Virus record (IMG/VR): IMGVR_UViG_3300011116_000920
Location: 4,368 to 68,367 of that record
Length of the DNA: 64,000 nt
Source of the DNA: a virus
Direction: 5' to 3' (one strand)
Shown here: positions 1 to 64,000 of the stretch, one piece after another
Layout of the letters: each line of letters begins with the position of its first letter
How positions within the stretch are numbered: the stretch's first letter is position 1
Position numbers and translations under genes: made by a program
The notes under the pieces: model-generated
Database searches by the model: none
The model's input: only the letters and a program-made list of their open reading frames with translations
Told to the model about the DNA's origin: nothing

Positions 1-119
1 CATCAAAAAATGAAAAAATAGACATTTCAGAAAAGATGTTGAAACATTTTGAAAAGACAAATGATTTTGCTAAATGTATTATAATTAAGAACGCTATAAA
101 AAAAATAAAGCATGTATAG
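1..119 (+). CDS. partial hypothetical protein, C-terminal UVR-like helix
   Basis: Frame 3 is open from the window edge: ...EKMLKHFEKTNDFAKCIIIKNAIKKIKHV*; resembles UVR-type F..xxDY/FxKC helices. Confidence 0.4.
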   Translation, partial: SKNEKIDISEKMLKHFEKTNDFAKCIIIKNAIKKIKHV

Positions 120-525
120 ATTAAAATGGATTTCATCATTAGATAAAGTTTACATGTATTTGGTTGATCCACACACCGGGTATCCACTTACTGTAAAAAT
201 TTATGATTATTTTGAGGATGCTGTAAATGATATATCTAATGATTTATCCAATGTTGTATTACCCGAAGAATGGATAAAGAATGATAAAAAACATGAATAT
301 AAAATTACTATATATGATAATGGATTAAATGTTCAAGATTACATAAAGATATTCTACAATTTTTTAGGAATTACTAGTAGCATGGCGGAACAATTAGCCA
401 TCATTCTAAAAAATAAAAAAGTATTAGATTTTAAGAAAATACAAGATGTAGAACTAATGGGGGAGTATTGTGAAGACTTGATAGCTGATAATATGAATTT
501 TGAAGTAACTGTAACAAACATATAA
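112..525 (+). CDS. protein with C-terminal ClpS-like domain
   Basis: YKITIYDN...AEQLAIILKNK...CEDLIADNMNFEV aligns by eye with the Bacteroidota ClpS core (IVLYNDD...AEQCSLLVHYKG...CxxLLxAGLSAEI). Confidence 0.5.
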   Translation: MYRLKWISSLDKVYMYLVDPHTGYPLTVKIYDYFEDAVNDISNDLSNVVLPEEWIKNDKKHEYKITIYDNGLNVQDYIKIFYNFLGITSSMAEQLAIILKNKKVLDFKKIQDVELMGEYCEDLIADNMNFEVTVTNI

Positions 526-1049
526 TGGGCCTGTTTCAAAGAAAATCTTTTAATCCTAATGGTCGGCCACAAATAAATTTAAGTGAGTCTGAAATAAAAT
601 ATGCGATAGAGAATACAAAATCTTCCGCACAAGCAGCTAGATTTCTTAGAATTTCTCCATCTACCTTTAAAAAATACGCGTCTATATATAAAAATCCTAA
701 TACAGGAGAGACCTGGTATGAGACTTCAAATAATAAGAGTGGCGTAGGCGTTTTTAGAACACCTAAAGCATCTGACTTTTTTTCCGATTTACAAGAAGTA
801 TTAGAAGGTAAGAGAGTGTGTAAAAATAAAACTCATTTCAAAAAGAGGCTACTTATGTCCGGATTAGTCTCAAGTAAGTGTTGTTTATGCGGATTTCACG
901 AAAAAAGACTAGCAGATGAATCAAGTCCGTTTCTCTTAGATCATATAGATGGTAATACAGATAATCAAAGAATAGAAAATATAAGAGTGTTGTGCTATAA
1001 CTGTTATTACATAAACGTAGGAAATTTAATAGGACCCAAAAATTTTTAA
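525..1049 (+). CDS. HNH endonuclease with N-terminal HTH
   Basis: CxxC...LDHIDGNTDNQRIENIRVLCYNC; N-terminal SSAQAARFLRISPSTFKKY helix-turn-helix. Confidence 0.85.
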   Translation: MGLFQRKSFNPNGRPQINLSESEIKYAIENTKSSAQAARFLRISPSTFKKYASIYKNPNTGETWYETSNNKSGVGVFRTPKASDFFSDLQEVLEGKRVCKNKTHFKKRLLMSGLVSSKCCLCGFHEKRLADESSPFLLDHIDGNTDNQRIENIRVLCYNCYYINVGNLIGPKNF

Positions 1050-1051
1050 TT

Positions 1052-1282
1052 ATGATTTCACTAGAATGGAGCGAAAGTATTTTATACAATTCCGCAGAAA
1101 ATACAGAAGATTATAAAACCTATTACAATGAATATTTGTTTAATATTTATCTGAATAGGAAAAATGAATTTACCGGGAAAAGAGAGGAACTAGAAAAATT
1201 TCTCATTTCTCATAAAATAAATCCTGATTTTTCCGAAGTTCAAGAGAGGATAAAAGAGTATATAGAAAATTACACAAAATAA
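1052..1282 (+). CDS. hypothetical protein
   Basis: ORF in a tightly packed operon. Confidence 0.6.
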   Translation: MISLEWSESILYNSAENTEDYKTYYNEYLFNIYLNRKNEFTGKREELEKFLISHKINPDFSEVQERIKEYIENYTK

Positions 1283-1283
1283 T

Positions 1284-1478
1284 ATGACTGAGCAAAAGGA
1301 TTTGGACGCAATGTTTATAGAGCTAGGTAGAATAGAGTATGAATTAAAATACTATATACAAATGGTAGAAAATCATACTTCGCTAAAAAATCAACTTGTA
1401 AATAAGATTGACAAAGCTCTATACTCTGATTTACATAAAGAAGAAAAACCAGAAAAAAATGAAACAGATTTGGGTTAA
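1284..1478 (+). CDS. hypothetical protein
   Basis: ORF in a tightly packed operon. Confidence 0.6.
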   Translation: MTEQKDLDAMFIELGRIEYELKYYIQMVENHTSLKNQLVNKIDKALYSDLHKEEKPEKNETDLG

Positions 1479-1662
1479 AAAACAAGATGTCGAGAAAGTA
1501 AACAACGACATCCTCGTAACAGAATGTAGGCTAGAGGCCGAGTTATCCATATTAGAGTCAGGAGATTCACAATGGGTATCTGTCTATGTAACAGATGAGT
1601 ATCTTACTAGACTAAAAGGAATGTTCACATTAACTGAAAACAAAAAAGTAATACTAGGATAA
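1459..1662 (+). CDS. hypothetical protein
   Basis: Likely start MKQIWV after an A-tract; abuts the next gene. Confidence 0.6.
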   Translation: MKQIWVKKQDVEKVNNDILVTECRLEAELSILESGDSQWVSVYVTDEYLTRLKGMFTLTENKKVILG

Positions 1663-1663
1663 T

Positions 1664-2251
1664 ATGGCAATAGGTTTCAAACAATTTGTTCCAAACTTAA
1701 CAAATTACTACACTTTCTCAACAGGTTTTTCTGACATTGAATTAGAAGCCATCGAAAGATTAGCTGATAAAGTGCAATCTCAAAATGCATCTGTATTAGG
1801 ATCTCCTGATGATATCAACGAATACCGGAGAAGTACTATCAAATGGCTACCAAGTAACGAAGAGTACGCTTGGATATATGAAAAACTATTTCGTTATGCA
1901 GAAGAAGCCAATAATACTATGTGGCAATTCAACATTGGCGACAACGTAGAGAATATCCAATACACCATATATAATAGCGAAGACGCAGGAATGTATGACT
2001 GGCATATTGACTGTGGTGGAACACCTCCTGTATGTTTTAGGAAAATTTCTATTACGGTACAACTAACGGGCCCAGAAGAGTATTCTGGCGGGGATTTAAT
2101 TCTTAAATACGGTAAACACGACACGATTATACCAAAAAATAAAGGACGGGTCGCTATCTTCCCATCCTTTATGCTACATCGTGTTACTCCTGTAGAATCT
2201 GGAATTAGAAAATCCCTTGTTCTTTGGTTAGGAGGTTTGCCATACAGGTAA
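1664..2251 (+). CDS. 2OG-Fe(II) oxygenase (PKHD/prolyl-hydroxylase-like)
   Basis: YDWHID, RKISITVQL, YSGGDL, FPSFMLHRVTPV, RKSLVLW. Confidence 0.9.
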   Translation: MAIGFKQFVPNLTNYYTFSTGFSDIELEAIERLADKVQSQNASVLGSPDDINEYRRSTIKWLPSNEEYAWIYEKLFRYAEEANNTMWQFNIGDNVENIQYTIYNSEDAGMYDWHIDCGGTPPVCFRKISITVQLTGPEEYSGGDLILKYGKHDTIIPKNKGRVAIFPSFMLHRVTPVESGIRKSLVLWLGGLPYR

Positions 2252-3787
2252 TTATTTGATAGTATAAATTATTTTATTGCCTATTTCATCTACAGCTTGT
2301 ATTGTATTTATCGTAATCTTTAATGTACTTTGTAAGTGATTAGCTATGTAGCTACAAATATCATGAACATCAGAACCATTTTTTACGAAAACACCATTCT
2401 CGTTAAAGAATTTATCAAAATACTGGCTATAGAAAAACAAAACTTCGTTATAATCTAATAATGTTTTTGTTTGAAGGACTACTTTTTTAATATATATCTT
2501 TTTGTATATTTTAGAATTTGTTAATTTATCTTTTTCAGAAATCGGCAATTTGTTAATATTGAATATGGTTGAATTTGTCTTTTTATCATTCCATGGATGC
2601 TGCACTTTCCATAAAAAAGAATGTGTAGCATCTATTTCTAATGTTAAATTTCTAAATGTAGACCTTTTGCCTGGAATCGGAATTGCAGGCTCCTCAATTT
2701 CTTTAGGAGGATTTACTGGTTGTGGAGTAGGAGCAGTTTTAGAAAGTAATTTATCTAGCATAGGGAAACCATATCCATACTCAATATCTTTCCCTTCCGG
2801 CCCTCCATCTACAGCATTAGTAGACAAGAACGCTATAAGATCAGCCTGATTTTTAATTTCAGGATACCACTTCAATACATGTCCCATAGCAGCTGTACCA
2901 TGAGGAGTAGCCATACTTGTACCATCCCAAGACACATAGCTGTTATTATCTTTAAAAGTAGACCAGATTGAAACACCAGGAGCTATTGCCTCTAGTTCAG
3001 TACCGTATTGAGAGAAATTAGCTCTTCTACCTGTACTATCACAAGCAGCCCAGGAAATGACTTCCTTATGAGCAGCAGGCCATCCTACTACGCCACTTCC
3101 ATCATTACCGGCAGCAGCATTAACAAAAGCTCCCCTTGATATAACTTGCTCTATAGCTCTTGAAATTGCAGGAGTTTCAGATCCACCGCCCCAAGAAAAA
3201 TTATATACCAATAAGTATCCTAGTTTTTTATACTCTGTTTCCCATACATTAGCTGCATGAAGAATTGCATTTACTAACCAATCAGAAGCGCCGGATCCAT
3301 TAGAGTTTAGTCCCTTTTGCGCCATGATGAGATCTTCCGTAGGGGCATTGTTAACATAGGCCAAACCAAGCGGGAATCCATTAGGGTGTTTCCCCATAAT
3401 AGTACCTGCAACGTGGTGGCCATGTCCGTGACCATCGATTCCATTTTTATCGGTCGTATGGTCCAAACAGAATTTTTTTGGAACAAATTGGTTATTTGAT
3501 AGTAGAGCATCGTGATTCGGATATGCCATAGTATCGACAACACAATACAATATCTTACGAGTTGGTTTCTCACCCCTTTTTAATTTTTCTGCAATAAAAT
3601 CTGTTTTCAAAAAACCGTAACCCCAATTACCATCACTGAGGATTTTAGCCTGTAGCGTTGCGGAAATGGGGGTAGGAGGAGGGGGGAGAATAATCTCGTG
3701 ATTCTCCCCTAGAGCATTAAAATATTTAGCAACTAGCTCAAAATTTATTTTTTGAGCAAATTGTATGTCGGATGCGGAAAATTTCAT
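2252..3787 (-). CDS. S8 subtilisin-family serine protease
   Basis: Catalytic triad motifs VVDT, HGHHVAG, GTSMATPH; oxyanion AAAGN. Confidence 0.92.
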   Translation of the reverse strand: MKFSASDIQFAQKINFELVAKYFNALGENHEIILPPPPTPISATLQAKILSDGNWGYGFLKTDFIAEKLKRGEKPTRKILYCVVDTMAYPNHDALLSNNQFVPKKFCLDHTTDKNGIDGHGHGHHVAGTIMGKHPNGFPLGLAYVNNAPTEDLIMAQKGLNSNGSGASDWLVNAILHAANVWETEYKKLGYLLVYNFSWGGGSETPAISRAIEQVISRGAFVNAAAGNDGSGVVGWPAAHKEVISWAACDSTGRRANFSQYGTELEAIAPGVSIWSTFKDNNSYVSWDGTSMATPHGTAAMGHVLKWYPEIKNQADLIAFLSTNAVDGGPEGKDIEYGYGFPMLDKLLSKTAPTPQPVNPPKEIEEPAIPIPGKRSTFRNLTLEIDATHSFLWKVQHPWNDKKTNSTIFNINKLPISEKDKLTNSKIYKKIYIKKVVLQTKTLLDYNEVLFFYSQYFDKFFNENGVFVKNGSDVHDICSYIANHLQSTLKITINTIQAVDEIGNKIIYTIK

Positions 3788-4083
3788 AGTAATTTTTTTA
3801 CTTGTGCTATTTTCTTAAGAGCCATATAATTACCAATTAATTTTGTTAGGCTAAACAATACTAGCTTAACCAATTCAAACCAGTTGATAATTTCTTCTCC
3901 TTCACTATTATACATGACGTTACCATCTTTATCTGTCTTAAAGATGGTTTTATCCATGTTTCGGAAAAATATTTTGAGTATTTCTCTAAACATGTCTTTG
4001 TCAGTTAAACCCTGAGCATTAAATTCTAGAGACTCGTACTCTTCATAGCACTTCTCCATTTGTTCTGTTACTTTGTTATTCAT
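3784..4083 (-). CDS. hypothetical protein with C-terminal hydrophobic helix
   Basis: ORF overlapping the protease start. Confidence 0.55.
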   Translation of the reverse strand: MNNKVTEQMEKCYEEYESLEFNAQGLTDKDMFREILKIFFRNMDKTIFKTDKDGNVMYNSEGEEIINWFELVKLVLFSLTKLIGNYMALKKIAQVKKLL

Positions 4084-4115
4084 AATAGTTCTTTTGAAAT
4101 AAATAGTTATTAATC

Positions 4116-5036
4116 TTAGTTATTTAACCTACGAGGGAAATATAATTTTTTAAATTCCCAATATTCTTTCATGTAATCAGCCCTCATATTATAATCAGGA
4201 CTTGTGTGATACCCGGACTTCATCATGCATTTACACATATTTCTATAGATTTGAATAGCAGGAAGACTATAATCAGCCTTTCTGCACTTATCATATCTAG
4301 GAGCATTGAATACACTAGCCCATACTTTTACACCCTCTTCGGTGTTACTTGCAGAAAAGAACTTTTGTTTCATACTTCTTTTCTTTCCTCTAATATACTC
4401 TATTGTCTTCAGGTTAACCCAATCGTAATTACCTATTTTCTTTATACCACCAGGATTACCGTATAATCTCCATAGTTCTGTTTCAACGCCCACAGAGGTA
4501 GCCTCCAATATAAAGTAAGCATATATAAAAGATACCGGGAAGTCAGTCATGTGATGTACTGCGTAGAAAAGAGAATCGTAGTTATACAATAGATTCAATC
4601 TCCTTAACGTAGTAAGACTTAAACCCTCTAAATTTCTAAATCCTTTCTTACGTAGATAATCGGCAGCTTCTTTATGAGTATACTTCTCAAATTCGTGACC
4701 ATAAGACCTAGAGGCAAATGCTGTGAAAGGAATAGCAAAGGGAACGGACTTACTAGGCTTTGCAGTAGTTCCGTTCCTTTGTATATTCACTTTATTTTCT
4801 ATGTACACTGTATCCTTTACTATCGTATAGTTTGATTTTTCTATATAGACAGTATCATAAACATATTGCACAACATATTCAATAGAACCTCCGGAGAATA
4901 TTTCTTGCTTTTGGTAATCAGATATAGCGGTCCTACTAGTAATAGCGCCCAAGAAAAACGCTGTTACTATTGAAAGCCCGATATAGATAGGCAATCTTTT
5001 ATTCTCCCGTATATAGGTTTCTACTCTTTCTCCCAT
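4116..5036 (-). CDS. membrane-anchored GH73/glucosaminidase-like peptidoglycan hydrolase
   Basis: N-terminal TM helix; FILEA catalytic Glu, NPGGIK, GYHTSPDY (GYxTxPxY motif of FlgJ/GH73). Confidence 0.75.
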   Translation of the reverse strand: MGERVETYIRENKRLPIYIGLSIVTAFFLGAITSRTAISDYQKQEIFSGGSIEYVVQYVYDTVYIEKSNYTIVKDTVYIENKVNIQRNGTTAKPSKSVPFAIPFTAFASRSYGHEFEKYTHKEAADYLRKKGFRNLEGLSLTTLRRLNLLYNYDSLFYAVHHMTDFPVSFIYAYFILEATSVGVETELWRLYGNPGGIKKIGNYDWVNLKTIEYIRGKKRSMKQKFFSASNTEEGVKVWASVFNAPRYDKCRKADYSLPAIQIYRNMCKCMMKSGYHTSPDYNMRADYMKEYWEFKKLYFPRRLNN

Positions 5037-5037
5037 G

Positions 5038-5301
5038 TTAATCTACACTTACGTTTTCTATAGCGTCTATGATTGCTTTAACTTGACGATATGTTTTATA
5101 AACTAGAGAGGCGCTATCAAAAATTGTTACCGACCATTCTCCTTGGGACTTATCTAATTCATCGCTACACTCATTCGTAATCAAACTTATGTATGTTCGA
5201 TCTTTATTTTTTTTGTCAAAGTCATACGCATAGTAATAAACATCAGGTTCATCTGCGTATTCTTTTGTAAAACCTAATAACTCTAATTCTGCTTCTTTCA
5301 T
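5038..5301 (-). CDS. hypothetical protein
   Basis: ORF in operon; L..LGF start common in phage proteins. Confidence 0.6.
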   Translation of the reverse strand: MKEAELELLGFTKEYADEPDVYYYAYDFDKKNKDRTYISLITNECSDELDKSQGEWSVTIFDSASLVYKTYRQVKAIIDAIENVSVD

Positions 5302-5355
5302 CTTTTGTCATTTTATATTACGCCAAATAAAGTTTTAACGAGAGGATTTGGCAAA

Positions 5356-5883
5356 TTATACTCTCTCGATATCATTACCAGGAATCATAGACATATCGGC
5401 CTCCAAATAAGATAACGGCTTCAACATCTTACCATCCGACATCCTATGGAAATAATAGAAATCTTCACCCTCTACTGTACAGGACTTAATTTCAATAATA
5501 TCATCCGTAGTCATTCCATACTTCTTCCGAACGCCTAGCAACTGCGATTCTGCAAGTGACTTTGAGGGCAGGAACTTACTAAAATTACTTTCGTTCACTT
5601 TCTCGACAGCTTCAAGGACCGGAATGTCTAATTGCACTAAGATGCCTAACAATGTATAAATAACATCAACTGCCTCCTTTGCAATGTTCTTCCTGTTAAT
5701 AAGTTCAAAAGCAATGTTATCATTTAAGTCAGAATCATCTAAAGGCATGAACTCATCAATAAATTCAGTGTTTTCATCAAGGAACATAGCTAGCGAGTTC
5801 CTTAAATCCTGCACCGTGGTTTGTTCATGTCGTCCTAACATCTTTTGGAATTTGACAACATCTTCTAATACATCTCTCTTCAT
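5356..5883 (-). CDS. MazG-like NTP pyrophosphohydrolase
   Basis: DENTEF, KEAVDVIY, VNESNFSK, DGKMLKP; probable start MKRDV. Confidence 0.8.
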   Translation of the reverse strand: MKRDVLEDVVKFQKMLGRHEQTTVQDLRNSLAMFLDENTEFIDEFMPLDDSDLNDNIAFELINRKNIAKEAVDVIYTLLGILVQLDIPVLEAVEKVNESNFSKFLPSKSLAESQLLGVRKKYGMTTDDIIEIKSCTVEGEDFYYFHRMSDGKMLKPLSYLEADMSMIPGNDIERV

Positions 5884-6017
5884 CTTTAATGATTTGTGAT
5901 TGTTGATATAATAAAATTTTGGAATGGACATAAAAACATTTTTACACATGCGGACATCTAAGAGGCAGCATGCGAATTAACATTTATTTGTTTGTTTTGA
6001 GAGAGGGGAAAGGTTAG

Positions 6018-6089
6018 TAGCGAGAACCAGAGTCGAACTGATAGTATAGGATCATGAGTCCTATGTGTTAACCATTACACTATCTCGCT
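6018..6089 (-). tRNA. tRNA with CAT anticodon (Met or Ile2), no encoded CCA
   Basis: AGCGAGA/TCTCGCT acceptor, D-arm GTGT-AATGGTTA-ACAC, anticodon stem TAGGA-CTCATGA-TCCTA, T-loop TTCGACT. Confidence 0.85.
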
Positions 6090-6232
6090 ATATTTTAACC
6101 TTGTACTACGGTGGTATAAATTTTACACTCTCGTAGCATCATTTTTATTTTCTTTGGCACCTTTTGTATAGGCACTTCTTTCTTGGCTTTTTCCATATTG
6201 CTAAATTTTAAACAAAGATAAACCAAAAAAGT

Positions 6233-6589
6233 TTAATATGCAAGTTTTTTTTCTCTAATCCACTTATTTATTTTTCTCCGCACATCATATCTTACAAAAG
6301 CAGGCTCTTTACCATACTTCTTATAGCCCAAGTAACCAGCATTTCCTGTACTCATGTAGTAAGTCCATCGGCCATTTACTATAACAAAATTATCGGAGTT
6401 AGGATTTAGGCACTCCACTAAAGAATTTACGAATTGTTTTTGAGACGGAATGGTATCTTCTCCGAACATAAAAGTACCGGATTTGTAAGATGCCCAGGGC
6501 CCGTTGTTTACTAGAATAGAATCTTGATATCTTTGACTTAAAGCTAGAGTGCTAACTAAAAGACAAAGAACTACTAGATAAGTTCTCAT
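6233..6589 (-). CDS. secreted hypothetical protein
   Basis: Signal peptide ending ALS-Q (Bacteroidota-type). Confidence 0.6.
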   Translation of the reverse strand: MRTYLVVLCLLVSTLALSQRYQDSILVNNGPWASYKSGTFMFGEDTIPSQKQFVNSLVECLNPNSDNFVIVNGRWTYYMSTGNAGYLGYKKYGKEPAFVRYDVRRKINKWIREKKLAY

Positions 6590-6642
6590 TGGTTTGATTT
6601 TTAGTATATATATGTACTATGAGTACAATTTTGTGCTTTATT

Positions 6643-6900
6643 TTAAACTTTTTCTTTCATATACTTCATACTTACAAATTTTCCACTTAGGCTACCAAAA
6701 ATATAAGAGGCAATCATATAGAGATTTCCTTGTATCAGAGCATCAATAGAAAAGTAAAGAGAAGCAAGAGATACGACATTTATCATAAGGCTGTTTATTA
6801 AGGATTTATTAATTTGTTTGTTATAGGTATATTGTATTTCAAGCGTCTTCAATATGTTAAAAGAAAATTGAAATATAAACAAAAGTATCACATCCATATT
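6643..6900 (-). CDS. small multi-TM membrane protein
   Basis: Three hydrophobic helices; start uncertain. Confidence 0.55.
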   Translation of the reverse strand, partial: NMDVILLFIFQFSFNILKTLEIQYTYNKQINKSLINSLMINVVSLASLYFSIDALIQGNLYMIASYIFGSLSGKFVSMKYMKEKV

Positions 6901-7465
6901 ATCGGTAATCGTATTTAGCACTGTCATATAAAGCATTCAAGTCATCCATGTTAATATTTTCCTTCGGCCGGACCTCGACAAGTGTACCGGTTTGGCTCAC
7001 AATCTCGACGTACCGCAAGATATCGTGGTAGTGGGTACGAGAAGTAAAGTCATGTATTAAAATCGATTGTACGCCTTTTATGACCGCTTTACAGGCACAG
7101 GCTAATCTAAACCTACCATCCACTAACGCAACATCTATATCCTCGTACTTATCAATAACACTAGAATACAAAGGAAAGTTGTCTTTCTTCTTGTTATCTT
7201 GAGGTCTACCCATACTCTCCCCAGCATTAATGTCAATATGGTGAAACGTAATATCTGGGTGGATCTTTACTGCCTCGTATTGCTTCACCTCGTCTATCCA
7301 CATTTTTTGAGACTCTACCGATACTACCTTCCCCGCCCCATTTTTGCACGCTCGGAAAGTACTACCGCCGGATCCCCACTCGAAGTAAAAGCCCACACCC
7401 CGGACAGCATTTACAAACATTTCCTCCTCATCTTTTTTCATTAATATACCCGGCTCTTTTTTCAT
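6899..7465 (-). CDS. class I SAM-dependent methyltransferase-like protein
   Basis: YFEWGSGGST, VSVES, ALVDGRFR, LIHDF. Confidence 0.75.
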   Translation of the reverse strand: MKKEPGILMKKDEEEMFVNAVRGVGFYFEWGSGGSTFRACKNGAGKVVSVESQKMWIDEVKQYEAVKIHPDITFHHIDINAGESMGRPQDNKKKDNFPLYSSVIDKYEDIDVALVDGRFRLACACKAVIKGVQSILIHDFTSRTHYHDILRYVEIVSQTGTLVEVRPKENINMDDLNALYDSAKYDYR

Positions 7466-7489
7466 AAATTCTTTTTACATGTTTCCTAA

Positions 7490-7835
7490 TTTCTTTCATA
7501 TATAAGTACATTCAGAGAGCATTCTTATTACATCATTATTGCATTTTACATATTATCATCTTTTCATTTTACATTTTATAACATTTTCTCTATATTTACT
7601 TATTATTCTTTTTTTCATTTAATATCTCATGCTTTCTTAAATCTTATTTTTCATTCAATATCTCATGTATTTTAAATCTTATTTTTCATTTAGTACCAAT
7701 CCATATTTCATCTTAGTTTCATGTTATTTTTATTTTATATTTCATGTGTTTTTCATCCTATTTTCATGTATTTTTCATTTTGTTTTCATGTATCTTAAAT
7801 GTAAAAGACATCTGTAGTCATTTTTATTTGTCCGC
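7490..7835. repeat. ~11-bp periodic degenerate repeat (TTTTCATx)
   Basis: Consecutive units catatttcatc/ttagtttcatg/tgtttttcatc/ctattttcatg/tatttttcatt/ttgttttcatg; non-coding, at the strand switch. Confidence 0.75.
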
Positions 7836-8100
7836 GGTTTTTTAAATATTGATTCCCGAGAGATGCCGAAATCGTATAGGGAAAACATAAAGTCTTGGTA
7901 ATTAATAGGTTGCTTAGTTAATTACTTCAAATGGTATATAAATAACTAGTAGGGAAAAAAATGGACCTCGATATGTGAATTGGTATATCCCCGCACCTAT
8001 TTTTTGGCTTTTTTGTGGCTTATGGAAAATAATGGAATGGCTGAAACCCTTATGGTTATTGGGTTTCTGATCAAAAGTCAATTTTTTTGAAAAATAGTGC

Positions 8101-8131
8101 TTGACACCCAATATCTGAAAACCTATCTTTG
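8101..8131 (+). promoter_or_regulatory. Bacteroidota sigma-70-type promoter
   Basis: TTG at 8101 and TATCTTTG at 8124-8131; further promoters at ~8299 and ~8837. Confidence 0.7.
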
Positions 8132-8349
8132 TATCGTTCTTATTGCTTAACGCATGAACACATGTACAAACGTGTACATGAAATTTGAAACGTCGAAAGT
8201 TTATATCTAATGTGTACGAGGAATACACAAAGGATATAAAGGAATAAAAATAATTTAAAAAAAACTTGCAAATAGTTTTTACTTTCAAAAAAAGTTTTTA
8301 GATTTGCATCATCAAATTAATTTTTAACCACTTTTAAAATCTTTTAATT

Positions 8350-8475
8350 ATGAAAAAGCAGGATTATTTAATCATCGCCGTAGGTATCATCATTGCCGCT
8401 ATCTTTTTGGTAACTTTGGTTACCGTAGCACTAACCGTTAATACGGCGAATGCTGGGTTACACATGACCCCTTAA
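8350..8475 (+). CDS. small single-TM peptide (41 aa, not in ORF track)
   Basis: MKKQDYLIIAVGIIIAAIFLVTLVTVAL...; follows a promoter and an ACCACTT leader. Confidence 0.6.
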   Translation: MKKQDYLIIAVGIIIAAIFLVTLVTVALTVNTANAGLHMTP

Positions 8476-8557
8476 TCATGTGCTAAAGGGGGTGCGACCT
8501 TGAAAAAAACGCATGTTTTTTTAATCATTTTTTAATAATTTTTTAAATCTTAATGTT

Positions 8558-8788
8558 ATGTTTAATTTATTAGTTTCATTAACTCACGAACAACTATTTT
8601 GGAGTTTATTAGCTTCAATTGCTATGATAATAGCTTCTTTAGGATATTTTTTGGTATGGCTTGATAAAGTCATGCAAACTGACCCTAATAAAAGGAACGA
8701 AGCTTTATTAATCTTTTGGTTATTTGCACAAGGCTTATTGTTCGCCATTGAGCTTGATTGTATGATTTATTGTATAAATCACGCTTAA
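8558..8788 (+). CDS. small membrane protein
   Basis: Two hydrophobic helices. Confidence 0.6.
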   Translation: MFNLLVSLTHEQLFWSLLASIAMIIASLGYFLVWLDKVMQTDPNKRNEALLIFWLFAQGLLFAIELDCMIYCINHA

Positions 8789-8891
8789 ACTTTTAAAAAA
8801 AACTTGCAAGGTAGTTTCTTTTGTCAAAAAGTTTTTTATCTTTGCACTAACAAATCAATTAACATTTTTTTAATCTTTAAATCTTATTATT

Positions 8892-9224
8892 ATGCAAAAA
8901 GAACTTGAATTGTTTCTTAGAAACGCAAGGATTGTTAACCAATCCAATTCTTTAGTGGAAAAAAACCCCCGTCGCTTCATGCGTGCGGGACAATGGGTAA
9001 CAGAATATACCGTCCACATATTTAATGAAATAGCGGGACTATCCCTAAGGGGAAAAATTTACAATTATGAGGGCGGCCGGGTTGAAACTTTTTTAGTATA
9101 TTCTTGTTATGGAGACCTTTGGATTTCTAAACAAGAGGACCAAAGAAGGTCTAAAATTATGGGGCACCTTAAAAAATATGGTGCCATGTACGAAATTGAA
9201 CCGCCAATAAGGTGGTTCAATTAA
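8892..9224 (+). CDS. hypothetical early protein
   Basis: Own promoter (~8837) and terminator (~9231). Confidence 0.7.
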   Translation: MQKELELFLRNARIVNQSNSLVEKNPRRFMRAGQWVTEYTVHIFNEIAGLSLRGKIYNYEGGRVETFLVYSCYGDLWISKQEDQRRSKIMGHLKKYGAMYEIEPPIRWFN

Positions 9225-9228
9225 AAGA

Positions 9229-9265
9229 AAGCCCTGGACCGGTAACGGTTCGGGGTTTTTTTTTG
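9229..9265 (+). terminator. intrinsic terminator, CCCCGG-NCG-GNAA-CGN-CCGGGG family
   Basis: GC stem plus T-tract; related copies at ~10700, 11377, 12041, 12615, 13258, 13936, 14909. Confidence 0.8.
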
Positions 9266-9403
9266 CCCGGTTCTAACCACCATTAGATCCGGGCTTCGCC
9301 CGACGACGTACAGGGCACCTACCGACAGACCGAACTACAGAAAGACCGACGCACCTACCTAACGACAGGGCATTGGACAGGCGTACATTAGACAGGACAA
9401 TCT

Positions 9404-9947
9404 CGCGGGGCCCTACATACATCAACACATCACACATACACTACATACATCATACATTACATACACATGATACAATAGATGATACAATAGATAGATAACA
9501 TGATAGATAGATATAATAAATAAGATACAATAGAAATATATAATGAATTGCCTGATAAGATATGTACCATGTATATTAGATGTATATTAGATGTTATATA
9601 GATTAAATGATATACCTTATGTTGTATAGATGTTATATAGATTAAATGATGTTATATAGATTAGATGATAGATGTATTAGATGCTATATAGATTGTTTAA
9701 TAAATGTTATATGATTATTAGGATATGTTATTTAAATGTTGTATATTAGATGTATGTTAGATAGATGTATAATAAGAATAATGTATGTTAGATGTTATAT
9801 AGATTAGATGATATAATAGATGATATGTAATAGATGTATACTGGAATAGATTAGTATAGTAGATGTTATATAGATGATAGGATGTATGTTAGATGTTTAC
9901 TGTATGCTGGATGGATGGTATGATAGTTGGTAGAGCCCCGCGGAAAA
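9404..9947. repeat. low-complexity ACAT/TAGATG tract with ~11-nt units, flanked by a 13-bp inverted repeat
   Basis: tagatgtatat-tagatgttata-tagattaaatg units; flanks cgcggggccctac (9404) and gtagagccccgcg (9930) are 12/13 complementary. Confidence 0.75.
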
Positions 9948-10209
9948 ACAGCACAACGGAACCGACGAACGGACAGGACCGACGGATAGACCCAACGAAA
10001 GGACGGACAGAATGACGGACGGATAGGATGAATCGATTGACGGACGAATTTCAATCGGGATGAGAGGAAGGAAGCCCGAGTAAATTTTTTGAGGTCAAAA
10101 TATGGTGTTTTTGGTAAAATATATGTACCAATATTATGAATTTATAGTTTTCTGTTGTATATTTGTAGGGCAGTCGCAAATGAGCAACTGGCTTAAACTT
10201 TGAAAAAAA

Positions 10210-10482
10210 ATGGAACAAATCTTTTTTGTGGTTTCGGCTGGATTCACAGTCCAAAACCAACAGACAGGCAAGGCGAAAAATTACCTCGTAGAGGTAATCG
10301 TCAAGTATTCACAGAAAAGCGATAGCAATACAGTTATCGCATACCTTGAAAATCCGAAAAGGAAAGAAGGTGTGAAAATCTTCGAAAATTTCCCTGTAGA
10401 TGTAAAAGAGTTTATTCTACAGGGAGGCACCTGGAGGAGATGTAGAATGGAGGAGTTAAAAATCCTTCAATCACAAAATTAA
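10210..10482 (+). CDS. hypothetical early protein
   Basis: Promoter TATATTTG ~10158, hairpin at ~10488. Confidence 0.7.
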   Translation: MEQIFFVVSAGFTVQNQQTGKAKNYLVEVIVKYSQKSDSNTVIAYLENPKRKEGVKIFENFPVDVKEFILQGGTWRRCRMEELKILQSQN

Positions 10483-10555
10483 GACAAGCCCCGCGGTGAC
10501 AGAGCGGGGCTATCTTTTGTTTCAAAGTAATTGTAACCAATTAAATCTATTATAT

Positions 10556-10693
10556 ATGGAATTTACAAGTTTTGAGGAGTTCTTAGATATTAGATTAGAC
10601 TCTTCGTTTTTAGAACAGTGGGCTGATGATTTCGCCCTCAATGAACTCTTAGCGGAAATAGAACAAGAGAAGGAAGAGGAAGAAGAGGAGTAA
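10556..10693 (+). CDS. very acidic small protein
   Basis: MEFTSFEEFLD...EQEKEEEEEE; probable start 10556. Confidence 0.6.
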   Translation: MEFTSFEEFLDIRLDSSFLEQWADDFALNELLAEIEQEKEEEEEE

Positions 10694-10916
10694 AACGGAA
10701 GCCCCCGGACGGAAACGGACGGGGGCTCTCTCTTATTCAATGGAACGCAGCCGGAGAGGGCTAGCGTATTTCAATCGGGCTGAGAGGAAGGAAGCCCGAG
10801 TAAATTTTTTGAGGGCAAAATATGGCGTTTTTGGTAAAATATATGTGAAAATACTTGCATTATATGGTATTATAGCGTATATTTGTATCATTAATTAACT
10901 ACTTAAATTTTCTGTT

Positions 10917-11129
10917 ATGGAAAAATTATTTTTCGGCGACGTAGTCGCATTCAATTTTTATCAGCTTGCCAATGGCAAGTGGGCAGGTCGTAATTCGTCA
11001 CATGTCTATGTGACAGTTAAACCTTTCCCAAAGGGCGTAAGCCCTGTAAGATTTAAGCACGAACGTTGCGTTCGTGCAACACCAAAGCAATCCCACGAGT
11101 ATCTAGATGCGTTCATCATACGTCTCTAG
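10917..11129 (+). CDS. hypothetical early protein
   Basis: Promoter ~10878 and leader motif. Confidence 0.7.
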   Translation: MEKLFFGDVVAFNFYQLANGKWAGRNSSHVYVTVKPFPKGVSPVRFKHERCVRATPKQSHEYLDAFIIRL

Positions 11130-11187
11130 TTCAGTAAAGCCCCGCGGTGACAGAGCGGGGCAATTTTTAACCAATTAACAAAAAAAA

Positions 11188-11373
11188 ATGATTTTATTGA
11201 TTAAATTAACAACCGCCGCCGCTTTATCAGCAAACCGTGGCGGGTTCATCGAACCGGGGGAAGCCTCTCCCGAATTTCAAAAGTTAATCTTAATACTACT
11301 ACTATTAGCGGTAGTATTATCAGCAATCTTTACTCTCCTAGATATAAGGAGAGAAAAGAAAAGATTAAAATAA
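11188..11373 (+). CDS. small membrane protein
   Basis: TM helix LILILLLLAVVLSAIF and basic tail. Confidence 0.6.
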   Translation: MILLIKLTTAAALSANRGGFIEPGEASPEFQKLILILLLLAVVLSAIFTLLDIRREKKRLK

Positions 11374-11598
11374 AAGAAGCCCCGGTCGAAAACGACCGGG
11401 GTTTTTTTTTGCCCAAACGGAACGTATCGAAACGGAACGGGTGCCGACGAATTTCAATCAGGCTGAGAGGAGCGAAGCCTGAGTAAATTTTTTGGGATTG
11501 AAATATGGTGTTTTTAGCAAAATAATTGAGTAAAAACTTGTATTTTTCAGTTTTATATTGTACTTTTGAGTCATTGTTAATCACTTAAATATTTAGCT

Positions 11599-11871
11599 AT
11601 GCAAAATTTAAAAGTTTTGAGCGTACGCTCAAAAAAAGAAAACCCAACTTATAACGAACTAAGCATCTTGCGTACTCACGCAAGGTCAATTAGTTTCTCT
11701 CGAGAGAGAGATATTGTTGAGCTTTTGGAGAAATCCACAGAAGGTAGTATAACCCTGGAAGTAGGCAGAAATGTCTACGATTGCGCGGGACCAGGGTGGA
11801 GTCACTCCTGTAATTATGAAATACTAGGGGAGGCTACCTATGCTATAGGGAATCCCTGGGACTCTATATGA
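11599..11871 (+). CDS. hypothetical early protein
   Basis: Promoter TACTTTTG ~11561. Confidence 0.7.
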   Translation: MQNLKVLSVRSKKENPTYNELSILRTHARSISFSRERDIVELLEKSTEGSITLEVGRNVYDCAGPGWSHSCNYEILGEATYAIGNPWDSI

Positions 11872-11935
11872 ATAAATAAGATTGCCCCTCGCCAAAAGCG
11901 GGGGGCAATTTTTAACCGTTTAAATTAAAAAAAAA

Positions 11936-12037
11936 ATGAAAAATCAAAAGGTAGAAAACGAAGTCGTATGGATTGCGGCATTAGTTTTATTCGTATCTGT
12001 TCTCTTTATATCCGCAGGCATGGCTTGTGGATGCTAA
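11936..12037 (+). CDS. small single-TM peptide (33 aa, not in ORF track)
   Basis: MKNQKVENEVVWIAALVLFVSVLFISAGMACGC after an A-tract; followed by a terminator. Confidence 0.55.
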   Translation: MKNQKVENEVVWIAALVLFVSVLFISAGMACGC

Positions 12038-12282
12038 AACAGAAGCCCCGGCCGGTAACGGTCGGGGTTTTTTTATGCTCAAACGGAACGCATCAAAACA
12101 GACCGACAACCGGACGGAACGGATGCCGATGGATTTCAATCAGGCTAAGAGGAGCGAAGCCTGAGTAATTTTTTTGGGATCAAAATATGGTGTTTTTGGT
12201 AAAATAATTGAGTAAAAACTTGTATTTTACAGTTTTATATCGTACTTTTGAGTCATTGTTAATCACTTAAATTTTTATTATT

Positions 12283-12612
12283 ATGCAACCAAATGTTTTA
12301 GGTCATTTCCAGAAAAATGAATTAGTAGATATGATTCGCGTATTAAGCGGATTGTATCTTTCCAAAAACCAAACAACCAAAATGCTAAGCAGGCAATGGG
12401 CAGAGCCCATTTCAGTTGGCACAGCAAACGGGAGGTTTTACAATGACCTTGTTGAGGTCGAATTAGATAGATTATATTCGCTTGAGCTTAATAGCGAATA
12501 TAAAAAATCAATTCCAAGGTGGATATGGGAGGCTCAAAACAAAGATATAGCTATGGATAACGTAGCAAAAACTATCGAGTTTGCCGCACATTTTGCGGGA
12601 GTCAAAAGATAA
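12283..12612 (+). CDS. hypothetical early protein
   Basis: Cassette with promoter and terminator. Confidence 0.7.
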   Translation: MQPNVLGHFQKNELVDMIRVLSGLYLSKNQTTKMLSRQWAEPISVGTANGRFYNDLVEVELDRLYSLELNSEYKKSIPRWIWEAQNKDIAMDNVAKTIEFAAHFAGVKR

Positions 12613-12841
12613 CAGAAGCCCCGGACCGGTAACGGTTCGGGGTTTTTTTTTGCCTAAACGGAACGTATCGAAACGGAACGGATGCCGACGGATTTCAATC
12701 GGGCTGAGAGGAAGGAAGCCCGAGTAAATTTTTTGAGGGCAAAATATGGTGTTTTTGGTAAAATAATTGAGTAAAAACTTGTATTTTACAGTTTTATATC
12801 GTACTTTTGAGTCATTGTTAACCACTTAAATATTTTCACTT

Positions 12842-13255
12842 ATGACTACTATTGAGTTTGAAAAAAACAGTTTTTTATTTGTTGCCTATGTTCAAAGGGA
12901 AACTGAGAAGGCTTTCCTATGTGAACTTATTTGTTTCACAGGACCGTTTGATGCGGTGAAGTTGAATAGATTAATTTGGCTACCTAAATCTGCGGTAAAT
13001 AACGGTAAGTTAGCCAATTGGCTCGCGTATAAGTTAGACCTAAGCGGTTCATGGGAAGGAGTTTCACTATCATATCCCAAATCAGCGCCTACCCAAGAGG
13101 CTGTAGTGTGTGATGATTACAAAGAGTTGAGAGATGCTCGTAATTGTGATGCTGATGAGCAAGAAAACGAAGACCGTGCGGAGCAAGCCGAAGTTTGGTT
13201 TGCGAGTCAGGGAGGGCACTCTTACCGAGGAAGCGACCTGAGTGACTTGCTATAG
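12842..13255 (+). CDS. hypothetical early protein
   Basis: ETEKA...WLPKS motif typical of small phage beta-barrel proteins. Confidence 0.7.
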   Translation: MTTIEFEKNSFLFVAYVQRETEKAFLCELICFTGPFDAVKLNRLIWLPKSAVNNGKLANWLAYKLDLSGSWEGVSLSYPKSAPTQEAVVCDDYKELRDARNCDADEQENEDRAEQAEVWFASQGGHSYRGSDLSDLL

Positions 13256-13476
13256 GAAAGAGCCCCGGCCGGAAACGGTCGGGGTTTTTTTTGCCCAAAC
13301 GGAACGTATCGAAACGGAACGGGTGCCGACGGATTTCAATCGGGCTAAGAGGAAGGAAGCCCGAGTAAATTTTTTGGAGGCAAAATATGGTGTTTTTAGC
13401 AAAATATATGTACCAATATTAGGAATTTACAGTTTTATATTGTATTTTTGAGTCATTATTAATCACTTAAATATTT

Positions 13477-13728
13477 ATGACTATGTCAAGCGCATTCATT
13501 TTGAGCCAAGTATTATCAGATGTAATTATTTCAACTTATGTTGAACAAAAGTATTACGGGACAAAGGAATCACAGGAAAAATACCTTGAATCCATCCTAA
13601 AGGCGAGAGCAGATTTTTATAGATTAAAAGAGAAATTTGGAACAACCAAAATCGATGACATCTATCTAATTTCAACCGAGAGAAATTTAAACAATGCGAT
13701 AGAATTCATTCAAGATTGTTTAAAATAG
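13477..13728 (+). CDS. hypothetical early protein
   Basis: Cassette with promoter. Confidence 0.65.
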   Translation: MTMSSAFILSQVLSDVIISTYVEQKYYGTKESQEKYLESILKARADFYRLKEKFGTTKIDDIYLISTERNLNNAIEFIQDCLK

Positions 13729-13793
13729 GCCTAAACCAAACAGCCCTGCGGTTTTATCGCAGGGCACTTTTTTCACCACTTAAACAAAAAATC

Positions 13794-13928
13794 ATGACAA
13801 GATCTAAAAGAATCCTAATTGACATTAAAAACAATTATGCAATCATTTTTTGCATGTCATTTTATTTAGGCATGTGTCTTATGATGGTAGCGATTGTAAT
13901 AGACATCATCATTAAGAACATATTTTAG
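13794..13928 (+). CDS. small membrane peptide
   Basis: Start after CACCACTTAAAC leader; one TM helix. Confidence 0.55.
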   Translation: MTRSKRILIDIKNNYAIIFCMSFYLGMCLMMVAIVIDIIIKNIF

Positions 13929-14018
13929 AACGGACGAACCCCGGCTTAGAACGGTCGGGGTTCATTTTATCATTAGAACGGATTACATTTTATTACATTA
14001 CATTTTAAACATTATAAC

Positions 14019-14288
14019 ATGAACAACCTATCATCTTTATTGAACAATCATGCAATCCAATTTGGAACAGATGTAATGAGATTCTTATCCATTGATGCTG
14101 TTCCTCATGGTTGGGCATTTTGGATTAAATTATTGTTAGTCATTATTGTCATTAATAACATTTGGGATATATGTAAAGAATTATTAAACATTATTAGTAA
14201 AGAAGATTATATTAATTTAAGATCTATATTTAATGATGTTGTTTGGATTTACATTGCATTAGTATGTCTTAAGTACTGGTTCTTATAG
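14019..14288 (+). CDS. small membrane protein
   Basis: Two hydrophobic helices. Confidence 0.5.
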   Translation: MNNLSSLLNNHAIQFGTDVMRFLSIDAVPHGWAFWIKLLLVIIVINNIWDICKELLNIISKEDYINLRSIFNDVVWIYIALVCLKYWFL

Positions 14289-14483
14289 ATGTGATAGATG
14301 GCTGGGAATTAGATTAGATTAGTTCCCCGCCGGATTTTGCTAGGGCTGAGAGGAAAGAAGCCCGAGTAAATTTTTTGAGGCCTAAATAACGTATAATAGG
14401 TAAAATAAATAGGCAAATAGTTGATTTATTCAATTTTATTTTGTATTTTTGATTCATCGTTAATTAGTTAAATAAATCAAGTT

Positions 14484-14903
14484 ATGAACAACACAAATTT
14501 CGTGGCGACTATGTTCCACGCTATGTTCCCTCTGCTAAACGCTGCAAGAGTTTATGTTCCTTCCTTCGGTATTGAGGATAGAACAAAAATAGCCTTTCTT
14601 AAAGCATTCAATGAGTCTTTAATTGAATTAGAGAAAGTGTCAACATTAAATATTGAGCCAGAGTGGTACATAGCTCAATTTAAAAATTGGGCTAAGTCAA
14701 GCGAGGAGGGTATTTTTATGAGTATGTTATCCTATCATCCTGAACAGTTTTATCCACAACAAATCGAGGATATGCCTGGAGATGAGGATTTCTGGTGGGG
14801 GATGTATCAGAAAGAGCAATGGGATTTATACGAGCACCCATTCTTTGACAGTTGGTTACAAGAAGCTCAAGAAATAACTTACGAAATGTGGCAAGAGCAT
14901 TAA
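14484..14903 (+). CDS. hypothetical early protein with acidic/aromatic C-terminus
   Basis: Cassette with promoter and terminator. Confidence 0.7.
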   Translation: MNNTNFVATMFHAMFPLLNAARVYVPSFGIEDRTKIAFLKAFNESLIELEKVSTLNIEPEWYIAQFKNWAKSSEEGIFMSMLSYHPEQFYPQQIEDMPGDEDFWWGMYQKEQWDLYEHPFFDSWLQEAQEITYEMWQEH

Positions 14904-15118
14904 ACGAAAGAGCCCCGGTCGAAAACGGTCGGGGTTTTTTTATGCCCAAACGGAACGGATGCCGACGAATTTCAATCAGGCTGAGCGGAGCGAAGCCTGA
15001 GTAAATTTTTTGGGATTGAAATATGGCATTTTTGGTAAAATATATGCGAAAATACTTGATTTATTCAATTATATGTTGTATTTTTGATTCATCATTTAAT
15101 ACTTAAAAAAATCAAGTT

Positions 15119-15418
15119 ATGAGAACATTAGAAATGGATGCGGCTGAATTGAGAGAATTATTAGCCACAAAAGCAATTTTAGAAGCAAGAGAAAAAACGC
15201 TTCGTGCTCAAATTGTTGAGGGTCTTGAGTTGAGAAATTTGACTCAATTAAGATTAGGTGGGTTTATGGTATCCCTTAGCAATCGCAAAACGTGGACTTA
15301 TTCTAAATGGGTTAGAACGCTCGAGAAAATGCTTAAGACTCGTAAAACGAAAGAGCAAAACAGCGAAGAAACTTTCTTTACTGTATCGAGAACATGTCAA
15401 CTAACAAACGAAAAGTAA
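15119..15418 (+). CDS. coiled-coil protein, paralog of 33069-33413
   Basis: Shared LE.REK.L....LE...L...K(T/S)(W/F)TYS....LEK..K.RK..E pattern. Confidence 0.7.
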   Translation: MRTLEMDAAELRELLATKAILEAREKTLRAQIVEGLELRNLTQLRLGGFMVSLSNRKTWTYSKWVRTLEKMLKTRKTKEQNSEETFFTVSRTCQLTNEK

Positions 15419-15482
15419 GACAAAAGGGGTAGGCGAAAGCCTACCCTACCTTAACAAATTTTTAACTTTTAAATCATAAATC

Positions 15483-15719
15483 ATGTTAGGCAAATTAGTA
15501 ATTATTGTAATTTATGTTTATGTATGTGTTCCACAGTCAAACGGTGGCAAAACGGAATACATGGAAAGAGTAGGTGCGCGGTCGTGGGAAATGCCCGGAA
15601 CGTTCACCAAAACGGATTCCCTAATCAACGAAACGATTAAGTATTACGGAATCGACCTTGAATATAACAGTATCAAAGTTGACGTAAATACACTACGGAT
15701 AAAGTGTGAATGTGACTAA
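15483..15719 (+). CDS. hypothetical protein with N-terminal hydrophobic segment
   Basis: ORF in cassette. Confidence 0.55.
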   Translation: MLGKLVIIVIYVYVCVPQSNGGKTEYMERVGARSWEMPGTFTKTDSLINETIKYYGIDLEYNSIKVDVNTLRIKCECD

Positions 15720-15921
15720 GAACAGCACAGAGCCAGGTCGGAGCGAATTTCGCTCCGGCAGGGCTTTGCCCTGCCTGAGTAAATTTTTGGCGGATCCGTT
15801 TTTAACATTTCTTTAACTAAAATAAGGAAAACATTAACATTTCATTAACTACTTGATACTGTTTTTTTGTTTATCTTTATAGTGCAGTCGCAATGAAGCG
15901 AAGGCGTTAAATAGACAGGTT

Positions 15922-16098
15922 ATGTATTTATTCATTTTAATTTTCGTTTTGGCTATTTGGTTTCCTATTAGTCTGTATGCTTTAATCCTTAACAGTGAAT
16001 CCGATGGAGACACTGTAAAAGAAACATTATTAAAACTTTATATGGGTGTTTCTGTATGGTTAATTTTGATTGTATCTTGCGTCGTACTAATAGTTTAA
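15922..16098 (+). CDS. small two-TM protein (58 aa, not in ORF track)
   Basis: MYLFILIFVLAIWFPISLYALIL...GVSVWLILIVSCVVLIV. Confidence 0.55.
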   Translation: MYLFILIFVLAIWFPISLYALILNSESDGDTVKETLLKLYMGVSVWLILIVSCVVLIV

Positions 16099-16184
16099 CA
16101 AAACATTAATATGGGAGGATTTTGATTCCTCAATTATCCTCCCTATATTTGCTTTATAATTTTAAACCACTAAAAACAAAAAAA

Positions 16185-16415
16185 ATGCCATCAAAAAAAG
16201 AAAAAATAGCAGCCCTAAAAACCCTTAATTCGGCTATTAAAAAAGCTATTTCAGAAAGTGGTAATTTAGATTTTAACGATTTTGTAGATTTGTCCTACGA
16301 ATTAGAAAATAAAATCTATAAGTATCAAGTAGTTTTTAGGATAAAACCTATGGAAAATATCCCGATTCCTGAAACGGACAATCCATCAAACGGACCGTAT
16401 ATTTCAGTTCACTAA
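16185..16415 (+). CDS. hypothetical protein, paralog of 16896-17132
   Basis: KK..LKTL.SAI.K..SE..NLDF.DF.D shared; start reassigned to MPSKK. Confidence 0.7.
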   Translation: MPSKKEKIAALKTLNSAIKKAISESGNLDFNDFVDLSYELENKIYKYQVVFRIKPMENIPIPETDNPSNGPYISVH

Positions 16416-16645
16416 TAAGGTTTAATACCCACTAAACGGAAATGTTTAGTGGGTATTCCTATGCCAGTGAATTTCGCTCAGGGCAGGGCGGAGCCCTGCC
16501 TGAGTAAATTTTTGGCGGATCCGTTTTTAACATTTCTTTAACTAAAACAGCGAAAATATTAACACTTATTAACTACTTGGTATTGTTTTTTTGTTTATCT
16601 TTGTGACGCAGTCGCAATGAAGCGAAGGCGTTAAATAAACAGGTT

Positions 16646-16834
16646 ATGAAAAGTATGATGTTGGAATCAAATGGAATTAGAATTGTCTTCTCTTTTGGCG
16701 GTAAAGTACGCGTCAACCAGTTAGGCAAGGAAGTTGAATCGGTAAACAATTTTTCCACGTTCAAGAAGTGGGCGAAGGGTATTTTATCCGATAGCCAAAT
16801 TAAAGTAGCGAAGGCTCAATTCAACCGTATGTAA
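16646..16834 (+). CDS. hypothetical early protein
   Basis: Cassette with promoter. Confidence 0.65.
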   Translation: MKSMMLESNGIRIVFSFGGKVRVNQLGKEVESVNNFSTFKKWAKGILSDSQIKVAKAQFNRM

Positions 16835-16895
16835 GATTTAAAAGCCCCTACGATTAAGTCGTGGGGGCAATTTTAAACCACTAAAAACTCAAAAA

Positions 16896-17132
16896 ATGGT
16901 AACTTTATCAGAGAAAAAAGGCACTTTAAAAACCTTACAATCAGCCATCCTAAAATCATATTCTGAAAACAAGAATTTAGATTTTACCGATTTTGAGGAC
17001 GCGGCTTTTGATTTACAAGTAGATATAGAAACAGAAGAGGACGAAATAGAAACGGAACGTAATTCATTCTATGCGGACTATCAACAAAGCATAGACGCTG
17101 ACTACTACGCATTCAGACAGTCGCAAATGTAA
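16896..17132 (+). CDS. acidic hypothetical protein, paralog of 16185-16415
   Basis: Shared N-terminal half. Confidence 0.7.
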   Translation: MVTLSEKKGTLKTLQSAILKSYSENKNLDFTDFEDAAFDLQVDIETEEDEIETERNSFYADYQQSIDADYYAFRQSQM

Positions 17133-17356
17133 AACTAATAGAATATTCCCGCCGAACGGACGGTTCGGTGGGTATTCCTATGCCAGTGAATTTCGCTCAG
17201 GGCAGGGCGGAGCCCTGCCTGAGTAAATTTTGGCGGATCCGGTTTTAACATTTCTTTAACTAAAATAGGGAAAACATTAACACTTCGTTAACTACATAGT
17301 ATTGATTTTATGCCTATATTTGCATCAGATTCTTTTACTACTTAAATTAACAAGTT

Positions 17357-18061
17357 ATGAAAATTTTCGGTTTTAATTTTATTTTAGGTCAGACAGTACA
17401 TTCAATCGACCTTAAATTGTCAGCGACTAAAAAACTTGGCGGTCGTCTTGTTGTGCAAACATACCACTATGATTTGCAACAAATTATAAACAATGACTTT
17501 ACTATGGATAAAGAAAATTGTTTAGATTGTCCTTTTAGTTATAACCAAAATAACGGTAAAAGCGGCGGCTGTTATACACATAAAGGCAATATGCTAAAAG
17601 GTCTAAAGTCTAAATTACGCTCTCTTAATAAGAGATATAAATTAGGCTTACTAACTTCGGACTATAGTGCGGTTTTACCTACATTATTCAAGTATGCAAG
17701 TAAAAAAGATATATCTTTAGTACGGTTTGGTTCTTACGGCGAAGCGGTTACATTGCCTTTAGATTTGCTAAACGGTTTATCCAAATTATCAAAGCGTAAA
17801 ACGGGTTATACGCACCAATGGAATAAGCCACAATATAAGGAATACGCTTCTTTATTAATGGCTTCGACGCACAATGTTTTTGAAGCAAATATAGCAAATG
17901 ATTTAGGCTTTAGGACATTCAATGTAGGCGCTATAGAAAACAGTATTATGTGTCCCTCATCACCAACTATAGAAAAGGATAAAAGGGTATCTTGTGCAAA
18001 TTGTGGCTTATGTGCGGGAAATTCAATAAAGGCAAAAAATATCTTTATTCCTAAACACTAA
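17357..18061 (+). CDS. Cys-rich putative Fe-S/Zn protein (DUF7227-like), paralog of 22922-23629
   Basis: CxDC..GGCY, RFGSYGE, TGYTHQW, MAST, CP...CxxCxLC. Confidence 0.7.
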   Translation: MKIFGFNFILGQTVHSIDLKLSATKKLGGRLVVQTYHYDLQQIINNDFTMDKENCLDCPFSYNQNNGKSGGCYTHKGNMLKGLKSKLRSLNKRYKLGLLTSDYSAVLPTLFKYASKKDISLVRFGSYGEAVTLPLDLLNGLSKLSKRKTGYTHQWNKPQYKEYASLLMASTHNVFEANIANDLGFRTFNVGAIENSIMCPSSPTIEKDKRVSCANCGLCAGNSIKAKNIFIPKH

Positions 18062-18146
18062 AAAAATGTAGGGGGAATGTTTGGAAATTTCAAATATTCC
18101 CCTTATATTTGATTTATAATTAGTTCACCACTTAAAAACAAATAAA

Positions 18147-18413
18147 ATGATAGTAAAATGTTTAGATGATTTTTTACCGTTAAGGAATGTAAACGATTTA
18201 GAATTTACGGTATTAAACAAAGAAACCGATGAAAAGCTTCTATGGTACATAGAAGATGTATTAGATGAAATAAATAGAGACAGGTCCGAAAAATGGATTG
18301 ATTATAGTAAGAATGATTGGTTTGAGGGATGGGCGGAATGGTGCGAAGATGATACATATACCATACTATCAATAGAGGACAAAGAAGATAAAGTATATAG
18401 ACCTTTCTTATAA
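18147..18413 (+). CDS. hypothetical protein, paralog of 30503-30778
   Basis: WYIEDVLDEINRDRS.KW.DY identical in both. Confidence 0.75.
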   Translation: MIVKCLDDFLPLRNVNDLEFTVLNKETDEKLLWYIEDVLDEINRDRSEKWIDYSKNDWFEGWAEWCEDDTYTILSIEDKEDKVYRPFL

Positions 18414-18645
18414 AGAAATAGTAACTTGTTTTTTGCCCCGTTGGATTCAGTGTCCGACGGGGATTTTTATGACCAGTAAATTTCGCTCAGGGCAGGGCGG
18501 AGCCCTGCCTGAGTAAATTTTGGCGGGGCGGATCTTAACATTTCTTTAACTATAATAGGGAAAACATTAACACTACCTTAACTACTTTGTATTTGTTTTA
18601 CCCTTATCTTTGCATCATATTCTTAACCACTCAAAATAAGTTATT

Positions 18646-19143
18646 ATGAAGTCAATTAATGAGTTTATCGCGGGTTTATCCTCAAAGAACACCTTTGCAG
18701 CTATCCAGTACGAGTCTTCAGCAGATAAGGTAGCAAAAAAGCTAACTTATGGTTGGTTGGCAGCCAATGGTATTTCTCGCGAAGAAGTACGTTGTATTAC
18801 TTTCCGCACTTGTCAGTTAGGTAGCACTTATAAGACAAGAGTAGAAAATAGAGAAGGCGAAGGCGTGGCTATAAATCCAGGTTGGGCAAGAGCCTTAGAC
18901 AACAAAGGGCATTTATTCGACAATCCAAAGAACCTTAAGAGATTCCTACGCGTGTTCTTAGTGCCAGGCAAACAAGTTACTTGGGGCTTTCCGGATGCAA
19001 CAACAGAACGGAACCGATTAGCCTTAGTTAAGAGAATGCAGGAAATAGAGCCGGAAACGGAATCCAATACGTTTGAAGTAAGAATGATTGAGTTGGAATG
19101 TATTCAGAGTTTAAAAGCAAAAGAAGTTTTTCAATTAGCGTAA
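18646..19143 (+). CDS. hypothetical early protein
   Basis: Cassette with promoter. Confidence 0.7.
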   Translation: MKSINEFIAGLSSKNTFAAIQYESSADKVAKKLTYGWLAANGISREEVRCITFRTCQLGSTYKTRVENREGEGVAINPGWARALDNKGHLFDNPKNLKRFLRVFLVPGKQVTWGFPDATTERNRLALVKRMQEIEPETESNTFEVRMIELECIQSLKAKEVFQLA

Positions 19144-19225
19144 AAAAAAGTAGGGGAATGTTTTGATATGTTAAATATTCCCCTTATCTTTGCAACATAT
19201 TAATCACTTAAATACTTAAAAAAAA

Positions 19226-19618
19226 ATGAACAAGGAAGGTTTAAAAATTTCGCTTACAAATGAATTAAGCGAAGAGATTTTTTTCAATGCTTTATGTAAT
19301 TCAATGGATTATATGTGTAGCTCTTATGGACTTGATTTAAAGTACAAAGAATCTGACTACCGTAAAGCTAAAGCTAAATTGAGTTCTCCATGTTTTGAAG
19401 ATGTTTTGATGCAGATGATAAAAGATGGAATGGTATTTGGAATTAAGGATTTAGAAGGGGGTGAGGATGATGTTTTTATTACATTAGAGAGTATACATGA
19501 AAGAGTTAAAAATGTTCCATTAGATCATTTGTTAGACATGATAAATGGAAATGATGATGCAACTACTGGCGATGTTGTTTTACAGACTGTTCTTTACAAT
19601 GAAATTATTTTTGGATAG
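19226..19618 (+). CDS. hypothetical phage protein (D..LQ..L..EIIFG C-terminus)
   Basis: DATTGDVVLQTVLYNEIIFG motif common in phage proteins. Confidence 0.7.
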   Translation: MNKEGLKISLTNELSEEIFFNALCNSMDYMCSSYGLDLKYKESDYRKAKAKLSSPCFEDVLMQMIKDGMVFGIKDLEGGEDDVFITLESIHERVKNVPLDHLLDMINGNDDATTGDVVLQTVLYNEIIFG

Positions 19619-19709
19619 GATTTAAAAAAGATGGGAGAATGTTTGGAAATGTAAAATGTTCTCCCTATCTTTGTATCATAATTATTTCACCACTTTAAAT
19701 TTTAAAAAC

Positions 19710-19961
19710 ATGAGCGCACCAAAAGGATGGTATCGAAATTTGATTAGTGATTCTAACATCAGAATTGCATTCACTCACTCACGGATTATTGGTTGTACAA
19801 TCGTTGACAACTCCAAAACTTTAGAGGATTTAGAGAAGTCAGAAGACCAATATGCACAATACTATATTGATGGACTGAAGTCTGGAAGTATGGTTACGAT
19901 TGTAGAGAATAATGTCATAGACAGATACTTTAAGAGGGGGGAACTTTATTTCCTTGGCTAA
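19710..19961 (+). CDS. hypothetical protein
   Basis: Start reassigned after promoter and leader. Confidence 0.65.
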   Translation: MSAPKGWYRNLISDSNIRIAFTHSRIIGCTIVDNSKTLEDLEKSEDQYAQYYIDGLKSGSMVTIVENNVIDRYFKRGELYFLG

Positions 19962-20046
19962 AAAAAAGATGGGAGAATGTTTGTATATACTAAATGTTCT
20001 CCCTATCTTTGTAGTATAATTGTTCATCACTTTAAATTTTAAAACA

Positions 20047-20292
20047 ATGCAGTATCAAATTAAAAGAGAATGTTGGAATGAGAAAACATTAAATGGATAT
20101 GTAGATAATCCATATTGGAAAATAGATTTAAATAATTTAAGTTTTGGACTAACAGATAATGGTTATTTGTGGGCGATAGGAGTAACGGGACATATTGCAG
20201 AAAATCAATGCAAAGTCTATAAAATGTATATACAAAAATTAATTAAGGAGTGTAAACTTAGTATTGATATTAATAACCCCGCGGAAAATTAA
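20047..20292 (+). CDS. hypothetical protein
   Basis: Start reassigned after promoter and leader. Confidence 0.65.
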   Translation: MQYQIKRECWNEKTLNGYVDNPYWKIDLNNLSFGLTDNGYLWAIGVTGHIAENQCKVYKMYIQKLIKECKLSIDINNPAEN

Positions 20293-20296
20293 TAAG

Positions 20297-20497
20297 ATGA
20301 AAAATAAGAAAAAATTATTTGATGAGATTGGGTATATCCAATTATACAAACGAGGTATGTGTATTACTATTTGGTATGAACGTACATATCATCAGTACTG
20401 GTATTATACTCAAAAGGAGGCAATCCGTTTGTTTAAAGAAAAATATGGAATCAAAGGTAAAGTAGAGAAAACTAATTTTTGTCCATACACATTTTAA
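20297..20497 (+). CDS. hypothetical protein
   Basis: ORF in operon. Confidence 0.55.
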   Translation: MKNKKKLFDEIGYIQLYKRGMCITIWYERTYHQYWYYTQKEAIRLFKEKYGIKGKVEKTNFCPYTF

Positions 20498-20527
20498 ATG
20501 CTCACCCACTTGAAAATATTAAATAAA

Positions 20528-20740
20528 ATGAATAACAAACATATTTGGGAAGGTTGGACTGTTCAAGATTTTATAAATGAACTTGAACCCACATTTAATA
20601 GAATTGTTAACGGCCATTCCTGGACAGCACCTTTTAAGAACAGCAAAGAATTAAAAGAGTGGCTTATGGATAATCAACCGTATTATAAGAAGCATATCCC
20701 TGAGGTATTTAATTACTTTAAGGAAAGACTAAAGATATAA
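20528..20740 (+). CDS. hypothetical phage protein
   Basis: IWEGWTVQDFI...NQPYYKK motif. Confidence 0.65.
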   Translation: MNNKHIWEGWTVQDFINELEPTFNRIVNGHSWTAPFKNSKELKEWLMDNQPYYKKHIPEVFNYFKERLKI

Positions 20741-21069
20741 TAACTTGTTTTTTTGCCCCGTCGGATTTAGTGTCTGGCGGGGATTTTTAGGATCAGTGAA
20801 TTTCGCTCAAGGCAGGGCAAAGCCCTGCCTGAGTAATTTTTGGCAGGACTCCTTTTTAACATTTCTTTAACTATTATGGGAAAAACATTAACACTTCATT
20901 AACTACTTGGTATTGGTTTTACCCTTATCTTTGTGGTGTTATTAAGAGAAAGGGTAAGCAAATAGAAAGGCAAAAAAGTAATTTAAAAAAAGTTTGCCTA
21001 AAATTTGGAAATTAGAAAACTACTCTTTATCTTTGCAAAAGATTCTTAACCACTTTAAATTTTTAAACT

Positions 21070-21795
21070 ATGATTCTTTCAGAAGTAAAAAGCGCAAACC
21101 TAAGCGCTAAGTATGTGGCTATCAGTTCACAAAAATTGATTAATGACCTTAAATCTAATGGGTTTGAACTTTCAGGCTTTCAGACCAAAAAGAAAGGTGC
21201 TAAAAGTTCCGCACACCTTATTAGAATGAGGTACAATAAGGAATTAATCTTAAAGGGTGAAACCTTATACCCCGAAGTTGTTATTCGTAATTCTTTTGAC
21301 GGAACGGTTGGGTTTGAATGTTCAATGGGAATATTTAGATTAGTATGCTCAAACGGACTAACTGTATCAGATTCAAGATTTGAGTCCAAGATTTACAAAG
21401 TAAAGCATTTCGGAAAAAAAGCAATGGATATTTCGGAAAAGGTTATTTCGGGTGAAATCGTAGCTAACTTTTTTGATTTGCTACCTAAACTTGAGGAATA
21501 TGTATTGCAGCAAATGTCTGTAAACTTGACCGAAGAAAAGGCTATTGAGTTTGCTATGAAAGCTGCTGCCTTGCGTTTTAAGAGAATCTTTACAGAAAAA
21601 GAAGCAAAAGTACTACTTGCTTCAGAAAGGTTTGCTGATGATGAAAATACCCTTTGGGCAATTCAGAACCGTATTCAAGAAAAATTGATTAATGGGTTTG
21701 CAGGTAGAAGAAAATATTCTGCTTTAAAAGACCCTAACAAAACTGCGGTTATCAATGAGAGGTTAGCTAATCTTTCTATGGAGTTCGCAAATTAA
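21070..21795 (+). CDS. DUF932/DUF945-family protein
   Basis: IRNSFDGT...GIFRLVCSNGL...TLWAIQNRIQE. Confidence 0.8.
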   Translation: MILSEVKSANLSAKYVAISSQKLINDLKSNGFELSGFQTKKKGAKSSAHLIRMRYNKELILKGETLYPEVVIRNSFDGTVGFECSMGIFRLVCSNGLTVSDSRFESKIYKVKHFGKKAMDISEKVISGEIVANFFDLLPKLEEYVLQQMSVNLTEEKAIEFAMKAAALRFKRIFTEKEAKVLLASERFADDENTLWAIQNRIQEKLINGFAGRRKYSALKDPNKTAVINERLANLSMEFAN

Positions 21796-21884
21796 TTTAA
21801 AAAAATGTGGGGGGATATTTGGATATGTCAACTATCCCCCATATATTTGCATCAGATTATTAATCACTTTAAAATGTCTTAAAA

Positions 21885-22049
21885 ATGGATAAGTATGTTT
21901 TAGTTTGTTGGCCGGAAAGTCAATTATTAATGGACGTGGAATGGTTCGATGAATGTATACTAATGAATGACATGGAGCATTTAGCTGACATAGGTTCTTC
22001 TGCCTACTTTGTTCCGGAGGATAGATATTTGGAATTAACAAGTAAGTAA
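21885..22049 (+). CDS. small hypothetical protein (54 aa, not in ORF track)
   Basis: MDKYVLVCWPESQLLM...GSSAYFVP after promoter and leader. Confidence 0.65.
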   Translation: MDKYVLVCWPESQLLMDVEWFDECILMNDMEHLADIGSSAYFVPEDRYLELTSK

Positions 22050-22131
22050 TAAAGATGAGGGAATGTTTGGAAATGTAAAATGTTCCCCCTATCTTTGCGC
22101 TATAATTATTCACCACTTAATATTTTAAATC

Positions 22132-22608
22132 ATGCACAATCTTCATTTAATTAGAACAAAAGCTGATTCTCATTCCGACGCTCTTAGTATTGTTGAAGAC
22201 TTTTTACAAAGTTGGGGTACTGAGAATAATTGGTCAACTGTATTGGGTTCTCATTGCAAAGAGGATAAATCATTTTCGGAACATTTTGACGAAAAATGGG
22301 TAACTAAGGATGAATTACTAAATGACCCAAATAGATTTGATTTCTTAACAGAGGTAAATGCCTACTATAAGGAAGCATTCCATAAGGTATCTAATTTAGG
22401 AGGTACTGTATTGATTAAACCTTTTGATTGGAGGGCTGCTGCTAAATACTGCAAAGAGCAATCTGAGATATCAAATCTTTTAGACCCTACTAAAGTTGAT
22501 ATATGGTCAGATACTTTCTACGAGTTTGATATTGACGAGCCTGGCATTACAGACCTATGTTATGATGGTGCTCTAACTTTCATTGTGTTGGTTGATATGC
22601 ACTCGTAA
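22132..22608 (+). CDS. hypothetical phage protein (MH...VDMHS ends)
   Basis: Cassette gene followed by a terminator. Confidence 0.7.
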   Translation: MHNLHLIRTKADSHSDALSIVEDFLQSWGTENNWSTVLGSHCKEDKSFSEHFDEKWVTKDELLNDPNRFDFLTEVNAYYKEAFHKVSNLGGTVLIKPFDWRAAAKYCKEQSEISNLLDPTKVDIWSDTFYEFDIDEPGITDLCYDGALTFIVLVDMHS

Positions 22609-22921
22609 ATAAAAACCCTCTTAGTGAAAGCTAAGAGGGTTTTTCTATGCCAGTGAATTTCGCTCAGGGCAGGGCAAAGCCCTGCCTGAGTAATTTTTGG
22701 CGGGATCCCTTTTTAACATTTCTTTAACTATACCAGGGAAAACATTAACACTCCCTTAACTACTAGGTATTGTATTTATGCTTATCTTTGCAGTGTTATA
22801 AAGAGAGAGGGTAAATAGAAAGGCAAAAAAGTAATTTAAAAAAAGTTTGCCTTAAATTTGGAAAATAGAAAAATACCCCTTATCTTTGCCAAAGATTTTT
22901 AACCACTTAAATAAACTTGCT

Positions 22922-23629
22922 ATGTTAAAGCAAATTAATTTCAGATTAGGCGACGTTATCCATTGCATAGATATCAAGCCTAGCGCTACGCCTAAGCTCG
23001 CTAAAAAAGGCGAAATTATCCTACAAACTTATCATTTTTCTATCGACCAGATTAATGAGGGCAGCCTAAAAAATGATTCCAAGGTGTGTTTTGATTGTAA
23101 GTTCTCTTACAATGCAAACGGTGGAAAATCAGGCGGTTGCTATACCCATGCGAACGGATCCTTAGCGTGGGGATTAATAGCAAAAGTAAAAGCTTTAAAG
23201 AAGCGTTTGGATAACGGATTAATTCCGGAGGGAACAAATGGGGTAATGGAACAAATTACAAGCGTTACAAAAAAGGTTAAAATATCCTTTGCTAGAATGG
23301 GAACGTATGGGGAGCCTACCTTATTACCTTTTGAATTGCTAGAACAAATAAGGCCTTTGGTTGGCAAGGTATCGGGATATACTCACCAATGGCATAAACC
23401 CGAAAATAAGCAATATGCAAAATACCTAATGGCAAGTACGCATAATATATTTGACGTAAAATTGGCCGAAGGTTTGGGATTTAGGTCTTACAATGCGAGT
23501 GAGGTTGAAGGTGCTATCCTTTGTCCATCAGCGCCAACCATAGCAAAGGAGAAGCAAGTAAGCTGCGCTAAATGTGGATTGTGTGAAGGTGGAAAGAAGG
23601 CTAAGAATATCTACAATGTAATCCATTAA
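22922..23629 (+). CDS. Cys-rich putative Fe-S/Zn protein, paralog of 17357-18061
   Basis: Same Cys and GYTHQW motifs. Confidence 0.7.
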   Translation: MLKQINFRLGDVIHCIDIKPSATPKLAKKGEIILQTYHFSIDQINEGSLKNDSKVCFDCKFSYNANGGKSGGCYTHANGSLAWGLIAKVKALKKRLDNGLIPEGTNGVMEQITSVTKKVKISFARMGTYGEPTLLPFELLEQIRPLVGKVSGYTHQWHKPENKQYAKYLMASTHNIFDVKLAEGLGFRSYNASEVEGAILCPSAPTIAKEKQVSCAKCGLCEGGKKAKNIYNVIH

Positions 23630-23714
23630 CATAATCTTAACATAGGGGGACTTGGTTTTATCAAATGTTCCCCCTATCTTTGCATCATATTAATAACCAC
23701 TTAAATTAAAAAAC

Positions 23715-24125
23715 ATGAAAAGGATTAAGGTTAGATTCTCTTTACAACGTGGAGAGAATTACATGAAATGGAGAGTCATTGGTAGCGATGGGGTTGTCAC
23801 ATATTACAATCCATGTGACGTTCAATTAATCATGAGAGGTTGCACGTTAAGGAACAATAAGAAATTAGCTACAAAGATTTACAATGGTGAAAGTACGAAG
23901 GTTGTATGTGCATGGATTTTATGTGATGATTTAGAGATTAGACATTCTGATTTTATTAAGGAATCTGATTTTAAAATTAAGTACAACCCTAAACTTGCTC
24001 CTCACTGGATGTTCCTGGGAGAGGATATAGATAATAGGAATATTTCTTACATTGTTTCGGTTGACTTTAAGTTATGTATTGATTTGATTCCCGATGCTAT
24101 GGGATTGGGAGGATATAAGAGTTAA
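23715..24125 (+). CDS. hypothetical phage protein
   Basis: KVRFSLQRGENYMKW...KVVCAWI...YNP motif. Confidence 0.7.
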   Translation: MKRIKVRFSLQRGENYMKWRVIGSDGVVTYYNPCDVQLIMRGCTLRNNKKLATKIYNGESTKVVCAWILCDDLEIRHSDFIKESDFKIKYNPKLAPHWMFLGEDIDNRNISYIVSVDFKLCIDLIPDAMGLGGYKS

Positions 24126-24234
24126 GAATTCCCCACGGAAAATTAACAAAACATTAACGATAGGGGGTATTGCATATTATATCCGATACCCCTATCTTTG
24201 CATCATAATTAATCACCACTTTAAAACAAAAAAA

Positions 24235-24531
24235 ATGGAAAACATTGAGCAGCCAATGGAAACTTTTGATTTTTTCCTTGACCAAAAAATAACTACATGG
24301 ATGCGTACTAGATTTAGCGTGGAAGCTACATCAAGAGAAGAGGCAATAGAGAAAGCTAAGAAGGAGTATGAGGAGTTATGCCGGGATGAATCTTGGGAGG
24401 AGATTCCGGACGTTCAAGAAACAATGACTGTAAGAGATAACGCTGGTTTTAGCACCGAAGAAGTTTACATAGATGAATTTCCTACAATTAAGATTTGGGA
24501 AAATGGCATGAACTCATTAGAAGATTTTTAA
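24235..24531 (+). CDS. hypothetical protein (VEA.S.EEA motif)
   Basis: Start reassigned to MENIEQ. Confidence 0.65.
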   Translation: MENIEQPMETFDFFLDQKITTWMRTRFSVEATSREEAIEKAKKEYEELCRDESWEEIPDVQETMTVRDNAGFSTEEVYIDEFPTIKIWENGMNSLEDF

Positions 24532-24619
24532 CAAAACATTAACGATAGGGATATTGCATAGTATATCCAATACCCTTATCTTTGCATCATAATTAATCAC
24601 CACTTTAAAACAAAAAAAA

Positions 24620-24877
24620 ATGGAAAAGAATTTAGAAATTAAAACTTTTTGGACTAATAAGGCTAAAGAAGTTCTTCTCGGTAGAAAAATTGTAGGTGTT
24701 AGATATCTAACCGACAAAGAAATGCAGACACTTGATTGGTATGAAAGGTCTGTTGTATTTGTTTTAGATAATGGTACTCTATGTTTTATAGCATCAGATG
24801 ATGAAGGTAATGGTGGGGGTAGTCTTCACTATTTTCTCAACAACGATGAATTTAATATCTTGCCTACATTATCATAA
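24620..24877 (+). CDS. hypothetical phage protein
   Basis: SDDEGNGGG motif. Confidence 0.7.
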   Translation: MEKNLEIKTFWTNKAKEVLLGRKIVGVRYLTDKEMQTLDWYERSVVFVLDNGTLCFIASDDEGNGGGSLHYFLNNDEFNILPTLS

Positions 24878-24905
24878 TTAATCACCACTTAAAAAACAAA
24901 AAAAA

Positions 24906-25136
24906 ATGAACTTTATTGAATTAACTGAATTAGACGGTACAAAATTTATTGCAAACATAAATCTCATACTAAGAGTTTATGTAAATAGTAAAGGTCTAAC
25001 CACGATTATTGATTTGAACACCACTTTGAACACCACAGGTTATCCAATCTATGTTGAGGAATCATACGCAGAGGTTATAGAGAAAATCTATACAGTTGAT
25101 ACTAATACTCTTAGACTTAAATATAAAAATCAATAA
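24906..25136 (+). CDS. FlbD-like small protein, paralog of 27454-27660
   Basis: MNFIELTELDG.KFI.NINLI..V...VEES..EV..KI. Confidence 0.65.
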   Translation: MNFIELTELDGTKFIANINLILRVYVNSKGLTTIIDLNTTLNTTGYPIYVEESYAEVIEKIYTVDTNTLRLKYKNQ

Positions 25137-25156
25137 CCACTTTAAAACAAAAAAAA

Positions 25157-25369
25157 ATGAAACACACTGTTAAGGTAGTATTTGGAAAAGAACAAGTCAA
25201 AAAACTTTACGAAGGTGAGACACTTACTGATGATGAGATTTATAGTAATGTACAAGAATATGATTTTGATACTTCAGCTGAAAAATCTGCTTTTATCAAA
25301 GGTCTATTTGAGTCTTTAGGATGGGAAGATATTTGTATTCCTGAACTTGAATTTAATCATAATAAATAA
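25157..25369 (+). CDS. hypothetical protein
   Basis: F.T.AE..AF.KG motif; leader motif. Confidence 0.65.
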   Translation: MKHTVKVVFGKEQVKKLYEGETLTDDEIYSNVQEYDFDTSAEKSAFIKGLFESLGWEDICIPELEFNHNK

Positions 25370-25389
25370 CCACTTTAAAACAAAAAAAA

Positions 25390-25557
25390 ATGTTAGTAGA
25401 ACTAAAGGAAATCTCAAGAAGAGATTTAGTAGAGGCTTTAGAGGAATTACTTTCAGATGAGTTTGATTCATCAGAACTTGTTTACTTGACCGAAGAAGAA
25501 CTCATTAGGTCTATAATCAATGCAGCTAAATTCTACAAAGAATCGTATAATAATTAA
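25390..25557 (+). CDS. acidic small protein (55 aa, not in ORF track)
   Basis: MLVELKEISRRDLVEALEELLSDEFD... after ACCACTTTAAAAC leader. Confidence 0.6.
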   Translation: MLVELKEISRRDLVEALEELLSDEFDSSELVYLTEEELIRSIINAAKFYKESYNN

Positions 25558-25567
25558 ATAAAAAGTA

Positions 25568-25641
25568 AGTCAGGTAGCTCAATGGTAAGAGCGGATGCAG
25601 TCGGGTAGGCGGTGCAGGTTCGATTCCTGCCCTGACTTCCA
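25568..25641 (+). ncRNA. tRNA-like RNA with intact acceptor, D and T arms and CCA but no anticodon stem
   Basis: AGTCAGG/CCTGACT, GCTC-AATGGTAA-GAGC, GCAGG-TTCGATT-CCTGC, T-CCA. Confidence 0.75.
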
Positions 25642-25699
25642 AAGGTTAATAGATGTTTAAGTGGTTTGGCTCCTGGCAGTAATGTCAGGAGTTTTTTTT
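25642..25699 (+). ncRNA. candidate sRNA (tRNA-like trailer) with anti-leader seed and terminator
   Basis: GTTTAAGTGGTT (25655) then GCTCCTGGCA-GTAA-TGTCAGGAGT-T8. Confidence 0.45.
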
Positions 25700-26037
25700 G
25701 TTGCTAGCAAATTTCGCTCAGGCAAGGCTTCGCCTTGCCTGAGTAAATTTTGCCGCTCCCCCTTTCCGGGATGGCCAGGGATCTATGGGGAAAATCCAGG
25801 CGTTAACATTTTTTAACATTTCTTTAAGATCCTTTTAACATTTGAAATTAGGATATTAGATAGATGGGATGTATCTTTGCAATGTCAATTAGATGATGGG
25901 GAATAGATGAGATATGGTATGGGTTACATTTTACTGCATTTCATTTTAACATGACTTTAACATTTTAGGATTAGGATATTAGATGGAATGTCATTATCTT
26001 TGCGACATATTATTAACCACTTTAAATTTTTAGAATC

Positions 26038-26610
26038 ATGCCAAATTGGTGTTCAAATTGTATCTCATTTGAAGGTAATGAGAAAGCTATGGAAACATTT
26101 AGAAAAGATGTTGCCAGTATTGAGGACGGTCATTGTATATTTACTGCATTGACGGATTATAAAGAAGAATGGAGCTATGATGCTTGGTGTAATGAGTTCG
26201 GCACTAAATGGAGTGTAACGATGGACGATGACATTAGACATTCAGTAGAAAACAATGATTACTTTAATTGTGAAACGGCTTGGAGTCCATGTACGGAATT
26301 TGTTAAGAAGGTATGTAAGAAGTACGGAATAGAAGGACGGATTGAATATTCAGAACCAGGGAATGACTTTGCAGGATTTGTATCTATTGATGTGGATGGA
26401 TGTATAGTAGATGAAGTAGTGATGTCTTGTAAGGAATATGAATATAAGCATTTAGATGTTGATTATTTATTTGAGAATTTTGTCGATGATGTTAAAGAAG
26501 GATTGATTGAAAGTGAGGAGGATGTAAGAGAGGAATATTCATTTGTTACTGAGGGAGATATGGAGAGATTGATTACATTGTATTATAATAATCTCCCCTC
26601 GAAAAATTAA
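26038..26610 (+). CDS. DUF1281/YubB ferredoxin-like domain protein
   Basis: MPNWCSN, FGTKW, ETAWSP, YSEPG.FAG. Confidence 0.8.
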   Translation: MPNWCSNCISFEGNEKAMETFRKDVASIEDGHCIFTALTDYKEEWSYDAWCNEFGTKWSVTMDDDIRHSVENNDYFNCETAWSPCTEFVKKVCKKYGIEGRIEYSEPGNDFAGFVSIDVDGCIVDEVVMSCKEYEYKHLDVDYLFENFVDDVKEGLIESEEDVREEYSFVTEGDMERLITLYYNNLPSKN

Positions 26611-26695
26611 CATAATATTAACGCTAGGGGTATTGCGTAGTAAATTCAATACCCCTATCTTTGCACTATATTCTTTACCACTAAACTAAAAAAAA

Positions 26696-27367
26696 ATGAG
26701 AGTTTTAATTGCGTGTGAGGAAAGCCAAGCAACAACAAAGGAATTTAGAAAGTTAGGACACGAGGCATTTTCTTGCGACTTACTACCGTGTAGCGGTGGC
26801 CATCCGGAATGGCATTTCCAATGCGACGTTTTCAAAGTAATAAATGAAGGTTGGGATTTACTGATTGGCCATCCACCTTGTACGTTCCTAACGGGAAGCG
26901 GTGTTCAATGGTTATCTAATCCCGAAGATAAGGACTTGCCTTTCGAAGAGCGTAGGCCTCATCCTAAGTACCCTAACAGAAGAAAGGATATGTTAGATAG
27001 CGTGGAATTTGTAAAGGCTCTTTATGATTCTAATATAAAACACGTTGCTATTGAGAACCCCGTTGGCTTATTGAGTAGCAGATGGAAGAAGCCTAATCAA
27101 ATAGTTCAGCCTTATATGTTTGGGGATGAGGCGACAAAGACTACTTGCTTATGGTTAAAGAACCTACCCGAATTAGAGCCTACGAACATAGTAGGTAAAG
27201 GTGAAAGAACATTTTTCAGCTCGGGTAAATCACACCCTAAATGGTATGCCGATGCTTTGAAGAATGCTAAGACTAAGCAAGAAAGACAGACGTTGAGAAG
27301 TAAGACATTCTTAGGAATGGCAGAAGCGATGGCTACTCAATGGTCAAAATACATAGAAGAAAATTAA
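26696..27367 (+). CDS. C5 cytosine DNA methyltransferase-like protein
   Basis: VLIACEES, HPPCT (PC), IENP, RSKTF.GMA.AMA.QW. Confidence 0.8.
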   Translation: MRVLIACEESQATTKEFRKLGHEAFSCDLLPCSGGHPEWHFQCDVFKVINEGWDLLIGHPPCTFLTGSGVQWLSNPEDKDLPFEERRPHPKYPNRRKDMLDSVEFVKALYDSNIKHVAIENPVGLLSSRWKKPNQIVQPYMFGDEATKTTCLWLKNLPELEPTNIVGKGERTFFSSGKSHPKWYADALKNAKTKQERQTLRSKTFLGMAEAMATQWSKYIEEN

Positions 27368-27453
27368 CAAAACATTAACGCTAGGGGTATTGCGTAGTAA
27401 ATTCAATACCCCTATCTTTGCACTAAATTATTCACCACTTTAAAACAAAAAAA

Positions 27454-27660
27454 ATGAACTTTATTGAATTAACTGAATTAGACGGTAAAAAATTTATTGG
27501 AAACATAAATCTCATACAAAGAGTTTATGTAAATAGTAAAGGTGTAACCGTGGTTATTGGTTGGAAAACCTCTGGTTATCCACACTTTATTGAGGAATCA
27601 TACGAAAAGGTTGTAGAGAAAATCAATGCGAGGTTAGCGGGTGTCAATAGACTTAAATAA
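27454..27660 (+). CDS. FlbD-like small protein, paralog of 24906-25136
   Basis: Near-identical N-terminus at DNA level. Confidence 0.65.
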   Translation: MNFIELTELDGKKFIGNINLIQRVYVNSKGVTVVIGWKTSGYPHFIEESYEKVVEKINARLAGVNRLK

Positions 27661-27686
27661 TTAATCACCACTTTAAAACTAAAAAA

Positions 27687-27875
27687 ATGAAAAAAGTCAT
27701 TGAAGGGAAAAGACCTGCTCCGATGAAGGATGAGAAGTACATCATCTTTAAGGGCGAGAGTATTGTAGGTACTGCAAATTCTCTTGCGAAAGCTTGGGAA
27801 ATCTACGATGGTCAAAAACCAAAAATCCGGATCCTTGACGGTCGGGCTATCTATAGAGCAATCCACGAAGAGTAA
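27687..27875 (+). CDS. hypothetical protein
   Basis: Leader motif before ATG. Confidence 0.6.
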   Translation: MKKVIEGKRPAPMKDEKYIIFKGESIVGTANSLAKAWEIYDGQKPKIRILDGRAIYRAIHEE

Positions 27876-27908
27876 AAATTAATCACCACTTTAAAACTAA
27901 AAAAAAAA

Positions 27909-28145
27909 ATGAACGAAGTAGAAAAGGCAAAAGCAGTATTAAGAGCGAATGGTTACTTTGTAGATAACCTATGGCATATCCAGGATGTACAAGCTAACTA
28001 CATGAAGGCTAGCGACGAAGAAGCTCAAAAGATTTTAAACATAGCGCTAACCAACGAAGCTACTATGGAACAAATATCGTTTGCAATTACCGATGCGATA
28101 GAGTCTTACTTTGATGATGAGTTAGATAACGATTACGAAGATTAA
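27909..28145 (+). CDS. hypothetical phage protein
   Basis: GYFVDNLWHI.DV motif; leader. Confidence 0.65.
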   Translation: MNEVEKAKAVLRANGYFVDNLWHIQDVQANYMKASDEEAQKILNIALTNEATMEQISFAITDAIESYFDDELDNDYED

Positions 28146-28232
28146 CATAATCTTAACGATAGGGGTGTTGCATATTATATCCGATACCCTTATCTTTGCA
28201 CTATATTATTTACCACTAAACTAAAAAAACAA

Positions 28233-28523
28233 ATGACAAGGGAATTCGTTGAGAGCATAGAGTCCAAGTTAAATATTAATTTCGGGTATTTTATCAGATG
28301 CGATGACGAGAGAGTACGTGTAAATCCTAATATCTCTACACCTAAAGGTATAGCTACTGACATGTACTTTCACCTTTGGGAAACCGAAAGGTTAATCTAT
28401 GCGTTGGAATTATTCGAAAAGCATAATTTAAACTATGATTTTGGGTTTCAGGAATGGGATGAGGAATCTCAAGAAATTGATGAAATACTGTACGTAGATA
28501 ATAATTACCTAAATAATTGTTAG
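28233..28523 (+). CDS. hypothetical protein
   Basis: Promoter and leader. Confidence 0.65.
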   Translation: MTREFVESIESKLNINFGYFIRCDDERVRVNPNISTPKGIATDMYFHLWETERLIYALELFEKHNLNYDFGFQEWDEESQEIDEILYVDNNYLNNC

Positions 28524-28607
28524 TAAAAAAATGTAAGGGAATGTTTGGATATGTTAAATACTTCCCCTATCTTTGCACTAAATTATTAACCACTAAACTA
28601 AAAAAAA

Positions 28608-29342
28608 ATGGGCGACCAAAAAATTAAGATTGTAGAAGATTTTGTATGGCTATTGATTACCGACAAAGCTAAGGAAGTTTACCAGTCGGGTTTATTTGAT
28701 GGTTCTATCTGTGCGCTACATGATGACGGTAGCGAGGATTTATGTGAGACCTACGAAGACCTTACCGAAGCATTAGAGAGAGGTCTTGAAATCGGGATAG
28801 AGGTTGGTCATATAAACAAACCAGAGCCTAAGAAAATAGAATGGTTTAATGACCTACGTAATTTAGATGTTAGGGAATTTAGGAACCTAGACCCTATTAT
28901 GGAAGCTAAGACAGATGAGGAGTGGGTTAGAGCAGGAGAGCAAGGCATTCCAGCTTGGTGCTACTACAACAATGACCCAGCGAACAACGAAATATTTGGC
29001 AAGCTATATAATTGGCATGCGGTAAATGATAAGAGAGGACTTGCACCAGAAGGATATAGAATCCCAACCATAAAGGAGTTAGATGATTTGTATATTAGTC
29101 CAGGTTATCCAGCGTCAGGGTGGCGTACTAAAATAACTAATTTCTGTAAACATCTTCACGGAAATTACTTCACTTGTTTTGATGGCCTTAGAGAAAGAAG
29201 TTTCATTTGGAGTTCTACGGAAGATGATATTGATACAGATTTTGCTTGGTACAGTTACTTTACAAGACACCACGATACTACTCAGGGCATAGACGTAAAT
29301 TACAAGTCAATGGGTGCATCGGTTATCTGCATCAAAGATTAA
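28608..29342 (+). CDS. Fibrobacter succinogenes major paralogous (FISUMP) domain protein
   Basis: PAWCYY, GKLYNWHAV, LAPEGYRIPT..E, WSST, GASVICIKD. Confidence 0.8.
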   Translation: MGDQKIKIVEDFVWLLITDKAKEVYQSGLFDGSICALHDDGSEDLCETYEDLTEALERGLEIGIEVGHINKPEPKKIEWFNDLRNLDVREFRNLDPIMEAKTDEEWVRAGEQGIPAWCYYNNDPANNEIFGKLYNWHAVNDKRGLAPEGYRIPTIKELDDLYISPGYPASGWRTKITNFCKHLHGNYFTCFDGLRERSFIWSSTEDDIDTDFAWYSYFTRHHDTTQGIDVNYKSMGASVICIKD

Positions 29343-29428
29343 CAAAATTTTAACATGGGGGGATTTGGATTTCTTGTTTATCCCCCCTATATTTGCATCA
29401 TATTATTCACCACTTTAAAACTACAAAA

Positions 29429-29722
29429 ATGAACGTTGACAGAAGTTCTTATTTATTCAAGATTGTTTCTTATCATGTATCAAACATCTGTAATGAAATT
29501 CTTAATGAGGATGATGAAAAATCAGAAAGGTACGGAACAAAGAAAGCTAAAGACATTTTAGAATACACTCACATGATGGGTTCATTTGAGTCAATCATGG
29601 AAAACTTAGATGCATTGACATGTAAGATAGTAGAGAATGTTCCTACCCACATCTTAGAAGGACATGATGAAATGTTATATGATTATGTTTTCATTAGTTT
29701 CTTAAATCACTTTTCAAAATAA
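29429..29722 (+). CDS. hypothetical protein
   Basis: Start reassigned after leader. Confidence 0.6.
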   Translation: MNVDRSSYLFKIVSYHVSNICNEILNEDDEKSERYGTKKAKDILEYTHMMGSFESIMENLDALTCKIVENVPTHILEGHDEMLYDYVFISFLNHFSK

Positions 29723-29727
29723 ACAAC

Positions 29728-29928
29728 ATGAGAAATAGTAAAGAATGGATAGCTGTCTTAAATGGCACAAGGATTGATTCTAATGGGTTCTACTGTGGTG
29801 CGGCCTGTGTTACCTCCTACAATAAGAAAGAGGCCATACGATTGCTCTCTAAGGCTAAGATGCATTACTTCGGCACCTATAAGATTAACAAGGAGGTTAG
29901 GAAGAATACAAACATCTACGCTAATTAA
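29728..29928 (+). CDS. hypothetical protein
   Basis: ORF in operon. Confidence 0.55.
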   Translation: MRNSKEWIAVLNGTRIDSNGFYCGAACVTSYNKKEAIRLLSKAKMHYFGTYKINKEVRKNTNIYAN

Positions 29929-30014
29929 CAAAATTTTAACATGAGGGGTATTGTATATATCATGTAAGCTCCTTATCTTTGTATCATATTATTAACCACT
30001 TTAAATTTTAAATC

Positions 30015-30245
30015 ATGCAGTTAGATAAAGTAATGTTGGATAAATTGGAATCCTGGTTTGAGACCTATAATCCTGATAGTATGTTATTTGGATTTGATAT
30101 AGATGAAGAGGATGAAGAGTTGATGTATAAAGATTATCAAGAGTTAATTGAGTTACTGGGGAGAGCTAAGAGGAATGAGTTAACAGATGATGATAAAGAT
30201 GTTATATCATTCCATTTAGATTGTATTGAAAATGATGAAGAGTAA
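30015..30245 (+). CDS. acidic small protein
   Basis: Promoter and leader; D/E-rich. Confidence 0.65.
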   Translation: MQLDKVMLDKLESWFETYNPDSMLFGFDIDEEDEELMYKDYQELIELLGRAKRNELTDDDKDVISFHLDCIENDEE

Positions 30246-30275
30246 TTTTTAGTCACCGCGAAAAACTTAAAAAAA

Positions 30276-30506
30276 ATGATAGACCAAATTAAATTTCATA
30301 ATGGCGATTTAGATTTTGAGATTGATAAAATTAAATCTTTTGTTTGCCATACATCGATTACAGTCAATGAAGATTATAATCTTGACTATCCATTTATATT
30401 AGATGTAGAGGATAGTTCTTATTTCTATGCAAATAAATTAGACAGAGACTCTGATTATATTAAATTAAAAGAATTATTGTTCACCACGAAAAACTTAAAA
30501 AAATGA
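30276..30506 (+). CDS. hypothetical protein
   Basis: ORF in operon. Confidence 0.6.
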   Translation: MIDQIKFHNGDLDFEIDKIKSFVCHTSITVNEDYNLDYPFILDVEDSSYFYANKLDRDSDYIKLKELLFTTKNLKK

Positions 30507-30778
30507 TAGACGAAAAAGAGTTAAGTGATTTTCTCCCAGGAAGGGATGTAAATGATTTTGTATTCACCGTGTTAGATAAGCACAGCGATGAAGTACTTAC
30601 ATGGTACATAGAAGATGTCCTTGATGAAATAAACAGAGACAGATCCGGAAAGTGGGTTGATTATACTAAGGATGATTGGTTCGATGGATGGTCGGCATTT
30701 TGTGAGGACGACATCTTTACCATGTTACAGATAGAAGATAAGGGAGATATAGTAGGAGCGCCTTTCCCCTTCATTTAA
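30503..30778 (+). CDS. hypothetical protein, paralog of 18147-18413
   Basis: Shared EINRDRS motif. Confidence 0.75.
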   Translation: MIDEKELSDFLPGRDVNDFVFTVLDKHSDEVLTWYIEDVLDEINRDRSGKWVDYTKDDWFDGWSAFCEDDIFTMLQIEDKGDIVGAPFPFI

Positions 30779-30786
30779 AATATATC

Positions 30787-30857
30787 AGCAAGGTAGTTCA
30801 GTGGTAGAATGGGATTTTATTATTCCCAGGACGCAGGTTCGATTCCTGCCCTTGCTA
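30787..30857 (+). tRNA. atypical or pseudo tRNA (possible TAT anticodon, irregular arm)
   Basis: AGCAAGG/CCTTGCT acceptor, D and T arms intact; GGGAT-TTTATTA-TTCCC with T-T mismatch, missing N26, pyrimidine at 37. Confidence 0.6.
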
Positions 30858-30871
30858 CTAAAAATAATAAC

Positions 30872-31048
30872 ATGAGTTACGAATCAAAGTATATTGAGCA
30901 GCCAGTAGTGAGCGTGCATGATTCAGGTGAGGAAGGACCTATGCTTGTAATCCACAGTCACATCAACCAGAAGGGTAAGATGATTCTAAGCAAAGACGAA
31001 GCATCCCTACTGTTACTAGAGCTGTATAAATTCATTGAAAACAACTAA
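30872..31048 (+). CDS. hypothetical protein
   Basis: Start reassigned downstream of the tRNA-like element. Confidence 0.55.
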   Translation: MSYESKYIEQPVVSVHDSGEEGPMLVIHSHINQKGKMILSKDEASLLLLELYKFIENN

Positions 31049-31049
31049 C

Positions 31050-32057
31050 ATGAAAGTATTAATAACGGGTGTCGCAGGATTCATTGGCAGTCATCTAGCA
31101 CATTCTATGTTAACCCAATGTCACAAAGTGATAGGTGTGGACTTCATTGATGGAAGCGATACCCAGTTATTAAAGATGATGAGATTGAATGATGTATGGG
31201 ATAATCAACAGGATAGAAAAAACACCGGGTACTACAACTTGGACATAGCAGACAAGAAGAAGGTAGACATCTTATTCTCCCTGCACAGGTTTGACCTAGT
31301 TGTTCACTTGGCAGGACAGGCCGGAGTTAGAGCTAGCGTCAAGGATCCGGATCTATTTGCCCGATCAAATGTCCAAGGATTCTTAAACATTATAGAAGCA
31401 TGTAAGAAATATGAAGTAAAGCATTTAGTGTATGCATCTAGTTCAAGTGTATATGGAATGGGTAGTAACATGGATATGGCATTTAGTACAGATGATAGAA
31501 CAGATGGGCCGGTATCCTTTTATGCAGCGACTAAGAAGATGAATGAATTGACGGCACATGTATATAGTCATTTGTTCAACATGCGTACTACAGGTCTTAG
31601 ATTCTTTACAGTGTATGGTCCATGGGGTAGACCGGATATGATGGTTTATAAATTTACATATAACATCCATAATAACATTCCTATTAACATTTATAATCAT
31701 GGAGAGATGTTTAGAGAATTTACTTACATTGATGATATTATTGATGGGATTAATATTGTGATTAAAAATGAAACGGATGTCAAGTACATGTTATATAATG
31801 TAGGGAGCAATGAGAGCATTAAGATTTTAGATTTCATTGATGTTCTGGAGGAGGAGATTGGAAAGAAGGCCCGCCGGAATTTAGAACGGATGCAGGACGG
31901 AGATGTTTACTTCACTGCGTCCGATGTATCACCCCTAAGAAGATTAGGATACGAACCGAAAGTAAAATACAGGGAAGGAATCAGACGGTTTTTAAAATGG
32001 TATGATTCAATAGACGATATAGAACACCGGACCATAATGGAACAGACCGGTGTGTAA
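31050..32057 (+). CDS. NAD-dependent epimerase (UDP-glucuronate 4-epimerase-like)
   Basis: TGVAGFIG, HLAGQAGVR, ASSSSVYG, YAATKK, LRFFTVYGPWGRPDM. Confidence 0.92.
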   Translation: MKVLITGVAGFIGSHLAHSMLTQCHKVIGVDFIDGSDTQLLKMMRLNDVWDNQQDRKNTGYYNLDIADKKKVDILFSLHRFDLVVHLAGQAGVRASVKDPDLFARSNVQGFLNIIEACKKYEVKHLVYASSSSVYGMGSNMDMAFSTDDRTDGPVSFYAATKKMNELTAHVYSHLFNMRTTGLRFFTVYGPWGRPDMMVYKFTYNIHNNIPINIYNHGEMFREFTYIDDIIDGINIVIKNETDVKYMLYNVGSNESIKILDFIDVLEEEIGKKARRNLERMQDGDVYFTASDVSPLRRLGYEPKVKYREGIRRFLKWYDSIDDIEHRTIMEQTGV

Positions 32058-32125
32058 GAGCAAAGTTTAAGTGGTGCATTTTAGAAGGTGGGCTCTAACC
32101 TCCCCGGTTAACCTACCTTCCTTTT
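32058..32125 (+). ncRNA. candidate 3'-UTR sRNA with anti-leader seed
   Basis: CAAAGTTTAAGTGGTG (32061) then GAAGGTGGG...CCTACCTTC hairpin and T-tract. Confidence 0.35.
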
Positions 32126-32147
32126 AAAAAACAAACAAATCAATTAT

Positions 32148-32495
32148 ATGAGATCAATTCTTTCAACCTTTTTACTCTTAGGAGTGTTTTATTCTTATGG
32201 CCAAGAACCGATTAATTGTGTAATAAACAACACCGTTCTATTCGAAAATCTTGAGCCCGATCAAGATAAGTTCGAGTACGTTATCGTGGACCGGAGTACA
32301 GACCTGATAGACGGTATTAATCACATGCTTATGTTCGTAGTACCCCAAAGAAACAACCGGGTTGTATCTTTCCGGGGAGAAGAGCGGGAAGTGATTTACA
32401 ACGCTAAGAAGAGACGGTACATCTTTGACGGAGGAACCTACAAGACCTACCCGGATCTACTTTCGGCGGTGAAGTTCTTTTTATTAACCAATTAA
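32148..32495 (+). CDS. secreted hypothetical protein
   Basis: Signal peptide ending SYG-Q. Confidence 0.65.
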   Translation: MRSILSTFLLLGVFYSYGQEPINCVINNTVLFENLEPDQDKFEYVIVDRSTDLIDGINHMLMFVVPQRNNRVVSFRGEEREVIYNAKKRRYIFDGGTYKTYPDLLSAVKFFLLTN

Positions 32496-32507
32496 CACAT
32501 TTCTCAC

Positions 32508-32918
32508 ATGTCCAAAAAATTAAATTCAACGGATCTTATACCATTAGATTCATTATCATTAGGAGAGCCATTAGGTAATAAGATGGAAATATTTAATAAC
32601 GTCATTACATCTATTAAAACATTTCCAGATTCAAATTATTTATGTTGTGCTTACTTGCTTATAGAAGATCCGGAAGATGAAACAAATGTATTCTTCTTTC
32701 CATTGTTTGAAGATGATAATAAGAACATGCAAGCATTCTTATTGAAAACGGAAGATGATACAAAAGTTTTTATAGATTACATGAAGAAAGTATCTGAAAA
32801 TGTAAAAGTTCCAAAGTTGAAAGAATTCATAGATGAGATAAATCATGAGATTAAAATAGATTCTGAAAAAGGAAAATATTATAAATCATGTAGAGGAGTA
32901 TTAACCATACCGGCATAA
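32508..32918 (+). CDS. hypothetical protein
   Basis: ORF. Confidence 0.6.
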   Translation: MSKKLNSTDLIPLDSLSLGEPLGNKMEIFNNVITSIKTFPDSNYLCCAYLLIEDPEDETNVFFFPLFEDDNKNMQAFLLKTEDDTKVFIDYMKKVSENVKVPKLKEFIDEINHEIKIDSEKGKYYKSCRGVLTIPA

Positions 32919-33068
32919 ATTAGTCGCCGGGCCTGGAAAATTGGCCCCGCGGAAAATTAAGGAACGCATTTAGATTAGAGCCCAAAAAAAATATGGAAAA
33001 AAATATTCGCCGGGGCTTGCATATATCAAAAGAATGTATTATCTTTGCAGCATATTAAAATGATCAAC

Positions 33069-33413
33069 ATGGAAAATGAAAAAATAGAACGGCTGTTAAA
33101 TAGAACGGCAATTCTTATACAACAACGGAAAGAGTTAGAGGATAAAGAGAACGCACTTAAGAAAGAAGTACAAGAGGCCTTAGAAGAAGCAGATCTCCCA
33201 ACGCTATCGACTTCAATGATATCGGTAATAAAAGTAACAAAGAAGTCCTTTACTTACTCTCCGGAAATTCAACGGCTGGAGAAAGAGGTGAAGGCAAGGA
33301 AAAGCCAGGAAGAGATTTACGGTATAGCAAAAGAAACGCTTAAGTCTCACTACATGTACACACTAAGTAAACAATTCGTAAAGGATGCTTATGACGACTT
33401 TGGAGACATTTAA
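33069..33413 (+). CDS. coiled-coil protein, paralog of 15119-15418
   Basis: Promoter ~33039; see paralog. Confidence 0.7.
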   Translation: MENEKIERLLNRTAILIQQRKELEDKENALKKEVQEALEEADLPTLSTSMISVIKVTKKSFTYSPEIQRLEKEVKARKSQEEIYGIAKETLKSHYMYTLSKQFVKDAYDDFGDI

Positions 33414-33696
33414 AGAACGATTCACCGACGCACTTTCCATTAGGTTGAACGGTGTTAGATACTGCGGTAAACGACTACAAACAGACGGAGTTGAATTATA
33501 TGTTTTAACCGGTGACTATAATCCGGTTCATAAACAATACATGGAGTACATGGCAATGGTCCACTCTCCAACCGGTAATATAAACATAATAAGCATGGAA
33601 GAGAACGGTAAGTTATTTCCTTGGATTACTTTGAACATGGCCAAACAGATCACAGAATTTATAAACATTAACAAAAAGGGTGCAGCCCGTAAATAA
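33391..33696 (+). CDS. hypothetical protein
   Basis: ORF in operon. Confidence 0.6.
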   Translation: MTTLETFKERFTDALSIRLNGVRYCGKRLQTDGVELYVLTGDYNPVHKQYMEYMAMVHSPTGNINIISMEENGKLFPWITLNMAKQITEFININKKGAARK

Positions 33697-33702
33697 ATTA
33701 AC

Positions 33703-34122
33703 ATGGAACAACAGAAGAGTAAAAAGTTTGTAGGTAACGGCAGACTAATCACAACGAAAGATTCGACCGGCTTTGGTATGAGTATATGTATCACCGATCT
33801 ATTCGAATTATGCATGAAGGATCCGGAAGTATCTCAATTCATTTATGTGTCAGAGAAGACCGGTAAGAAATATTTACCGCTTATCGCATGGCCACTAAAA
33901 GAAGTAAGAGACGAGGATAAGTTCCGGACCCACGCCATTAGCATAGACACTTATAAGAAAGACGAAGCTAAAGGCCAGACATCATACACAGCAAAAGCAA
34001 ACCCGGAGCCAAAGCCGAAGGCCGCACCAAAAGAGAATAAGTTCGACGATGTTTTTGAGAATGCATTTCCAACAGCAGCGGCTACAACTACAGTGTTAAC
34101 GGATGACGATTTGCCATTCTAA
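33703..34122 (+). CDS. putative single-stranded DNA-binding protein
   Basis: Acidic SSB-type C-terminus DDDLPF; GKKYL..THAISIDT core typical of Bacteroidota phage SSB-like proteins. Confidence 0.65.
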   Translation: MEQQKSKKFVGNGRLITTKDSTGFGMSICITDLFELCMKDPEVSQFIYVSEKTGKKYLPLIAWPLKEVRDEDKFRTHAISIDTYKKDEAKGQTSYTAKANPEPKPKAAPKENKFDDVFENAFPTAAATTTVLTDDDLPF

Positions 34123-34166
34123 TCTTACATGAATTAACTTTATATAACCATTAAATCTTTTAAAAA

Positions 34167-34352
34167 ATGCTATCAACAAGCGTATTAGTTTTATTATCTA
34201 TCACATCCATTATCTTTATGATCATGGGTATAGCAGTTCTATCCGACAAAGCAAAAGTAGATTCTCCATGGGAAAAGAAAGTACCCGGATCCTTGCTATT
34301 GTTCTCCGGATTAGCTCTATCCCTCGCATGTATCATAGACATACTTGGTTAA
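34167..34352 (+). CDS. small two-TM protein
   Basis: Hydrophobic; followed by terminator. Confidence 0.6.
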   Translation: MLSTSVLVLLSITSIIFMIMGIAVLSDKAKVDSPWEKKVPGSLLLFSGLALSLACIIDILG

Positions 34353-34364
34353 TGGTTGCATGTG

Positions 34365-34400
34365 AGAAGGGAACCGATGAAAGTCGGTTCCCTTTCTTTA
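34365..34400 (+). terminator. intrinsic terminator
   Basis: AAGGGAACCGA-TGAAAG-TCGGTTCCCTT plus T-rich tail. Confidence 0.8.
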
Positions 34401-34683
34401 TGTTCTATCTCCCTGGTCACAAAAAAATATAAAAAAAATGTAAATGATTGATTGTCAATGGTATTTTAATTTCAAACATGTCAATTAGATCAAAAAAATG
34501 CATTTTATTCTATCTCCCTGGCCACAAAAAGATCAAAAAAAACATAAAAAGTTGACAATCAATGCTATTTTTTATCAACATTTCTCATAAATGCACAGTA
34601 AAATGTATAAAAAATGCACAAATGATGTAAAAATCCATCATTAAGCATGTTTTTTTAATGTAATGTTGCAAAAATCAAACAAA

Positions 34684-35304
34684 ATGGAAAAAATTAATAG
34701 AAAAGGCATCCCATATAAGAAGGATGCGGACAAACAAACCACTAGTGTTATTATTAGAGTAACAGAAGGCCTAAAGAAAACAATTCAAGACGCAGCTACT
34801 AAAGAGAATAAAACTGTGTCCGAAATGCTTAGAGACCTTACTTTAAACGATAAACCTATAAAGAAACCCGTTAAAGCAACCGTTAAAAAAGCAGTTGTTA
34901 AAGAAGAGGCTAAAGCAGTTGTTAAAGAAGAGGCTAAAGCAGTTGTACAAAAAGAGAAAAAGAACAAGAAAAAGCTAGCATGGAACGGTATATTTGGTGG
35001 TAATAGAGTCTATCAACATATAATAATTTGGCATGACGTTAAAGCGGAAGTCCCGGCCGATGCTGCAAGAAGTTACGATAGATACCATGAAGACATCCAT
35101 GTAGATGGTTGTAAGTTATTGTTATTAGTTAAGGTAAAAGAGGATGGTGAAACATATCTTGAGCTAGAAGAAGGATGGTATGATGCTAAGATGGACAGAA
35201 ATCACATATATAGAGAGAAAGGTGCAGAGGGAAAGGTTATCGCCTACGCTTTTGTACAGGCCATCGAACCCATAATGATATTTAATAAAACAGAAGAAGA
35301 CTAA
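34684..35304 (+). CDS. ribbon-helix-helix DNA-binding protein with internal repeat
   Basis: TSVIIRVTEGLKKTIQDAATKENKTVSEMLRDL; KAVVKEEA repeated. Confidence 0.65.
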   Translation: MEKINRKGIPYKKDADKQTTSVIIRVTEGLKKTIQDAATKENKTVSEMLRDLTLNDKPIKKPVKATVKKAVVKEEAKAVVKEEAKAVVQKEKKNKKKLAWNGIFGGNRVYQHIIIWHDVKAEVPADAARSYDRYHEDIHVDGCKLLLLVKVKEDGETYLELEEGWYDAKMDRNHIYREKGAEGKVIAYAFVQAIEPIMIFNKTEED

Positions 35305-35589
35305 AACAAATGGAAGAAAATAACGAACATTGGATATCTAAACTAACGGATAAACAGGTATACATCATATCTTTCATCCTAATAGTCACTCCAACACTCT
35401 TATATTATGGATTTAAATATGTGTTTAATCTGCTTTCCAATTAGACATCAAAGAATCCATTTTAAGGCATATAGCGTTCATTCTGCTGCATCTTCTCATA
35501 CCGGGTGGAACTAGATGAAGGGTTCCACCCAAAGTTTATTAGGAGCCAACTGTGAGGGAAAAAAAGGCATTCGATGAAAAAATTCGCCT

Positions 35590-36070
35590 GATTCCCCCCG
35601 CCTTATCTACATACTAAACCACATGCACTACAATTTAACTTACCACATAGAACGTATTTTTTGCTGCTCATTTCCCGATACTTGCACATCACTTCCAGTA
35701 CTACTCCTACACGTTATTGATTTATTCATCTTATTTTTATCATTTTCTTTCATTTATCATCTATCTTTTCATGTTACAGTCATATTGATTAGGATTACAT
35801 TTATTATTCTTTATGTTCTTGATATGCTTTATAGATGATTTTATATTGGATGTCTTTATTAGCTGTATGTAGATGTTATATGGATGATGTTAGAATGTTA
35901 TATGGATGATTTTATATTAGATTTGTATTATCATGTTATTTTTATGTTTTATTTGGATATTATTATTTTATGTTGTATCTTTGTATTCATGTTATATAAT
36001 GTATATTGATGTTATTATTTAATTTTATTATTTAATTGCTGGGATTGTGTATTATGTAGTGTCCCCGCGC
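35590..36070. repeat. low-complexity ~11-bp phased CAT/ATG tract ending in CCCCGCG
   Basis: agatg-ttatatggatg-atgttagaatg-ttatatggatg; C-rich left half, G-rich right half. Confidence 0.6.
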
Positions 36071-36081
36071 AAAAGTAGAAA

Positions 36082-36375
36082 ATGATTGACTTAAATGATA
36101 TGGAAAGGAAATTGGATGAAGCATTGAGTAAAGAGACTAAAGAAACATTGACTGATTTTGTAAACATGAAAAGAAACAAAATGGAAAAGACAGCCGTAGA
36201 ATGGTTGATTGATTGGATGAAGTCAAATCAATACTTTATAGGAAATGATTTATTAGAGGCAGCACATACAGCTAAGGCAATGGAGTACTTCCAAAATAAA
36301 AAAATGTATGAGAGAGGTGCCGAAGATTTTGTAAAAAAAGTTAATCAATTAAGTAAACCATCATCTAATGAATAA
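36082..36375 (+). CDS. hypothetical phage protein (TAVEWL family)
   Basis: KTAVEWL...AKAME. Confidence 0.6.
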   Translation: MIDLNDMERKLDEALSKETKETLTDFVNMKRNKMEKTAVEWLIDWMKSNQYFIGNDLLEAAHTAKAMEYFQNKKMYERGAEDFVKKVNQLSKPSSNE

Positions 36376-36739
36376 TGAATTTGTAAGCTATGAAGTTGCA
36401 TCAGAACTTAAAGAATTAGGATTTGATGAATCTTGTTTTGGATATTATGATTGCGAAAGAGATTTTAAATTTTTACCTAATAAAAGTGAATTTCTTGAAT
36501 GTGAATTCGCTGCACCGACATTTTCTCATGTATTTAGATTTTTTAGAGAGAAGTATGATCTTTTTGGATGTATTGATTTACATGTGAGTACACCTCTTCA
36601 TTGGTATGTAAGAATTGATAAAATTTCTATTAATGATTATCTTTACCATTCAGAAGATGATTTTATATATTATGCGAATTACGAGGATGCGGAGTTAGCT
36701 TGTTTAATGAAATTAATTGAAATTGTTGAAAATGTATAA
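36368..36739 (+). CDS. hypothetical protein, tandem paralog 1 of 3
   Basis: LKELGFDE.C...APTFS..FRFFREKY...YEDAELACL.KLI. Confidence 0.75.
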   Translation: MNNEFVSYEVASELKELGFDESCFGYYDCERDFKFLPNKSEFLECEFAAPTFSHVFRFFREKYDLFGCIDLHVSTPLHWYVRIDKISINDYLYHSEDDFIYYANYEDAELACLMKLIEIVENV

Positions 36740-36741
36740 TT

Positions 36742-37134
36742 ATGATGAATGAACTTATTTCTTATAATGATTCTTTAATGCTTAGAGAATTGGGATTTGA
36801 TGAGGCATGTTTTGCTTGGTATAGTAAGGGTCAATTAATACTTGAACATCATATCATATTTACTGGAGATCAATATTACATGAGAGAAGAGGATTGTAAT
36901 GCCCCCACATTTTCTCAGGCCTTTAGATTTTTTAGAAAGAAATTTAATCTTTTTAGTTGTGTTGAATTACATCTTAACTTTCCTATCCGTTATTATTTTA
37001 TGATTGAGGAAATTGGTAATGATGATTTTGTTTATCACACAGAAAATGAAACCATATTTTATGATAAATATGAGGATGCGGAAATAGCTTGTTTAAAACT
37101 ATTAATTGAATTAGTTAAAAATAAATCAATATGA
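36742..37134 (+). CDS. hypothetical protein, tandem paralog 2 of 3
   Basis: Same motifs. Confidence 0.75.
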   Translation: MMNELISYNDSLMLRELGFDEACFAWYSKGQLILEHHIIFTGDQYYMREEDCNAPTFSQAFRFFRKKFNLFSCVELHLNFPIRYYFMIEEIGNDDFVYHTENETIFYDKYEDAEIACLKLLIELVKNKSI

Positions 37135-37562
37135 AACATACCCTTGAATTGAAAAAAGAATTTGTAAAATACGAAGTGGCGGTAGAACTTAAAAAATTAG
37201 GATTTGATGAGCCTTGTTTGGGTAGATGGTTAGTGGTAAAAGAATGGGAGGAACCAACGGGAGAAATTATACTACAATTAGGAACTAAAGCGGAGGACTA
37301 TGATAAAAGTCAATGTCCAGCACCCCTATTTTCTCAAGCATTTAGGTTTTTTAGGGAGAAGTATCAATGGCAATCATACATAGAACCAACTTCTGATCAA
37401 CATAGTCGCGAACTTGGATACAACTATTATCTTTGGAATTATAAAACAGGTGAGGAATATAATACAATGCCTCAAAATTGCCCCTCCGGAGATTGGGAAT
37501 TTGAAAAGTATGAAGATGCAGAATTGGCATGTTTAATTAAATTGATTAAAATAAACTCATGA
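37131..37562 (+). CDS. hypothetical protein, tandem paralog 3 of 3
   Basis: Same motifs. Confidence 0.75.
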   Translation: MKHTLELKKEFVKYEVAVELKKLGFDEPCLGRWLVVKEWEEPTGEIILQLGTKAEDYDKSQCPAPLFSQAFRFFREKYQWQSYIEPTSDQHSRELGYNYYLWNYKTGEEYNTMPQNCPSGDWEFEKYEDAELACLIKLIKINS

Positions 37563-37774
37563 GACTAACACCGAAAGAAAAAGCAGAAGAATTAGTATTG
37601 AGGTATCTAAGAATCGATAATAATACTAAAGAATGGTTTAATTCGTATATAGCAAAACAATGTGCTTTAATTGCAGTTGATGAGATATTAAAAGCAAGAG
37701 AAGTTAGTCCAGGGGGATTAATTTTAGATGGAGATTATTGGTTAGAAGTTAAAGAGGAAATTATTAAACTTTAA
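37559..37774 (+). CDS. hypothetical phage protein (TPKEKA.EL...AKQCALIAVDEI family)
   Basis: Motif common in Bacteroidota phages. Confidence 0.7.
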   Translation: MRLTPKEKAEELVLRYLRIDNNTKEWFNSYIAKQCALIAVDEILKAREVSPGGLILDGDYWLEVKEEIIKL

Positions 37775-37787
37775 AAACAATTATAAA

Positions 37788-38042
37788 ATGTCAGAAGAAA
37801 AAGCATTGTTAGCAGCTCATATTTTAGAGAGACTTACTAAATTTAGACGTATTTTTAAAATCTTAGCAGAAAGTAGAGAGATACCTGAAATTGTATTTAG
37901 ATGTAAAGATATTAACTTTAAGGAAACTACTTTACATATTAATGGAGAGGATGCAGGATTGAAGAGTATTTTTGTTGAGTTTAATAAAGATGCTATAAGT
38001 AATCATATTTTTAGACTAGAGGAAGAATTAGAGAATTTGTAG
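37788..38042 (+). CDS. hypothetical protein
   Basis: ORF. Confidence 0.55.
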   Translation: MSEEKALLAAHILERLTKFRRIFKILAESREIPEIVFRCKDINFKETTLHINGEDAGLKSIFVEFNKDAISNHIFRLEEELENL

Positions 38043-38146
38043 ATTCCCCCGCGGAAAATTAAGAAACTATTAACATAGGAGGAGTTGACTTTATCGAATA
38101 TTCCTCCTATATTTGCAACATAATATTTACCAATTACAAAAATGAT

Positions 38147-38509
38147 ATGATAAACGAGCTAAGAAAAAAAGAAGCACAACAAATTAAAAACGAAAACATG
38201 ATAAACAAGATTAATGAAGAAATTGCGGAGCAGTTTGGTTTAAACTTTGATGAATTACTAGATGATTTTTTAGAAGATTCTTATAATGAACATAGGCGAG
38301 GATCTACATTCTATGTACAATCTATTGTGGAAATAGATGAAGAGAATTATCCGGATATTGATAAACAACTTTATGGTTATTGGCAAACAAATCAATATGT
38401 TTTTAGCGATGATTACGGTTATGACAAAAGAGATATTGATACCTTAACGAGAGTAACCGTAAAAGAAAAAACTGTTATTGAAAAATATTGGGAAGAAGTA
38501 GAAAATTAA
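38147..38509 (+). CDS. acidic hypothetical protein
   Basis: Promoter ~38108. Confidence 0.6.
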   Translation: MINELRKKEAQQIKNENMINKINEEIAEQFGLNFDELLDDFLEDSYNEHRRGSTFYVQSIVEIDEENYPDIDKQLYGYWQTNQYVFSDDYGYDKRDIDTLTRVTVKEKTVIEKYWEEVEN

Positions 38510-38519
38510 TGGTAAAATT

Positions 38520-39023
38520 ATGAACAAAGAATTTCCAGCATCTTATAAGCATTTAATTTCCCTAGCGCCCAGGACATTGAAAGAGTTATTATTCAATCAA
38601 TGGGGAGCTAAACAAAACGTAGTATGGCATCCAGAGGGGAATACCTTAAAGCATATTATTGTAGTATTGCGAAGAGCTTATGAAGAGTATCCGGATAATC
38701 CTAATATAATAATGGCAGCTCTATTCCACGACTTAGGGAAAATGGAAACCTATGGTATAAACGAAAAAACGGGGCAGCCAACTGCGTATGGACATGAACA
38801 TAAGTCAGCAGAGTATGTTTTGCAGTATAAAGATTGGATCCTGTCTTTTGAGGGAACGGACATTGAATCCATACATTTTATAGTAAAGAATCACATGTTG
38901 GTAAAGTACCCCAATCCCGTGATAGAATCCATGAGACCCTTTAAGCGAGAAGCCATTGAAAATCATAGGTCATTCAATGATTTAATATCTTTCTCTACAA
39001 TCGACAAAGGAGGAATTATTTAA
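38520..39023 (+). CDS. HD-domain phosphohydrolase (CCA-enzyme/PNKP HD-like)
   Basis: Q...WHPEG..LKH, AALFHDLGK, GHE..SA, V..HM. Confidence 0.85.
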   Translation: MNKEFPASYKHLISLAPRTLKELLFNQWGAKQNVVWHPEGNTLKHIIVVLRRAYEEYPDNPNIIMAALFHDLGKMETYGINEKTGQPTAYGHEHKSAEYVLQYKDWILSFEGTDIESIHFIVKNHMLVKYPNPVIESMRPFKREAIENHRSFNDLISFSTIDKGGII

Positions 39024-39040
39024 CTTTAAAAACATAAATT

Positions 39041-39301
39041 ATGAGCTCAATATCAGTAGAGATAGATGTCGACTTCGAGGATTACCTAGATGAAATTGTT
39101 TATGAATTTAAGAACAGTAATCGTTTCAGGCGACAGCTATTAAAAGCAATGGAAGAAGAGGATATTAAAGTGGTCGACAAAAATGATGAAAATGAGGATG
39201 ATGATGAAAGATGTGTATGGATTAATAAAATTTTAGTTAATTATTGGAAGTTGACTCAAGAAGAAACTGATTTAATTAAAAAAATTGCAGATAGATTTTA
39301 A
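39041..39301 (+). CDS. hypothetical protein
   Basis: ORF. Confidence 0.6.
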   Translation: MSSISVEIDVDFEDYLDEIVYEFKNSNRFRRQLLKAMEEEDIKVVDKNDENEDDDERCVWINKILVNYWKLTQEETDLIKKIADRF

Positions 39302-39380
39302 AATGACATGAAATAATTTGTTTTTGTCATTTTTATTCGTATCTTTGTGTATTATTATTTCACTTTTAAAAATATTAATT

Positions 39381-39578
39381 ATGTCTAAAGAATCGTCTAA
39401 TTCAGGTGTTAGTTTCATGGGTGCATTAACTATCCTATTCACTGCCTTAAAACTTACTAATTATATAGATTGGTCTTGGTGGTGGGTTCTGTCTCCTATG
39501 TGGCTTCCGCTATTTGTTTTATTAATGTCTGCGGGACTAATATCGGTTATTAAGTATGTTAAAAGTACAAAAAAATAA
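39381..39578 (+). CDS. small membrane protein (LKL...IDWSWWWVLSP.W family)
   Basis: Characteristic phage TM motif. Confidence 0.7.
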   Translation: MSKESSNSGVSFMGALTILFTALKLTNYIDWSWWWVLSPMWLPLFVLLMSAGLISVIKYVKSTKK

Positions 39579-39584
39579 ATAGTT

Positions 39585-39848
39585 ATGAGTAGTTTTGATT
39601 ATCAAGGTTTAACGCCTAAAAGAGTATTTCCGGAGTCTATGGATGAAAGTCTCATTGGAAGAAAAGTAATGTATAAAGAGGAATGGAATAATGTCAATGT
39701 TCAATATGAGCATGGTACCATCACTTCATTTAATGAGAGATATATTTTTATTGATTTTAGAGGTAATGGATTTGGGCAAGCGTGTAAATATCATAATGTC
39801 TTGTTAGCCCCCACGAGTATTGCCCCTCACATTTGTACACTACCTTAA
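39585..39848 (+). CDS. hypothetical protein
   Basis: GRKV.Y...E.G.ITS.N..YIF. Confidence 0.6.
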   Translation: MSSFDYQGLTPKRVFPESMDESLIGRKVMYKEEWNNVNVQYEHGTITSFNERYIFIDFRGNGFGQACKYHNVLLAPTSIAPHICTLP

Positions 39849-39862
39849 TTAAATCTTATATC

Positions 39863-40498
39863 ATGTTGTATGTTAGTATTGATATTGAAACAAGTGGATT
39901 GAATCCTAAGAAAGATCAAATCCTATCATTTGGAGCAATCATTGAAGATACAAGTAAAATGTTATCATTTGAAGATTGTCCTAAGTTCTATGCTACTGTT
40001 ATTCATAGACGTATTAAAGGATCTCCGAAAGCATTATTGATGAATGTAGATTTAATTAAAGACATTTCAGATTATTTAGAAAATGAGGATTTAAGTTTAG
40101 ATGATGAAAATAATACATGGAATGGAATTTTTATCGATTCTTTTTTATTGACTGAATCTTTTACTACATTTCTACATACTCATGGATTTAGACATGTTAA
40201 TTCTAAATATAGGATAAATGTAGCTGGAAAGAATTTTGCTATGTTTGATATGTTATTCTTAAATAATCTTCCTGGATGGAATTGTCATGTTCATGTTAAT
40301 AAGAGAGTGTTGGACCCCGCAATTTTATATTTTGATTTGATAAGAGATTCCGAGTTACCATCTTTAGATATATGTAAGATGAGAGCTAAGATTGATGGGG
40401 ATGTTAGTCATAATGCTTTATTGGATGCATGGGATGTTATTCAATTAATAAGACATAAATTTGAAATGACTCACAGCGGAAAATTAACATCTTATTAA
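39863..40498 (+). CDS. DEDDh 3'-5' exonuclease
   Basis: SIDIETSG, AGKNF..FD, HNALLDA. Confidence 0.85.
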   Translation: MLYVSIDIETSGLNPKKDQILSFGAIIEDTSKMLSFEDCPKFYATVIHRRIKGSPKALLMNVDLIKDISDYLENEDLSLDDENNTWNGIFIDSFLLTESFTTFLHTHGFRHVNSKYRINVAGKNFAMFDMLFLNNLPGWNCHVHVNKRVLDPAILYFDLIRDSELPSLDICKMRAKIDGDVSHNALLDAWDVIQLIRHKFEMTHSGKLTSY

Positions 40499-40620
40499 TA
40501 AAGATGGATAAACGTAAGGACAGCGTAATAGCTTGTAAAAAGGTTTCCGAAAAAGTTGCAAATTCAAATCCTGTCATTTCTGCAAAAAAGTTATAAAAAA
40601 TAACACTTTAAAACAAATAA

Positions 40621-40944
40621 ATGATGTTTAGAAAATTAAAAAGAGTATGGTCGTATAATAGTTATTCGTACATACCAAAATTTCAAGAAACGTTTCCTGA
40701 ATTACGAAATGTGTCGTATGAGGATATGTGTGACAGATGGCAATCTCTTAAGATTGATTTCTATACGGAGGAGAAAACAGAAGCAAAATGGTGGGTAAGA
40801 TTAACTCTTCCATTGGCCTTAATGGTTGTTATAGTAATGTGGATTGGACTTCCTTTTCACTATATATTTACGGGTAAATGGTCATATAGCCCCGGAGACA
40901 AAAGCCGAGTTTTAAATTGGTTTCGGTCTTTAGGAATTAGTTAA
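40621..40944 (+). CDS. membrane protein
   Basis: C-terminal TM helix. Confidence 0.6.
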   Translation: MMFRKLKRVWSYNSYSYIPKFQETFPELRNVSYEDMCDRWQSLKIDFYTEEKTEAKWWVRLTLPLALMVVIVMWIGLPFHYIFTGKWSYSPGDKSRVLNWFRSLGIS

Positions 40945-40952
40945 ATTAACAT

Positions 40953-41039
40953 AGCAAGGTGGCGGAATTGGCAGACGCTATACTTAAGCAGTTGAAGCTA
41001 GGTAATTCAACATTGCAGGTTCGAATCCTGCCCTTGCTA
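40953..41039 (+). tRNA. Leu-type pseudo tRNA or tRNA-like RNA lacking an anticodon stem
   Basis: AGCAAGG/CCTTGCT, GGCGGAATTGGCAGACGC D-arm, GTTGAA/TTCAAC stem, GCAGGTTCGAATCCTGC. Confidence 0.65.
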
Positions 41040-41582
41040 CGCAAAAAACATAAGATGGAGTTTCCTTACCTTGTAAAAGATGGGTTTTAGAAATCTTAAC
41101 TAGTCAGGTGGCATATTGGTACGCATTGGGATTATAGTATCACTTGCGAGAATGGATTTATCTTTAAAATATTAAATCAGCGAAGGGGTACGATTCAAAT
41201 TTTTAATAGCGATGGGACTCCTTTAAAATGTGGAGAAAAAATATATTAAAAACTTGTAGGTTGGATATATATTTTCGATAGCCTGTACCCTTGAGAAACT
41301 CGTATTAGCCAGGCTGTGAATATAACGGCAGGTAAGATAAGCAGGCATGCTCTGATATAAAAGGGTAATAGAATAAAGAGCAAGTTTTAACTTAAAAATG
41401 TAAAAAAATGTTTGAGAAGATGTATGAAGGTTTTAAAGATGTAGAGGATCCTAGTAGATTGTATGAAATTAAAATGGATATTAGGAAATCTAGATATGAA
41501 ATGTATGAAAAATGTTTTAGTAACCTAGCAAAGCCTATCGTTAAATTTTTTACCGATGATTGGTTTGTTTTAAAAAGATAAT

Positions 41583-42314
41583 ATGAAAAGTGTAATTATT
41601 GGCGACATTCATGGTAGAACATCATGGGAACAAATTGTTGAAAAAGAAAATGATGCAGATAGATTTATATTTGTAGGAGATTACTTTGATACACATGAAT
41701 CGATAAGAGTCATAATTCAATTACATAATTTTAAACGTTTGATTGAATTTAAGAATGATTCAAAAGCAGATGTTATTATGTTAATTGGTAATCATGACTT
41801 TCATTACATGCCTTTTGCTAATGAAACGTATTCAGGACATCAGAGAGGACATCATCATACTATTCAGATGTTATTGATGGAAAATATAAAGGAGTTATCT
41901 ATGTGTTATAAGATGGATAATTATTTATTTAGTCATGCGGGAGTTAGTTCTAAATGGTTAGAGTACTGGGGTAGTAAGATGAAGGTAAATATGAAGGATG
42001 ATGTTGATGTTATTGTTAATGATTTATTTATTGGTTCTCCCCGCGCTTTTAAATTCGCAGGATGGGACCCTTATGGAGACAGTGCTGAATCTTCTCCTAT
42101 ATGGATCCGGCCTAAGTCATTACAGGAATCTAACTATGATACCTTTCGGAAAGAGTACATCCAGGTTGTAGGCCATACACAACAAAAGAAAATAGATATT
42201 AAGGGGCATACTACGGGAGGGAGATATTACTACATTGACACTCTAGGTACTAGCCAGGAATATCTAATTATCAAAGATGGTGAAGTTAGCGTAGGCCAAT
42301 TAACAAGTGATTAA
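41583..42314 (+). CDS. calcineurin-like metallophosphoesterase
   Basis: GDIHG, GDYFD, GNHD, SHAG, VGHT. Confidence 0.9.
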   Translation: MKSVIIGDIHGRTSWEQIVEKENDADRFIFVGDYFDTHESIRVIIQLHNFKRLIEFKNDSKADVIMLIGNHDFHYMPFANETYSGHQRGHHHTIQMLLMENIKELSMCYKMDNYLFSHAGVSSKWLEYWGSKMKVNMKDDVDVIVNDLFIGSPRAFKFAGWDPYGDSAESSPIWIRPKSLQESNYDTFRKEYIQVVGHTQQKKIDIKGHTTGGRYYYIDTLGTSQEYLIIKDGEVSVGQLTSD

Positions 42315-42378
42315 CAAAAAAAAACTTGGATACTACTCAGAATTGTTCTATATTTATGTAAAGTTGTAAAAATAAAGT

Positions 42379-42744
42379 ATGCAAAAAGAAAATTTTAAAA
42401 ATATCTTGAAATCTTATTATGATGTATGCATTCACATAAGTGATTTACATGATATAGGATTTAATTTATCGGATAATAAACGTTTTCCTATAGATTTTTT
42501 GATTTCTAATATATTCAGTCAAAGTATCCTATCCCATTATAACGATGATGGATTAGATTGGGTAACATGGTATCTCTTTGAATTTATTAAAGTACGTACT
42601 CTTAATTCAGATGATGAGTTGATGTATCCGGATAGAGAACCTGCTGCATGGGATTCCGAGGGTTCTCCTATATGTTTTAATATTGATGTATTATACGATT
42701 ACATTAATAAGAATTGTAAACCTGAAAAACAAGAATGTTGCTAG
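42379..42744 (+). CDS. hypothetical protein
   Basis: DWVTWYLFE motif. Confidence 0.6.
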   Translation: MQKENFKNILKSYYDVCIHISDLHDIGFNLSDNKRFPIDFLISNIFSQSILSHYNDDGLDWVTWYLFEFIKVRTLNSDDELMYPDREPAAWDSEGSPICFNIDVLYDYINKNCKPEKQECC

Positions 42745-43052
42745 TAAAATCAAAAGTTGTACATTGTAAGAAAGAAAGTTATAATGTATATATTGGAAGG
42801 CCGAGCAAGTGGGGGAACCCTTTCACGCACCGGCCGGATGGAAAAACTCTTGCTAAGTATGTAGTGAAAGATAGGAATGCTGCTGTCAATGCTTATAGGG
42901 AATGGATTACAAATGGAGATGGAAAACATTTATTGGAGGATTTACATGAATTAAAAGGTGGAAAGATTCTTGGATGTTGGTGTAAGCCACAAGCATGTCA
43001 TGGAGATGTTTTGTTAGAATTGTTAGATAAATTAACCCTGCAAAATAAATAA
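42735..43052 (+). CDS. DUF4326 protein
   Basis: YIGRPSKWGNPF...LGCWCKPQACHGDVL. Confidence 0.85.
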   Translation: MLLVKSKVVHCKKESYNVYIGRPSKWGNPFTHRPDGKTLAKYVVKDRNAAVNAYREWITNGDGKHLLEDLHELKGGKILGCWCKPQACHGDVLLELLDKLTLQNK

Positions 43053-43053
43053 C

Positions 43054-43296
43054 ATGAATTTAGAATCTATACTTGAAAAATATCCGGATGAAACATTTTT
43101 AAAAGCAGATGGATTTGATGATGCTATACTTGGAGTAGATGAATCTTCCATGCGTCTTATCTATTCTATATCTAAATGTATTGATATTCTGATGGAAGAC
43201 ATGTCAGATGAAGATGCTTTAGAACATTTTTATTATAATGTTAGTGGTGCTTATGTTGGAGAACAAACTCCTATTTGGTGCGATGATTTTGATTAA
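43054..43296 (+). CDS. hypothetical phage protein
   Basis: DGFDDAILG...GAYVGEQTP. Confidence 0.7.
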   Translation: MNLESILEKYPDETFLKADGFDDAILGVDESSMRLIYSISKCIDILMEDMSDEDALEHFYYNVSGAYVGEQTPIWCDDFD

Positions 43297-43311
43297 CTTA
43301 AATTTATTATT

Positions 43312-43869
43312 ATGTACATCTTAATTATTTTATTCATTATTATAATTGGGTATATCCCCGCGATAATTCTCTATTACTATATTAAATCCTATGTGTCTTA
43401 TAAAATAGGATATTATAAATTGAGAAAAAAGTTTGGGTCAATGTCAACCAATCATAAAAGATACAAATTTCCTCCTGTTGCTTTCAAAGATATTCTAAGG
43501 TGCTTTTCAAATAAACGTGATGATAAGTACCAATACCTTGGCATTTCCTGGAATATATTTAAAGAAGGTACAGATTTACATAAACATCTAGAAGACTTTA
43601 TTATGTTTGTTGCAAAGAAAGCTAAACCATGGTGGTGTCCTGCATTTGTGTTGAATCTCCTTCATTTATTTGCTAATGATAACTCCATTGTTAGGTGTAG
43701 GAACCAACATTTATCAGCTGCTCTTAGATATATTACTGGCGGATTGTTAATAACTGATATAAAAGTAAAATATGGTACAATAAGAGTTTATGGCTATTTT
43801 ACTAAAGAGATTGACGAGGAATTAACAAAACTTGAAGAATTAATCGATCCACATTTAGAGGCTTATTGA
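43312..43869 (+). CDS. hypothetical protein
   Basis: N-terminal TM; DIKVKYGTIRVY. Confidence 0.6.
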   Translation: MYILIILFIIIIGYIPAIILYYYIKSYVSYKIGYYKLRKKFGSMSTNHKRYKFPPVAFKDILRCFSNKRDDKYQYLGISWNIFKEGTDLHKHLEDFIMFVAKKAKPWWCPAFVLNLLHLFANDNSIVRCRNQHLSAALRYITGGLLITDIKVKYGTIRVYGYFTKEIDEELTKLEELIDPHLEAY

Positions 43870-43870
43870 T

Positions 43871-44170
43871 ATGATTACACAAAAAAGAAAAGAGTATCTT
43901 AGAAATAGATTTGCTAACTTGTCAGAAGAAAAAAAAGAGGAGCATAGAAAAAAAAGATTAGCGGACTACCATTCAATGTCTGAATATGCTAAAGAAAAAG
44001 AAGTGAAAAGACGACGAAAATATTACATAGAAAACAAAGAGAAGTTAAGAGAAAGACAAAGAGAATACTATGCGAAAAACAGGGAAATTTATGTCGAATA
44101 CGCTAGGAATAAAAGAGAAAAAGAAAAAGAATTAAAAAAGTCGTTAATTAGTTTGGAAGTTACAAAATAA
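43871..44170 (+). CDS. basic helical repeat protein
   Basis: K/R/E-rich YYxxNKE repeats. Confidence 0.55.
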   Translation: MITQKRKEYLRNRFANLSEEKKEEHRKKRLADYHSMSEYAKEKEVKRRRKYYIENKEKLRERQREYYAKNREIYVEYARNKREKEKELKKSLISLEVTK

Positions 44171-44202
44171 TAAGTTATCTTTGTGTCATTAAATGATAGT
44201 TT

Positions 44203-45336
44203 ATGAAAAATGAAAATAGTGTTTGTTTCGTGTCCGTTATAAATAACATTCAATCTATTCCGGATGCTGATAATATAGAACTAGCTGTTATAAATGGCTG
44301 GCACTGTGTTATAAAAAAAGGTTCTCATTCAATTGGAGATTTAGTTATTTGCGCTACTACAGATGCTACAATACCTTTGGAAATTTCAGAAAAATTAGGT
44401 GTCACTAATTATCTCCGTAATAAAGAAAGGGTCAGAACAATTAAGTTAAGAGGCGTTTATAGTGAATGCTTGATAATGCCAATTGATTTAATTCCTGAAA
44501 ATAAAAGGAAAAATGGTGAAGATTTAATGGATGTCCTTAAAATATCTAAGTATGAACCTCCGGTTAAAATGATTAGATTAGCCAATGGTAAAAAGAGAAA
44601 ATACTATGAAAATCCTAATTTTCCCATTTACTACAAATTTCCTAATTTTAAAAATGTTCCTAATATTTTTGATGAAAATGATTATGTAGAAATCACTAGA
44701 AAAATACATGGAACAAATGCAAGATACGGGATTGTTAAGAAGAATAAGCTATCTCTGTGGATCAAAATTAAAAAATTCTTTGGTTTTGAGACAGGTTGGG
44801 ATGAATATGAATTCGTGATAGGTTCTCATAATGTAGAAAAAGGATCTGATAGTCAGGGTTTTTATGATACTAATGTTTGGTATGATATTGATGCAAAATA
44901 TGGTATTAAAGATAAACTTTGGCACCTCGCTAAAAAAAATTTATGGTTGGGTGATGCGGGCATAGGTACAGGTTTTATAATCTACGGTGAAATATATGGA
45001 AAAGGAATCCAGAAAAATTATGAGTATGGGTTAGATGATATACAACTTTGTATTTTTGATGTCGAATTGGATAAAAAGTATTTTAATTTGACTGCTGCTA
45101 AATATGTGGTTGAGGACTATTTAAATCTACCTTATGTTGAAGTACTATATAAAGGACTTTATTCAGAGGAAGTAAAAAATTCATTCGTGTTCAATAATTT
45201 TATAAACAACACTAAAGTTCCTCACGAAGGTGTTGTTATAAAAGCTGTTGATGGAAATAGATCGAAAGTAGCTAAAGTAATAAACCCGGATTACTTAATA
45301 TATAGTGAAAAAAATAATGTCGGGGATTCACATTAA
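44203..45336 (+). CDS. RNA ligase (Rnl2/DRB0094-type) with N-terminal OB domain
   Basis: I..I..ADNIE, LRGVYSE, motif I KIHGTN, YGEIYG, FDV, EGVVIK, AKVI. Confidence 0.85.
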   Translation: MKNENSVCFVSVINNIQSIPDADNIELAVINGWHCVIKKGSHSIGDLVICATTDATIPLEISEKLGVTNYLRNKERVRTIKLRGVYSECLIMPIDLIPENKRKNGEDLMDVLKISKYEPPVKMIRLANGKKRKYYENPNFPIYYKFPNFKNVPNIFDENDYVEITRKIHGTNARYGIVKKNKLSLWIKIKKFFGFETGWDEYEFVIGSHNVEKGSDSQGFYDTNVWYDIDAKYGIKDKLWHLAKKNLWLGDAGIGTGFIIYGEIYGKGIQKNYEYGLDDIQLCIFDVELDKKYFNLTAAKYVVEDYLNLPYVEVLYKGLYSEEVKNSFVFNNFINNTKVPHEGVVIKAVDGNRSKVAKVINPDYLIYSEKNNVGDSH

Positions 45337-45360
45337 TCAATCACAATTATATCACAAAGT

Positions 45361-45582
45361 ATGAGAAAATTTTCTGTTAATTTATTGGTTTTATTTTTCT
45401 TTTTATTAACAACTTGTATTGGATCTTTTATGGTTATGGTATGTTGGAATTTTTCAATTGCAGATTATTTTGAATTGAAAGATTTATCCTTCCTTCAATC
45501 TTTTGGACTTTATGTCATGTTAAGAGTTATCTTAGACAATCCTATAAAAATAGAGGCGACAGATCAGTCGGATAATGAATAA
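45361..45582 (+). CDS. small membrane protein
   Basis: Two hydrophobic helices. Confidence 0.6.
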   Translation: MRKFSVNLLVLFFFLLTTCIGSFMVMVCWNFSIADYFELKDLSFLQSFGLYVMLRVILDNPIKIEATDQSDNE

Positions 45583-45640
45583 TAAAATAAACAAGTATGA
45601 GGCCTTTTTGTAAAGGTCTCATATTTATTTAAAAGACATT

Positions 45641-46294
45641 ATGGATTCTAAGAAAATAGATTCGGTTAAATTTGGAAATCAACCAGAAGAGTATGTAAGA
45701 AAGATTGAGAAAGATAAATACGGAACTCTTAAAAAAGCAAAAGATTCCGGTATGATAGATGAATTTATAAAAAAGTTCCCTCCTCCAAAGAATTCTTCCG
45801 ATACCACAAAGAAAGAACTTGAACATCTTAAAAAGATTTCTGATAATGTTACGGATAAAGAAAAAAGTATGTGTTTTTACATGGAGCATCATCATTTAGA
45901 TTTCTTCGTGAAAACGGCGGAAAAATTGGGTATTAAAGGTGTAGACCGGAAAAAAGTTAACTCCTGGTCGGATGAGGCTTATCCCATAGTATATTTCCTT
46001 AAAGATTACTTTAATAGACCTAGGCCAAACGAACTAGCCGGAGAGTACGGAATTAAACTACATCCTATAACTAGAACCGATGCAAATTCAGCTGCTTACC
46101 CTTCCGGACATACCATGGATTTCCTAGTTATGATTTATCAATTAATGAAATTGAAACCCTCCTCGAGAAAATATTTTGTAGATCTTTATAATAAAATAAA
46201 GGATGTTAGAGAATTATCCGGAGTTCATTACCCTTCGGATAGTGATGGGAGTGAAGAATTGTTCAAATTAATGCTGAAATACAAAATAATATAG
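45641..46294 (+). CDS. PAP2-superfamily phosphatase
   Basis: K....RPRP, YPSGH, R..SGVHYPSD. Confidence 0.85.
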   Translation: MDSKKIDSVKFGNQPEEYVRKIEKDKYGTLKKAKDSGMIDEFIKKFPPPKNSSDTTKKELEHLKKISDNVTDKEKSMCFYMEHHHLDFFVKTAEKLGIKGVDRKKVNSWSDEAYPIVYFLKDYFNRPRPNELAGEYGIKLHPITRTDANSAAYPSGHTMDFLVMIYQLMKLKPSSRKYFVDLYNKIKDVRELSGVHYPSDSDGSEELFKLMLKYKII

Positions 46295-46360
46295 TTATAT
46301 TTGCACAATAAACTTAGCGTGTTTTTTAAAAAAATTTAGTTTACTAAAAAGTTTCAAACA

Positions 46361-47224
46361 ATGAAAGCAGAATTAATTGATTTTATGGGAAGCGACCTTA
46401 AGATTGCAAATGTCGCTCGGGTTTCTTATGATAAAGAAGCATCAAATTACCCAGATAGCCAAAATGAAAATTTATTAGAGTTTTTATGGGAAGAAGGGCA
46501 TGTATCTCCCTTCAGGCATGCGCAACTACAATTTAGGTTGTCCTGTCCAATATATGTAGAAAGGCAGCTTAGAAAGCACGAAATTGGCGTTGAAGTGAAT
46601 TTACCAATGGAGAATATGTCTGTGAATTCGATATCAGGAAGATATGTAGATTTTTCAGATTCTTACTATGCTATTCAAACATTTAGATCCCAGTCAAAAG
46701 ATTCAAAACAAGGCAGTGGCGAAGATTTGAGTAAATTAAGTAATGTGATAGCAAATATTACTCAAGATGAAATAATAGAGAATGCTAAAATAGCTTATGA
46801 AAAATTACTTGAATTAGGAACAAGTAAAGAACAGGCTAGATCCGTACTTCCATTATCCTTGGAGACAACTTTTATTTGGACTATGAGTTTTTTAGCTTTT
46901 ATGCACTTGGTTAAATTAAGAATCAAGAATGACGTACAGAAAGAGACTAGAGACTTAGTTGCAGATATGTTGGAGCAAGTGAAAAATATGCCGGGTAATC
47001 CTTTTAAGAAGTCTTTAGAACTCTTAGAAAGAAAAGAAGAGGCGTTTGTTGTGACAAACAATAGCGGAGATATTATATCTATATTTACTAGTCTAAGAAA
47101 ATTAAAAAAACATTTTTCGAATAAAGGTTGGATTTTTGATAAAACTTCTTTATCTTTGCAGAATAATTTGAAAACATTATTTATTACTAAAATGGGATTA
47201 GACGAAAGTTATGAAAAGATCTAA
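46361..47224 (+). CDS. thyX: FAD-dependent thymidylate synthase
   Basis: ARVSY, H.SPF, RQL.KH...NSISGRY, EQARSVLP, LR...Q.E. Confidence 0.92.
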   Translation: MKAELIDFMGSDLKIANVARVSYDKEASNYPDSQNENLLEFLWEEGHVSPFRHAQLQFRLSCPIYVERQLRKHEIGVEVNLPMENMSVNSISGRYVDFSDSYYAIQTFRSQSKDSKQGSGEDLSKLSNVIANITQDEIIENAKIAYEKLLELGTSKEQARSVLPLSLETTFIWTMSFLAFMHLVKLRIKNDVQKETRDLVADMLEQVKNMPGNPFKKSLELLERKEEAFVVTNNSGDIISIFTSLRKLKKHFSNKGWIFDKTSLSLQNNLKTLFITKMGLDESYEKI

Positions 47225-47714
47225 AGGTATTTTTTACATTGAAGGAGTTATAGGAAGCGAAGTATATGCTTCTCTATTTAGAAAAAATTTGTACGGAAAA
47301 GAGAATTATGATAAAACCATAATTTTTGATGAAATTATGCATAAAATAAATGGAGAAATAAGGATAGAGTCCTTAGTTTATCCAGGAAAAAACGCTAAGA
47401 TAATTCAACAAAATGAATTTGACAATAACGGAATTTCAAAAATTGGACTTGTTTCAGATAAAATAGAAAATGTTTACTTTTTATACCCCCCTACGGGTTG
47501 GTATGATAGCGAAATACATTTAGATGAGCAAGGAGAAGTTGAACAAGTCATTTTTGATTTTAAGTATTTAGATTCAGAAAATCCGGACGATATAGATGAT
47601 TTACTATTCTTTGATTCAAAGTACCTTCGTCTATTTATGGATAGTTCTCTAAAAGTAAAAGACTGTTATAAATTCACAAACTTAAATTTATTATGTTACA
47701 ATCACAAGATTTAA
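47211..47714 (+). CDS. hypothetical protein
   Basis: ORF. Confidence 0.55.
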   Translation: MKRSKGIFYIEGVIGSEVYASLFRKNLYGKENYDKTIIFDEIMHKINGEIRIESLVYPGKNAKIIQQNEFDNNGISKIGLVSDKIENVYFLYPPTGWYDSEIHLDEQGEVEQVIFDFKYLDSENPDDIDDLLFFDSKYLRLFMDSSLKVKDCYKFTNLNLLCYNHKI

Positions 47715-47986
47715 AAAGGGATTTACCTAAATTTATTATTGCTTCTACTTCTTATTCATCAGAAGAAACCTTTATATTTGAAGCAGAAGACATAAAAGGC
47801 CGTCCAAAAATAGTAAGATGTGGAGGAATTGAAGAGTTAACCGGATTAGCTAAGAGATGGGGAAATGAAAATTGGGAATCAAAGGAAGATGCGGTTAATT
47901 TATATGCCTCAGGTTCCTATGTACTTGTCAAAAAAGAAGTATCGGATTTTGACAGTGCTTATTTATATATGTTAAAAAATCATTAA
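47693..47986 (+). CDS. hypothetical protein
   Basis: ORF. Confidence 0.55.
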   Translation: MLQSQDLKRDLPKFIIASTSYSSEETFIFEAEDIKGRPKIVRCGGIEELTGLAKRWGNENWESKEDAVNLYASGSYVLVKKEVSDFDSAYLYMLKNH

Positions 47987-47987
47987 A

Positions 47988-48422
47988 ATGAAAAAAGTAT
48001 TTGTTTTTATGTTATTGTTTTATACTGTGAAAGGTTTTTCTCAGCATTTCATTTTAAATAATCCTGTTAGAAAATCAATTGACAGTATTATATGTGTGAC
48101 CATTGAGTACAAAAAAAGAGCTCCTGCTCCTTGTAGTATAGAAATGGATACTTACGAAGTTCCTATTTATATGATTAGGGTCGGCCTTTACGATAGAAAT
48201 ATAAAGTCGGGTCCAGAGATAATCAAAATAAAGTTAGGGATACAGAACTACTACTACTATGCTCGTATGTATAATTCGTACAACAAGGCTGTTATTGATT
48301 TAGGAAAACTAAAGAAAGCGGGATTTTGCGATGCGTTTATTACAGCGGCTCCTTTTGATATGAGAGGGTTCTCATTTTTTCCGGAGGGAGCTACTTTTTC
48401 AGACGAAACTCTTATTAAATAA
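47988..48422 (+). CDS. secreted protein with SPOR-like domain
   Basis: Signal peptide FS-Q; Y.IRVG.Y...Y..A......LKKAGFCDAFI. Confidence 0.6.
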   Translation: MKKVFVFMLLFYTVKGFSQHFILNNPVRKSIDSIICVTIEYKKRAPAPCSIEMDTYEVPIYMIRVGLYDRNIKSGPEIIKIKLGIQNYYYYARMYNSYNKAVIDLGKLKKAGFCDAFITAAPFDMRGFSFFPEGATFSDETLIK

Positions 48423-48464
48423 CACTAAGGCCTGCTTTTAGCGGGCCTTTTTAATTTAATTTTT

Positions 48465-48716
48465 ATGGAAACACCTTTAGAGCATATTTTATATTGGGCG
48501 GAAGCAAAAAAAGACCAGTACAGTGCTTTATCCAATGTCTCAAATGATCCTTCCTTTCATTTAGGTAGACTAGACGTAATGTTAGAACTAGTGTCTATAA
48601 TTTATAAAAAACTACCAGAAGAAAAGGAAATGATTGAAAATGCTTATGAAGATGGTAAAACGGGAAATGGTAGAGGTAGCCACTACTACGAATCCCTATT
48701 TAATCAAGATTCTTAA
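48465..48716 (+). CDS. hypothetical protein
   Basis: EKEMI.NAY.DG motif. Confidence 0.6.
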   Translation: METPLEHILYWAEAKKDQYSALSNVSNDPSFHLGRLDVMLELVSIIYKKLPEEKEMIENAYEDGKTGNGRGSHYYESLFNQDS

Positions 48717-49065
48717 GCAAATAAGTCGTTTGATATATTAAACTTGCTATTTCGTCACAGATATTCATCAAATAAGTATCTTTTGGAAGAGTCTTAGATT
48801 TACTTTCAACATATTTACTTAACATATCAAAGTATTTTATAATATCTTCATCTGTTTTTATATTGTATATACTACCAGGAACTTTTATATCTTTTATAAT
48901 TCCATATTTACCTTGATAAGACTCAGCTAATGTATCAACTAAATCAAGAATAGTATCGTAATATGATTGAAGAGCTTTATGCTTGGCAAAAGATGATGTT
49001 TGTAGATGGTAAATTCTCGTTTGAGTGCTAGAATGTAGTAAAAATCCGATGTATTCGTTTATCAT
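48700..49065 (-). CDS. Dps/ferritin-like protein (DUF5856-like)
   Basis: HLQT.SFAKHKAL..YYD...L.D..AE.YQG.YG. Confidence 0.75.
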   Translation of the reverse strand: MINEYIGFLLHSSTQTRIYHLQTSSFAKHKALQSYYDTILDLVDTLAESYQGKYGIIKDIKVPGSIYNIKTDEDIIKYFDMLSKYVESKSKTLPKDTYLMNICDEIASLIYQTTYLLKNLD

Positions 49066-49102
49066 AGTTTTTTTATATAAATATTATGTTTTATTATAAA
49101 AA

Positions 49103-49678
49103 TTAACTTCTCAAATAAAAATCTAACAATCTAACCAATACTTCTTCGTGGTCTACACACGCTTCTTTGTCCATTATATCGTTAAATGAATCTATAGTGG
49201 TATCATAATCATCGGCATCAAAGTTTATTTTTAGCGTCTTTAATTTATGTACGACAAGGGCATCCGGATCTTTCTCTTTAAACATGGAGTCTATGAACTT
49301 TCTATTAAAACCTAGCAAGTCGATATCCATTTCACTCTTTAGGATAATATCGAACTCTTCCTTTAGCATATCGTAATCCCATTCTCCGGAAAGCGCTATC
49401 TTGTTGTCTGCTATGATGAAAGCTCTTTTTTTATCATCAGTAAGGTGGGTAAGTCGTATTGTGGGAACCTCTTCAAGATTTAAATGTTTGGCTGCCATAA
49501 ATCTTCCATGTCCAGCTATAATTTCATTATCTTCGTCTATGATAATCGGATTAACGAAACCAAATTCTGCTATACTATTTGCAATCTTCTCTACTTGAGC
49601 TTCATTATGTATTCTCGAGTTATAATTTGATTCTTTTATTTCAGCAATGTCAACAATTTCTATATTTAATTTACTCAT
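49103..49678 (-). CDS. ParB/Srx N-terminal domain protein
   Basis: NSRIH..Q...I..SI.EFGF.NPI, IIAGHGR, ADNK. Confidence 0.85.
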   Translation of the reverse strand: MSKLNIEIVDIAEIKESNYNSRIHNEAQVEKIANSIAEFGFVNPIIIDEDNEIIAGHGRFMAAKHLNLEEVPTIRLTHLTDDKKRAFIIADNKIALSGEWDYDMLKEEFDIILKSEMDIDLLGFNRKFIDSMFKEKDPDALVVHKLKTLKINFDADDYDTTIDSFNDIMDKEACVDHEEVLVRLLDFYLRS

Positions 49679-50285
49679 GATGTCTTTCATTATAGTGTTC
49701 AATCAATAATCTTATAACTTCTGCGTTAGCTTTTATGTCGTTCTCATTCATCACTGTCTTGAATTTCTTCATCATGTTTGTATAATCTTCTATGTTATAT
49801 GAGAAGACAATGCTTTTTTTATTTTTAGATGCAGCAGAAGATTCAGATTTAGTTGCAGATAAGATGTCATCATCATTTTGGAAAGATTCATTTAACATTT
49901 CAAAATCCTCATAATCAAATCCCATGGCCATTGCATCTATGTCGACAGAATTGAGATATTCTAATTCATCGCTTAATTTTGTATAGTCCCATTCTCCTAA
50001 TTCTGTCAGTTTGTTATCTGCTATTGAGTAGGCTCTTATTTGATCATCTGTTAAATTTTCGATGCGGATGGCGGGTATAGCATCTATATGTAATGCCTTA
50101 GCTGCCAGGAATCGAGCATGTCCAGCAATAATCATGTTTTTCTTATCAATGAGGATAGGAATGTTAAATCCGAACTCTGTGATGCTCTTCATTAATTTTG
50201 CTATCTGTTCATCCGGATGTATCTTACTGTTTCTTGGATTCTCTGATAATCTATTTACATCTATATATTCAATCTTATTCTTCAT
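49671..50285 (-). CDS. ParB/Srx N-terminal domain protein
   Basis: NSKIH...SITEFGF..PI, IIAGHAR, ADNK. Confidence 0.85.
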   Translation of the reverse strand: MKNKIEYIDVNRLSENPRNSKIHPDEQIAKLMKSITEFGFNIPILIDKKNMIIAGHARFLAAKALHIDAIPAIRIENLTDDQIRAYSIADNKLTELGEWDYTKLSDELEYLNSVDIDAMAMGFDYEDFEMLNESFQNDDDILSATKSESSAASKNKKSIVFSYNIEDYTNMMKKFKTVMNENDIKANAEVIRLLIEHYNERHHE

Positions 50286-50592
50286 CTTTTAATGTTTGGG
50301 CTCTCCGTTGTCTATATATTTCTTTATCTTTTCTTTCTTCATATTTTTTTAAAGCTCTTATGTTTCCACTTTTAGCTTCTTCAAATAGTTTCATGTCTAT
50401 GACGTAGTCTGCTTTATCTATTCCTTTCTTGTATGCTCTATAGACTTCACTATTCTTATTGTAAAATTCATCTGTAAATGATTTCATATCAGATGTAGGA
50501 ATATCTAATACATTCATTATTTTTTCTAATGAGTATCCTAATGTTCCTACGCCTACTATTCTTCTTAGAAAGTCTTCATCATTAAAATTCAT
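50275..50592 (-). CDS. small helical protein, terminase-small-subunit-like
   Basis: GYS..I..L HTH then AYKKG...LF..AKSGN..A. Confidence 0.45.
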   Translation of the reverse strand: MNFNDEDFLRRIVGVGTLGYSLEKIMNVLDIPTSDMKSFTDEFYNKNSEVYRAYKKGIDKADYVIDMKLFEEAKSGNIRALKKYEERKDKEIYRQRRAQTLKDEE

Positions 50593-51113
50593 GTTTCTGG
50601 GTTTATGGATTGGTTTCTTAAATCTTTGTTCTTTACTCTTTCTTTATATGCTTTTTTCATTTTCATTGATTCATTCTTTGATTCTTCCCATTGTGCTCCT
50701 AGTATCTGATGCATCCATTTCCAATAATCCCCGCCCTTTTTTTTGACTAGCCATTTCTCATACTCTGATCTCCTCAATACATCCTCTTTCCTACATTCCT
50801 TGATAAAGACATCATAAATGAATGCTTCATCTTTTTTCATCTTTTCATGTCTTCCGAATGGGAAATAATAATACATGGCATCAATTAGAAAATAAATTCT
50901 ATCTGCGGAAGAAATGTCATTAAATGTTTTAGAATCTACGACAAATGCAAACAATCCTTTAATAGCATTTAGATGTAGTTTATCCCTGCGACGAATTAAC
51001 CTATCACTATAATCAGCACCTTCCTCTGCTATAATCTGCAAGTATTTATGAAAGTTGTCTAAGTCTTTTCGTAAATATCTTCTCAAATAATCGGTAATGA
51101 TAATACCACTCAT
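50589..51113 (-). CDS. hypothetical protein
   Basis: ORF in operon. Confidence 0.6.
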   Translation of the reverse strand: MSGIIITDYLRRYLRKDLDNFHKYLQIIAEEGADYSDRLIRRRDKLHLNAIKGLFAFVVDSKTFNDISSADRIYFLIDAMYYYFPFGRHEKMKKDEAFIYDVFIKECRKEDVLRRSEYEKWLVKKKGGDYWKWMHQILGAQWEESKNESMKMKKAYKERVKNKDLRNQSINPET

Positions 51114-51119
51114 GTAAAA

Positions 51120-51428
51120 CTATTTTTTAAATCCTCTGAAAAAACTTAGTGTAGCATCTTTTAATTTATGTAATATAGATTTTTCCTCTTGTTTTGCTTT
51201 TTTAATGGAGTCCACTATCTTTGATACACCTTCAGTAACTATAACTTTTTCTCCCTGCGAAGTATTTACCTTGAGTTTATACACATGCTCCGGAGAGATT
51301 GTAGTTCTAAATCCCGAAGCATCCTCTCTTGTCTTATTTACAGGAGATGCTTTCTTTTTCTTTTGAACTTCTTGATTCGTTTTTACTTCTTTTTTTGAAT
51401 CTATTTCTGTTTTTCTAGGTCTGCCCAT
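51120..51428 (-). CDS. basic protein with AT-hook-like GRPRK
   Basis: N-terminal MGRPRK. Confidence 0.55.
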   Translation of the reverse strand: MGRPRKTEIDSKKEVKTNQEVQKKKKASPVNKTREDASGFRTTISPEHVYKLKVNTSQGEKVIVTEGVSKIVDSIKKAKQEEKSILHKLKDATLSFFRGFKK

Positions 51429-51494
51429 AATTATAGGTTTTTATTATAAATAGTGTTATTTTGCTATAAACTTACCTTTTTATATAATTACACA

Positions 51495-52172
51495 TTAATA
51501 TCGATTATTTGTTAAGGGTTTTAAATTGTAGTATAATTCTAAATCTTTTTCCGCTAAACATTTTATTAATCTTTTAGATCCTTCACTATGATTTAATTTA
51601 TGTGAATCTGATGTATTCAATCTTTTTAATTCTGTAAATGGTATATTTAATTTATTGCATATATCCCTAAAGTCCTCATCTAAAAATTCTGTTCGTCCTA
51701 TAAAATTAATTGGCTTATCTATCCATGATATTTGAGTTACATGACTATCCATTATATTTTCATTTATAGCAGGGTAGAACCAAAAATCATTTAGTAATTG
51801 AATTATCATTACATGCTTCTCGTATAATGTGTCATTTACAGGCTCCGGGAGAGTGTTATCATCTGTCAAAACCAAACCTAAATTTTTTTTTGCTAGTTCA
51901 CTGTTTTTATCCCATGAATAATTTAAAAGATCTGAATAATATGATTTGTACCACTGATAAGGTTCGCGTATGAAGGTAAATTTATAGTAAGAATTCCATA
52001 TTGTATGACCATATTTTTCTAACAGCTGTGAACATGTTTCGTGTCCATACGGAGGTTTGTCGTCCGATGAAATACAATCCGGATCAACTTCTTTTAAATA
52101 AGTCTCTACGCTAGTTGAACCAGTCTTAGGAATTCTTACGAAGATACATTTATATTTATGAGATATAATCAT
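51495..52172 (-). CDS. sulfotransferase family 2 protein
   Basis: FVRIPKTGSTS (5'-PSB), FIREPY..YKSYY (3'-PB). Confidence 0.85.
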   Translation of the reverse strand: MIISHKYKCIFVRIPKTGSTSVETYLKEVDPDCISSDDKPPYGHETCSQLLEKYGHTIWNSYYKFTFIREPYQWYKSYYSDLLNYSWDKNSELAKKNLGLVLTDDNTLPEPVNDTLYEKHVMIIQLLNDFWFYPAINENIMDSHVTQISWIDKPINFIGRTEFLDEDFRDICNKLNIPFTELKRLNTSDSHKLNHSEGSKRLIKCLAEKDLELYYNLKPLTNNRY

Positions 52173-52284
52173 AATAAACAGGTCTATAAACAATTATTTA
52201 ACGTAAAAATAAAAAAATAGTTGCGTAAGTTAATTGTTTTTGTTATATTTGTACTTATTATTTATTTTTAAACATGAACATACT

Positions 52285-52863
52285 ATGGAAACTATTTTTA
52301 GACTGAGATTTAAAGCGGAAAAAAGTTTTGCGGAATTAAAGAAAGGTGAAATTATTGAAGTATTTGAAAACATATTCGATACCGACGATAAAGATTTGGG
52401 ATATGTATATGCGGGAACACCTAGGGGATTCTCTCTTGAGTCCTGTGATGCGTGGACGGGCTTTAGAGACTCTCTAGGGAATCGAATCTATGAAAATGAT
52501 AACATACTAAGCAGATTCCTTGGAGACGATTACAAGCTATATATAAAGCTAGAAAGGGTAAGGTGGAATCCGGTTACTTTACAATTTTTTTGCGGGGACT
52601 ATCCATTATATAGATACCAAGAAATCAAAAGATTAAATATCATTAGTAATATAACAAAAGATAAATTTAATGAGATACAAAAAATTATAGGACATAATTT
52701 CTCAAATGAAGATTTAACTCATTTAATATGCCCTTTTGAAGTCATGGGAAATATTTACGACCTATCAAAAGATATAGATGGCAAAGAAGATAAATTCTAC
52801 CTACCACCAAGTAAAAAGATTAGAAATCCAAAAAAATCAGAAACGTATGACCCAGTGATTTAA
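52285..52863 (+). CDS. YopX-family protein
   Basis: WTGFRD..G..IYEND...EVMGNIYD. Confidence 0.7.
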   Translation: METIFRLRFKAEKSFAELKKGEIIEVFENIFDTDDKDLGYVYAGTPRGFSLESCDAWTGFRDSLGNRIYENDNILSRFLGDDYKLYIKLERVRWNPVTLQFFCGDYPLYRYQEIKRLNIISNITKDKFNEIQKIIGHNFSNEDLTHLICPFEVMGNIYDLSKDIDGKEDKFYLPPSKKIRNPKKSETYDPVI

Positions 52864-53744
52864 ATACTTCTTATCATATCAATCATTTCATCCTGAGGGA
52901 AAATATCCCACTTGCCGGACATAATAACGTTTGTATGAGAAAATACTCCTTTTACAAGACCTTTCTTTACATCATCTTTATAGTCTAAAGCTAAGAACGG
53001 ATCTTGTGAATTAAAATAAGTGTGTAATCCTCCTTTTAAATCTATAGAGTGGTCATTAGATATTTTTATAAGTAATTTTTTCAATGCAGATATTTGATTG
53101 TCAGAATACCTATGAAAATGTCTAAACCCTCTAAAATCTTTTTTTAATGTGACTACTTGACTAGGGTCTACTTCTCTTTTTGTGTAAGTATAGAATTTAG
53201 TACCTTCTTTTGTTAAATATCCAAAGTTGCAAAGTTCTATACCTACAGATCTTAAGTGCATATAAGTAGCTCCGATTCCTAAATGATATGCGTAGTATTC
53301 TTTAGGGAAGGCCTCCACTATTACACCGTCGTATTTATGAGAAACATTTGTAACATTCTGCCCACCGATAACATATTGAGTTCCTATCCTGCCTCTAGTA
53401 TCCGTAGCCCATCCATGAATAACATTATACGGATTATCCCAACCTGCTGTGTGGTGTAAGAATATATACTCCTTTTTTGTTTCTGTCTTTATATACTCTT
53501 TATCCGGCATGTGTCTTCGGTCAATAACTAAGTCTCCGGATACTTCTACTCTACTTAAAAAATCAGTAGTTAGTTCCCCTTCAAAAATAAGATTAACAGT
53601 ATAATTATCTAATTTTCCGTCGGGGTAAACCTCATTATTTCTTTGAACATTCTTTACCGCAGCTTCTGTCAACGGGTCATATTGTCCAGTTTTACTAAAT
53701 CCAAAATACTCTTGAATTCTTTTTATTAAATCCATGTCTTGCAT
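52860..53744 (-). CDS. endolysin: peptidoglycan-binding domain plus N-acetylmuramoyl-L-alanine amidase
   Basis: G.YDP.TEAAVK..Q...DG; LHHTAG, YHLG, SVGIE, SH...K.D. Confidence 0.85.
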   Translation of the reverse strand: MQDMDLIKRIQEYFGFSKTGQYDPLTEAAVKNVQRNNEVYPDGKLDNYTVNLIFEGELTTDFLSRVEVSGDLVIDRRHMPDKEYIKTETKKEYIFLHHTAGWDNPYNVIHGWATDTRGRIGTQYVIGGQNVTNVSHKYDGVIVEAFPKEYYAYHLGIGATYMHLRSVGIELCNFGYLTKEGTKFYTYTKREVDPSQVVTLKKDFRGFRHFHRYSDNQISALKKLLIKISNDHSIDLKGGLHTYFNSQDPFLALDYKDDVKKGLVKGVFSHTNVIMSGKWDIFPQDEMIDMIRSI

Positions 53745-53786
53745 TTTATTACATTGTTTCAATCCCAAAAAAATATAAACAACATC

Positions 53787-54320
53787 TTATCTCTTTCCTA
53801 TTGACATAGCGGCACCAACCAATCTGCCAATACCTCCAACTTTTCCACTCTTAGGCTTTCTACTATAATACCCTTCATCTGTCTTCTTAAATGCATTAGA
53901 ATCATTCTCTAATTCATTTGACATATATTGACATAGGGTTGTCATGTAATCGTGAGCTTTAGTTATTTTAGATTCAACCCATTCTGGTAAATCATCTCTT
54001 TCATTTATCATCTTGTGAATCTCTAAAGCATATTTCATAATATCTTTAGCCTGGTTTTTTGCCATTCTACCTTCTTCTGCATTTTCTCCATCATTAGGTT
54101 TTACATCTGGCATTACATTTTCTTTTTTCATGTTTAATAATTCTCTTAGTTCATCAATATCTTCTTTTGTTAATTTAGTATATTTGTCGATTTCCTTATC
54201 TGACATATCTTTAGCTGCATCTTCTACATTTTTTCCTACATCTGCTGCGGACATTTTCTTATCTTTATAGGCTTTTACTATTTGAAAGAATTTTTGCTGT
54301 TTTTCTGATTTTGCTGGCAT
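53787..54320 (-). CDS. probable virion-associated protein (MPAKS.KQQ family)
   Basis: MPAKSEKQQKFF; MAK.Q...LPEWV.SKIT.A.DY seen in large phages. Confidence 0.6.
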   Translation of the reverse strand: MPAKSEKQQKFFQIVKAYKDKKMSAADVGKNVEDAAKDMSDKEIDKYTKLTKEDIDELRELLNMKKENVMPDVKPNDGENAEEGRMAKNQAKDIMKYALEIHKMINERDDLPEWVESKITKAHDYMTTLCQYMSNELENDSNAFKKTDEGYYSRKPKSGKVGGIGRLVGAAMSIGKR

Positions 54321-54340
54321 TTTGTTTTGTTTTTAATTTT

Positions 54341-55330
54341 TTATGCTAAACATATACTTGTTACTGATTTATTGTATTCTTCTGTGCTTGTTACAATTCC
54401 TGAAGACCTACCTGCTGCTACAAATGCAACACTTTGTGTTCCTGAACCTTCAAGTCTATATCTTGCAGTTATCATTGCACCCCCTGCTGACCAAGATGTT
54501 CCATTGTATTCTTCTGTGCAAGATACAAATGTACCTGAAAAACCTCCTGCAACAAGTGCTGCGTTTTGCGTTCCTGCTCCTGCCATTTCAGCTGCAAATG
54601 AGAACATTCTATTACCCCCTGCTGACCAAGATGTTCCATTGTATTCTTCTGTTGCACCTGTGTTAAAACTTGTTATTCCTCCTGCGGCAAGACCTTCATT
54701 TTGTGTTCCTGCTCCTGCTAAACCATATCTTGCTGTTATCAATGTACCACCTTCTGACCAAGATGTGCCATCATATTCTTCTGTGCAAGAAACCCTTACA
54801 TTTCCATAACCTCCTACTGCAAGTCCTGCATTTTGTGTTCCTGCACCTGCTAACTTATACCTTGCAATTGACAATGAACCACCTGCTGACCAACTTGTAC
54901 CATTGTATTCTTCTGAATTAGCAATACGAGTAATATTGTCAGATAAGAGTCCACCAAAAACAAGAGCCTCATTTTGTGTACCCGTTCCTGCTAAACCAAA
55001 TCTTGCTGTTGCCAATGTACCACCTGCTGACCAAGATGTGCCATTATATTCTTCTGAAGAAGGTGAATTAAACCCACCCATTATAAGTCCAACATTTTGA
55101 GTTCCTGCTGCTGCAGGACCATCTTTTAAATTTATTAAAAAACCACCTGTTGACCAACTACCTGCTCCATACACAACACAACAAGACTTACCATATAATT
55201 CAGAAATACCATCAGGAGATGTTAAATTTGCACAAGCGGAATATGCCCGTAATCCTACATTTGAACATGCGTTTCCTAATTCTGCTGCTAATTGTGAAAA
55301 TGATATTTGTCCGCTTGATGGTAAAGGCAT
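54341..55330 (-). CDS. Kelch-like beta-propeller virion/tail protein
   Basis: Six repeats of TEEYNGTSWSAGG.L.TARY.LAGAGTQN.GL..GG; N-terminal LPSSGQISFS. Confidence 0.8.
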   Translation of the reverse strand: MPLPSSGQISFSQLAAELGNACSNVGLRAYSACANLTSPDGISELYGKSCCVVYGAGSWSTGGFLINLKDGPAAAGTQNVGLIMGGFNSPSSEEYNGTSWSAGGTLATARFGLAGTGTQNEALVFGGLLSDNITRIANSEEYNGTSWSAGGSLSIARYKLAGAGTQNAGLAVGGYGNVRVSCTEEYDGTSWSEGGTLITARYGLAGAGTQNEGLAAGGITSFNTGATEEYNGTSWSAGGNRMFSFAAEMAGAGTQNAALVAGGFSGTFVSCTEEYNGTSWSAGGAMITARYRLEGSGTQSVAFVAAGRSSGIVTSTEEYNKSVTSICLA

Positions 55331-55331
55331 G

Positions 55332-56696
55332 TTATTTTTCTTTTATTATTTTTATTTCATTACTTAATTCATTTATACATTCTATAAGTAATGGAATTAT
55401 CTTTTCATATCTAACTGCATAATATCCACTATCATTTATTCTTAATGCTTGTGGTAAAACATATTCTAAATCTTGAGCAATCACACCAACATCATTTCCC
55501 TCATAACCATGTATATTAAAATGTTCTTTTATCCAATCAAATTCAACTCCATTTAATTTTGATAATTTTTCAATAGGATTTTCAATTTTTTTTATGTTTT
55601 CTTTTAATCTTCTATCTGATGTTGAAAATGCTACAATATCATTACTTGCATCTATTCTGCCATCTGTTGCACTATTTGCTATGTTTCCCCCCACTGAAAT
55701 TGAACCTGCTGTTATTTTTAAATCACCTGCAACAACTGTTAATGTTGTACCATCAAATGTCAAATTAGATTCCGCATTTATTGTTGTAGAAGATACTGAT
55801 GTTAATACTCTATTGTCGGCAGGATTTGTGTATGATGTTATACCCGCACTTGCTCCTGTTGCACCTTGTGCTCCTGTTGTACCTTGTAAACCTGTAGGGC
55901 CTTGGTTACCTTTAGCACCTTTAGTGCCATTTGTTCCCTCTGTACCTTGTATACCTGTAGGGCCTTGATTACCTTGAGCTCCTTGGTTACCTTGAGCACC
56001 GTTAGTACCTACTGTTCCGTTAGTGCCTTGTAATCCAGTTGGTCCTTGATTACCTTGTGCTCCTGTTGTACCCTGTAAACCTGTAGGACCTTGGTTACCT
56101 TGTAATCCAGTTGGTCCTTGATTACCTTGTGCTCCTGTTGTACCCTGTAAACCTGTAGGACCTTGGTTACCTTGTAATCCAGTTGGTCCTTGATTACCTT
56201 GAGCTCCTGTTGTACCTTGAATTCCTGTAGGCCCTTGATTACCTTGAGCTCCTTGGTTACCTTGAGCACCGTTAGTACCTACTGTTCCATTAGTTCCTTG
56301 TAGACCTGTCGGCCCTTGGTTACCTTGAGCTCCTTGGTTACCCTGTGTTCCTTGGTTTCCCTGTGTACCTTGAGCACCCGTTAAAGATAAATTACTTCTA
56401 TATACCAAGCCACCATTACCATCTACTAACACTATATTAGTCTCCGAAGTACCTTGTGGTATAGTAGGTAGTTTTATACTTCCTGTGAATGAGCCTGACA
56501 GTGTTGTTGCTTTAAGTTGTCCTTGTACTGCTATACTACCTGTTACTACTAATTTTTTGGTGGGATTATTAGTTCCTATTCCTACATTACCTGTATTAGA
56601 TATGTATAAGTAGTTATCATTTACTCTTAGTGGTGTTACAGCTAAGCTAGATGATATGGATAGTGAGCCTGATAAGTTTATTCTGTCTATTCTCAT
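55332..56696 (-). CDS. collagen-like tail fibre with C-terminal S74 intramolecular chaperone
   Basis: Long Gly-X-Y run; SDRRLKENI...GVIAQD...VRYEKIIPLLIE.I.EL. Confidence 0.88.
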   Translation of the reverse strand: MRIDRINLSGSLSISSSLAVTPLRVNDNYLYISNTGNVGIGTNNPTKKLVVTGSIAVQGQLKATTLSGSFTGSIKLPTIPQGTSETNIVLVDGNGGLVYRSNLSLTGAQGTQGNQGTQGNQGAQGNQGPTGLQGTNGTVGTNGAQGNQGAQGNQGPTGIQGTTGAQGNQGPTGLQGNQGPTGLQGTTGAQGNQGPTGLQGNQGPTGLQGTTGAQGNQGPTGLQGTNGTVGTNGAQGNQGAQGNQGPTGIQGTEGTNGTKGAKGNQGPTGLQGTTGAQGATGASAGITSYTNPADNRVLTSVSSTTINAESNLTFDGTTLTVVAGDLKITAGSISVGGNIANSATDGRIDASNDIVAFSTSDRRLKENIKKIENPIEKLSKLNGVEFDWIKEHFNIHGYEGNDVGVIAQDLEYVLPQALRINDSGYYAVRYEKIIPLLIECINELSNEIKIIKEK

Positions 56697-56743
56697 TTTT
56701 TATGGTTCTTCTTTCCCAAAATTTTATGGCATTTTATTTTGTT

Positions 56744-57079
56744 TTATGTGTTAGAGCTTCCACTTGGTATTGGTATCCATGGCGGACTAGATTGTACTAT
56801 TTTAGGATTTTCTATATTGTCTATTGAATTAATTAAAGTGCTTTGTAAACTATTAATATCTAAACTCCCACTTATCCATCCAATTACTATATTCTCTTGC
56901 AACTCATCAAATGGTACAAAAATAGATTCAGGAGGATTTAACTCTGTATTTCCTCCTATTCCCGTTGATATAGTACCTTTTGTTGCTTCATAATTCCAAT
57001 AGACTTTATTAACTACTTTTTCGTAATTATTGTATGTAGGTATGTACTCTAATCTTGTTATTTTTATTTTATATTTCAT
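56744..57079 (-). CDS. tail fibre-associated small protein
   Basis: FVPFDEL....V.GW...PPW; lies between fibre genes. Confidence 0.6.
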   Translation of the reverse strand: MKYKIKITRLEYIPTYNNYEKVVNKVYWNYEATKGTISTGIGGNTELNPPESIFVPFDELQENIVIGWISGSLDINSLQSTLINSIDNIENPKIVQSSPPWIPIPSGSSNT

Positions 57080-57085
57080 TGTTAT

Positions 57086-58054
57086 TTAATTTATAGCTAT
57101 CCAATTAATAGGTACAAGATTGGGATTTGAACGGTAGAAACTAAAAGAAGTTGTAGAAATTGAGTGTACCGATATATATTGTTGGACTGAATATTCCACA
57201 ATAGCAACAACAGTAGGAGTCGATGAAAAAGAAGTGGGGAAAGTAATAGTACCAGATTGACCTGCATTAGGGTAAACTCCAAAAAGTATTTTATTTACTC
57301 CTGATAATATTCCTGCTGCACCTTGAGCTCCCGTTGCTCCTTGAGCACCTGTTGAACCATTAGTACCTGCTGTACCCTGTAAACCTGTAGGGCCTTGATT
57401 ACCTTGAGCACCTGTTGAACCATTACTACCTGCTGTACCTTGTAATCCTTTTGGGCCTTGATTACCTTGAGCGCCTTTTGAACCCTGCGAACCTTTTGGG
57501 CCTTGGTTACCTTGTGGGCCTTGGTTGCCTTGAGCTCCTGTTGAACCCTGCAAACCTGTAGGGCCTTGGTTACCTTGTGGGCCTTGGTTGCCTTGAGCTC
57601 CTGTTGAACCATTACTACCTGCTATACCTTGTAAACCTGTTGGGCCTTGATTACCTTGAGCTCCCGTTGCTCCTTGTGCACCGTTAACTCCTATAGTACC
57701 ATTAGTTCCTTGAAAACCTTGAGCACCTTGAGCTCCTGTTAAAGATAAGTTACTTCTATATACTAGACCTCCATTCCCATCTACTAATACTATATTTGTT
57801 TCGGAAGTACCTTGTGGTATAGTTGGTAATTTTATGCTTCCTGTGAATGAACCTGATAGTGTTGTTGCTCTAAGTTGTCCTTGTACTGCTATACTACCTG
57901 TTACAACTAATTTTGAAGTAGGTGTTTTTGTCCCTATTCCTACATTACCAGTGTTTGAAACAAATAAAAAATTATCGTTTACCCTTAAAGGGTTTGTGGC
58001 TAAGCTTGATGATATTGATAAAGAACCTGTTAACTCTATTTGGTCTATTCTCAT
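57086..58054 (-). CDS. collagen-like tail fibre with C-terminal gp53/H-type-lectin-like domain
   Basis: N-terminus near-identical to the 55332 fibre; Gly-X-Y run; ITFPTSFSSTPTVV...WIA. Confidence 0.85.
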   Translation of the reverse strand: MRIDQIELTGSLSISSSLATNPLRVNDNFLFVSNTGNVGIGTKTPTSKLVVTGSIAVQGQLRATTLSGSFTGSIKLPTIPQGTSETNIVLVDGNGGLVYRSNLSLTGAQGAQGFQGTNGTIGVNGAQGATGAQGNQGPTGLQGIAGSNGSTGAQGNQGPQGNQGPTGLQGSTGAQGNQGPQGNQGPKGSQGSKGAQGNQGPKGLQGTAGSNGSTGAQGNQGPTGLQGTAGTNGSTGAQGATGAQGAAGILSGVNKILFGVYPNAGQSGTITFPTSFSSTPTVVAIVEYSVQQYISVHSISTTSFSFYRSNPNLVPINWIAIN

Positions 58055-58093
58055 TACTTATCTGTTATTACTTATAAATATGTAGTAACTAAG

Positions 58094-58759
58094 CTATTTG
58101 TCATATTTCTCGAAGTATATTTTTGTGTCATTATCTATTATGCTATTAAATGTTTGTGATGATAATGTCTGTGAGAATGGAGATGCTTTTATGTTTTTGA
58201 ATGTGTAGACTTTTCCTCCATTGCTTAGTACATGTTTTGTTAAGTAATCATCTCCGAACCATATTTTTAATTCATTTGGGATGTCTGTCCATGTGTATCT
58301 ATGTAATATGAAGAAGCATCCCCACCCCGTTCCTCTGCCTTCATTGTCTGTTAAGTATATTTTATTGGATGTTGGTTCTTCTATGTAACATGATGTTGAT
58401 ATGCCATAGATACTAGTATAGATGTCTTTATTATCTTGATGTGTTTTTATTATGTTCTTTAATGTTTTTTTAGATGTTATATGGAAGTCATCATTTACTA
58501 TCATTAAGTGTTTCCCGTGAGATTCTAATGCGCCTAAGTTCCATGCCGGGTTTACATATATGTTTTCTTCTTGTGGATAATATTTTATTTTAGGAGTTAG
58601 ATTTAATATATTTTGTTTTATTGTTTGTTTGAATGTTATGTCATTGTCTATTAATATGATTTCTTTTATTTGAGGTTCCCCGCCGAAAATTTGGAGGGTC
58701 TTATAAAATTCTTCTAAGTTACATCTCCATAAGGTAGGAATGATTACACTATAAGTCAT
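58094..58759 (-). CDS. GT2-type glycosyltransferase
   Basis: SVIIPT, EIILIDN, VNPAWNLG, NDD, GWGC, W.GDD. Confidence 0.85.
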   Translation of the reverse strand: MTYSVIIPTLWRCNLEEFYKTLQIFGGEPQIKEIILIDNDITFKQTIKQNILNLTPKIKYYPQEENIYVNPAWNLGALESHGKHLMIVNDDFHITSKKTLKNIIKTHQDNKDIYTSIYGISTSCYIEEPTSNKIYLTDNEGRGTGWGCFFILHRYTWTDIPNELKIWFGDDYLTKHVLSNGGKVYTFKNIKASPFSQTLSSQTFNSIIDNDTKIYFEKYDK

Positions 58760-60581
58760 CGTATATATAATTTACATGATTTTCATCTTTTTCAAATCTA
58801 CTTTCTACATTTAAGGGATTGTCTTTATTCTCCTTATATGCATAATCAATAACTCCTAATTCTTTAAATCTTTCATTTATTGCATCATTATAGAAATACA
58901 TGATTGATCTAACTCTTCTCTGGATATCTGCTCTAGATAAGTCATGTGTATTTCTTCCATTTGAATTATTGTATATGTATTGAAGATATCCTAATTTTGG
59001 TACTTTTACAAATTTAGTTTTTAGGAATGTTCTAACAATGAGTTCATAATCATCTGCAATGGATAGATTTCTATTATGTCCTCCCACCGAAAAATATACG
59101 TCTCTTCTCCATGCTCTTATATGATTTGGCACTCCTACGATATGTCTGATTGTTTTTGGATTAATATTTGGTGAATCTACAACATCCCAAGTTTTTTCAT
59201 AATGATATTCTTTTCTATACTTTCCATACCCAAAACAAAAGCCATCCGGATAAGTCATAGAATTATTCCATTCATCTAACTCAACACTATCTGTATATAT
59301 GAATCCCGCATCTGGAAATTTATTGGATGCTCCTATTATATATCTAGCACAATGAGGCATTAAATAATCATCATGGTCTAACTCTGCTAACCATTTTCCT
59401 TTGGTGAGAGTTGCTGCCCGATATTTAGATTCTCCTATAATTCCTCCTGACTTTTCCCTGAAATCATATACGATAACTCTAGGATCTTGTGATGCTATCT
59501 CCAAAGCAATCTTTAATGTTTTGCCTCCATCAGAAGAATCATTTACTATAACCCACTCCCAATCCGGATAAGTTTGATTTCTAACCGATTCATAAGTTCT
59601 CCAAAGTTTTTCTTTTGTATTGTAAATTGGTGTGAAGAAAGATACCACAGAATCGTAGTCAGATTTAAGTATGCTATTCATTGCACAATTATAAGCTATC
59701 TCTCCTGTATTAATATTAGGACTATCTAAATTAATCCATTTATTTCGTACATAAGAAGGTTGGTTACATAGGTTCCTATATTCTTCAAAGTAATCCTGGG
59801 AAATACTTATAATAGAATCCGGTTTAAAAGCAGCTAATGTATTATTTATTTTTTCATCATTCTCAATATACTTTACATTTAGAGAATCTTCTTCATAATC
59901 TGCATACTTTATACTTTTTAATTTCGGTTTGTCAGGCCCTAAATATAATACTTTAGGAACTCTAGGTTTTGATTCTACAGCTAAGGCATTGTAATAACAT
60001 AATGGTTTTCCAATGAATCCGAATTCATCAGAATGTTCTGCGTATAATTTTTCTATGAATTTACCGTCAGCGTCGTAGCCAGGTTCATATCTTAATCGTT
60101 TATGTAAAGAGGTGTGTATTATATATTGAGCAGAATCAATGTGTTTTAACTTCATGTGCTCCGGTCCAACTTTCCTTATGTCTAAACCGGTAAAATCCCT
60201 GCCATTAACTTCCTGTTCATATACATAAGCAGATTTAGAATTAGATTTTATTTCATCATTAAGGACATCAAAATAATTAGGATAGCATATATTATCATCA
60301 TCCATAATTACAACCCATCCACTATTGATACTACTAACAACATCGCTTATTTGAGGATATAAATAATCTGTACCATCACTTTCCACAAAATGTAAGTGAG
60401 CGTCTAACTTACTTAAATCTAAAAGCAATTTGGAATTAATATCAATCAAAGATGAAGTGTCGAATAAAACATGCCAATTTATACAATATTTATCATTTTC
60501 TATATAATTAAAACTATCGTAAATTCGTAAAAGATTTTGAGGTCTTGTACATCTAGTTATAACATGAAATTCAATCTTCAT
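58749..60581 (-). CDS. two-domain GT2-type glycosyltransferase
   Basis: MDDDN in domain 1; TPIYN, SV.NQT..DWEW..VND, ELDHDD, ADDYEL in domain 2. Confidence 0.88.
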   Translation of the reverse strand: MKIEFHVITRCTRPQNLLRIYDSFNYIENDKYCINWHVLFDTSSLIDINSKLLLDLSKLDAHLHFVESDGTDYLYPQISDVVSSINSGWVVIMDDDNICYPNYFDVLNDEIKSNSKSAYVYEQEVNGRDFTGLDIRKVGPEHMKLKHIDSAQYIIHTSLHKRLRYEPGYDADGKFIEKLYAEHSDEFGFIGKPLCYYNALAVESKPRVPKVLYLGPDKPKLKSIKYADYEEDSLNVKYIENDEKINNTLAAFKPDSIISISQDYFEEYRNLCNQPSYVRNKWINLDSPNINTGEIAYNCAMNSILKSDYDSVVSFFTPIYNTKEKLWRTYESVRNQTYPDWEWVIVNDSSDGGKTLKIALEIASQDPRVIVYDFREKSGGIIGESKYRAATLTKGKWLAELDHDDYLMPHCARYIIGASNKFPDAGFIYTDSVELDEWNNSMTYPDGFCFGYGKYRKEYHYEKTWDVVDSPNINPKTIRHIVGVPNHIRAWRRDVYFSVGGHNRNLSIADDYELIVRTFLKTKFVKVPKLGYLQYIYNNSNGRNTHDLSRADIQRRVRSIMYFYNDAINERFKELGVIDYAYKENKDNPLNVESRFEKDENHVNYIYDDL

Positions 60582-61507
60582 ATATCAAAAAAGAATAAGT
60601 GAAAAAATCTACTATTTTCCTTAGTGTCACCAAAGTAATTTACGGCGGCATGTATATTTTTAGCATCGAATAAAACTAATCTATTATATACATTTGCAAT
60701 ATTATCTACGAGTTCAAAAGATGTCTTATCGTAAAAATTTAATTCACTACTTCTTCCTTTGAATGCTTTCTCATATTCTGCTCCCTGAGCTTCATTAAAC
60801 TTCGTTTTGTTCGTGTGAATACTCTTGTAAGTCGCTGTACCACTCTGCAAAGGTGCATCCGGGGTCAAGTAAACCATGGCAGCATACTTTTGAGAATCCA
60901 CATGATAGACAATTGGATCTGTCGAAGTACAATATTGAAATCTTCCATTAGCATACTCCGGGTGGTTCCAATTATAAATAGGTCTTCCTAATATTTCCTC
61001 AAATCTTTCTAGGGTTCCATTTAATATAAATGAGGTATCGCTCCGTTTTCCTTTATGATAATCAGATTCCGAGTACCTTAGATTATGAATTGCATAGCTT
61101 CTGACTAAGTCCGGTTGCATATAAAAATTATCTACAACAACAATGTCTTTAGAAGCGTATGGATTAAAACCGGAATTAAAAACAAGCCAGGAATCTAAAG
61201 TACCTATATTTGAAATTTGAACTTCGTTATCCAAAAAAATATCTATAGGAGCATTTACATTGGAGGATTTAACCATAAAAGTCCAACCCACCAGATCATT
61301 AGGTAAATTCGGGTAAACATCCTTGACATCTTTTCTAGGGTACAATCCATTTTGGAGATTCGCATACTCTACGTCTCCTATAATTATTTTTTTAATGCTT
61401 CCCTCTGTGCTAAAAATCCAACCACTTACTTCATATAAATCGTTATCAAGTAATCGCATACTATCTATATGCCAAAAAACATTATCAAAATTACTTTTAT
61501 GTGTCAT
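60578..61507 (-). CDS. DUF6445-like 2OG-Fe(II) oxygenase domain protein
   Basis: VVDNFY..P..VR, YHVD, YLTP.AP..SGT, NVYNRLVLF....H. Confidence 0.75.
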   Translation of the reverse strand: MTHKSNFDNVFWHIDSMRLLDNDLYEVSGWIFSTEGSIKKIIIGDVEYANLQNGLYPRKDVKDVYPNLPNDLVGWTFMVKSSNVNAPIDIFLDNEVQISNIGTLDSWLVFNSGFNPYASKDIVVVDNFYMQPDLVRSYAIHNLRYSESDYHKGKRSDTSFILNGTLERFEEILGRPIYNWNHPEYANGRFQYCTSTDPIVYHVDSQKYAAMVYLTPDAPLQSGTATYKSIHTNKTKFNEAQGAEYEKAFKGRSSELNFYDKTSFELVDNIANVYNRLVLFDAKNIHAAVNYFGDTKENSRFFHLFFFDI

Positions 61508-61511
61508 AGCT

Positions 61512-62429
61512 TTATAATTTACTTTCGTATTCCTGTTCGTGTCTTTCTAAATCCATAAAGTTTTTAGAATGGTCACATACTTCACAGAACTTTTTTGCGG
61601 GGAAGAAGTATCCATATTTACATCCTGCTTTACCAACATCTAAATACTTTTTACATGTCATATCTTTCTCAATCAATTTATCATACTCTTTATAATAATG
61701 CCATGCTTCACAATGTACCATATTGCCAAATGCTAGATAACATGATTCTATTTCATATCCTTTTGATTCTGCCTGTATCTCCGCTTGTCCCCACATTGGT
61801 TTACCTTTAATTTCATTAGGTAATCCATTTTCATCATAGAATTCATTTAATGGTAATATGTTCTTATCATAAAAGTCCTTGTTTCTTCTTATGTATGGAT
61901 TGTTGGTATATTCTTTCTTATGTAAATGGATGTATTTGTTTTTTAATCTCCCCACCTTTTTTATATTCTGCTCTCTTATCCAATACCCATATCCATACTG
62001 CCTGTCATCTAAATCACTTATGTATCTCCTTAGTAACACTTGACTGATGTTTTTGTTTTCATCCAAGTAGTTTAGGCAGTCTCGTAACCAATCTTCGTGG
62101 CCAGAAATATCGTGGGGTAAACAAATCCAATCTCCTTCCAAAAATAAAACATACTCATACTCTCTAACCAATGAATTCAGATAATTGATGCCAACACCTA
62201 CTCCCATATTATCAGGAGAAGATGTATAATAAAAGTTAATCTTATCCCAATATCTACTAGACATCTCTTTAATGACAACATCTATTAAATCATACTGACC
62301 ATTACAATGAATGTACCAATCAATCATGCCATCAAAGTCTGTATTATCTACAAAACTTTCTATAGTCTTTCTTAAATATACATCTCTATCATCATGTCTA
62401 TGAGTCAATGTAGCTATACAAAACTTCAT
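61512..62429 (-). CDS. GT2-like glycosyltransferase
   Basis: LRKTIESF, N.GVG.G.N, FLEGDW. Confidence 0.7.
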   Translation of the reverse strand: MKFCIATLTHRHDDRDVYLRKTIESFVDNTDFDGMIDWYIHCNGQYDLIDVVIKEMSSRYWDKINFYYTSSPDNMGVGVGINYLNSLVREYEYVLFLEGDWICLPHDISGHEDWLRDCLNYLDENKNISQVLLRRYISDLDDRQYGYGYWIREQNIKKVGRLKNKYIHLHKKEYTNNPYIRRNKDFYDKNILPLNEFYDENGLPNEIKGKPMWGQAEIQAESKGYEIESCYLAFGNMVHCEAWHYYKEYDKLIEKDMTCKKYLDVGKAGCKYGYFFPAKKFCEVCDHSKNFMDLERHEQEYESKL

Positions 62430-63305
62430 TTATATATTATTTACTATATAATTAATATCAAACATCTCATCCAATGTGCTATACGGACATTCATGCACAT
62501 TATAATCAAATTGGTAATCGAACAAGTAAGAACCAATTAATTGATTTATGTTCTTAGGTTTATTTGCAACAATGTTATGATGTAATATATAGCCAAAAAC
62601 TTGGGGAGATGTACCAACCCAAAAAACCGTTGACTTTAGATTGATAGCCACTGCTGCATGTTGTAATGCTGAATCAATTAGAAATCTTTTATTGGACACT
62701 GTCAATATACTAAATAATTCCATGTTAGATAATTTAGTATCCAATCTTTCTACATTGTCTAACGTGTATCCACCTTTTCTTGTTATATGATATATGTGAT
62801 GAGTATTCTTGTATTTGTCTATAATTAATTGTGCTATATCTTGTGGCATATCTCTACACCATGCATATATATTGTTTGATTCTAGTTCACCACCCGATGT
62901 TTGTAATACTATAACAGGTTTATCTCTGAACCACTTCTTCGCATTAATCTTCTCTGAATAATTTGGATATAATTGAGGAGTTTGATTACTATATTCTATA
63001 CCTAACAAATCACACCAATTACTTATTAGATGTTTATTCTTGTGTATATGACCTGTCTGATGATAAGGCTCGTGCCTAAAAACAAGTGTATCCTTATTTT
63101 CGATAAAGTCTTCGTAGAAATACGGAGAATTACCTAGTGGATAAACTCTGTCAACATAAGGGTTATTCAAAAAAACTTCGGGGTATGACACAACCATTAT
63201 AAGTTTTCTATCACTATAAGTTTCTTTTATTTTTTTGGGTAATGATGTGGCTGCAACATTCTTTCCTAGTCCGCCTTGTATGTGCCAAACAACATATTTA
63301 TTCAT
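62430..63305 (-). CDS. GT9-like glycosyltransferase
   Basis: GGLG, VFLNNPYV, IDSALQHAA.A...STVFW..TSP..FGY..H.N. Confidence 0.75.
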   Translation of the reverse strand: MNKYVVWHIQGGLGKNVAATSLPKKIKETYSDRKLIMVVSYPEVFLNNPYVDRVYPLGNSPYFYEDFIENKDTLVFRHEPYHQTGHIHKNKHLISNWCDLLGIEYSNQTPQLYPNYSEKINAKKWFRDKPVIVLQTSGGELESNNIYAWCRDMPQDIAQLIIDKYKNTHHIYHITRKGGYTLDNVERLDTKLSNMELFSILTVSNKRFLIDSALQHAAVAINLKSTVFWVGTSPQVFGYILHHNIVANKPKNINQLIGSYLFDYQFDYNVHECPYSTLDEMFDINYIVNNI

Positions 63306-63324
63306 AGTATAACTTTTATTTTTT

Positions 63325-64000
63325 TTATAGTTGAATATCTACTATAGTGATTGATTTATTGTATTCTTCTGTGGAAGATACAGGTGAACCCCCTGTTACA
63401 AGTCCTTCATTTTGTGTTCCTGCTCCTGCTAAACCACTTCTTGCTGTTATCAATACACCCCCTGCTGACCAAGAAATTCCATTGTATTCTTCAGTGCAAG
63501 AAAGACCAACATTTGCACTTATACAACCTCCCGCTGCGAGTCCTACATTTTGTGTTCCTGCTCCTGATAGACCGCTTCTTCCTGTTATCAAAGCACCGCT
63601 TGTTGACCAAGATGTGCCATTGTATTCTTCAGTGCAAGATAATCCTGCTATACCTCCAAAAGCAAGTCCTACATTTTGTGTTCCTGCACCTGCTAAACAA
63701 TATCTTGCTGTTATCAATGCACCACCTGCTGACCAAGATGTACCGTTGTATTCTTCGGTGCAAGAGGCAGCTGCATTTGTAATCCCTCCTACCGCAAGTC
63801 CTACATTTTGTGTTCCTGCTCCTGCTAGATTGCGGCTTGCATTTATCAATGCCCCACCTGCTGACCAAGTTGTTCCATTGTATTCTTCAGTGCAAGAGAC
63901 ATTTACATATTGAGAATCAATATTAGCTAACCCTCCCATAGTTAGTCCTTCATTTTGTGTTCCTGCTCCTGCTAAACCATATCTTGCTGTTGCCAATGCA
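63325..64000 (-). CDS. Kelch-like beta-propeller protein (partial), paralog of 54341-55330
   Basis: Same repeat unit; runs off the window end. Confidence 0.8.
   Translation of the reverse strand, partial: ALATARYGLAGAGTQNEGLTMGGLANIDSQYVNVSCTEEYNGTTWSAGGALINASRNLAGAGTQNVGLAVGGITNAAASCTEEYNGTSWSAGGALITARYCLAGAGTQNVGLAFGGIAGLSCTEEYNGTSWSTSGALITGRSGLSGAGTQNVGLAAGGCISANVGLSCTEEYNGISWSAGGVLITARSGLAGAGTQNEGLVTGGSPVSSTEEYNKSITIVDIQL

Follow-up and report, generated by a model that had tools for sequence, protein, structure and literature searches.

A candidate PeSL-type linker array with a conserved hairpin frame in an uncultured T4-like phage

In the 64,000-nucleotide stretch of viral DNA analysed here (the window; positions 4,368 to 68,367 of record IMGVR_UViG_3300011116_000920), 15 imperfect hairpins of one orientation are located in the linkers between small gene cassettes. 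We consider it reasonably probable that these hairpins form the stem-loop component of composite linkers of the PeSL type, located in the hyperplastic early region of a T4-like myovirus, and that the arrays are a variant of PeSL (promoter-early stem-loop) cassettes with an unusually conserved hairpin (PMC2839356, PMC4122927). A role as insulating or backup terminator is probable for the hairpin, and one as a source of homology in recombinational shuffling for the linkers. The linkers share a conserved anatomy, the phage is T4-like and the cassettes are reshuffled between relatives; termination by the hairpin would account for the stem-loop, and homologous instead of site-specific recombination for the shuffling.

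Hairpins and anatomy of the linkers

Pattern scanning of the window upheld the array of 15 co-oriented GAGTAA cores described in the initial annotation: all 15 coordinates correspond to GAGTAAWTTTT with 0 mismatches on the + strand, and each core closes an imperfect hairpin of ~42 nt. The division into family A (8 copies, 10078–14999) and family B (7 copies, 15777–25741) and the reported core spacings were reproduced on re-counting. One extra exact GAGTAAWTTTT match, at 30240, lacked the 5′ arm. With ≤1 mismatch allowed, 23 matches were obtained versus 12.1 ± 3.4 in 100 shuffled sequences, and none of the 100 shuffles gave as many. Over the full length of the record (68,367 bp), CCYGAGTAAWTTTT was found 15 times in the forward and 0 times in the reverse direction, with 0 matches to the backwards-read pattern. 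The array begins directly past an AT-rich repeat region with an 11-bp period.

Table 1. Positions of the hairpins and promoter elements in the window
Feature	Position	Strand	Description
Hairpin 1	10046..10088	+	Family A; 7-bp GC stem, 11-nt purine-rich loop, AT outer stem; no upstream terminator, AT-rich repeat region precedes
Hairpin 2	10766..10808	+	Family A
Hairpin 3	11449..11491	+	Family A; end of T9 intrinsic terminator ~40 nt upstream
Hairpin 4	12131..12173	+	Family A, GAGTAATTTTT variant
Hairpin 5	12690..12732	+	Family A; upstream terminator 12614–12647
Hairpin 6	13331..13373	+	Family A
Hairpin 7	14332..14374	+	Family A, 5′ arm ATTTTGCTAGGG; upstream T-run terminator absent
Hairpin 8	14967..15009	+	Family A
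Hairpin 9	15745..15787	+	First family B copy; long stem, TTT triloop; 26 nt past upstream ORF stop, no other terminator-like hairpin in between
Hairpin 10	16470..16512	+	Family B; GGA loop, bulged G
Hairpin 11	17189..17231	+	Family B; GGA loop
Hairpin 12	18479..18521	+	Family B; GGA loop; upstream terminator 18436–18462
Hairpin 13	20799..20841	+	Family B; AAA loop; upstream terminator 20756–20782; terminator-like in simple scan
Hairpin 14	22656..22698	+	Family B; AAA loop; terminator-like in simple scan
Hairpin 15	25710..25751	+	Family B; TTC loop; after tRNA-like gene and terminator 25668–25693; downstream promoter module differs, −7 element at +131
Family A promoter-leader half, example	10089..10209	+	Conserved AAATATGGTGTTTTT block; −7 TATATTTG at 10158–10165; ATG 10210
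Other family A −7 element starts	10878, 11561, 12243, 12802, 13443, 14444, 15079	+	
Family B promoter-leader half, example	16513..16645	+	Two TTAACAnnnnnTTAAC box pairs; −7 TATCTTTG at 16596–16603; ATG 16646
Other family B −7 element starts	15872, 17315, 18605, 20926, 22783, 25872	+	

The linkers (~230 bp) have the order intrinsic terminator belonging to the gene itself, imperfect hairpin, AT-rich or TTAAC-box DNA, −33/−7 promoter and leader. On its upstream side the promoter half is bounded by the hairpin, from which the promoter elements lie at set distances; when 26 linkers of family A and 32 of family B were aligned, conservation extended from the hairpin through the ATG. Every small ORFan cassette constitutes a transcription unit of its own. 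The earlier statement that most hairpins follow an intrinsic terminator holds for 9/15 copies, which have a T-run of ≥5 within 75 nt upstream and a canonical terminator 15–60 nt upstream, but not for 10078 and 15777, which have no upstream terminator of either kind; among the remaining copies, 10798, 16502 and 17221 are preceded by a GC-rich hairpin with no clean T-run, and 14364 by a hairpin without a T-run.

Promoters do lie downstream of the hairpins, as had been proposed, but they are of the Bacteroidota −33/−7 type (consensus TTTG/TANNTTTG; PMC6847099) rather than sigma-70 promoters, a scan for which gave no excess (68 observed vs 74 expected). The −7 element, TAHHTTTG (one copy is TATCTTTA), was found between 8300 and 48000 at 56 sites on the + strand versus 15 on the − strand. 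It starts exactly 80 nt past the G of GAGTAA in 8/8 family A copies of the window and 94–95 nt past it in 6/7 family B copies, the last of which has it at 131 nt. Eleven more TTAAC-box matches lack a hairpin and adjoin the preceding gene, and 10 of them are followed by a −7 element (23626–29925). The hairpin is restricted to insulated cassettes; no convincing copy was detected in the other 155 kb scanned of two relatives (G001 and G003).

Conservation and folding across related contigs

Together with five related viral contigs, in which the arrays are likewise co-oriented, the window's record yielded 68 hairpin copies. Across these six records the outer frame is nearly invariant, whereas the inner stem varies freely yet remains complementary; the 3′ arm GAGTAAWTTTT is exact in 58/68 copies, although the alignable stretches of the contigs are just 68–89% identical to the window. 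The same frame precedes at least four distinct promoter modules. Of the 27 A-type copies, 25 have the −7 element at +79/80; in the B-type copies (n = 41) it is found at +93–95 in 28, +78/79 in 3, +105 in 4 and +126–131 in 6.

The compensatory changes noted in the initial annotation were recovered. In family B (32 copies, 25 distinct, six records), 96.9% of cells were paired, versus 25–55% with the partners slid, and double changes occurred in 3 pairs; in family A (26 copies, 20 distinct), 88.2% of cells were paired, with double changes in 1 pair. Arm-to-arm conversion instead of selection could be the cause of this complementarity. The asymmetry of the frame is kept as well: one C is bulged or mismatched, and there is a G.T (G.U) pair, the latter present in 23 of the 25 distinct family B copies and replaced by A-U in the other 2; this position is G-C in 3 copies with the 3′ arm GAGCAA. 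The palindromic centre also varies in length (roughly 15–19 nt), and some copies have an entirely different inner stem with the frame intact, examples being GGGTCATTC/GAATGACCC and GGCTATTC/GAATAGCC in the more distant relative G4. For the 15 window copies, RNA-parameter folds gave −6.3 to −13.9 kcal/mol in family A and −22.6 to −24.9 kcal/mol in family B, where the RNA stem has 18 pairs and a bulge; DNA-parameter folds gave −5.0 to −8.2 and −12.6 to −15.6 kcal/mol, respectively. The 10 B-type loop sequences make up 5 reverse-complement pairs (AAA/TTT, GGA/TCC, GAA/TTC, TAAA/TTTA and GATA/TATC), and both orientations were found at orthologous sites; one orthologous hairpin has AAA in one of G1 and G2 and TTT in the other, despite 98% identity between these relatives. 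The flips are a DNA-level footprint, but flips and arm homogenisation are expected of any long perfect inverted repeat and are no proof of function. The combination of a conserved asymmetric outer frame with a variable, complementary centre supports the view that the element behaves as a folded structure.

Phage identity, cassette shuffling and likeness to PeSLs

Two relatives with the same array (G001 and G003) encode Portal_T4 (E 7e-73), Gp23 (9e-77) and RecA (4e-47), and further Terminase_6N, a tail sheath, T4_baseplate, gp32 and a Metallophos+AAA_23 protein; the RecA is UvsX-like, and SbcCD-like recombination genes are likewise present. The nearest cultured capsids are those of Microcystis phage Mel-JY01 (60% identity) and Flavobacterium phage vB_FspM_immuto (MW353176.1; 54%). 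The phage, T4-like by these genes, is an uncultured freshwater myovirus, the host of which is probably a member of Bacteroidota. Among the 45 cassette ORFs, 38 had no Pfam match at E ≤ 0.01 and 37 had no PHROG match.

Comparison of cassette order and content across relatives, proposed earlier as a check on shuffling, showed that cassettes were gained, lost, duplicated and reordered, and that the blocks of homology end in linkers. Relative to the window, G1 has the F13 and F15 cassettes in exchanged positions; the F34 and F25 cassettes are swapped, F30 is duplicated in G1, and F37 and F24 have changed partners. Moved blocks start 33–36 nt before GAGTAA and end 73–122 nt past the next GAGTAA. 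Over 13.6 kb, G1 and G2 share 98.2% identity, yet their family A part is rearranged. In this respect the suggested shuffling of cassettes was supported, but the enzymes for an attC-like process did not appear: six-frame searches of five contigs (G000–G004, ~397 kb) detected neither a tyrosine recombinase (PF00589) nor a Y1/HUH transposase (PF01797), with a control that gave a signal in both cases. Since the breakpoints could be located to linkers and not to positions inside them, they are compatible with site-specific exchange at the hairpin. General homologous recombination in the ~230-bp linkers would nevertheless suffice, because the linkers are near-identical repeats and the phage is T4-like, with gp32, UvsX-like and SbcCD-like genes.

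PeSLs combine strong early promoters with stem-loops that are effective terminators, concentrate in hyperplastic regions and mediate indels and mini-circles; early (PeSL) and middle (PmSL) promoter versions exist, and in coliphage RB49 the terminator role of the stem-loops was shown by experiment (PMC2839356, PMC4122927). As described there for the T4-type phages RB49/phi1, T4/PST and KVP40/nt-1, the known elements share with the present array a T4-like myovirus as carrier, a short intergenic composite with a stem-loop closely upstream of a host-type promoter, AT-rich upstream DNA, many-fold repetition between ORFans of a hyperplastic early region, two promoter classes with a common stem-loop idea, GGGC/GCCC-rich stems, and indels, swaps and duplications between close relatives that end in the repeats. 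Set against the same descriptions, the present promoter is of the Bacteroidota −33/−7 type, the hairpin lies ~70–120 nt upstream of the −7 element and not directly against the promoter, a further, canonical terminator accompanies most cassettes, and a near-invariant asymmetric frame of 11–13 nt surrounds a freely varying palindromic core. The likeness is one of sequence anatomy; terminator activity and mini-circles are properties of the known elements. In immuto, which ranks second among the cultured relatives by capsid, 15 repeated promoter modules (GTTGC...TATATTTAGGTATCAATAATTAAAAC) precede small genes at 67.6–73.8 kb, and some of the modules hold a GC hairpin in their promoter spacer; unlike the present phage, immuto lacks the GAGTAA-type upstream hairpin, the motif count equalling that of the reversed control.

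As part of a PeSL-type linker, the hairpin would bound the promoter half upstream and act mainly as an insulator: folding in RNA that has passed the first terminator, it would serve as backup terminator or attenuator and shield the next promoter from upstream transcription. Crossovers inside linkers, made by the phage's own system (UvsX-like RecA, gp32 and SbcCD-like nuclease), would delete, duplicate, swap or import whole cassettes and leave regulation unbroken. In favour of the terminator role, the hairpin at 15745 is the sole terminator-like structure after its cassette, and two family B hairpins pass a simple terminator scan. Against it, these are just 2/15 hairpins, the GAGTAAA between GC stem and T-run makes a poor canonical terminator, and a second terminator is not obviously needed because 9/15 copies already have a canonical one upstream. 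A plain terminator also leaves the near-exact 3′ arm and the kept asymmetry of the frame unexplained.

Other readings of the hairpin

The invariant frame, unexplained by a PeSL-type linker, could be a protein-recognised folded-DNA site, a reading that we regard as rather unlikely. The + strand hairpin, or a cruciform, would offer its conserved asymmetric base to a phage protein that nicks, resolves or assembles on it, either as a structure-specific hotspot of cassette exchange resembling attC or IS200/IS605 ends without their enzymes, or for another DNA transaction beside the putative origin-like repeats. Integron attC sites are co-oriented imperfect palindromes at cassette boundaries, with conserved outer inverted boxes, a variable centre and conserved unpaired bases. 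The hairpins resemble them in all these respects; unlike attC, they have GAGTAAWTTTT as 3′ arm rather than the GTTRRRY core, each cassette has its own promoter and terminator, and the carrier is a lytic T4-like phage, with neither IntI nor another tyrosine recombinase detected in the five contigs. The attC-like build, a centre whose changing length is hard to reconcile with a rigid dimer on B-DNA, the replaced inner stems of G4, the paired loop orientations, and the single orientation of an array starting next to AT-rich 11-bp-period repeats argue for a folded-DNA site. Opposed to this, neither an integrase nor a Y1 transposase was found in the five contigs and there is no candidate protein, the loop flips are expected of inverted repeats in general, rearrangements in G4 and G5 also occur away from hairpins, and contig joints between different linkers are ambiguous.

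It is unlikely that the hairpin is a transcribed, non-terminator RNA element, at which early RNA, polycistronic or from read-through, would be cut or stabilised or a factor loaded onto RNA polymerase. Phage T7 has, between its co-oriented early genes, conserved and bulged hairpins that are processed by RNase III, and the present hairpins are likewise conserved, bulged and co-oriented with genes. The stable family B stem, its prevalent G.U pair and contigs from an RNA-library run (X20) that extend from upstream genes into hairpins (e.g. 13786–14366 and 20982–22684) point in the same direction. Unlike in T7, however, terminators and individual promoters flank each hairpin; most copies follow strong terminators, with no promoter between terminator and hairpin. 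The X20 contigs end where 31-mers turn repeated, a break caused by assembly, and contigs of the DNA run stop there too; the X20 library may contain DNA. Moreover, tRNA was the sole Rfam family matched in the window, and the family A stem is short and mismatched.

It is quite improbable that the element is a duplex operator, with arms that would serve as half-sites bound by a dimeric regulator, of phage or host origin, of all insulated early cassettes (for example, in early shut-off). An operator would fit the conserved, inverted outer arms and a site upstream of every promoter of both families, but the half-site spacing varies by several bp, the centre stays palindromic although an operator has no need of this, the promoter distance classes (80, 94–95, 105 and 126–131 nt) are not whole helical turns apart, and the site lies ~82–140 nt upstream of the inferred start.

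N4 has three virion-RNA-polymerase promoters, each a small DNA hairpin with a triloop ahead of early genes. An N4-type promoter used by a virion or phage-encoded RNA polymerase, or a signal that stages DNA entry, is extremely improbable here despite the family B triloops and stems, AT-rich flanks and position upstream of early genes, given a T4-like phage with at least 15 copies, longer stems, 11-nt family A loops, a host-type promoter already at every cassette and no PF00940 match in six-frame searches of G000–G004, where the control was silent as well. Staged DNA entry, suggested earlier, and a virion RNA polymerase have no basis here, and no loop sequence such as GNA is selected, because loops flip to their complements; identification as an N4-type promoter or an integron attC site is likewise unsupported. 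The triloops themselves are all present in family B (GGA three times, AAA twice, TTT and TTC once each), and the small hairpin described at 9290 exists.

The hairpin array and its fold

The exact motif GAGTAAWTTTT was present at each of the 15 co-oriented cores reported in the initial annotation, on the + strand throughout, and the core spacings reported there agreed with the measured ones. An approximately 42-nt imperfect hairpin with the arms AATTTCGCTCAGG and CCTGAGTAAATTT ends in each core, and the 15 copies are packed within 16 kb of the window; one extra exact match has no 5′ arm (see table). When up to one mismatch was allowed, the motif had 23 matches, as against 12.1 ± 3.4 in shuffled sequences, and 23 was reached by none of 100 shuffles. 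In the whole 68,367-bp IMG/VR record (window, positions 4368–68367), the pattern CCYGAGTAAWTTTT was found 15 times in forward and 0 times in reverse orientation, and the same pattern read backwards gave 0 matches. Five other viral contigs carried the motif in 15, 14, 3, 5 and 7 exact copies, co-oriented inside each contig (reversed control, 0), and the six records together held 68 copies once one or two mismatches were allowed in the 3′ arm. A looser-pattern search of viral contigs returned 108 stretches; among the 80 loci (120 pattern matches) checked, a real 5′ arm was present only in the same five contigs. The element was not found in the other 155 kb scanned of G001 and G003, two related viral contigs with the same array, and the motif was absent from two cultured relatives.

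Features of the window and of its array
Feature	Position	Strand	Description
Flanks	1–8300 and 48000–64000	−	S8 peptidase; collagen-repeat tail fibres with Peptidase_S74 chaperone domains; several glycosyltransferases; sulfotransferase; two ParB_N proteins; amidase
Coding-strand switch	~8300		divergent; the array begins nearby
Repeat region	9270–10045		~780-nt stretch upstream of first hairpin; no + strand ORF of at least 50 aa; degenerate tandem repeats, AT-rich, over ~500 bp, periods 11–19 bp (units e.g. ATGTTATATAG, GATGTTATATAGATTAAAT); T-poor, ACGGAC-rich flanks
Family A hairpins (8 copies)	cores 10078, 10798, 11481, 12163, 12722, 13363, 14364, 14999	+	7-bp GC stem, 11-nt purine-rich loop, AT outer stem
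Family B hairpins (7 copies)	cores 15777, 16502, 17221, 18511, 20831, 22688, 25741	+	18-pair stem, bulged C, sometimes bulged G, triloop
Paralogous cassette genes	17357–18061 and 22922–23629		234/235-aa proteins, both matching phrog_2554
DUF932 protein gene	21070–21795
Extra TTAACAnnnnnTTAAC sites (ten)	23626–29990	+	outside hairpin linkers
Paralogous small proteins	24906–25136 and 27454–27660		weak FlbD-family matches
tRNA-like gene	25568–25641	+	Rfam tRNA, 48 bits; ARAGORN four-base anticodon "gtcg", no identity
DNA methyltransferase gene	26696–27367		phrog_757
Extra exact GAGTAAWTTTT	30240		no 5′ arm
Extra TTAACAnnnnnTTAAC site (one)	42300	+	box present, no recognisable promoter

The alignments were consistent with a folded element. 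In family B (25 distinct rows), 96.9% of the cells fell in standard pairs, as against 25–55% with slid partners; double changes occurred at three pairs (14 cells), and neither this cell count nor the covariation score was reached by any shuffle. In family A, 88.2% of the cells were paired, with double changes at one pair. In the related contig G4 the inner stems were fully replaced (GGGTCATTC/GAATGACCC and GGCTATTC/GAATAGCC), despite which the frame ATTT(C/T)GCT..GG ... CC(Y)GAG(T/C)AAWTTTT was retained, and in copies with GAGCAA in the 3′ arm the usual G·T pair became G-C. The 3′ arm was exact in 58 of the 68 copies, while the contigs were just 68–89% identical to the window over alignable stretches. 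The base of the hairpin is kept almost letter-exact; its core and loop are free to change. The hairpin centre differs in length by several nucleotides between copies, which suits a folded element more than a pair of half-sites on straight duplex DNA. An argument from strand asymmetry (G·T present, no A·C mismatches) was dropped, because its outcome changes with the way C6 is modelled, either bulged or in a mismatch with A.

The ten B-type loop sequences comprise five reverse-complement pairs (AAA/TTT, GGA/TCC, GAA/TTC, TAAA/TTTA and GATA/TATC), and orthologous positions show both loop orientations. The loops before the cassette ORF family F4 are GGA, TTT, TCC, AAA, TAAA and TAAA, and those before F10 are TTC, AAA, AAA, AAA, GAA and AAA. 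The seven orthologous family B hairpins of G1 and G2, related contigs that are 98.2% identical over 13.6 kb, show six differences, of which five fall in loops, an AAA/TTT flip among them. The same pattern of loop flips is seen in chloroplast hairpins and viral terminal palindromes, and the flip-flop is a DNA-level signature of inversion between the arms or of template switching; it offers an easy way to follow hairpin activity in natural populations from reads. Since arm-to-arm conversion could maintain complementary stems without selection, covariation by itself is no proof of function. The conserved frame, by contrast, speaks for selection.

Linker anatomy and promoters

When the intergenic regions of family A (26) and family B (32) were aligned, the entire linker proved to be repeated, not the hairpin alone. 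The linker consists of the upstream gene end with a GC hairpin and T-run, a short spacer (T-poor and with ACGGAAC repeats in family A), the conserved hairpin, upstream promoter DNA (AAATATGGTGTTTTT...AAAATAATT in family A, two TTAACAnnnnnTTAAC box pairs in family B), a −7 element, and a leader followed by ATG. In all 15 window copies, the hairpin is followed by AT-rich or TTAAC-box DNA, then by TAHHTTTG (TATCTTTA in one copy), and by ATG 34–166 nt farther on. These promoters fit the −33/−7 consensus of Bacteroidetes, given as TTTG/TANNTTTG and refined to TAHHTTTG (PMC6847099). Across the + strand gene block, TAHHTTTG occurred 56 times on the + strand versus 15 times on the − strand.

The −7 element of the window copies starts exactly 80 nt past the G of GAGTAA in family A (8/8) and 94–95 nt past it in six of the seven family B copies, the last copy having 131 nt. 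In the six records, the −7 element lay at 79/80 nt in 25 of 27 A-type copies, a variant −7 having escaped the pattern in the remaining two; among 41 B-type copies it lay at 93–95 nt in 28, 78/79 nt in 3, 105 nt in 4 and 126–131 nt in 6. The contig G4 has an additional promoter module after the same hairpin frame. Since several modules and spacing classes occur behind one hairpin frame, the hairpin is a generic upstream boundary element for at least four promoter modules, without common helical phasing. Stereospecific coupling of hairpin and promoter was rejected, as the spacing classes of 80, 94–95, 105 and 126–131 nt are not whole helical turns apart. Inspection by eye also led us to discard two promoter readings. 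For the 3′ arm as a host −7 element, TAAATTTT lacks the invariant final G and has no −33 element at the proper distance; for GAGTAAAT as a gp55-type −10 element of late promoters, none was seen upstream of the G001 structural genes, where A/T-rich AATAA-like strings are found.

A T-run of at least five lies within 75 nt upstream of the hairpin in just 9 of the 15 window copies, and at 15745 the hairpin is the sole terminator-like structure behind the cassette. The GC stem of the hairpin is followed by GAGUAAAUUUU(UU), and the next 4–7 T are partly paired to the 5′ AATTT; a simple terminator scan was passed by 2 of the 15 hairpins. Outside the hairpin linkers there are eleven more matches to the TTAAC box TTAACAnnnnnTTAAC, forming a third class of such sites. 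A −7 element follows ten of them; in most, the promoter contains an inverted repeat, TAGGGG...CCCCTA, that spans TTG ~20 nt upstream of TATCTTTG and whose arms covary complementarily between copies. These sites abut or overlap the stop codon of the preceding gene, and they look like promoter-embedded hairpins, nearer to the classical promoter-early stem-loop (PeSL) cassettes of T4-type phages. Because the extra promoters, which have no separate terminator, also lack the GAGTAA hairpin, the hairpin goes with terminator-insulated cassettes only. The array cleanly parts the stem-loop from both terminator and promoter.

Cassette rearrangement and comparison with known systems

No Pfam match (E ≤ 0.01) was obtained for 38 of the 45 cassette ORFs, and no PHROG match for 37 of the 45. 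The ORFs of the six arrays were clustered into families (F numbers) to compare cassette order, which was partly conserved, with clear rearrangements. The window has [F13 F14][F15 F14′] where G1 and G2 have [F15][F13 F14]; relative to the window, G1 has F34 and F25 in reverse order and a duplicated F30, the partners of F24 and F37 have changed, and in the family A part whole cassettes distinguish G1 from G2. The comparison with relatives proposed in the initial annotation thus revealed cassettes that were swapped, duplicated or replaced between the window, G1 and G2; the block ends lie between −102 and +122 nt relative to the cores. For cassettes that moved, the homology blocks start 33–36 nt before GAGTAA, that is, at the hairpin 5′ edge, and stop 73–122 nt past the next core, and where G1 and G2 diverge, homology returns ~120–130 nt ahead of the core, at the upstream ORF end; repetition of the entire linker prevents a finer placement of the crossovers. 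In the more distant contigs G4 and G5, rearrangements were also found away from the hairpins. Contigs of two RNA or RNA-guessed sequencing runs and two DNA runs were placed on the window. With regard to mini-circles or deletions by recombination between neighbouring repeats, joints in these contigs connected homologous positions in different linkers (25698→17181, 25698→16462 and 13406→15050) and could reflect assembly paths or strain variants. Every set breaks at the repeated linkers, and the contigs therefore reveal neither transcription, transcript ends nor trustworthy junctions; joints and uncovered stretches were set aside as evidence.

PeSL is the closest known system to the array. As outlined in PMC2839356 and PMC4122927, a PeSL is a small cassette in which a stem-loop sits just upstream of a strong early promoter of host type with AT-rich upstream DNA; the stem-loop was an effective terminator in reporter tests. 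PmSL is the middle-promoter counterpart of PeSL. PeSLs cluster among ORFans in hyperplastic regions, mark where indels or replacements between closely related phages end, and give rise to mini-circles (PMC2839356; PMC4122927). In their discussion of exchange, the authors were undecided between a homologous and a site-specific process, and suggested, as speculation, that a protein might target the GGGG...CCCC stem-loop (PMC2839356; PMC4122927). The array shares with PeSL the intergenic stem-loop ahead of a host-sigma promoter with AT-rich upstream DNA and then a start codon, the many near-identical copies amid ORFans of a hyperplastic region, and the indels or replacements between close relatives that terminate in the repeats. 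It also shares the carrier, a T4-type myovirus: G001 and G003 encode Portal_T4, Gp23 capsid, Terminase_6N, tail sheath, T4_baseplate and gp32, and further a UvsX-like RecA, an SbcCD-like protein, a family A DNA polymerase and ribonucleotide reductase. The array differs from PeSL in its promoter (Bacteroidota −33/−7 type, not sigma-70), in the distance between hairpin and promoter, in the separate gene terminator of most cassettes, and in a hairpin base that is asymmetric and almost invariant although the core varies freely.

We consider that the array is best placed with the PeSL kind, with differing features; the hairpin probably serves as a backup terminator with an insulating function, and homologous recombination probably uses the linkers as substrates. 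PeSL-type linkers are a proposed route by which T4-like phages swap accessory genes with regulation intact, and the array would extend them to T4-like phages with Bacteroidota-type promoters. An old question, whether the PeSL stem-loop is only a terminator or a recognised recombination or regulatory site, now becomes testable.

A structure-specific role of the hairpin as DNA, to which the invariant frame and the loop flip-flop would point, appears unlikely, and a role in RNA processing or stability is about as improbable. The DNA role can be put more specifically, and we give this version little credence: the asymmetric frame with its free palindromic core would be a site for a putative T4-like phage protein, formed as a + strand hairpin or cruciform beside the origin-like repeats; cassette exchange or promoter insulation would be site-directed, and the flip-flop would be the footprint of extrusion. 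If true, this would be an attC-like system without a tyrosine or HUH recombinase.

Integron attC sites have R/L core boxes, GTTRRRY and its inverse. The hairpin arms are not such boxes, and IntI-type tyrosine recombinase (PF00589, Phage_integrase) was matched in 0/5 contigs in six-frame searches (control positive in 14/14 genomes), the genome being incomplete, so the cassette-shuffling site analogous to attC that had been suggested is not supported. Y1 HUH transposase (PF01797, Y1_Tnp) was likewise matched in 0/5 contigs in six-frame searches (control positive in 6 genomes), and the array differs in this from IS200/IS605 or REP/RAYT hairpins. The recombinase check suggested with that proposal, for tyrosine or HUH enzymes, was thus negative in these five contigs. 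T7-type RNA polymerase (PF00940, RNA_pol) was matched in 0/5 contigs in six frames, but its control likewise matched nowhere. Among 58 ORFs of at least 250 aa in G001/G003 and 39 ORFs of at least 150 aa in the window, in an incomplete genome, no such recombinase or polymerase was present. N4-type hairpin promoters have a conserved loop or stem sequence that is read by the polymerase; in the array, loop sequence is not conserved and a loop and its complement can each be found at orthologous sites, which speaks against an N4-like promoter. Membership in a staged DNA entry system was not supported either.

Our literature search turned up neither the motif nor a hairpin array for T4-like phages that infect Bacteroidetes. 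Immuto, a cultured relative, carries a similar array, made up of 15 repeated promoter modules, that lacks the GAGTAA hairpin. At ~67.6–73.8 kb of its genome (MW353176.1), 15 repeats of TATATTTAGGTATCAATAATTAAAAC, with GTTGC ~20 nt upstream, precede small genes, and some modules have a covarying GC hairpin (GCCTC-TTCG-GAGGC, GCCCC-TTCG-GGGGC) between GTTGC and TATATTTAGGTATCAATAATTAAAAC. Immuto would be a culturable model of PeSL-type arrays in Bacteroidota phages.

Carrier phage, host and neighbouring features

CheckV estimated the completeness of the record at 41%. The nearest cultured capsids are those of Microcystis phage Mel-JY01 (60% identity), Flavobacterium phage immuto (54%) and Rhodothermus phage RM378 (37%); megablast of 10000–18600 revealed no close DNA relatives among cultured phages. 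A protein search with the RNA ligase returned 576 matching records, every one <60% identical (best, 25–27%). From the promoters and relatives, we infer that the host is a member of the Bacteroidota. Host assignment through an auxiliary gene was uninformative, as the epimerase matched just one archaeal MAG locus (39% identical).

An Rfam scan of the window gave four tRNA matches and nothing else, and ARAGORN detected no tRNA in the stretches of five relatives homologous to the tRNA-like gene. The repeat region ahead of the first hairpin aligns to G1 and G2 with 72–77% identity and may be origin-like or bent DNA; it had the top contig depth in X20, a sequencing run of an RNA library, possibly as a repeat artefact. 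The stretch was present in 20 sequencing runs from 9 studies, with mostly freshwater or riverine labels.

What the first reader, a model, noticed from the sequence alone, without database searches (positions are those of the whole stretch)
25568..25699. Candidate tRNA-mimic-released sRNA antisense to the shared leader of the early mRNAs
Seen: an anticodon-less tRNA-like element ends in CCA at 25641. It is followed by a 58-nt trailer containing GTTTAAGTGGTT (25655-25666) and a strong terminator. That seed is the exact reverse complement of AACCACTTAAA, the motif found ~10-25 nt before ~35 start codons; against the 12842 leader (AACCACTTAAATAT) it gives ~14 bp with one G-U. Read on the minus strand, the motif has no start codon behind it, so it is not a leader for an antisense gene. 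Known: RNase P/Z/E cut tRNA-like structures to release trailers, and gammaherpesvirus TMERs use tRNA-like leaders to release small RNAs. Inference: a single phage sRNA, made from an early operon, could pair with most early mRNAs as a global shut-off or activation switch. I do not know of a described phage system like this.
Basis: partly seen in the sequence, partly recalled or inferred. Interest (0 to 1): 0.88.

Follow-up and report, generated by a model that had tools for sequence, protein, structure and literature searches.

The report
Phage anti-leader RNA behind tRNA mimic
An uncultured phage tags about 36 early genes with one short sequence just before the start codon and keeps two conserved copies of its exact mirror image at the ends of early operons, one behind a crippled tRNA, which probably act as antisense RNAs on those genes, though no transcript has been seen.

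Summary
A tRNA-like element (25568-25638, degenerate anticodon arm) with an encoded CCA is followed by a 58-nt trailer. The trailer holds GTTTAAGTGGTT (25655-25666) just before a strong terminator. This 12-mer is the exact complement of the (A/C/T)ACCACTT(T)AAA leader. The leader lies about +10 to +20 in the mRNAs of about 36 early cistrons of a Bacteroidota-type phage.

New here:
- The seed is unchanged in 12 of 12 related contigs, and is the longest invariant run, while the terminator stem shows compensatory changes.
- A second intergenic copy (32065-32076, also before a terminator-like hairpin, no tRNA-like element) is kept in all 8 genomes examined.
- The tRNA-like element's anticodon domain is hypervariable.
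- An unrelated lineage (L031/L039) has a tRNA-like trailer complementary to its own start-site consensus.

Not shown: any transcript, any processing, or seed-leader covariation (the flank test was not significant).

Best reading: 3'-end antisense RNA modules that pair with the shared leader (about 0.6 for pairing in any mode, 0.4 for trans). "Released by the tRNA mimic" is only one option.

Unchecked notes from this scan report the same theme on other phage DNA, including a probable relative. My literature searches found no published description.

The parts
25390..25557 (+). Last ORF (55 aa) of the early operon. Its transcript would run into the tRNA-like element. No -7 box lies between this ORF and the element.
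25568..25638 (+). tRNA-like element. The acceptor stem (AGTCAGG/CCTGACT), D arm and T arm are intact, and the discriminator is T at 25638.
   Evidence: The acceptor, D and T arms are kept in all relatives.
25594..25609 (+). Remnant of the anticodon domain: 16 nt with no proper stem-loop. In close relatives this position holds unrelated inserts of about 37-85 nt.
25639..25641 (+). Genome-encoded CCA. It is CAA in L010.
25642..25654 (+). Spacer of the trailer. It extends the pairing with the AATCACTTAAATATTTAT class of leaders. A GAT is deleted here in the L007/L008/L265 lineage.
25655..25666 (+). Anti-leader seed 1, GTTTAAGTGGTT, the exact complement of AACCACTTAAAC.
25669..25699 (+). Intrinsic terminator: a 10-bp stem, a GTAA loop and a T8 run.
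   Evidence: One stem pair shows compensatory change in 2 of 7 sequences.
32065..32076 (+). Anti-leader seed 2, GTTTAAGTGGTG, the complement of CACCACTTAAAC. It begins 8 nt after the stop codon (32055-32057) of the epimerase gene.
32084..32125 (+). Terminator-like hairpin followed by CTTTT, belonging to module 2.
   Evidence: 3 pairs show compensatory changes.
8326..30005 (+). Early region whose cistrons carry the leader (A/C/T)A(C/T)CACT(T)(T)AAA 10-25 nt before ATG. Examples: 12820, 13461, 13774, 22901, 25368, 26015.

Best explanation
The 12-nt stretch is one of two conserved anti-leader elements that act as RNA.

Proposed mechanism:
- Both elements are transcribed at the 3' ends of early operons, in the single-stranded stretch just 5' of an intrinsic terminator.
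- They base-pair with the shared leader that sits in the translation-initiation region of about 36 early cistrons.
- Pairing would cover the ribosome-loading region of mRNAs in a host that has no Shine-Dalgarno pairing, and so damp or time early protein synthesis. An effect on mRNA stability is the alternative.
- The most likely form is a stable 3' fragment acting in trans. At 25.6 kb the tRNA-like element supplies either an RNase P / 3'-processing site that frees a roughly 58-nt RNA, or a structured 5' cap of a roughly 131-nt RNA running from the tRNA-like element through the seed to the terminator.

What is shown: the complementarity, conservation, position, unpaired state and recurrence of the element.
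What is inferred: transcription, processing, pairing in vivo and the direction of the effect.
For: 1. Exact 12-nt complement of the genome's dominant motif. AACCACTTAAA is found 4 times against 0.07 expected.

2. Two intergenic copies with unrelated hairpins, each 2-8 nt before a terminator(-like) stem.

3. Conservation.
- Seed 1 is kept in 12 of 12 contigs with enough upstream sequence: the window, 6 IMG/VR contigs and 5 metagenome contigs.
- Seed 2 is kept in 8 of 8 genomes, and is tandemly duplicated in one.
- In both alignments the seed is the longest invariant run: 12 of 73 columns and 15 of 87 columns. The flanks vary and the stems show compensatory pairs.
- The neighbouring 190-aa protein is only 61-73% identical across the same relatives.

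4. The leader is in the mRNA. The -7 box lies 14-16 nt upstream in 18 of 26 copies. Transcription starts 4-5 nt after the box (PMC6847099, passages read). Five internal-cistron copies have no box.

5. Pairing strength.
- 20 of 55 early start regions hold 8 or more contiguous complementary bases to trailer 1, against 3 for the reversed trailer. None of 170 locus strands from other phages reaches this.
- 22 of the 40 best of 168 start regions carry the leader, which 29 of the 168 have in all.
- Mean duplex energy is -12.7 kcal/mol, against -8.05 (sd 1.45) for 200 shuffled seeds, none of which reaches it.
- The best sites are 18 bp (three G-U pairs) reaching the AU of the AUG at 13477, and 16 bp at 12842.

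6. Seeds end in T, G or A (the A in the G002 duplicate). This is the position where leaders vary A/C/T.

7. At the three C positions of leader variants, 11 of 13 changes are C to T, which keeps a G-U pair with the seed. This is my tally of the rows, and the variants are paralogous.

8. An unrelated lineage, L031/L039, has a tRNA-like element followed by a conserved trailer and a terminator. The trailer complements that lineage's own start consensus GGTTATGAA in 13 of 39 own start regions. Other loci average 2.4%, and 1 of 170 reaches this level.

9. RNase P is known to cut off terminators 3' of the last tRNA of an operon, and to mature the phage C4 antisense RNA (PMC11143913, passages read).
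Against: - No transcript, 5' end or 3' end was seen. Only assembled contigs of relatives were available, and RNA-library contigs did not cover 25576-25770.
- There is no covariation. Seed and leader core are the same in all relatives. The one lineage with a changed seed flank shows no significant preference of its leaders for its own seed (p 0.08 and 0.14).
- The commonest leader form (ACCACTTT, 12 of 27) is not the perfect complement; ACCACTT accounts for 8 of 27.
- Energies are only about 1.7 sd better than random AU-rich windows, which average -8.05 (sd 2.8).
- A 12-bp duplex is short, and Bacteroidota lack Hfq (recalled).
- A distant lineage with another shared leader (L269, 13 copies) has no anti copy in its 8.4 kb.
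- 6 of 9 other tRNA-like trailers with terminators show no start-site complementarity.
Confidence: 0.4

Rival explanations
1. Same RNA-RNA pairing, but in cis. The anti-leader at the 3' end folds back on a leader of its own transcript. This would close the mRNA into a loop and silence one cistron, or protect the ends. No free small RNA is made.
For: - The MFE and centroid folds of 25355-25700 pair the leader at 25368 with seed 1 (-84.5 kcal/mol, z -2.76).
- Module 2 has no processing signal.
- The transcription unit that ends at module 2 seems to start with the leader at 29994.
Against: - Long-range pairs in an MFE fold are unreliable, and that fold breaks the conserved tRNA-like arms.
- For module 2 the nearest canonical leader is 2 kb away.
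- Cis pairing does not explain why the seeds match the family consensus rather than the local leader, which is the TTT form at 25368 and 29994.
Confidence: 0.2
2. The motif is a double-stranded DNA site: a phage regulator's operator, or a phage-specific promoter/initiator core. The two reversed copies are extra binding sites at operon ends. Complementarity to the mRNA leader is then a by-product.
For: - The motif lies close to promoters in 18 of 26 cases.
- CATAAT-like sequence precedes it even at internal cistrons.
- In a distant lineage (L285) a leader-like 8-mer and its complement flank a -7 box like an operator.
Against: - Strand bias is extreme: 36 ACCACT on + against 11 on -, and only 2 of the 11 extend to the motif.
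- The reversed copies keep only the 12-nt core and none of the conserved upstream ATT..T context.
- Both reversed copies sit exactly in the unpaired stretch before a terminator, which a DNA site does not predict.
- Leader variation is mostly C to T (11 of 13).
Confidence: 0.12
3. The conserved trailer serves the tRNA-like element or the terminator itself, for example as a 3'-processing or RNase site, a pause signal or a protein-binding site. The match to the leader has no function.
For: - The whole 25560-26040 intergenic region is conserved more than its neighbouring genes.
- tRNA 3' trailers carry processing signals (PMC11143913 passage).
Against: - The same 11-mer recurs at 32065 with no tRNA-like element and a different hairpin.
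- In both modules the seed, not the rest, is the longest invariant run.
- From base composition I estimate the chance of one such 10-mer within 20 nt of about 12 terminators at about 5e-4. This is my own arithmetic, not a tool result.
Confidence: 0.12
4. It is the leader of a minus-strand gene, or an ordinary decaying tRNA pseudogene with a chance match in its trailer.
For: On the minus strand a TTG follows the motif at the normal 22-25 nt spacing and opens a 38-aa frame.
Against: - That frame is 10-70 aa long and unrelated in sequence in 9 genomes.
- There is no -7 box on the minus strand; the only TTTG-like site there is lost in relatives.
- The acceptor, D and T arms are kept in every relative while only the anticodon domain is replaced.
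Confidence: 0.03

Closest known systems
3' external transcribed spacer of the E. coli glyW-cysT-leuZ tRNA operon (3'ETS-leuZ)
   Same: It is a regulatory RNA made from the stretch between the last tRNA of a transcript and its intrinsic terminator, and it acts by base pairing. Details are recalled. I saw the topic only in the search listing and abstract start of 10.1101/2021.04.25.441314.
   Different: - It sponges host small RNAs rather than mRNA leaders.
- It is a host element, not a phage one.
- It sits behind a real tRNA.
- It depends on Hfq.
- There is no sequence relation.
C4 antisense RNA of phages P1/P7 (and the CI RNA of satellite phage P4)
   Same: It is a phage-encoded small antisense RNA cut from a longer transcript by RNase P. 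It pairs with repeated target sites near ribosome-binding sites in the phage's own operon. RNase P processing of C4 is stated in PMC11143913 and in its reference to Hartmann 1995 (passages read).
   Different: - C4 and CI control one immunity operon of temperate elements, not about 36 cistrons of a lytic-type early region.
- No Rfam family other than tRNA matched the window at the gathering threshold.
- C4 is not followed by its own seed plus terminator arrangement.
3'UTR-derived small RNAs of bacteria (e.g. CpxQ, SdhX; recalled)
   Same: Module 2 has the typical layout: a conserved seed in a 3'UTR just before the mRNA's terminator.
   Different: - Those RNAs target a few unrelated mRNAs and are Hfq/RNase E dependent in Proteobacteria.
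- Here the target is a leader shared by the phage's own early genes.
tRNA-miRNA-encoded RNAs (TMERs) of murine gammaherpesvirus 68
   Same: A viral tRNA-like element that cannot decode is used as the 5' module of a transcript from which small regulatory RNAs are released by tRNA-processing enzymes. The mechanism is recalled; I saw only search listings.
   Different: - TMERs are eukaryotic Pol III units.
- Their downstream parts are pre-miRNA hairpins acting through RISC.
- There is no homology.
T4 RegA / RegB (recalled)
   Same: This is the functional analogue: one phage factor acts on the initiation regions of many early mRNAs to shut early translation off.
   Different: RegA and RegB are proteins (a translational repressor and an endoribonuclease), not an antisense RNA.

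Membership tests
Canonical decoding tRNA | Acceptor, D and T arms of a cloverleaf | tested here: met
   Rfam tRNA scores 48.2 bits with these arms aligned. The MFE fold forms them.
Canonical decoding tRNA | A 5-bp anticodon stem with a 7-nt loop, conserved among relatives | tested here: not met
   16 nt are left unaligned. ARAGORN reports 'tRNA-???' with a 4-base anticodon. The domain is replaced by unrelated inserts in relatives.
tRNA-operon 3' spacer RNA (3'ETS type) | Lies between the last tRNA(-like) gene of a transcript and its intrinsic terminator | tested here: met
   No -7 box lies between ORF 25390-25557 and the element.
tRNA-operon 3' spacer RNA (3'ETS type) | Released as a discrete stable RNA by tRNA or RNase E processing | not testable with these tools
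   Only assembled contigs of relatives were on hand, so no read ends were available.
tRNA-operon 3' spacer RNA (3'ETS type) | Base-pairs with defined partner RNAs | tested here: inconclusive
   Complementarity and predicted energies favour pairing. Covariation is absent, and binding was not tested.
3'UTR-derived small RNA | Conserved unpaired seed in a 3'UTR directly before the terminator | tested here: met
   Module 2. Module 1 is analogous.
C4 antisense RNA family (Rfam) | Sequence and structure match to the family model | tested here: not met
   cmscan of the whole window at the gathering threshold gave only 4 tRNA hits. The permissive scan of 25400-26100 gave only sub-threshold chance-level hits.
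Bacteroidota sigma-A promoter plus SD-less initiation (context of the leader) | A TAnnTTTG -7 box upstream, and an A-rich start region without a Shine-Dalgarno sequence | tested here: met
   There are 74 TAHHTTTG boxes on the + strand against 30 (sd 5) in shuffles, and 18 of 26 leaders have one 14-16 nt upstream. The leader consensus ends in A-rich sequence before ATG. The family features come from passages of PMC6847099 and PMC9723704.

The most novel reading that the evidence does not exclude
Large Bacteroidota phages run a private post-transcriptional circuit. Every early cistron carries one universal ribosome-loading leader. Anti-leader small RNAs mature from operon 3' ends, here with a decoding-dead tRNA used as the processing or stabilising module. 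They accumulate and switch the whole early gene set off, or hand it over, in one step. Different phage lineages would use different leader/anti-leader pairs, and the window family and L031/L039 would be two examples.
Probability: 0.3. Interest if true: 0.85.

Novelty: new variant of a known kind. Interest (0 to 1): 0.68.

Why it matters
If the pairing is real, this would be a phage that times a whole gene class with an RNA rather than with proteins such as T4 RegA/RegB. It would do so in a host phylum where translation starts without Shine-Dalgarno pairing and where riboregulation is poorly known.

It would also give a function to two puzzling features:
- the strikingly uniform leader of the early cassette genes;
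- the many decoding-dead tRNA look-alikes in such phages (at least 174 copies in the 120 IMG/VR stretches fetched).

The system is small and testable, because a 12-nt seed, a 12-nt leader and a reporter would suffice. It could also serve as an orthogonal translation switch for Bacteroidota.

Tried and rejected
- **Expression.** The look-up of sequencing runs gave 14 runs, all with small shares. I laid X1, X9, X2 and X6. All are assembled contigs of relatives. RNA-library contigs end at 25575 and restart at 25769-25771, leaving the tRNA-like element and trailer uncovered. The two RNA runs belong to one study, and contigs cannot show ends. This is no evidence either way.
- **Seed/leader covariation.** The only seed-flank variant (GAT deletion, G003 lineage) was tested own seed against foreign seed over 35 and 31 leaders. 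It was not significant (p 0.08; pooled 0.14).
- **More distant relatives with the same system.**
  - The epimerase query returned the same family (7 loci).
All but the known family look like chance hits.
  - The profile search of the 190-aa protein in metagenomes kept 80 loci. Only 6 are close relatives, 5 of which have upstream sequence. The distant ones use other leaders or none.
- **General test on other tRNA-like trailers.** Only 10 of 174 copies have a trailer plus terminator. Of the 9 outside this family, 3 show own-locus start-site complementarity (L031, L039, L053) and 6 do not. No extended target was found for the L031/L039 trailer in their whole records.
- **Other minus-strand ACCACT sites.** The one I checked, at 39174, lies inside an ORF. 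The others listed do not extend to the motif.
- **Host 16S complementarity of the leader.** This could not be tested. The control genomes of the genome search give no loci, and I did not type rRNA sequence from memory.
- **Rfam.** Nothing but tRNA at the gathering threshold. Sub-threshold hits such as anti-hemB (18.6 bits against a 49.5 cut-off) were dismissed.
- **Literature.** I searched the motif strings (58 papers, none relevant among the 15 listed), tRNA-like/bacteriophage/RNase P terms and phage-encoded sRNA/early genes terms (9 papers, listings only). None describes a shared-leader/anti-leader system. Supplements were closed and were not consulted.

Full report
**What the window is.** The window is 64 kb of a 68,367-base IMG/VR virus record that CheckV rates as 41% complete. 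GC content is 33.6%. It carries tail-fibre, protease, endolysin-like and RNA-ligase genes. No close relative was found among deposited phages; only a methyltransferase gene matched, at 69-74% identity. Two features point to a Bacteroidota host, which is an inference:
- The -7 box TAHHTTTG occurs 74 times on the + strand and 25 times on the - strand, against 30 (sd 5) in shuffles.
- Start codons are preceded by A-rich sequence without a Shine-Dalgarno motif.

The family features behind that inference are TTTG/TAnnTTTG promoters, transcription starting 4-5 nt after the box, no SD, and stimulatory adenines upstream. I took them from passages of PMC6847099 and PMC9723704.

**The observation.**
- ARAGORN reports 25568-25641 as 'tRNA-???'.
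- Rfam's tRNA model scores 48.2 bits with acceptor, D and T arms aligned. Sixteen unaligned bases (25594-25609) take the place of the anticodon arm, and the single-sequence fold agrees.
- CCA is encoded at 25639-25641.
- The trailer 25642-25699 holds GTTTAAGTGGTT at 25655-25666, then a 10-bp hairpin and T8.
- AACCACTTAAA occurs three times on + and once on -, the latter at this site, against 0.07 expected.

**The leader.** Aligning 26 ACCACT copies between 8.3 and 30.1 kb gives a clear consensus. I dropped two copies, at 17463 and 25020, because they lack the context. The consensus reads TAtcTTTG, then 14-16 nt, then (A/C/T)ACCACT(T)(T)AAA, then A-rich sequence, then ATG.
- Eighteen of the 26 have the -7 box at that distance, so the motif starts about ten bases into the mRNA.
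- The other eight have no box. Five of them (24884, 25136, 25369, 27667, 27885) precede internal cistrons. The motif therefore goes with the start codon, not with the promoter.
- Anchoring on promoters instead adds ten variant leaders such as AATCACTT, AACTACTT and CATCACTTT, giving about 36 in all.
- At the three C positions of the core, 11 of 13 changes in these variants are C to T, which would keep a G-U pair with the seed. This is my tally of the rows. Several variants are paralogues, so the hint is weak.

**Relatives.**
- The downstream 190-aa protein found six IMG/VR contigs at 61-73% identity.
- A profile of that protein found six close metagenome contigs, five with enough upstream sequence.
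- All 12 genomes, counting the window, keep the tRNA-like element's acceptor, D and T arms, the seed and the terminator.
- In the alignment of seven trailers, the seed is the longest invariant run (12 columns). The spacer has a 2-column gap (bases lost next to the seed) in one lineage. The base after the seed varies. One stem pair changes on both sides in 2 of 7 sequences. The consensus fold leaves the seed unpaired.
- The intergenic DNA as a whole (mean column identity 90%) is better kept than the neighbouring protein.
- CCA and the first acceptor pair are lost in L010, which keeps the seed.

**A second module.** Searching the relatives for the motif showed a second reversed copy at a fixed distance in every genome.
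- In the window it is GTTTAAGTGGTG at 32065-32076. It begins eight bases after the stop codon of an NAD-dependent epimerase gene (Pfam PF01370, E 3.5e-52). It lies before a different hairpin and a short T run.
- It is present in 8 of 8 genomes and is tandemly duplicated in one, where the extra copy ends in A.
- In the alignment of eight copies, the block CAAAGTTTAAGTGGT (15 columns) is the longest invariant run. I left out L028, which is identical to L027 here. Three stem pairs show compensatory changes.
- No tRNA-like element precedes it.

**Pairing numbers.**
- Duplex energies of 27 strict leaders with trailer 1 average -12.7 kcal/mol. Random 35-nt windows give -8.05 (sd 2.8). 200 shuffled seeds give -8.05 (sd 1.45), and none reaches the real value.
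- Of 168 crude start regions in the window, 29 carry the leader. Twenty-two of these are among the 40 best-pairing.
- Twenty of 55 early start regions hold at least 8 contiguous complementary bases to trailer 1, and 16 of 55 to trailer 2. The reversed trailers give 3 and 5. None of 170 locus strands from other phages reaches these fractions.
- The strongest sites are the start regions of the genes at 13477 (18 bp with three G-U pairs, up to the AU of AUG) and 12842 (16 bp).
- Against this, the commonest leader form has three Ts (12 of 27) and pairs only with a bulge.

**What could not be shown.**
- Expression: the runs on offer were assembled contigs of relatives, and RNA-library contigs do not cover the tRNA-like element and trailer. 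This says nothing either way.
- Covariation: seed and leader core are identical in all relatives. The one lineage with a changed seed flank shows no significant preference of its leaders for its own seed.
- The cis alternative stays open. A fold of 25355-25700 pairs the leader at 25368 with the seed.
- A minus-strand gene is excluded. The TTG frame behind the reversed motif is 10-70 aa and unrelated in nine genomes.

**Wider context.**
These hold 174 copies with enough downstream sequence to score. Most have a Leu/Ser-type D arm, the same AGTCAGG acceptor and an unrelated 40-90-nt middle. Most stand directly before an ORF.
- Only 10 of the 174 have a trailer plus terminator.
- Of the nine outside this family, L031 and L039 share a conserved trailer whose complement contains GGTTATGAA. 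That is the start consensus of their own genes: 13 of 39 and 5 of 34 own start regions match, other loci average about 2.5%, and 1 and 5 of 170 reach these values. L053 shows a similar enrichment. Six show none.
- This is a small, independent sign that lineage-specific anti-start trailers behind tRNA-like elements recur.
- Earlier unchecked notes of this scan describe the same theme on other phage DNA, including a probable relative (e1-6041880). I treat them as leads, not as support.

**Verdict.** The anti-leader is a real, recurrent, selectively kept feature.
- The best-supported mechanism is RNA-RNA pairing with the shared leader. I put about 0.6 on pairing in any mode, 0.4 on a trans-acting 3' fragment and 0.2 on cis.
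- The tRNA-like element is plausibly the processing or stabilising module of the first copy. RNase P removal of terminators behind distal tRNAs and RNase P maturation of phage C4 RNA are precedents (PMC11143913 passages; PMC4176162, abstract start only). It is not required for the module as such.
- A DNA-site reading (0.12) and an unrelated role of the trailer (0.12) are not excluded.
- In kind it is a new variant of 3'-end-derived antisense regulators. My searches found no paper describing a phage leader/anti-leader system.

Noticed in passing
window 25594-25609; L005-L010, L264-L266: The anticodon domain of the tRNA-like element is hypervariable. At least six unrelated versions (16 to about 85 nt) occur among genomes whose flanks are about 90% identical. 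One version (L005) has a perfect Val-type (GAC) anticodon arm plus a 50-nt insert. It looks like a cassette site rather than decay.
   Followed up: partly
L030-L149 (IMG/VR stretches): A very large family of tRNA(-like) genes shares the acceptor AGTCAGG/CCTGACT and the T arm, with variable middles. Some 'cargo' types are shared between phages (e.g. L032, L048, L052). Most stand directly before an ORF, like punctuation marks.
   Followed up: partly
L031:9831-9860 (+) and L039 (minus strand, behind the tRNA-like element): Two different phage contigs share the trailer ACAACTGCTTCATAACCAGTT between a tRNA-like element and diverged terminators. Its complement contains GGTTATGAA, the start consensus of their own genes. 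No longer target was found in the whole records.
   Followed up: partly
window 25872-25990; also 20926 and 22783: A good -7 box (TATCTTTG) has no leader and no ORF behind it. It is followed by about 110 nt of strongly conserved non-coding sequence and then a second promoter with a leader. This is either a tandem promoter or a further small RNA.
   Followed up: no
window 12700-12740, 18470-18520, 20795-20840, 22650-22695, 25705-25750: A repeated hairpin (..AATTTCGCTCAGGSCAGGGC-loop-GCCCTGCCTGAGTAAWTTTT) sits right after terminators, followed by TTAACAT boxes and the next promoter. The early region is built of repeated inter-operon modules.
   Followed up: no
L026:11013-11182 (record G002): Module 2 (seed plus hairpin) is tandemly duplicated. 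The extra copy ends GGTA, the complement of the TACCACTT leader variant.
   Followed up: partly
window 30255-30275 and 30482-30502: Two start regions carry a split form of the leader, CACC(G/A)CGAAAAACTTAAAA, as if six bases had been inserted into the motif.
   Followed up: no
L269, L280, L285 (metagenome contigs with distant homologues of the 190-aa protein): Other lineages use other shared leaders. TAAACCCTTAT occurs before 13 starts in 8.4 kb of L269, and AAACCCA(A)T occurs in L280. In L285 the 8-mer TAAACCAA and its complement flank a -7 box like an operator, and a further complement copy lies before a terminator.
   Followed up: partly
window 44203-45336 (+): An RNA ligase 1-type gene (phrog_968, E 2.4e-59) lies in a phage full of tRNA and tRNA-like genes. 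This could be a tRNA repair function against anticodon nucleases.
   Followed up: no
window 30787-30857 and L005:6240-6314: The neighbouring tRNA with acceptor AGCAAGG is a fairly normal tRNA-Ile(TAT) in the window. Its counterpart in L005 is called 'tRNA-???', so a second tRNA locus in this family also loses its anticodon arm.
   Followed up: no
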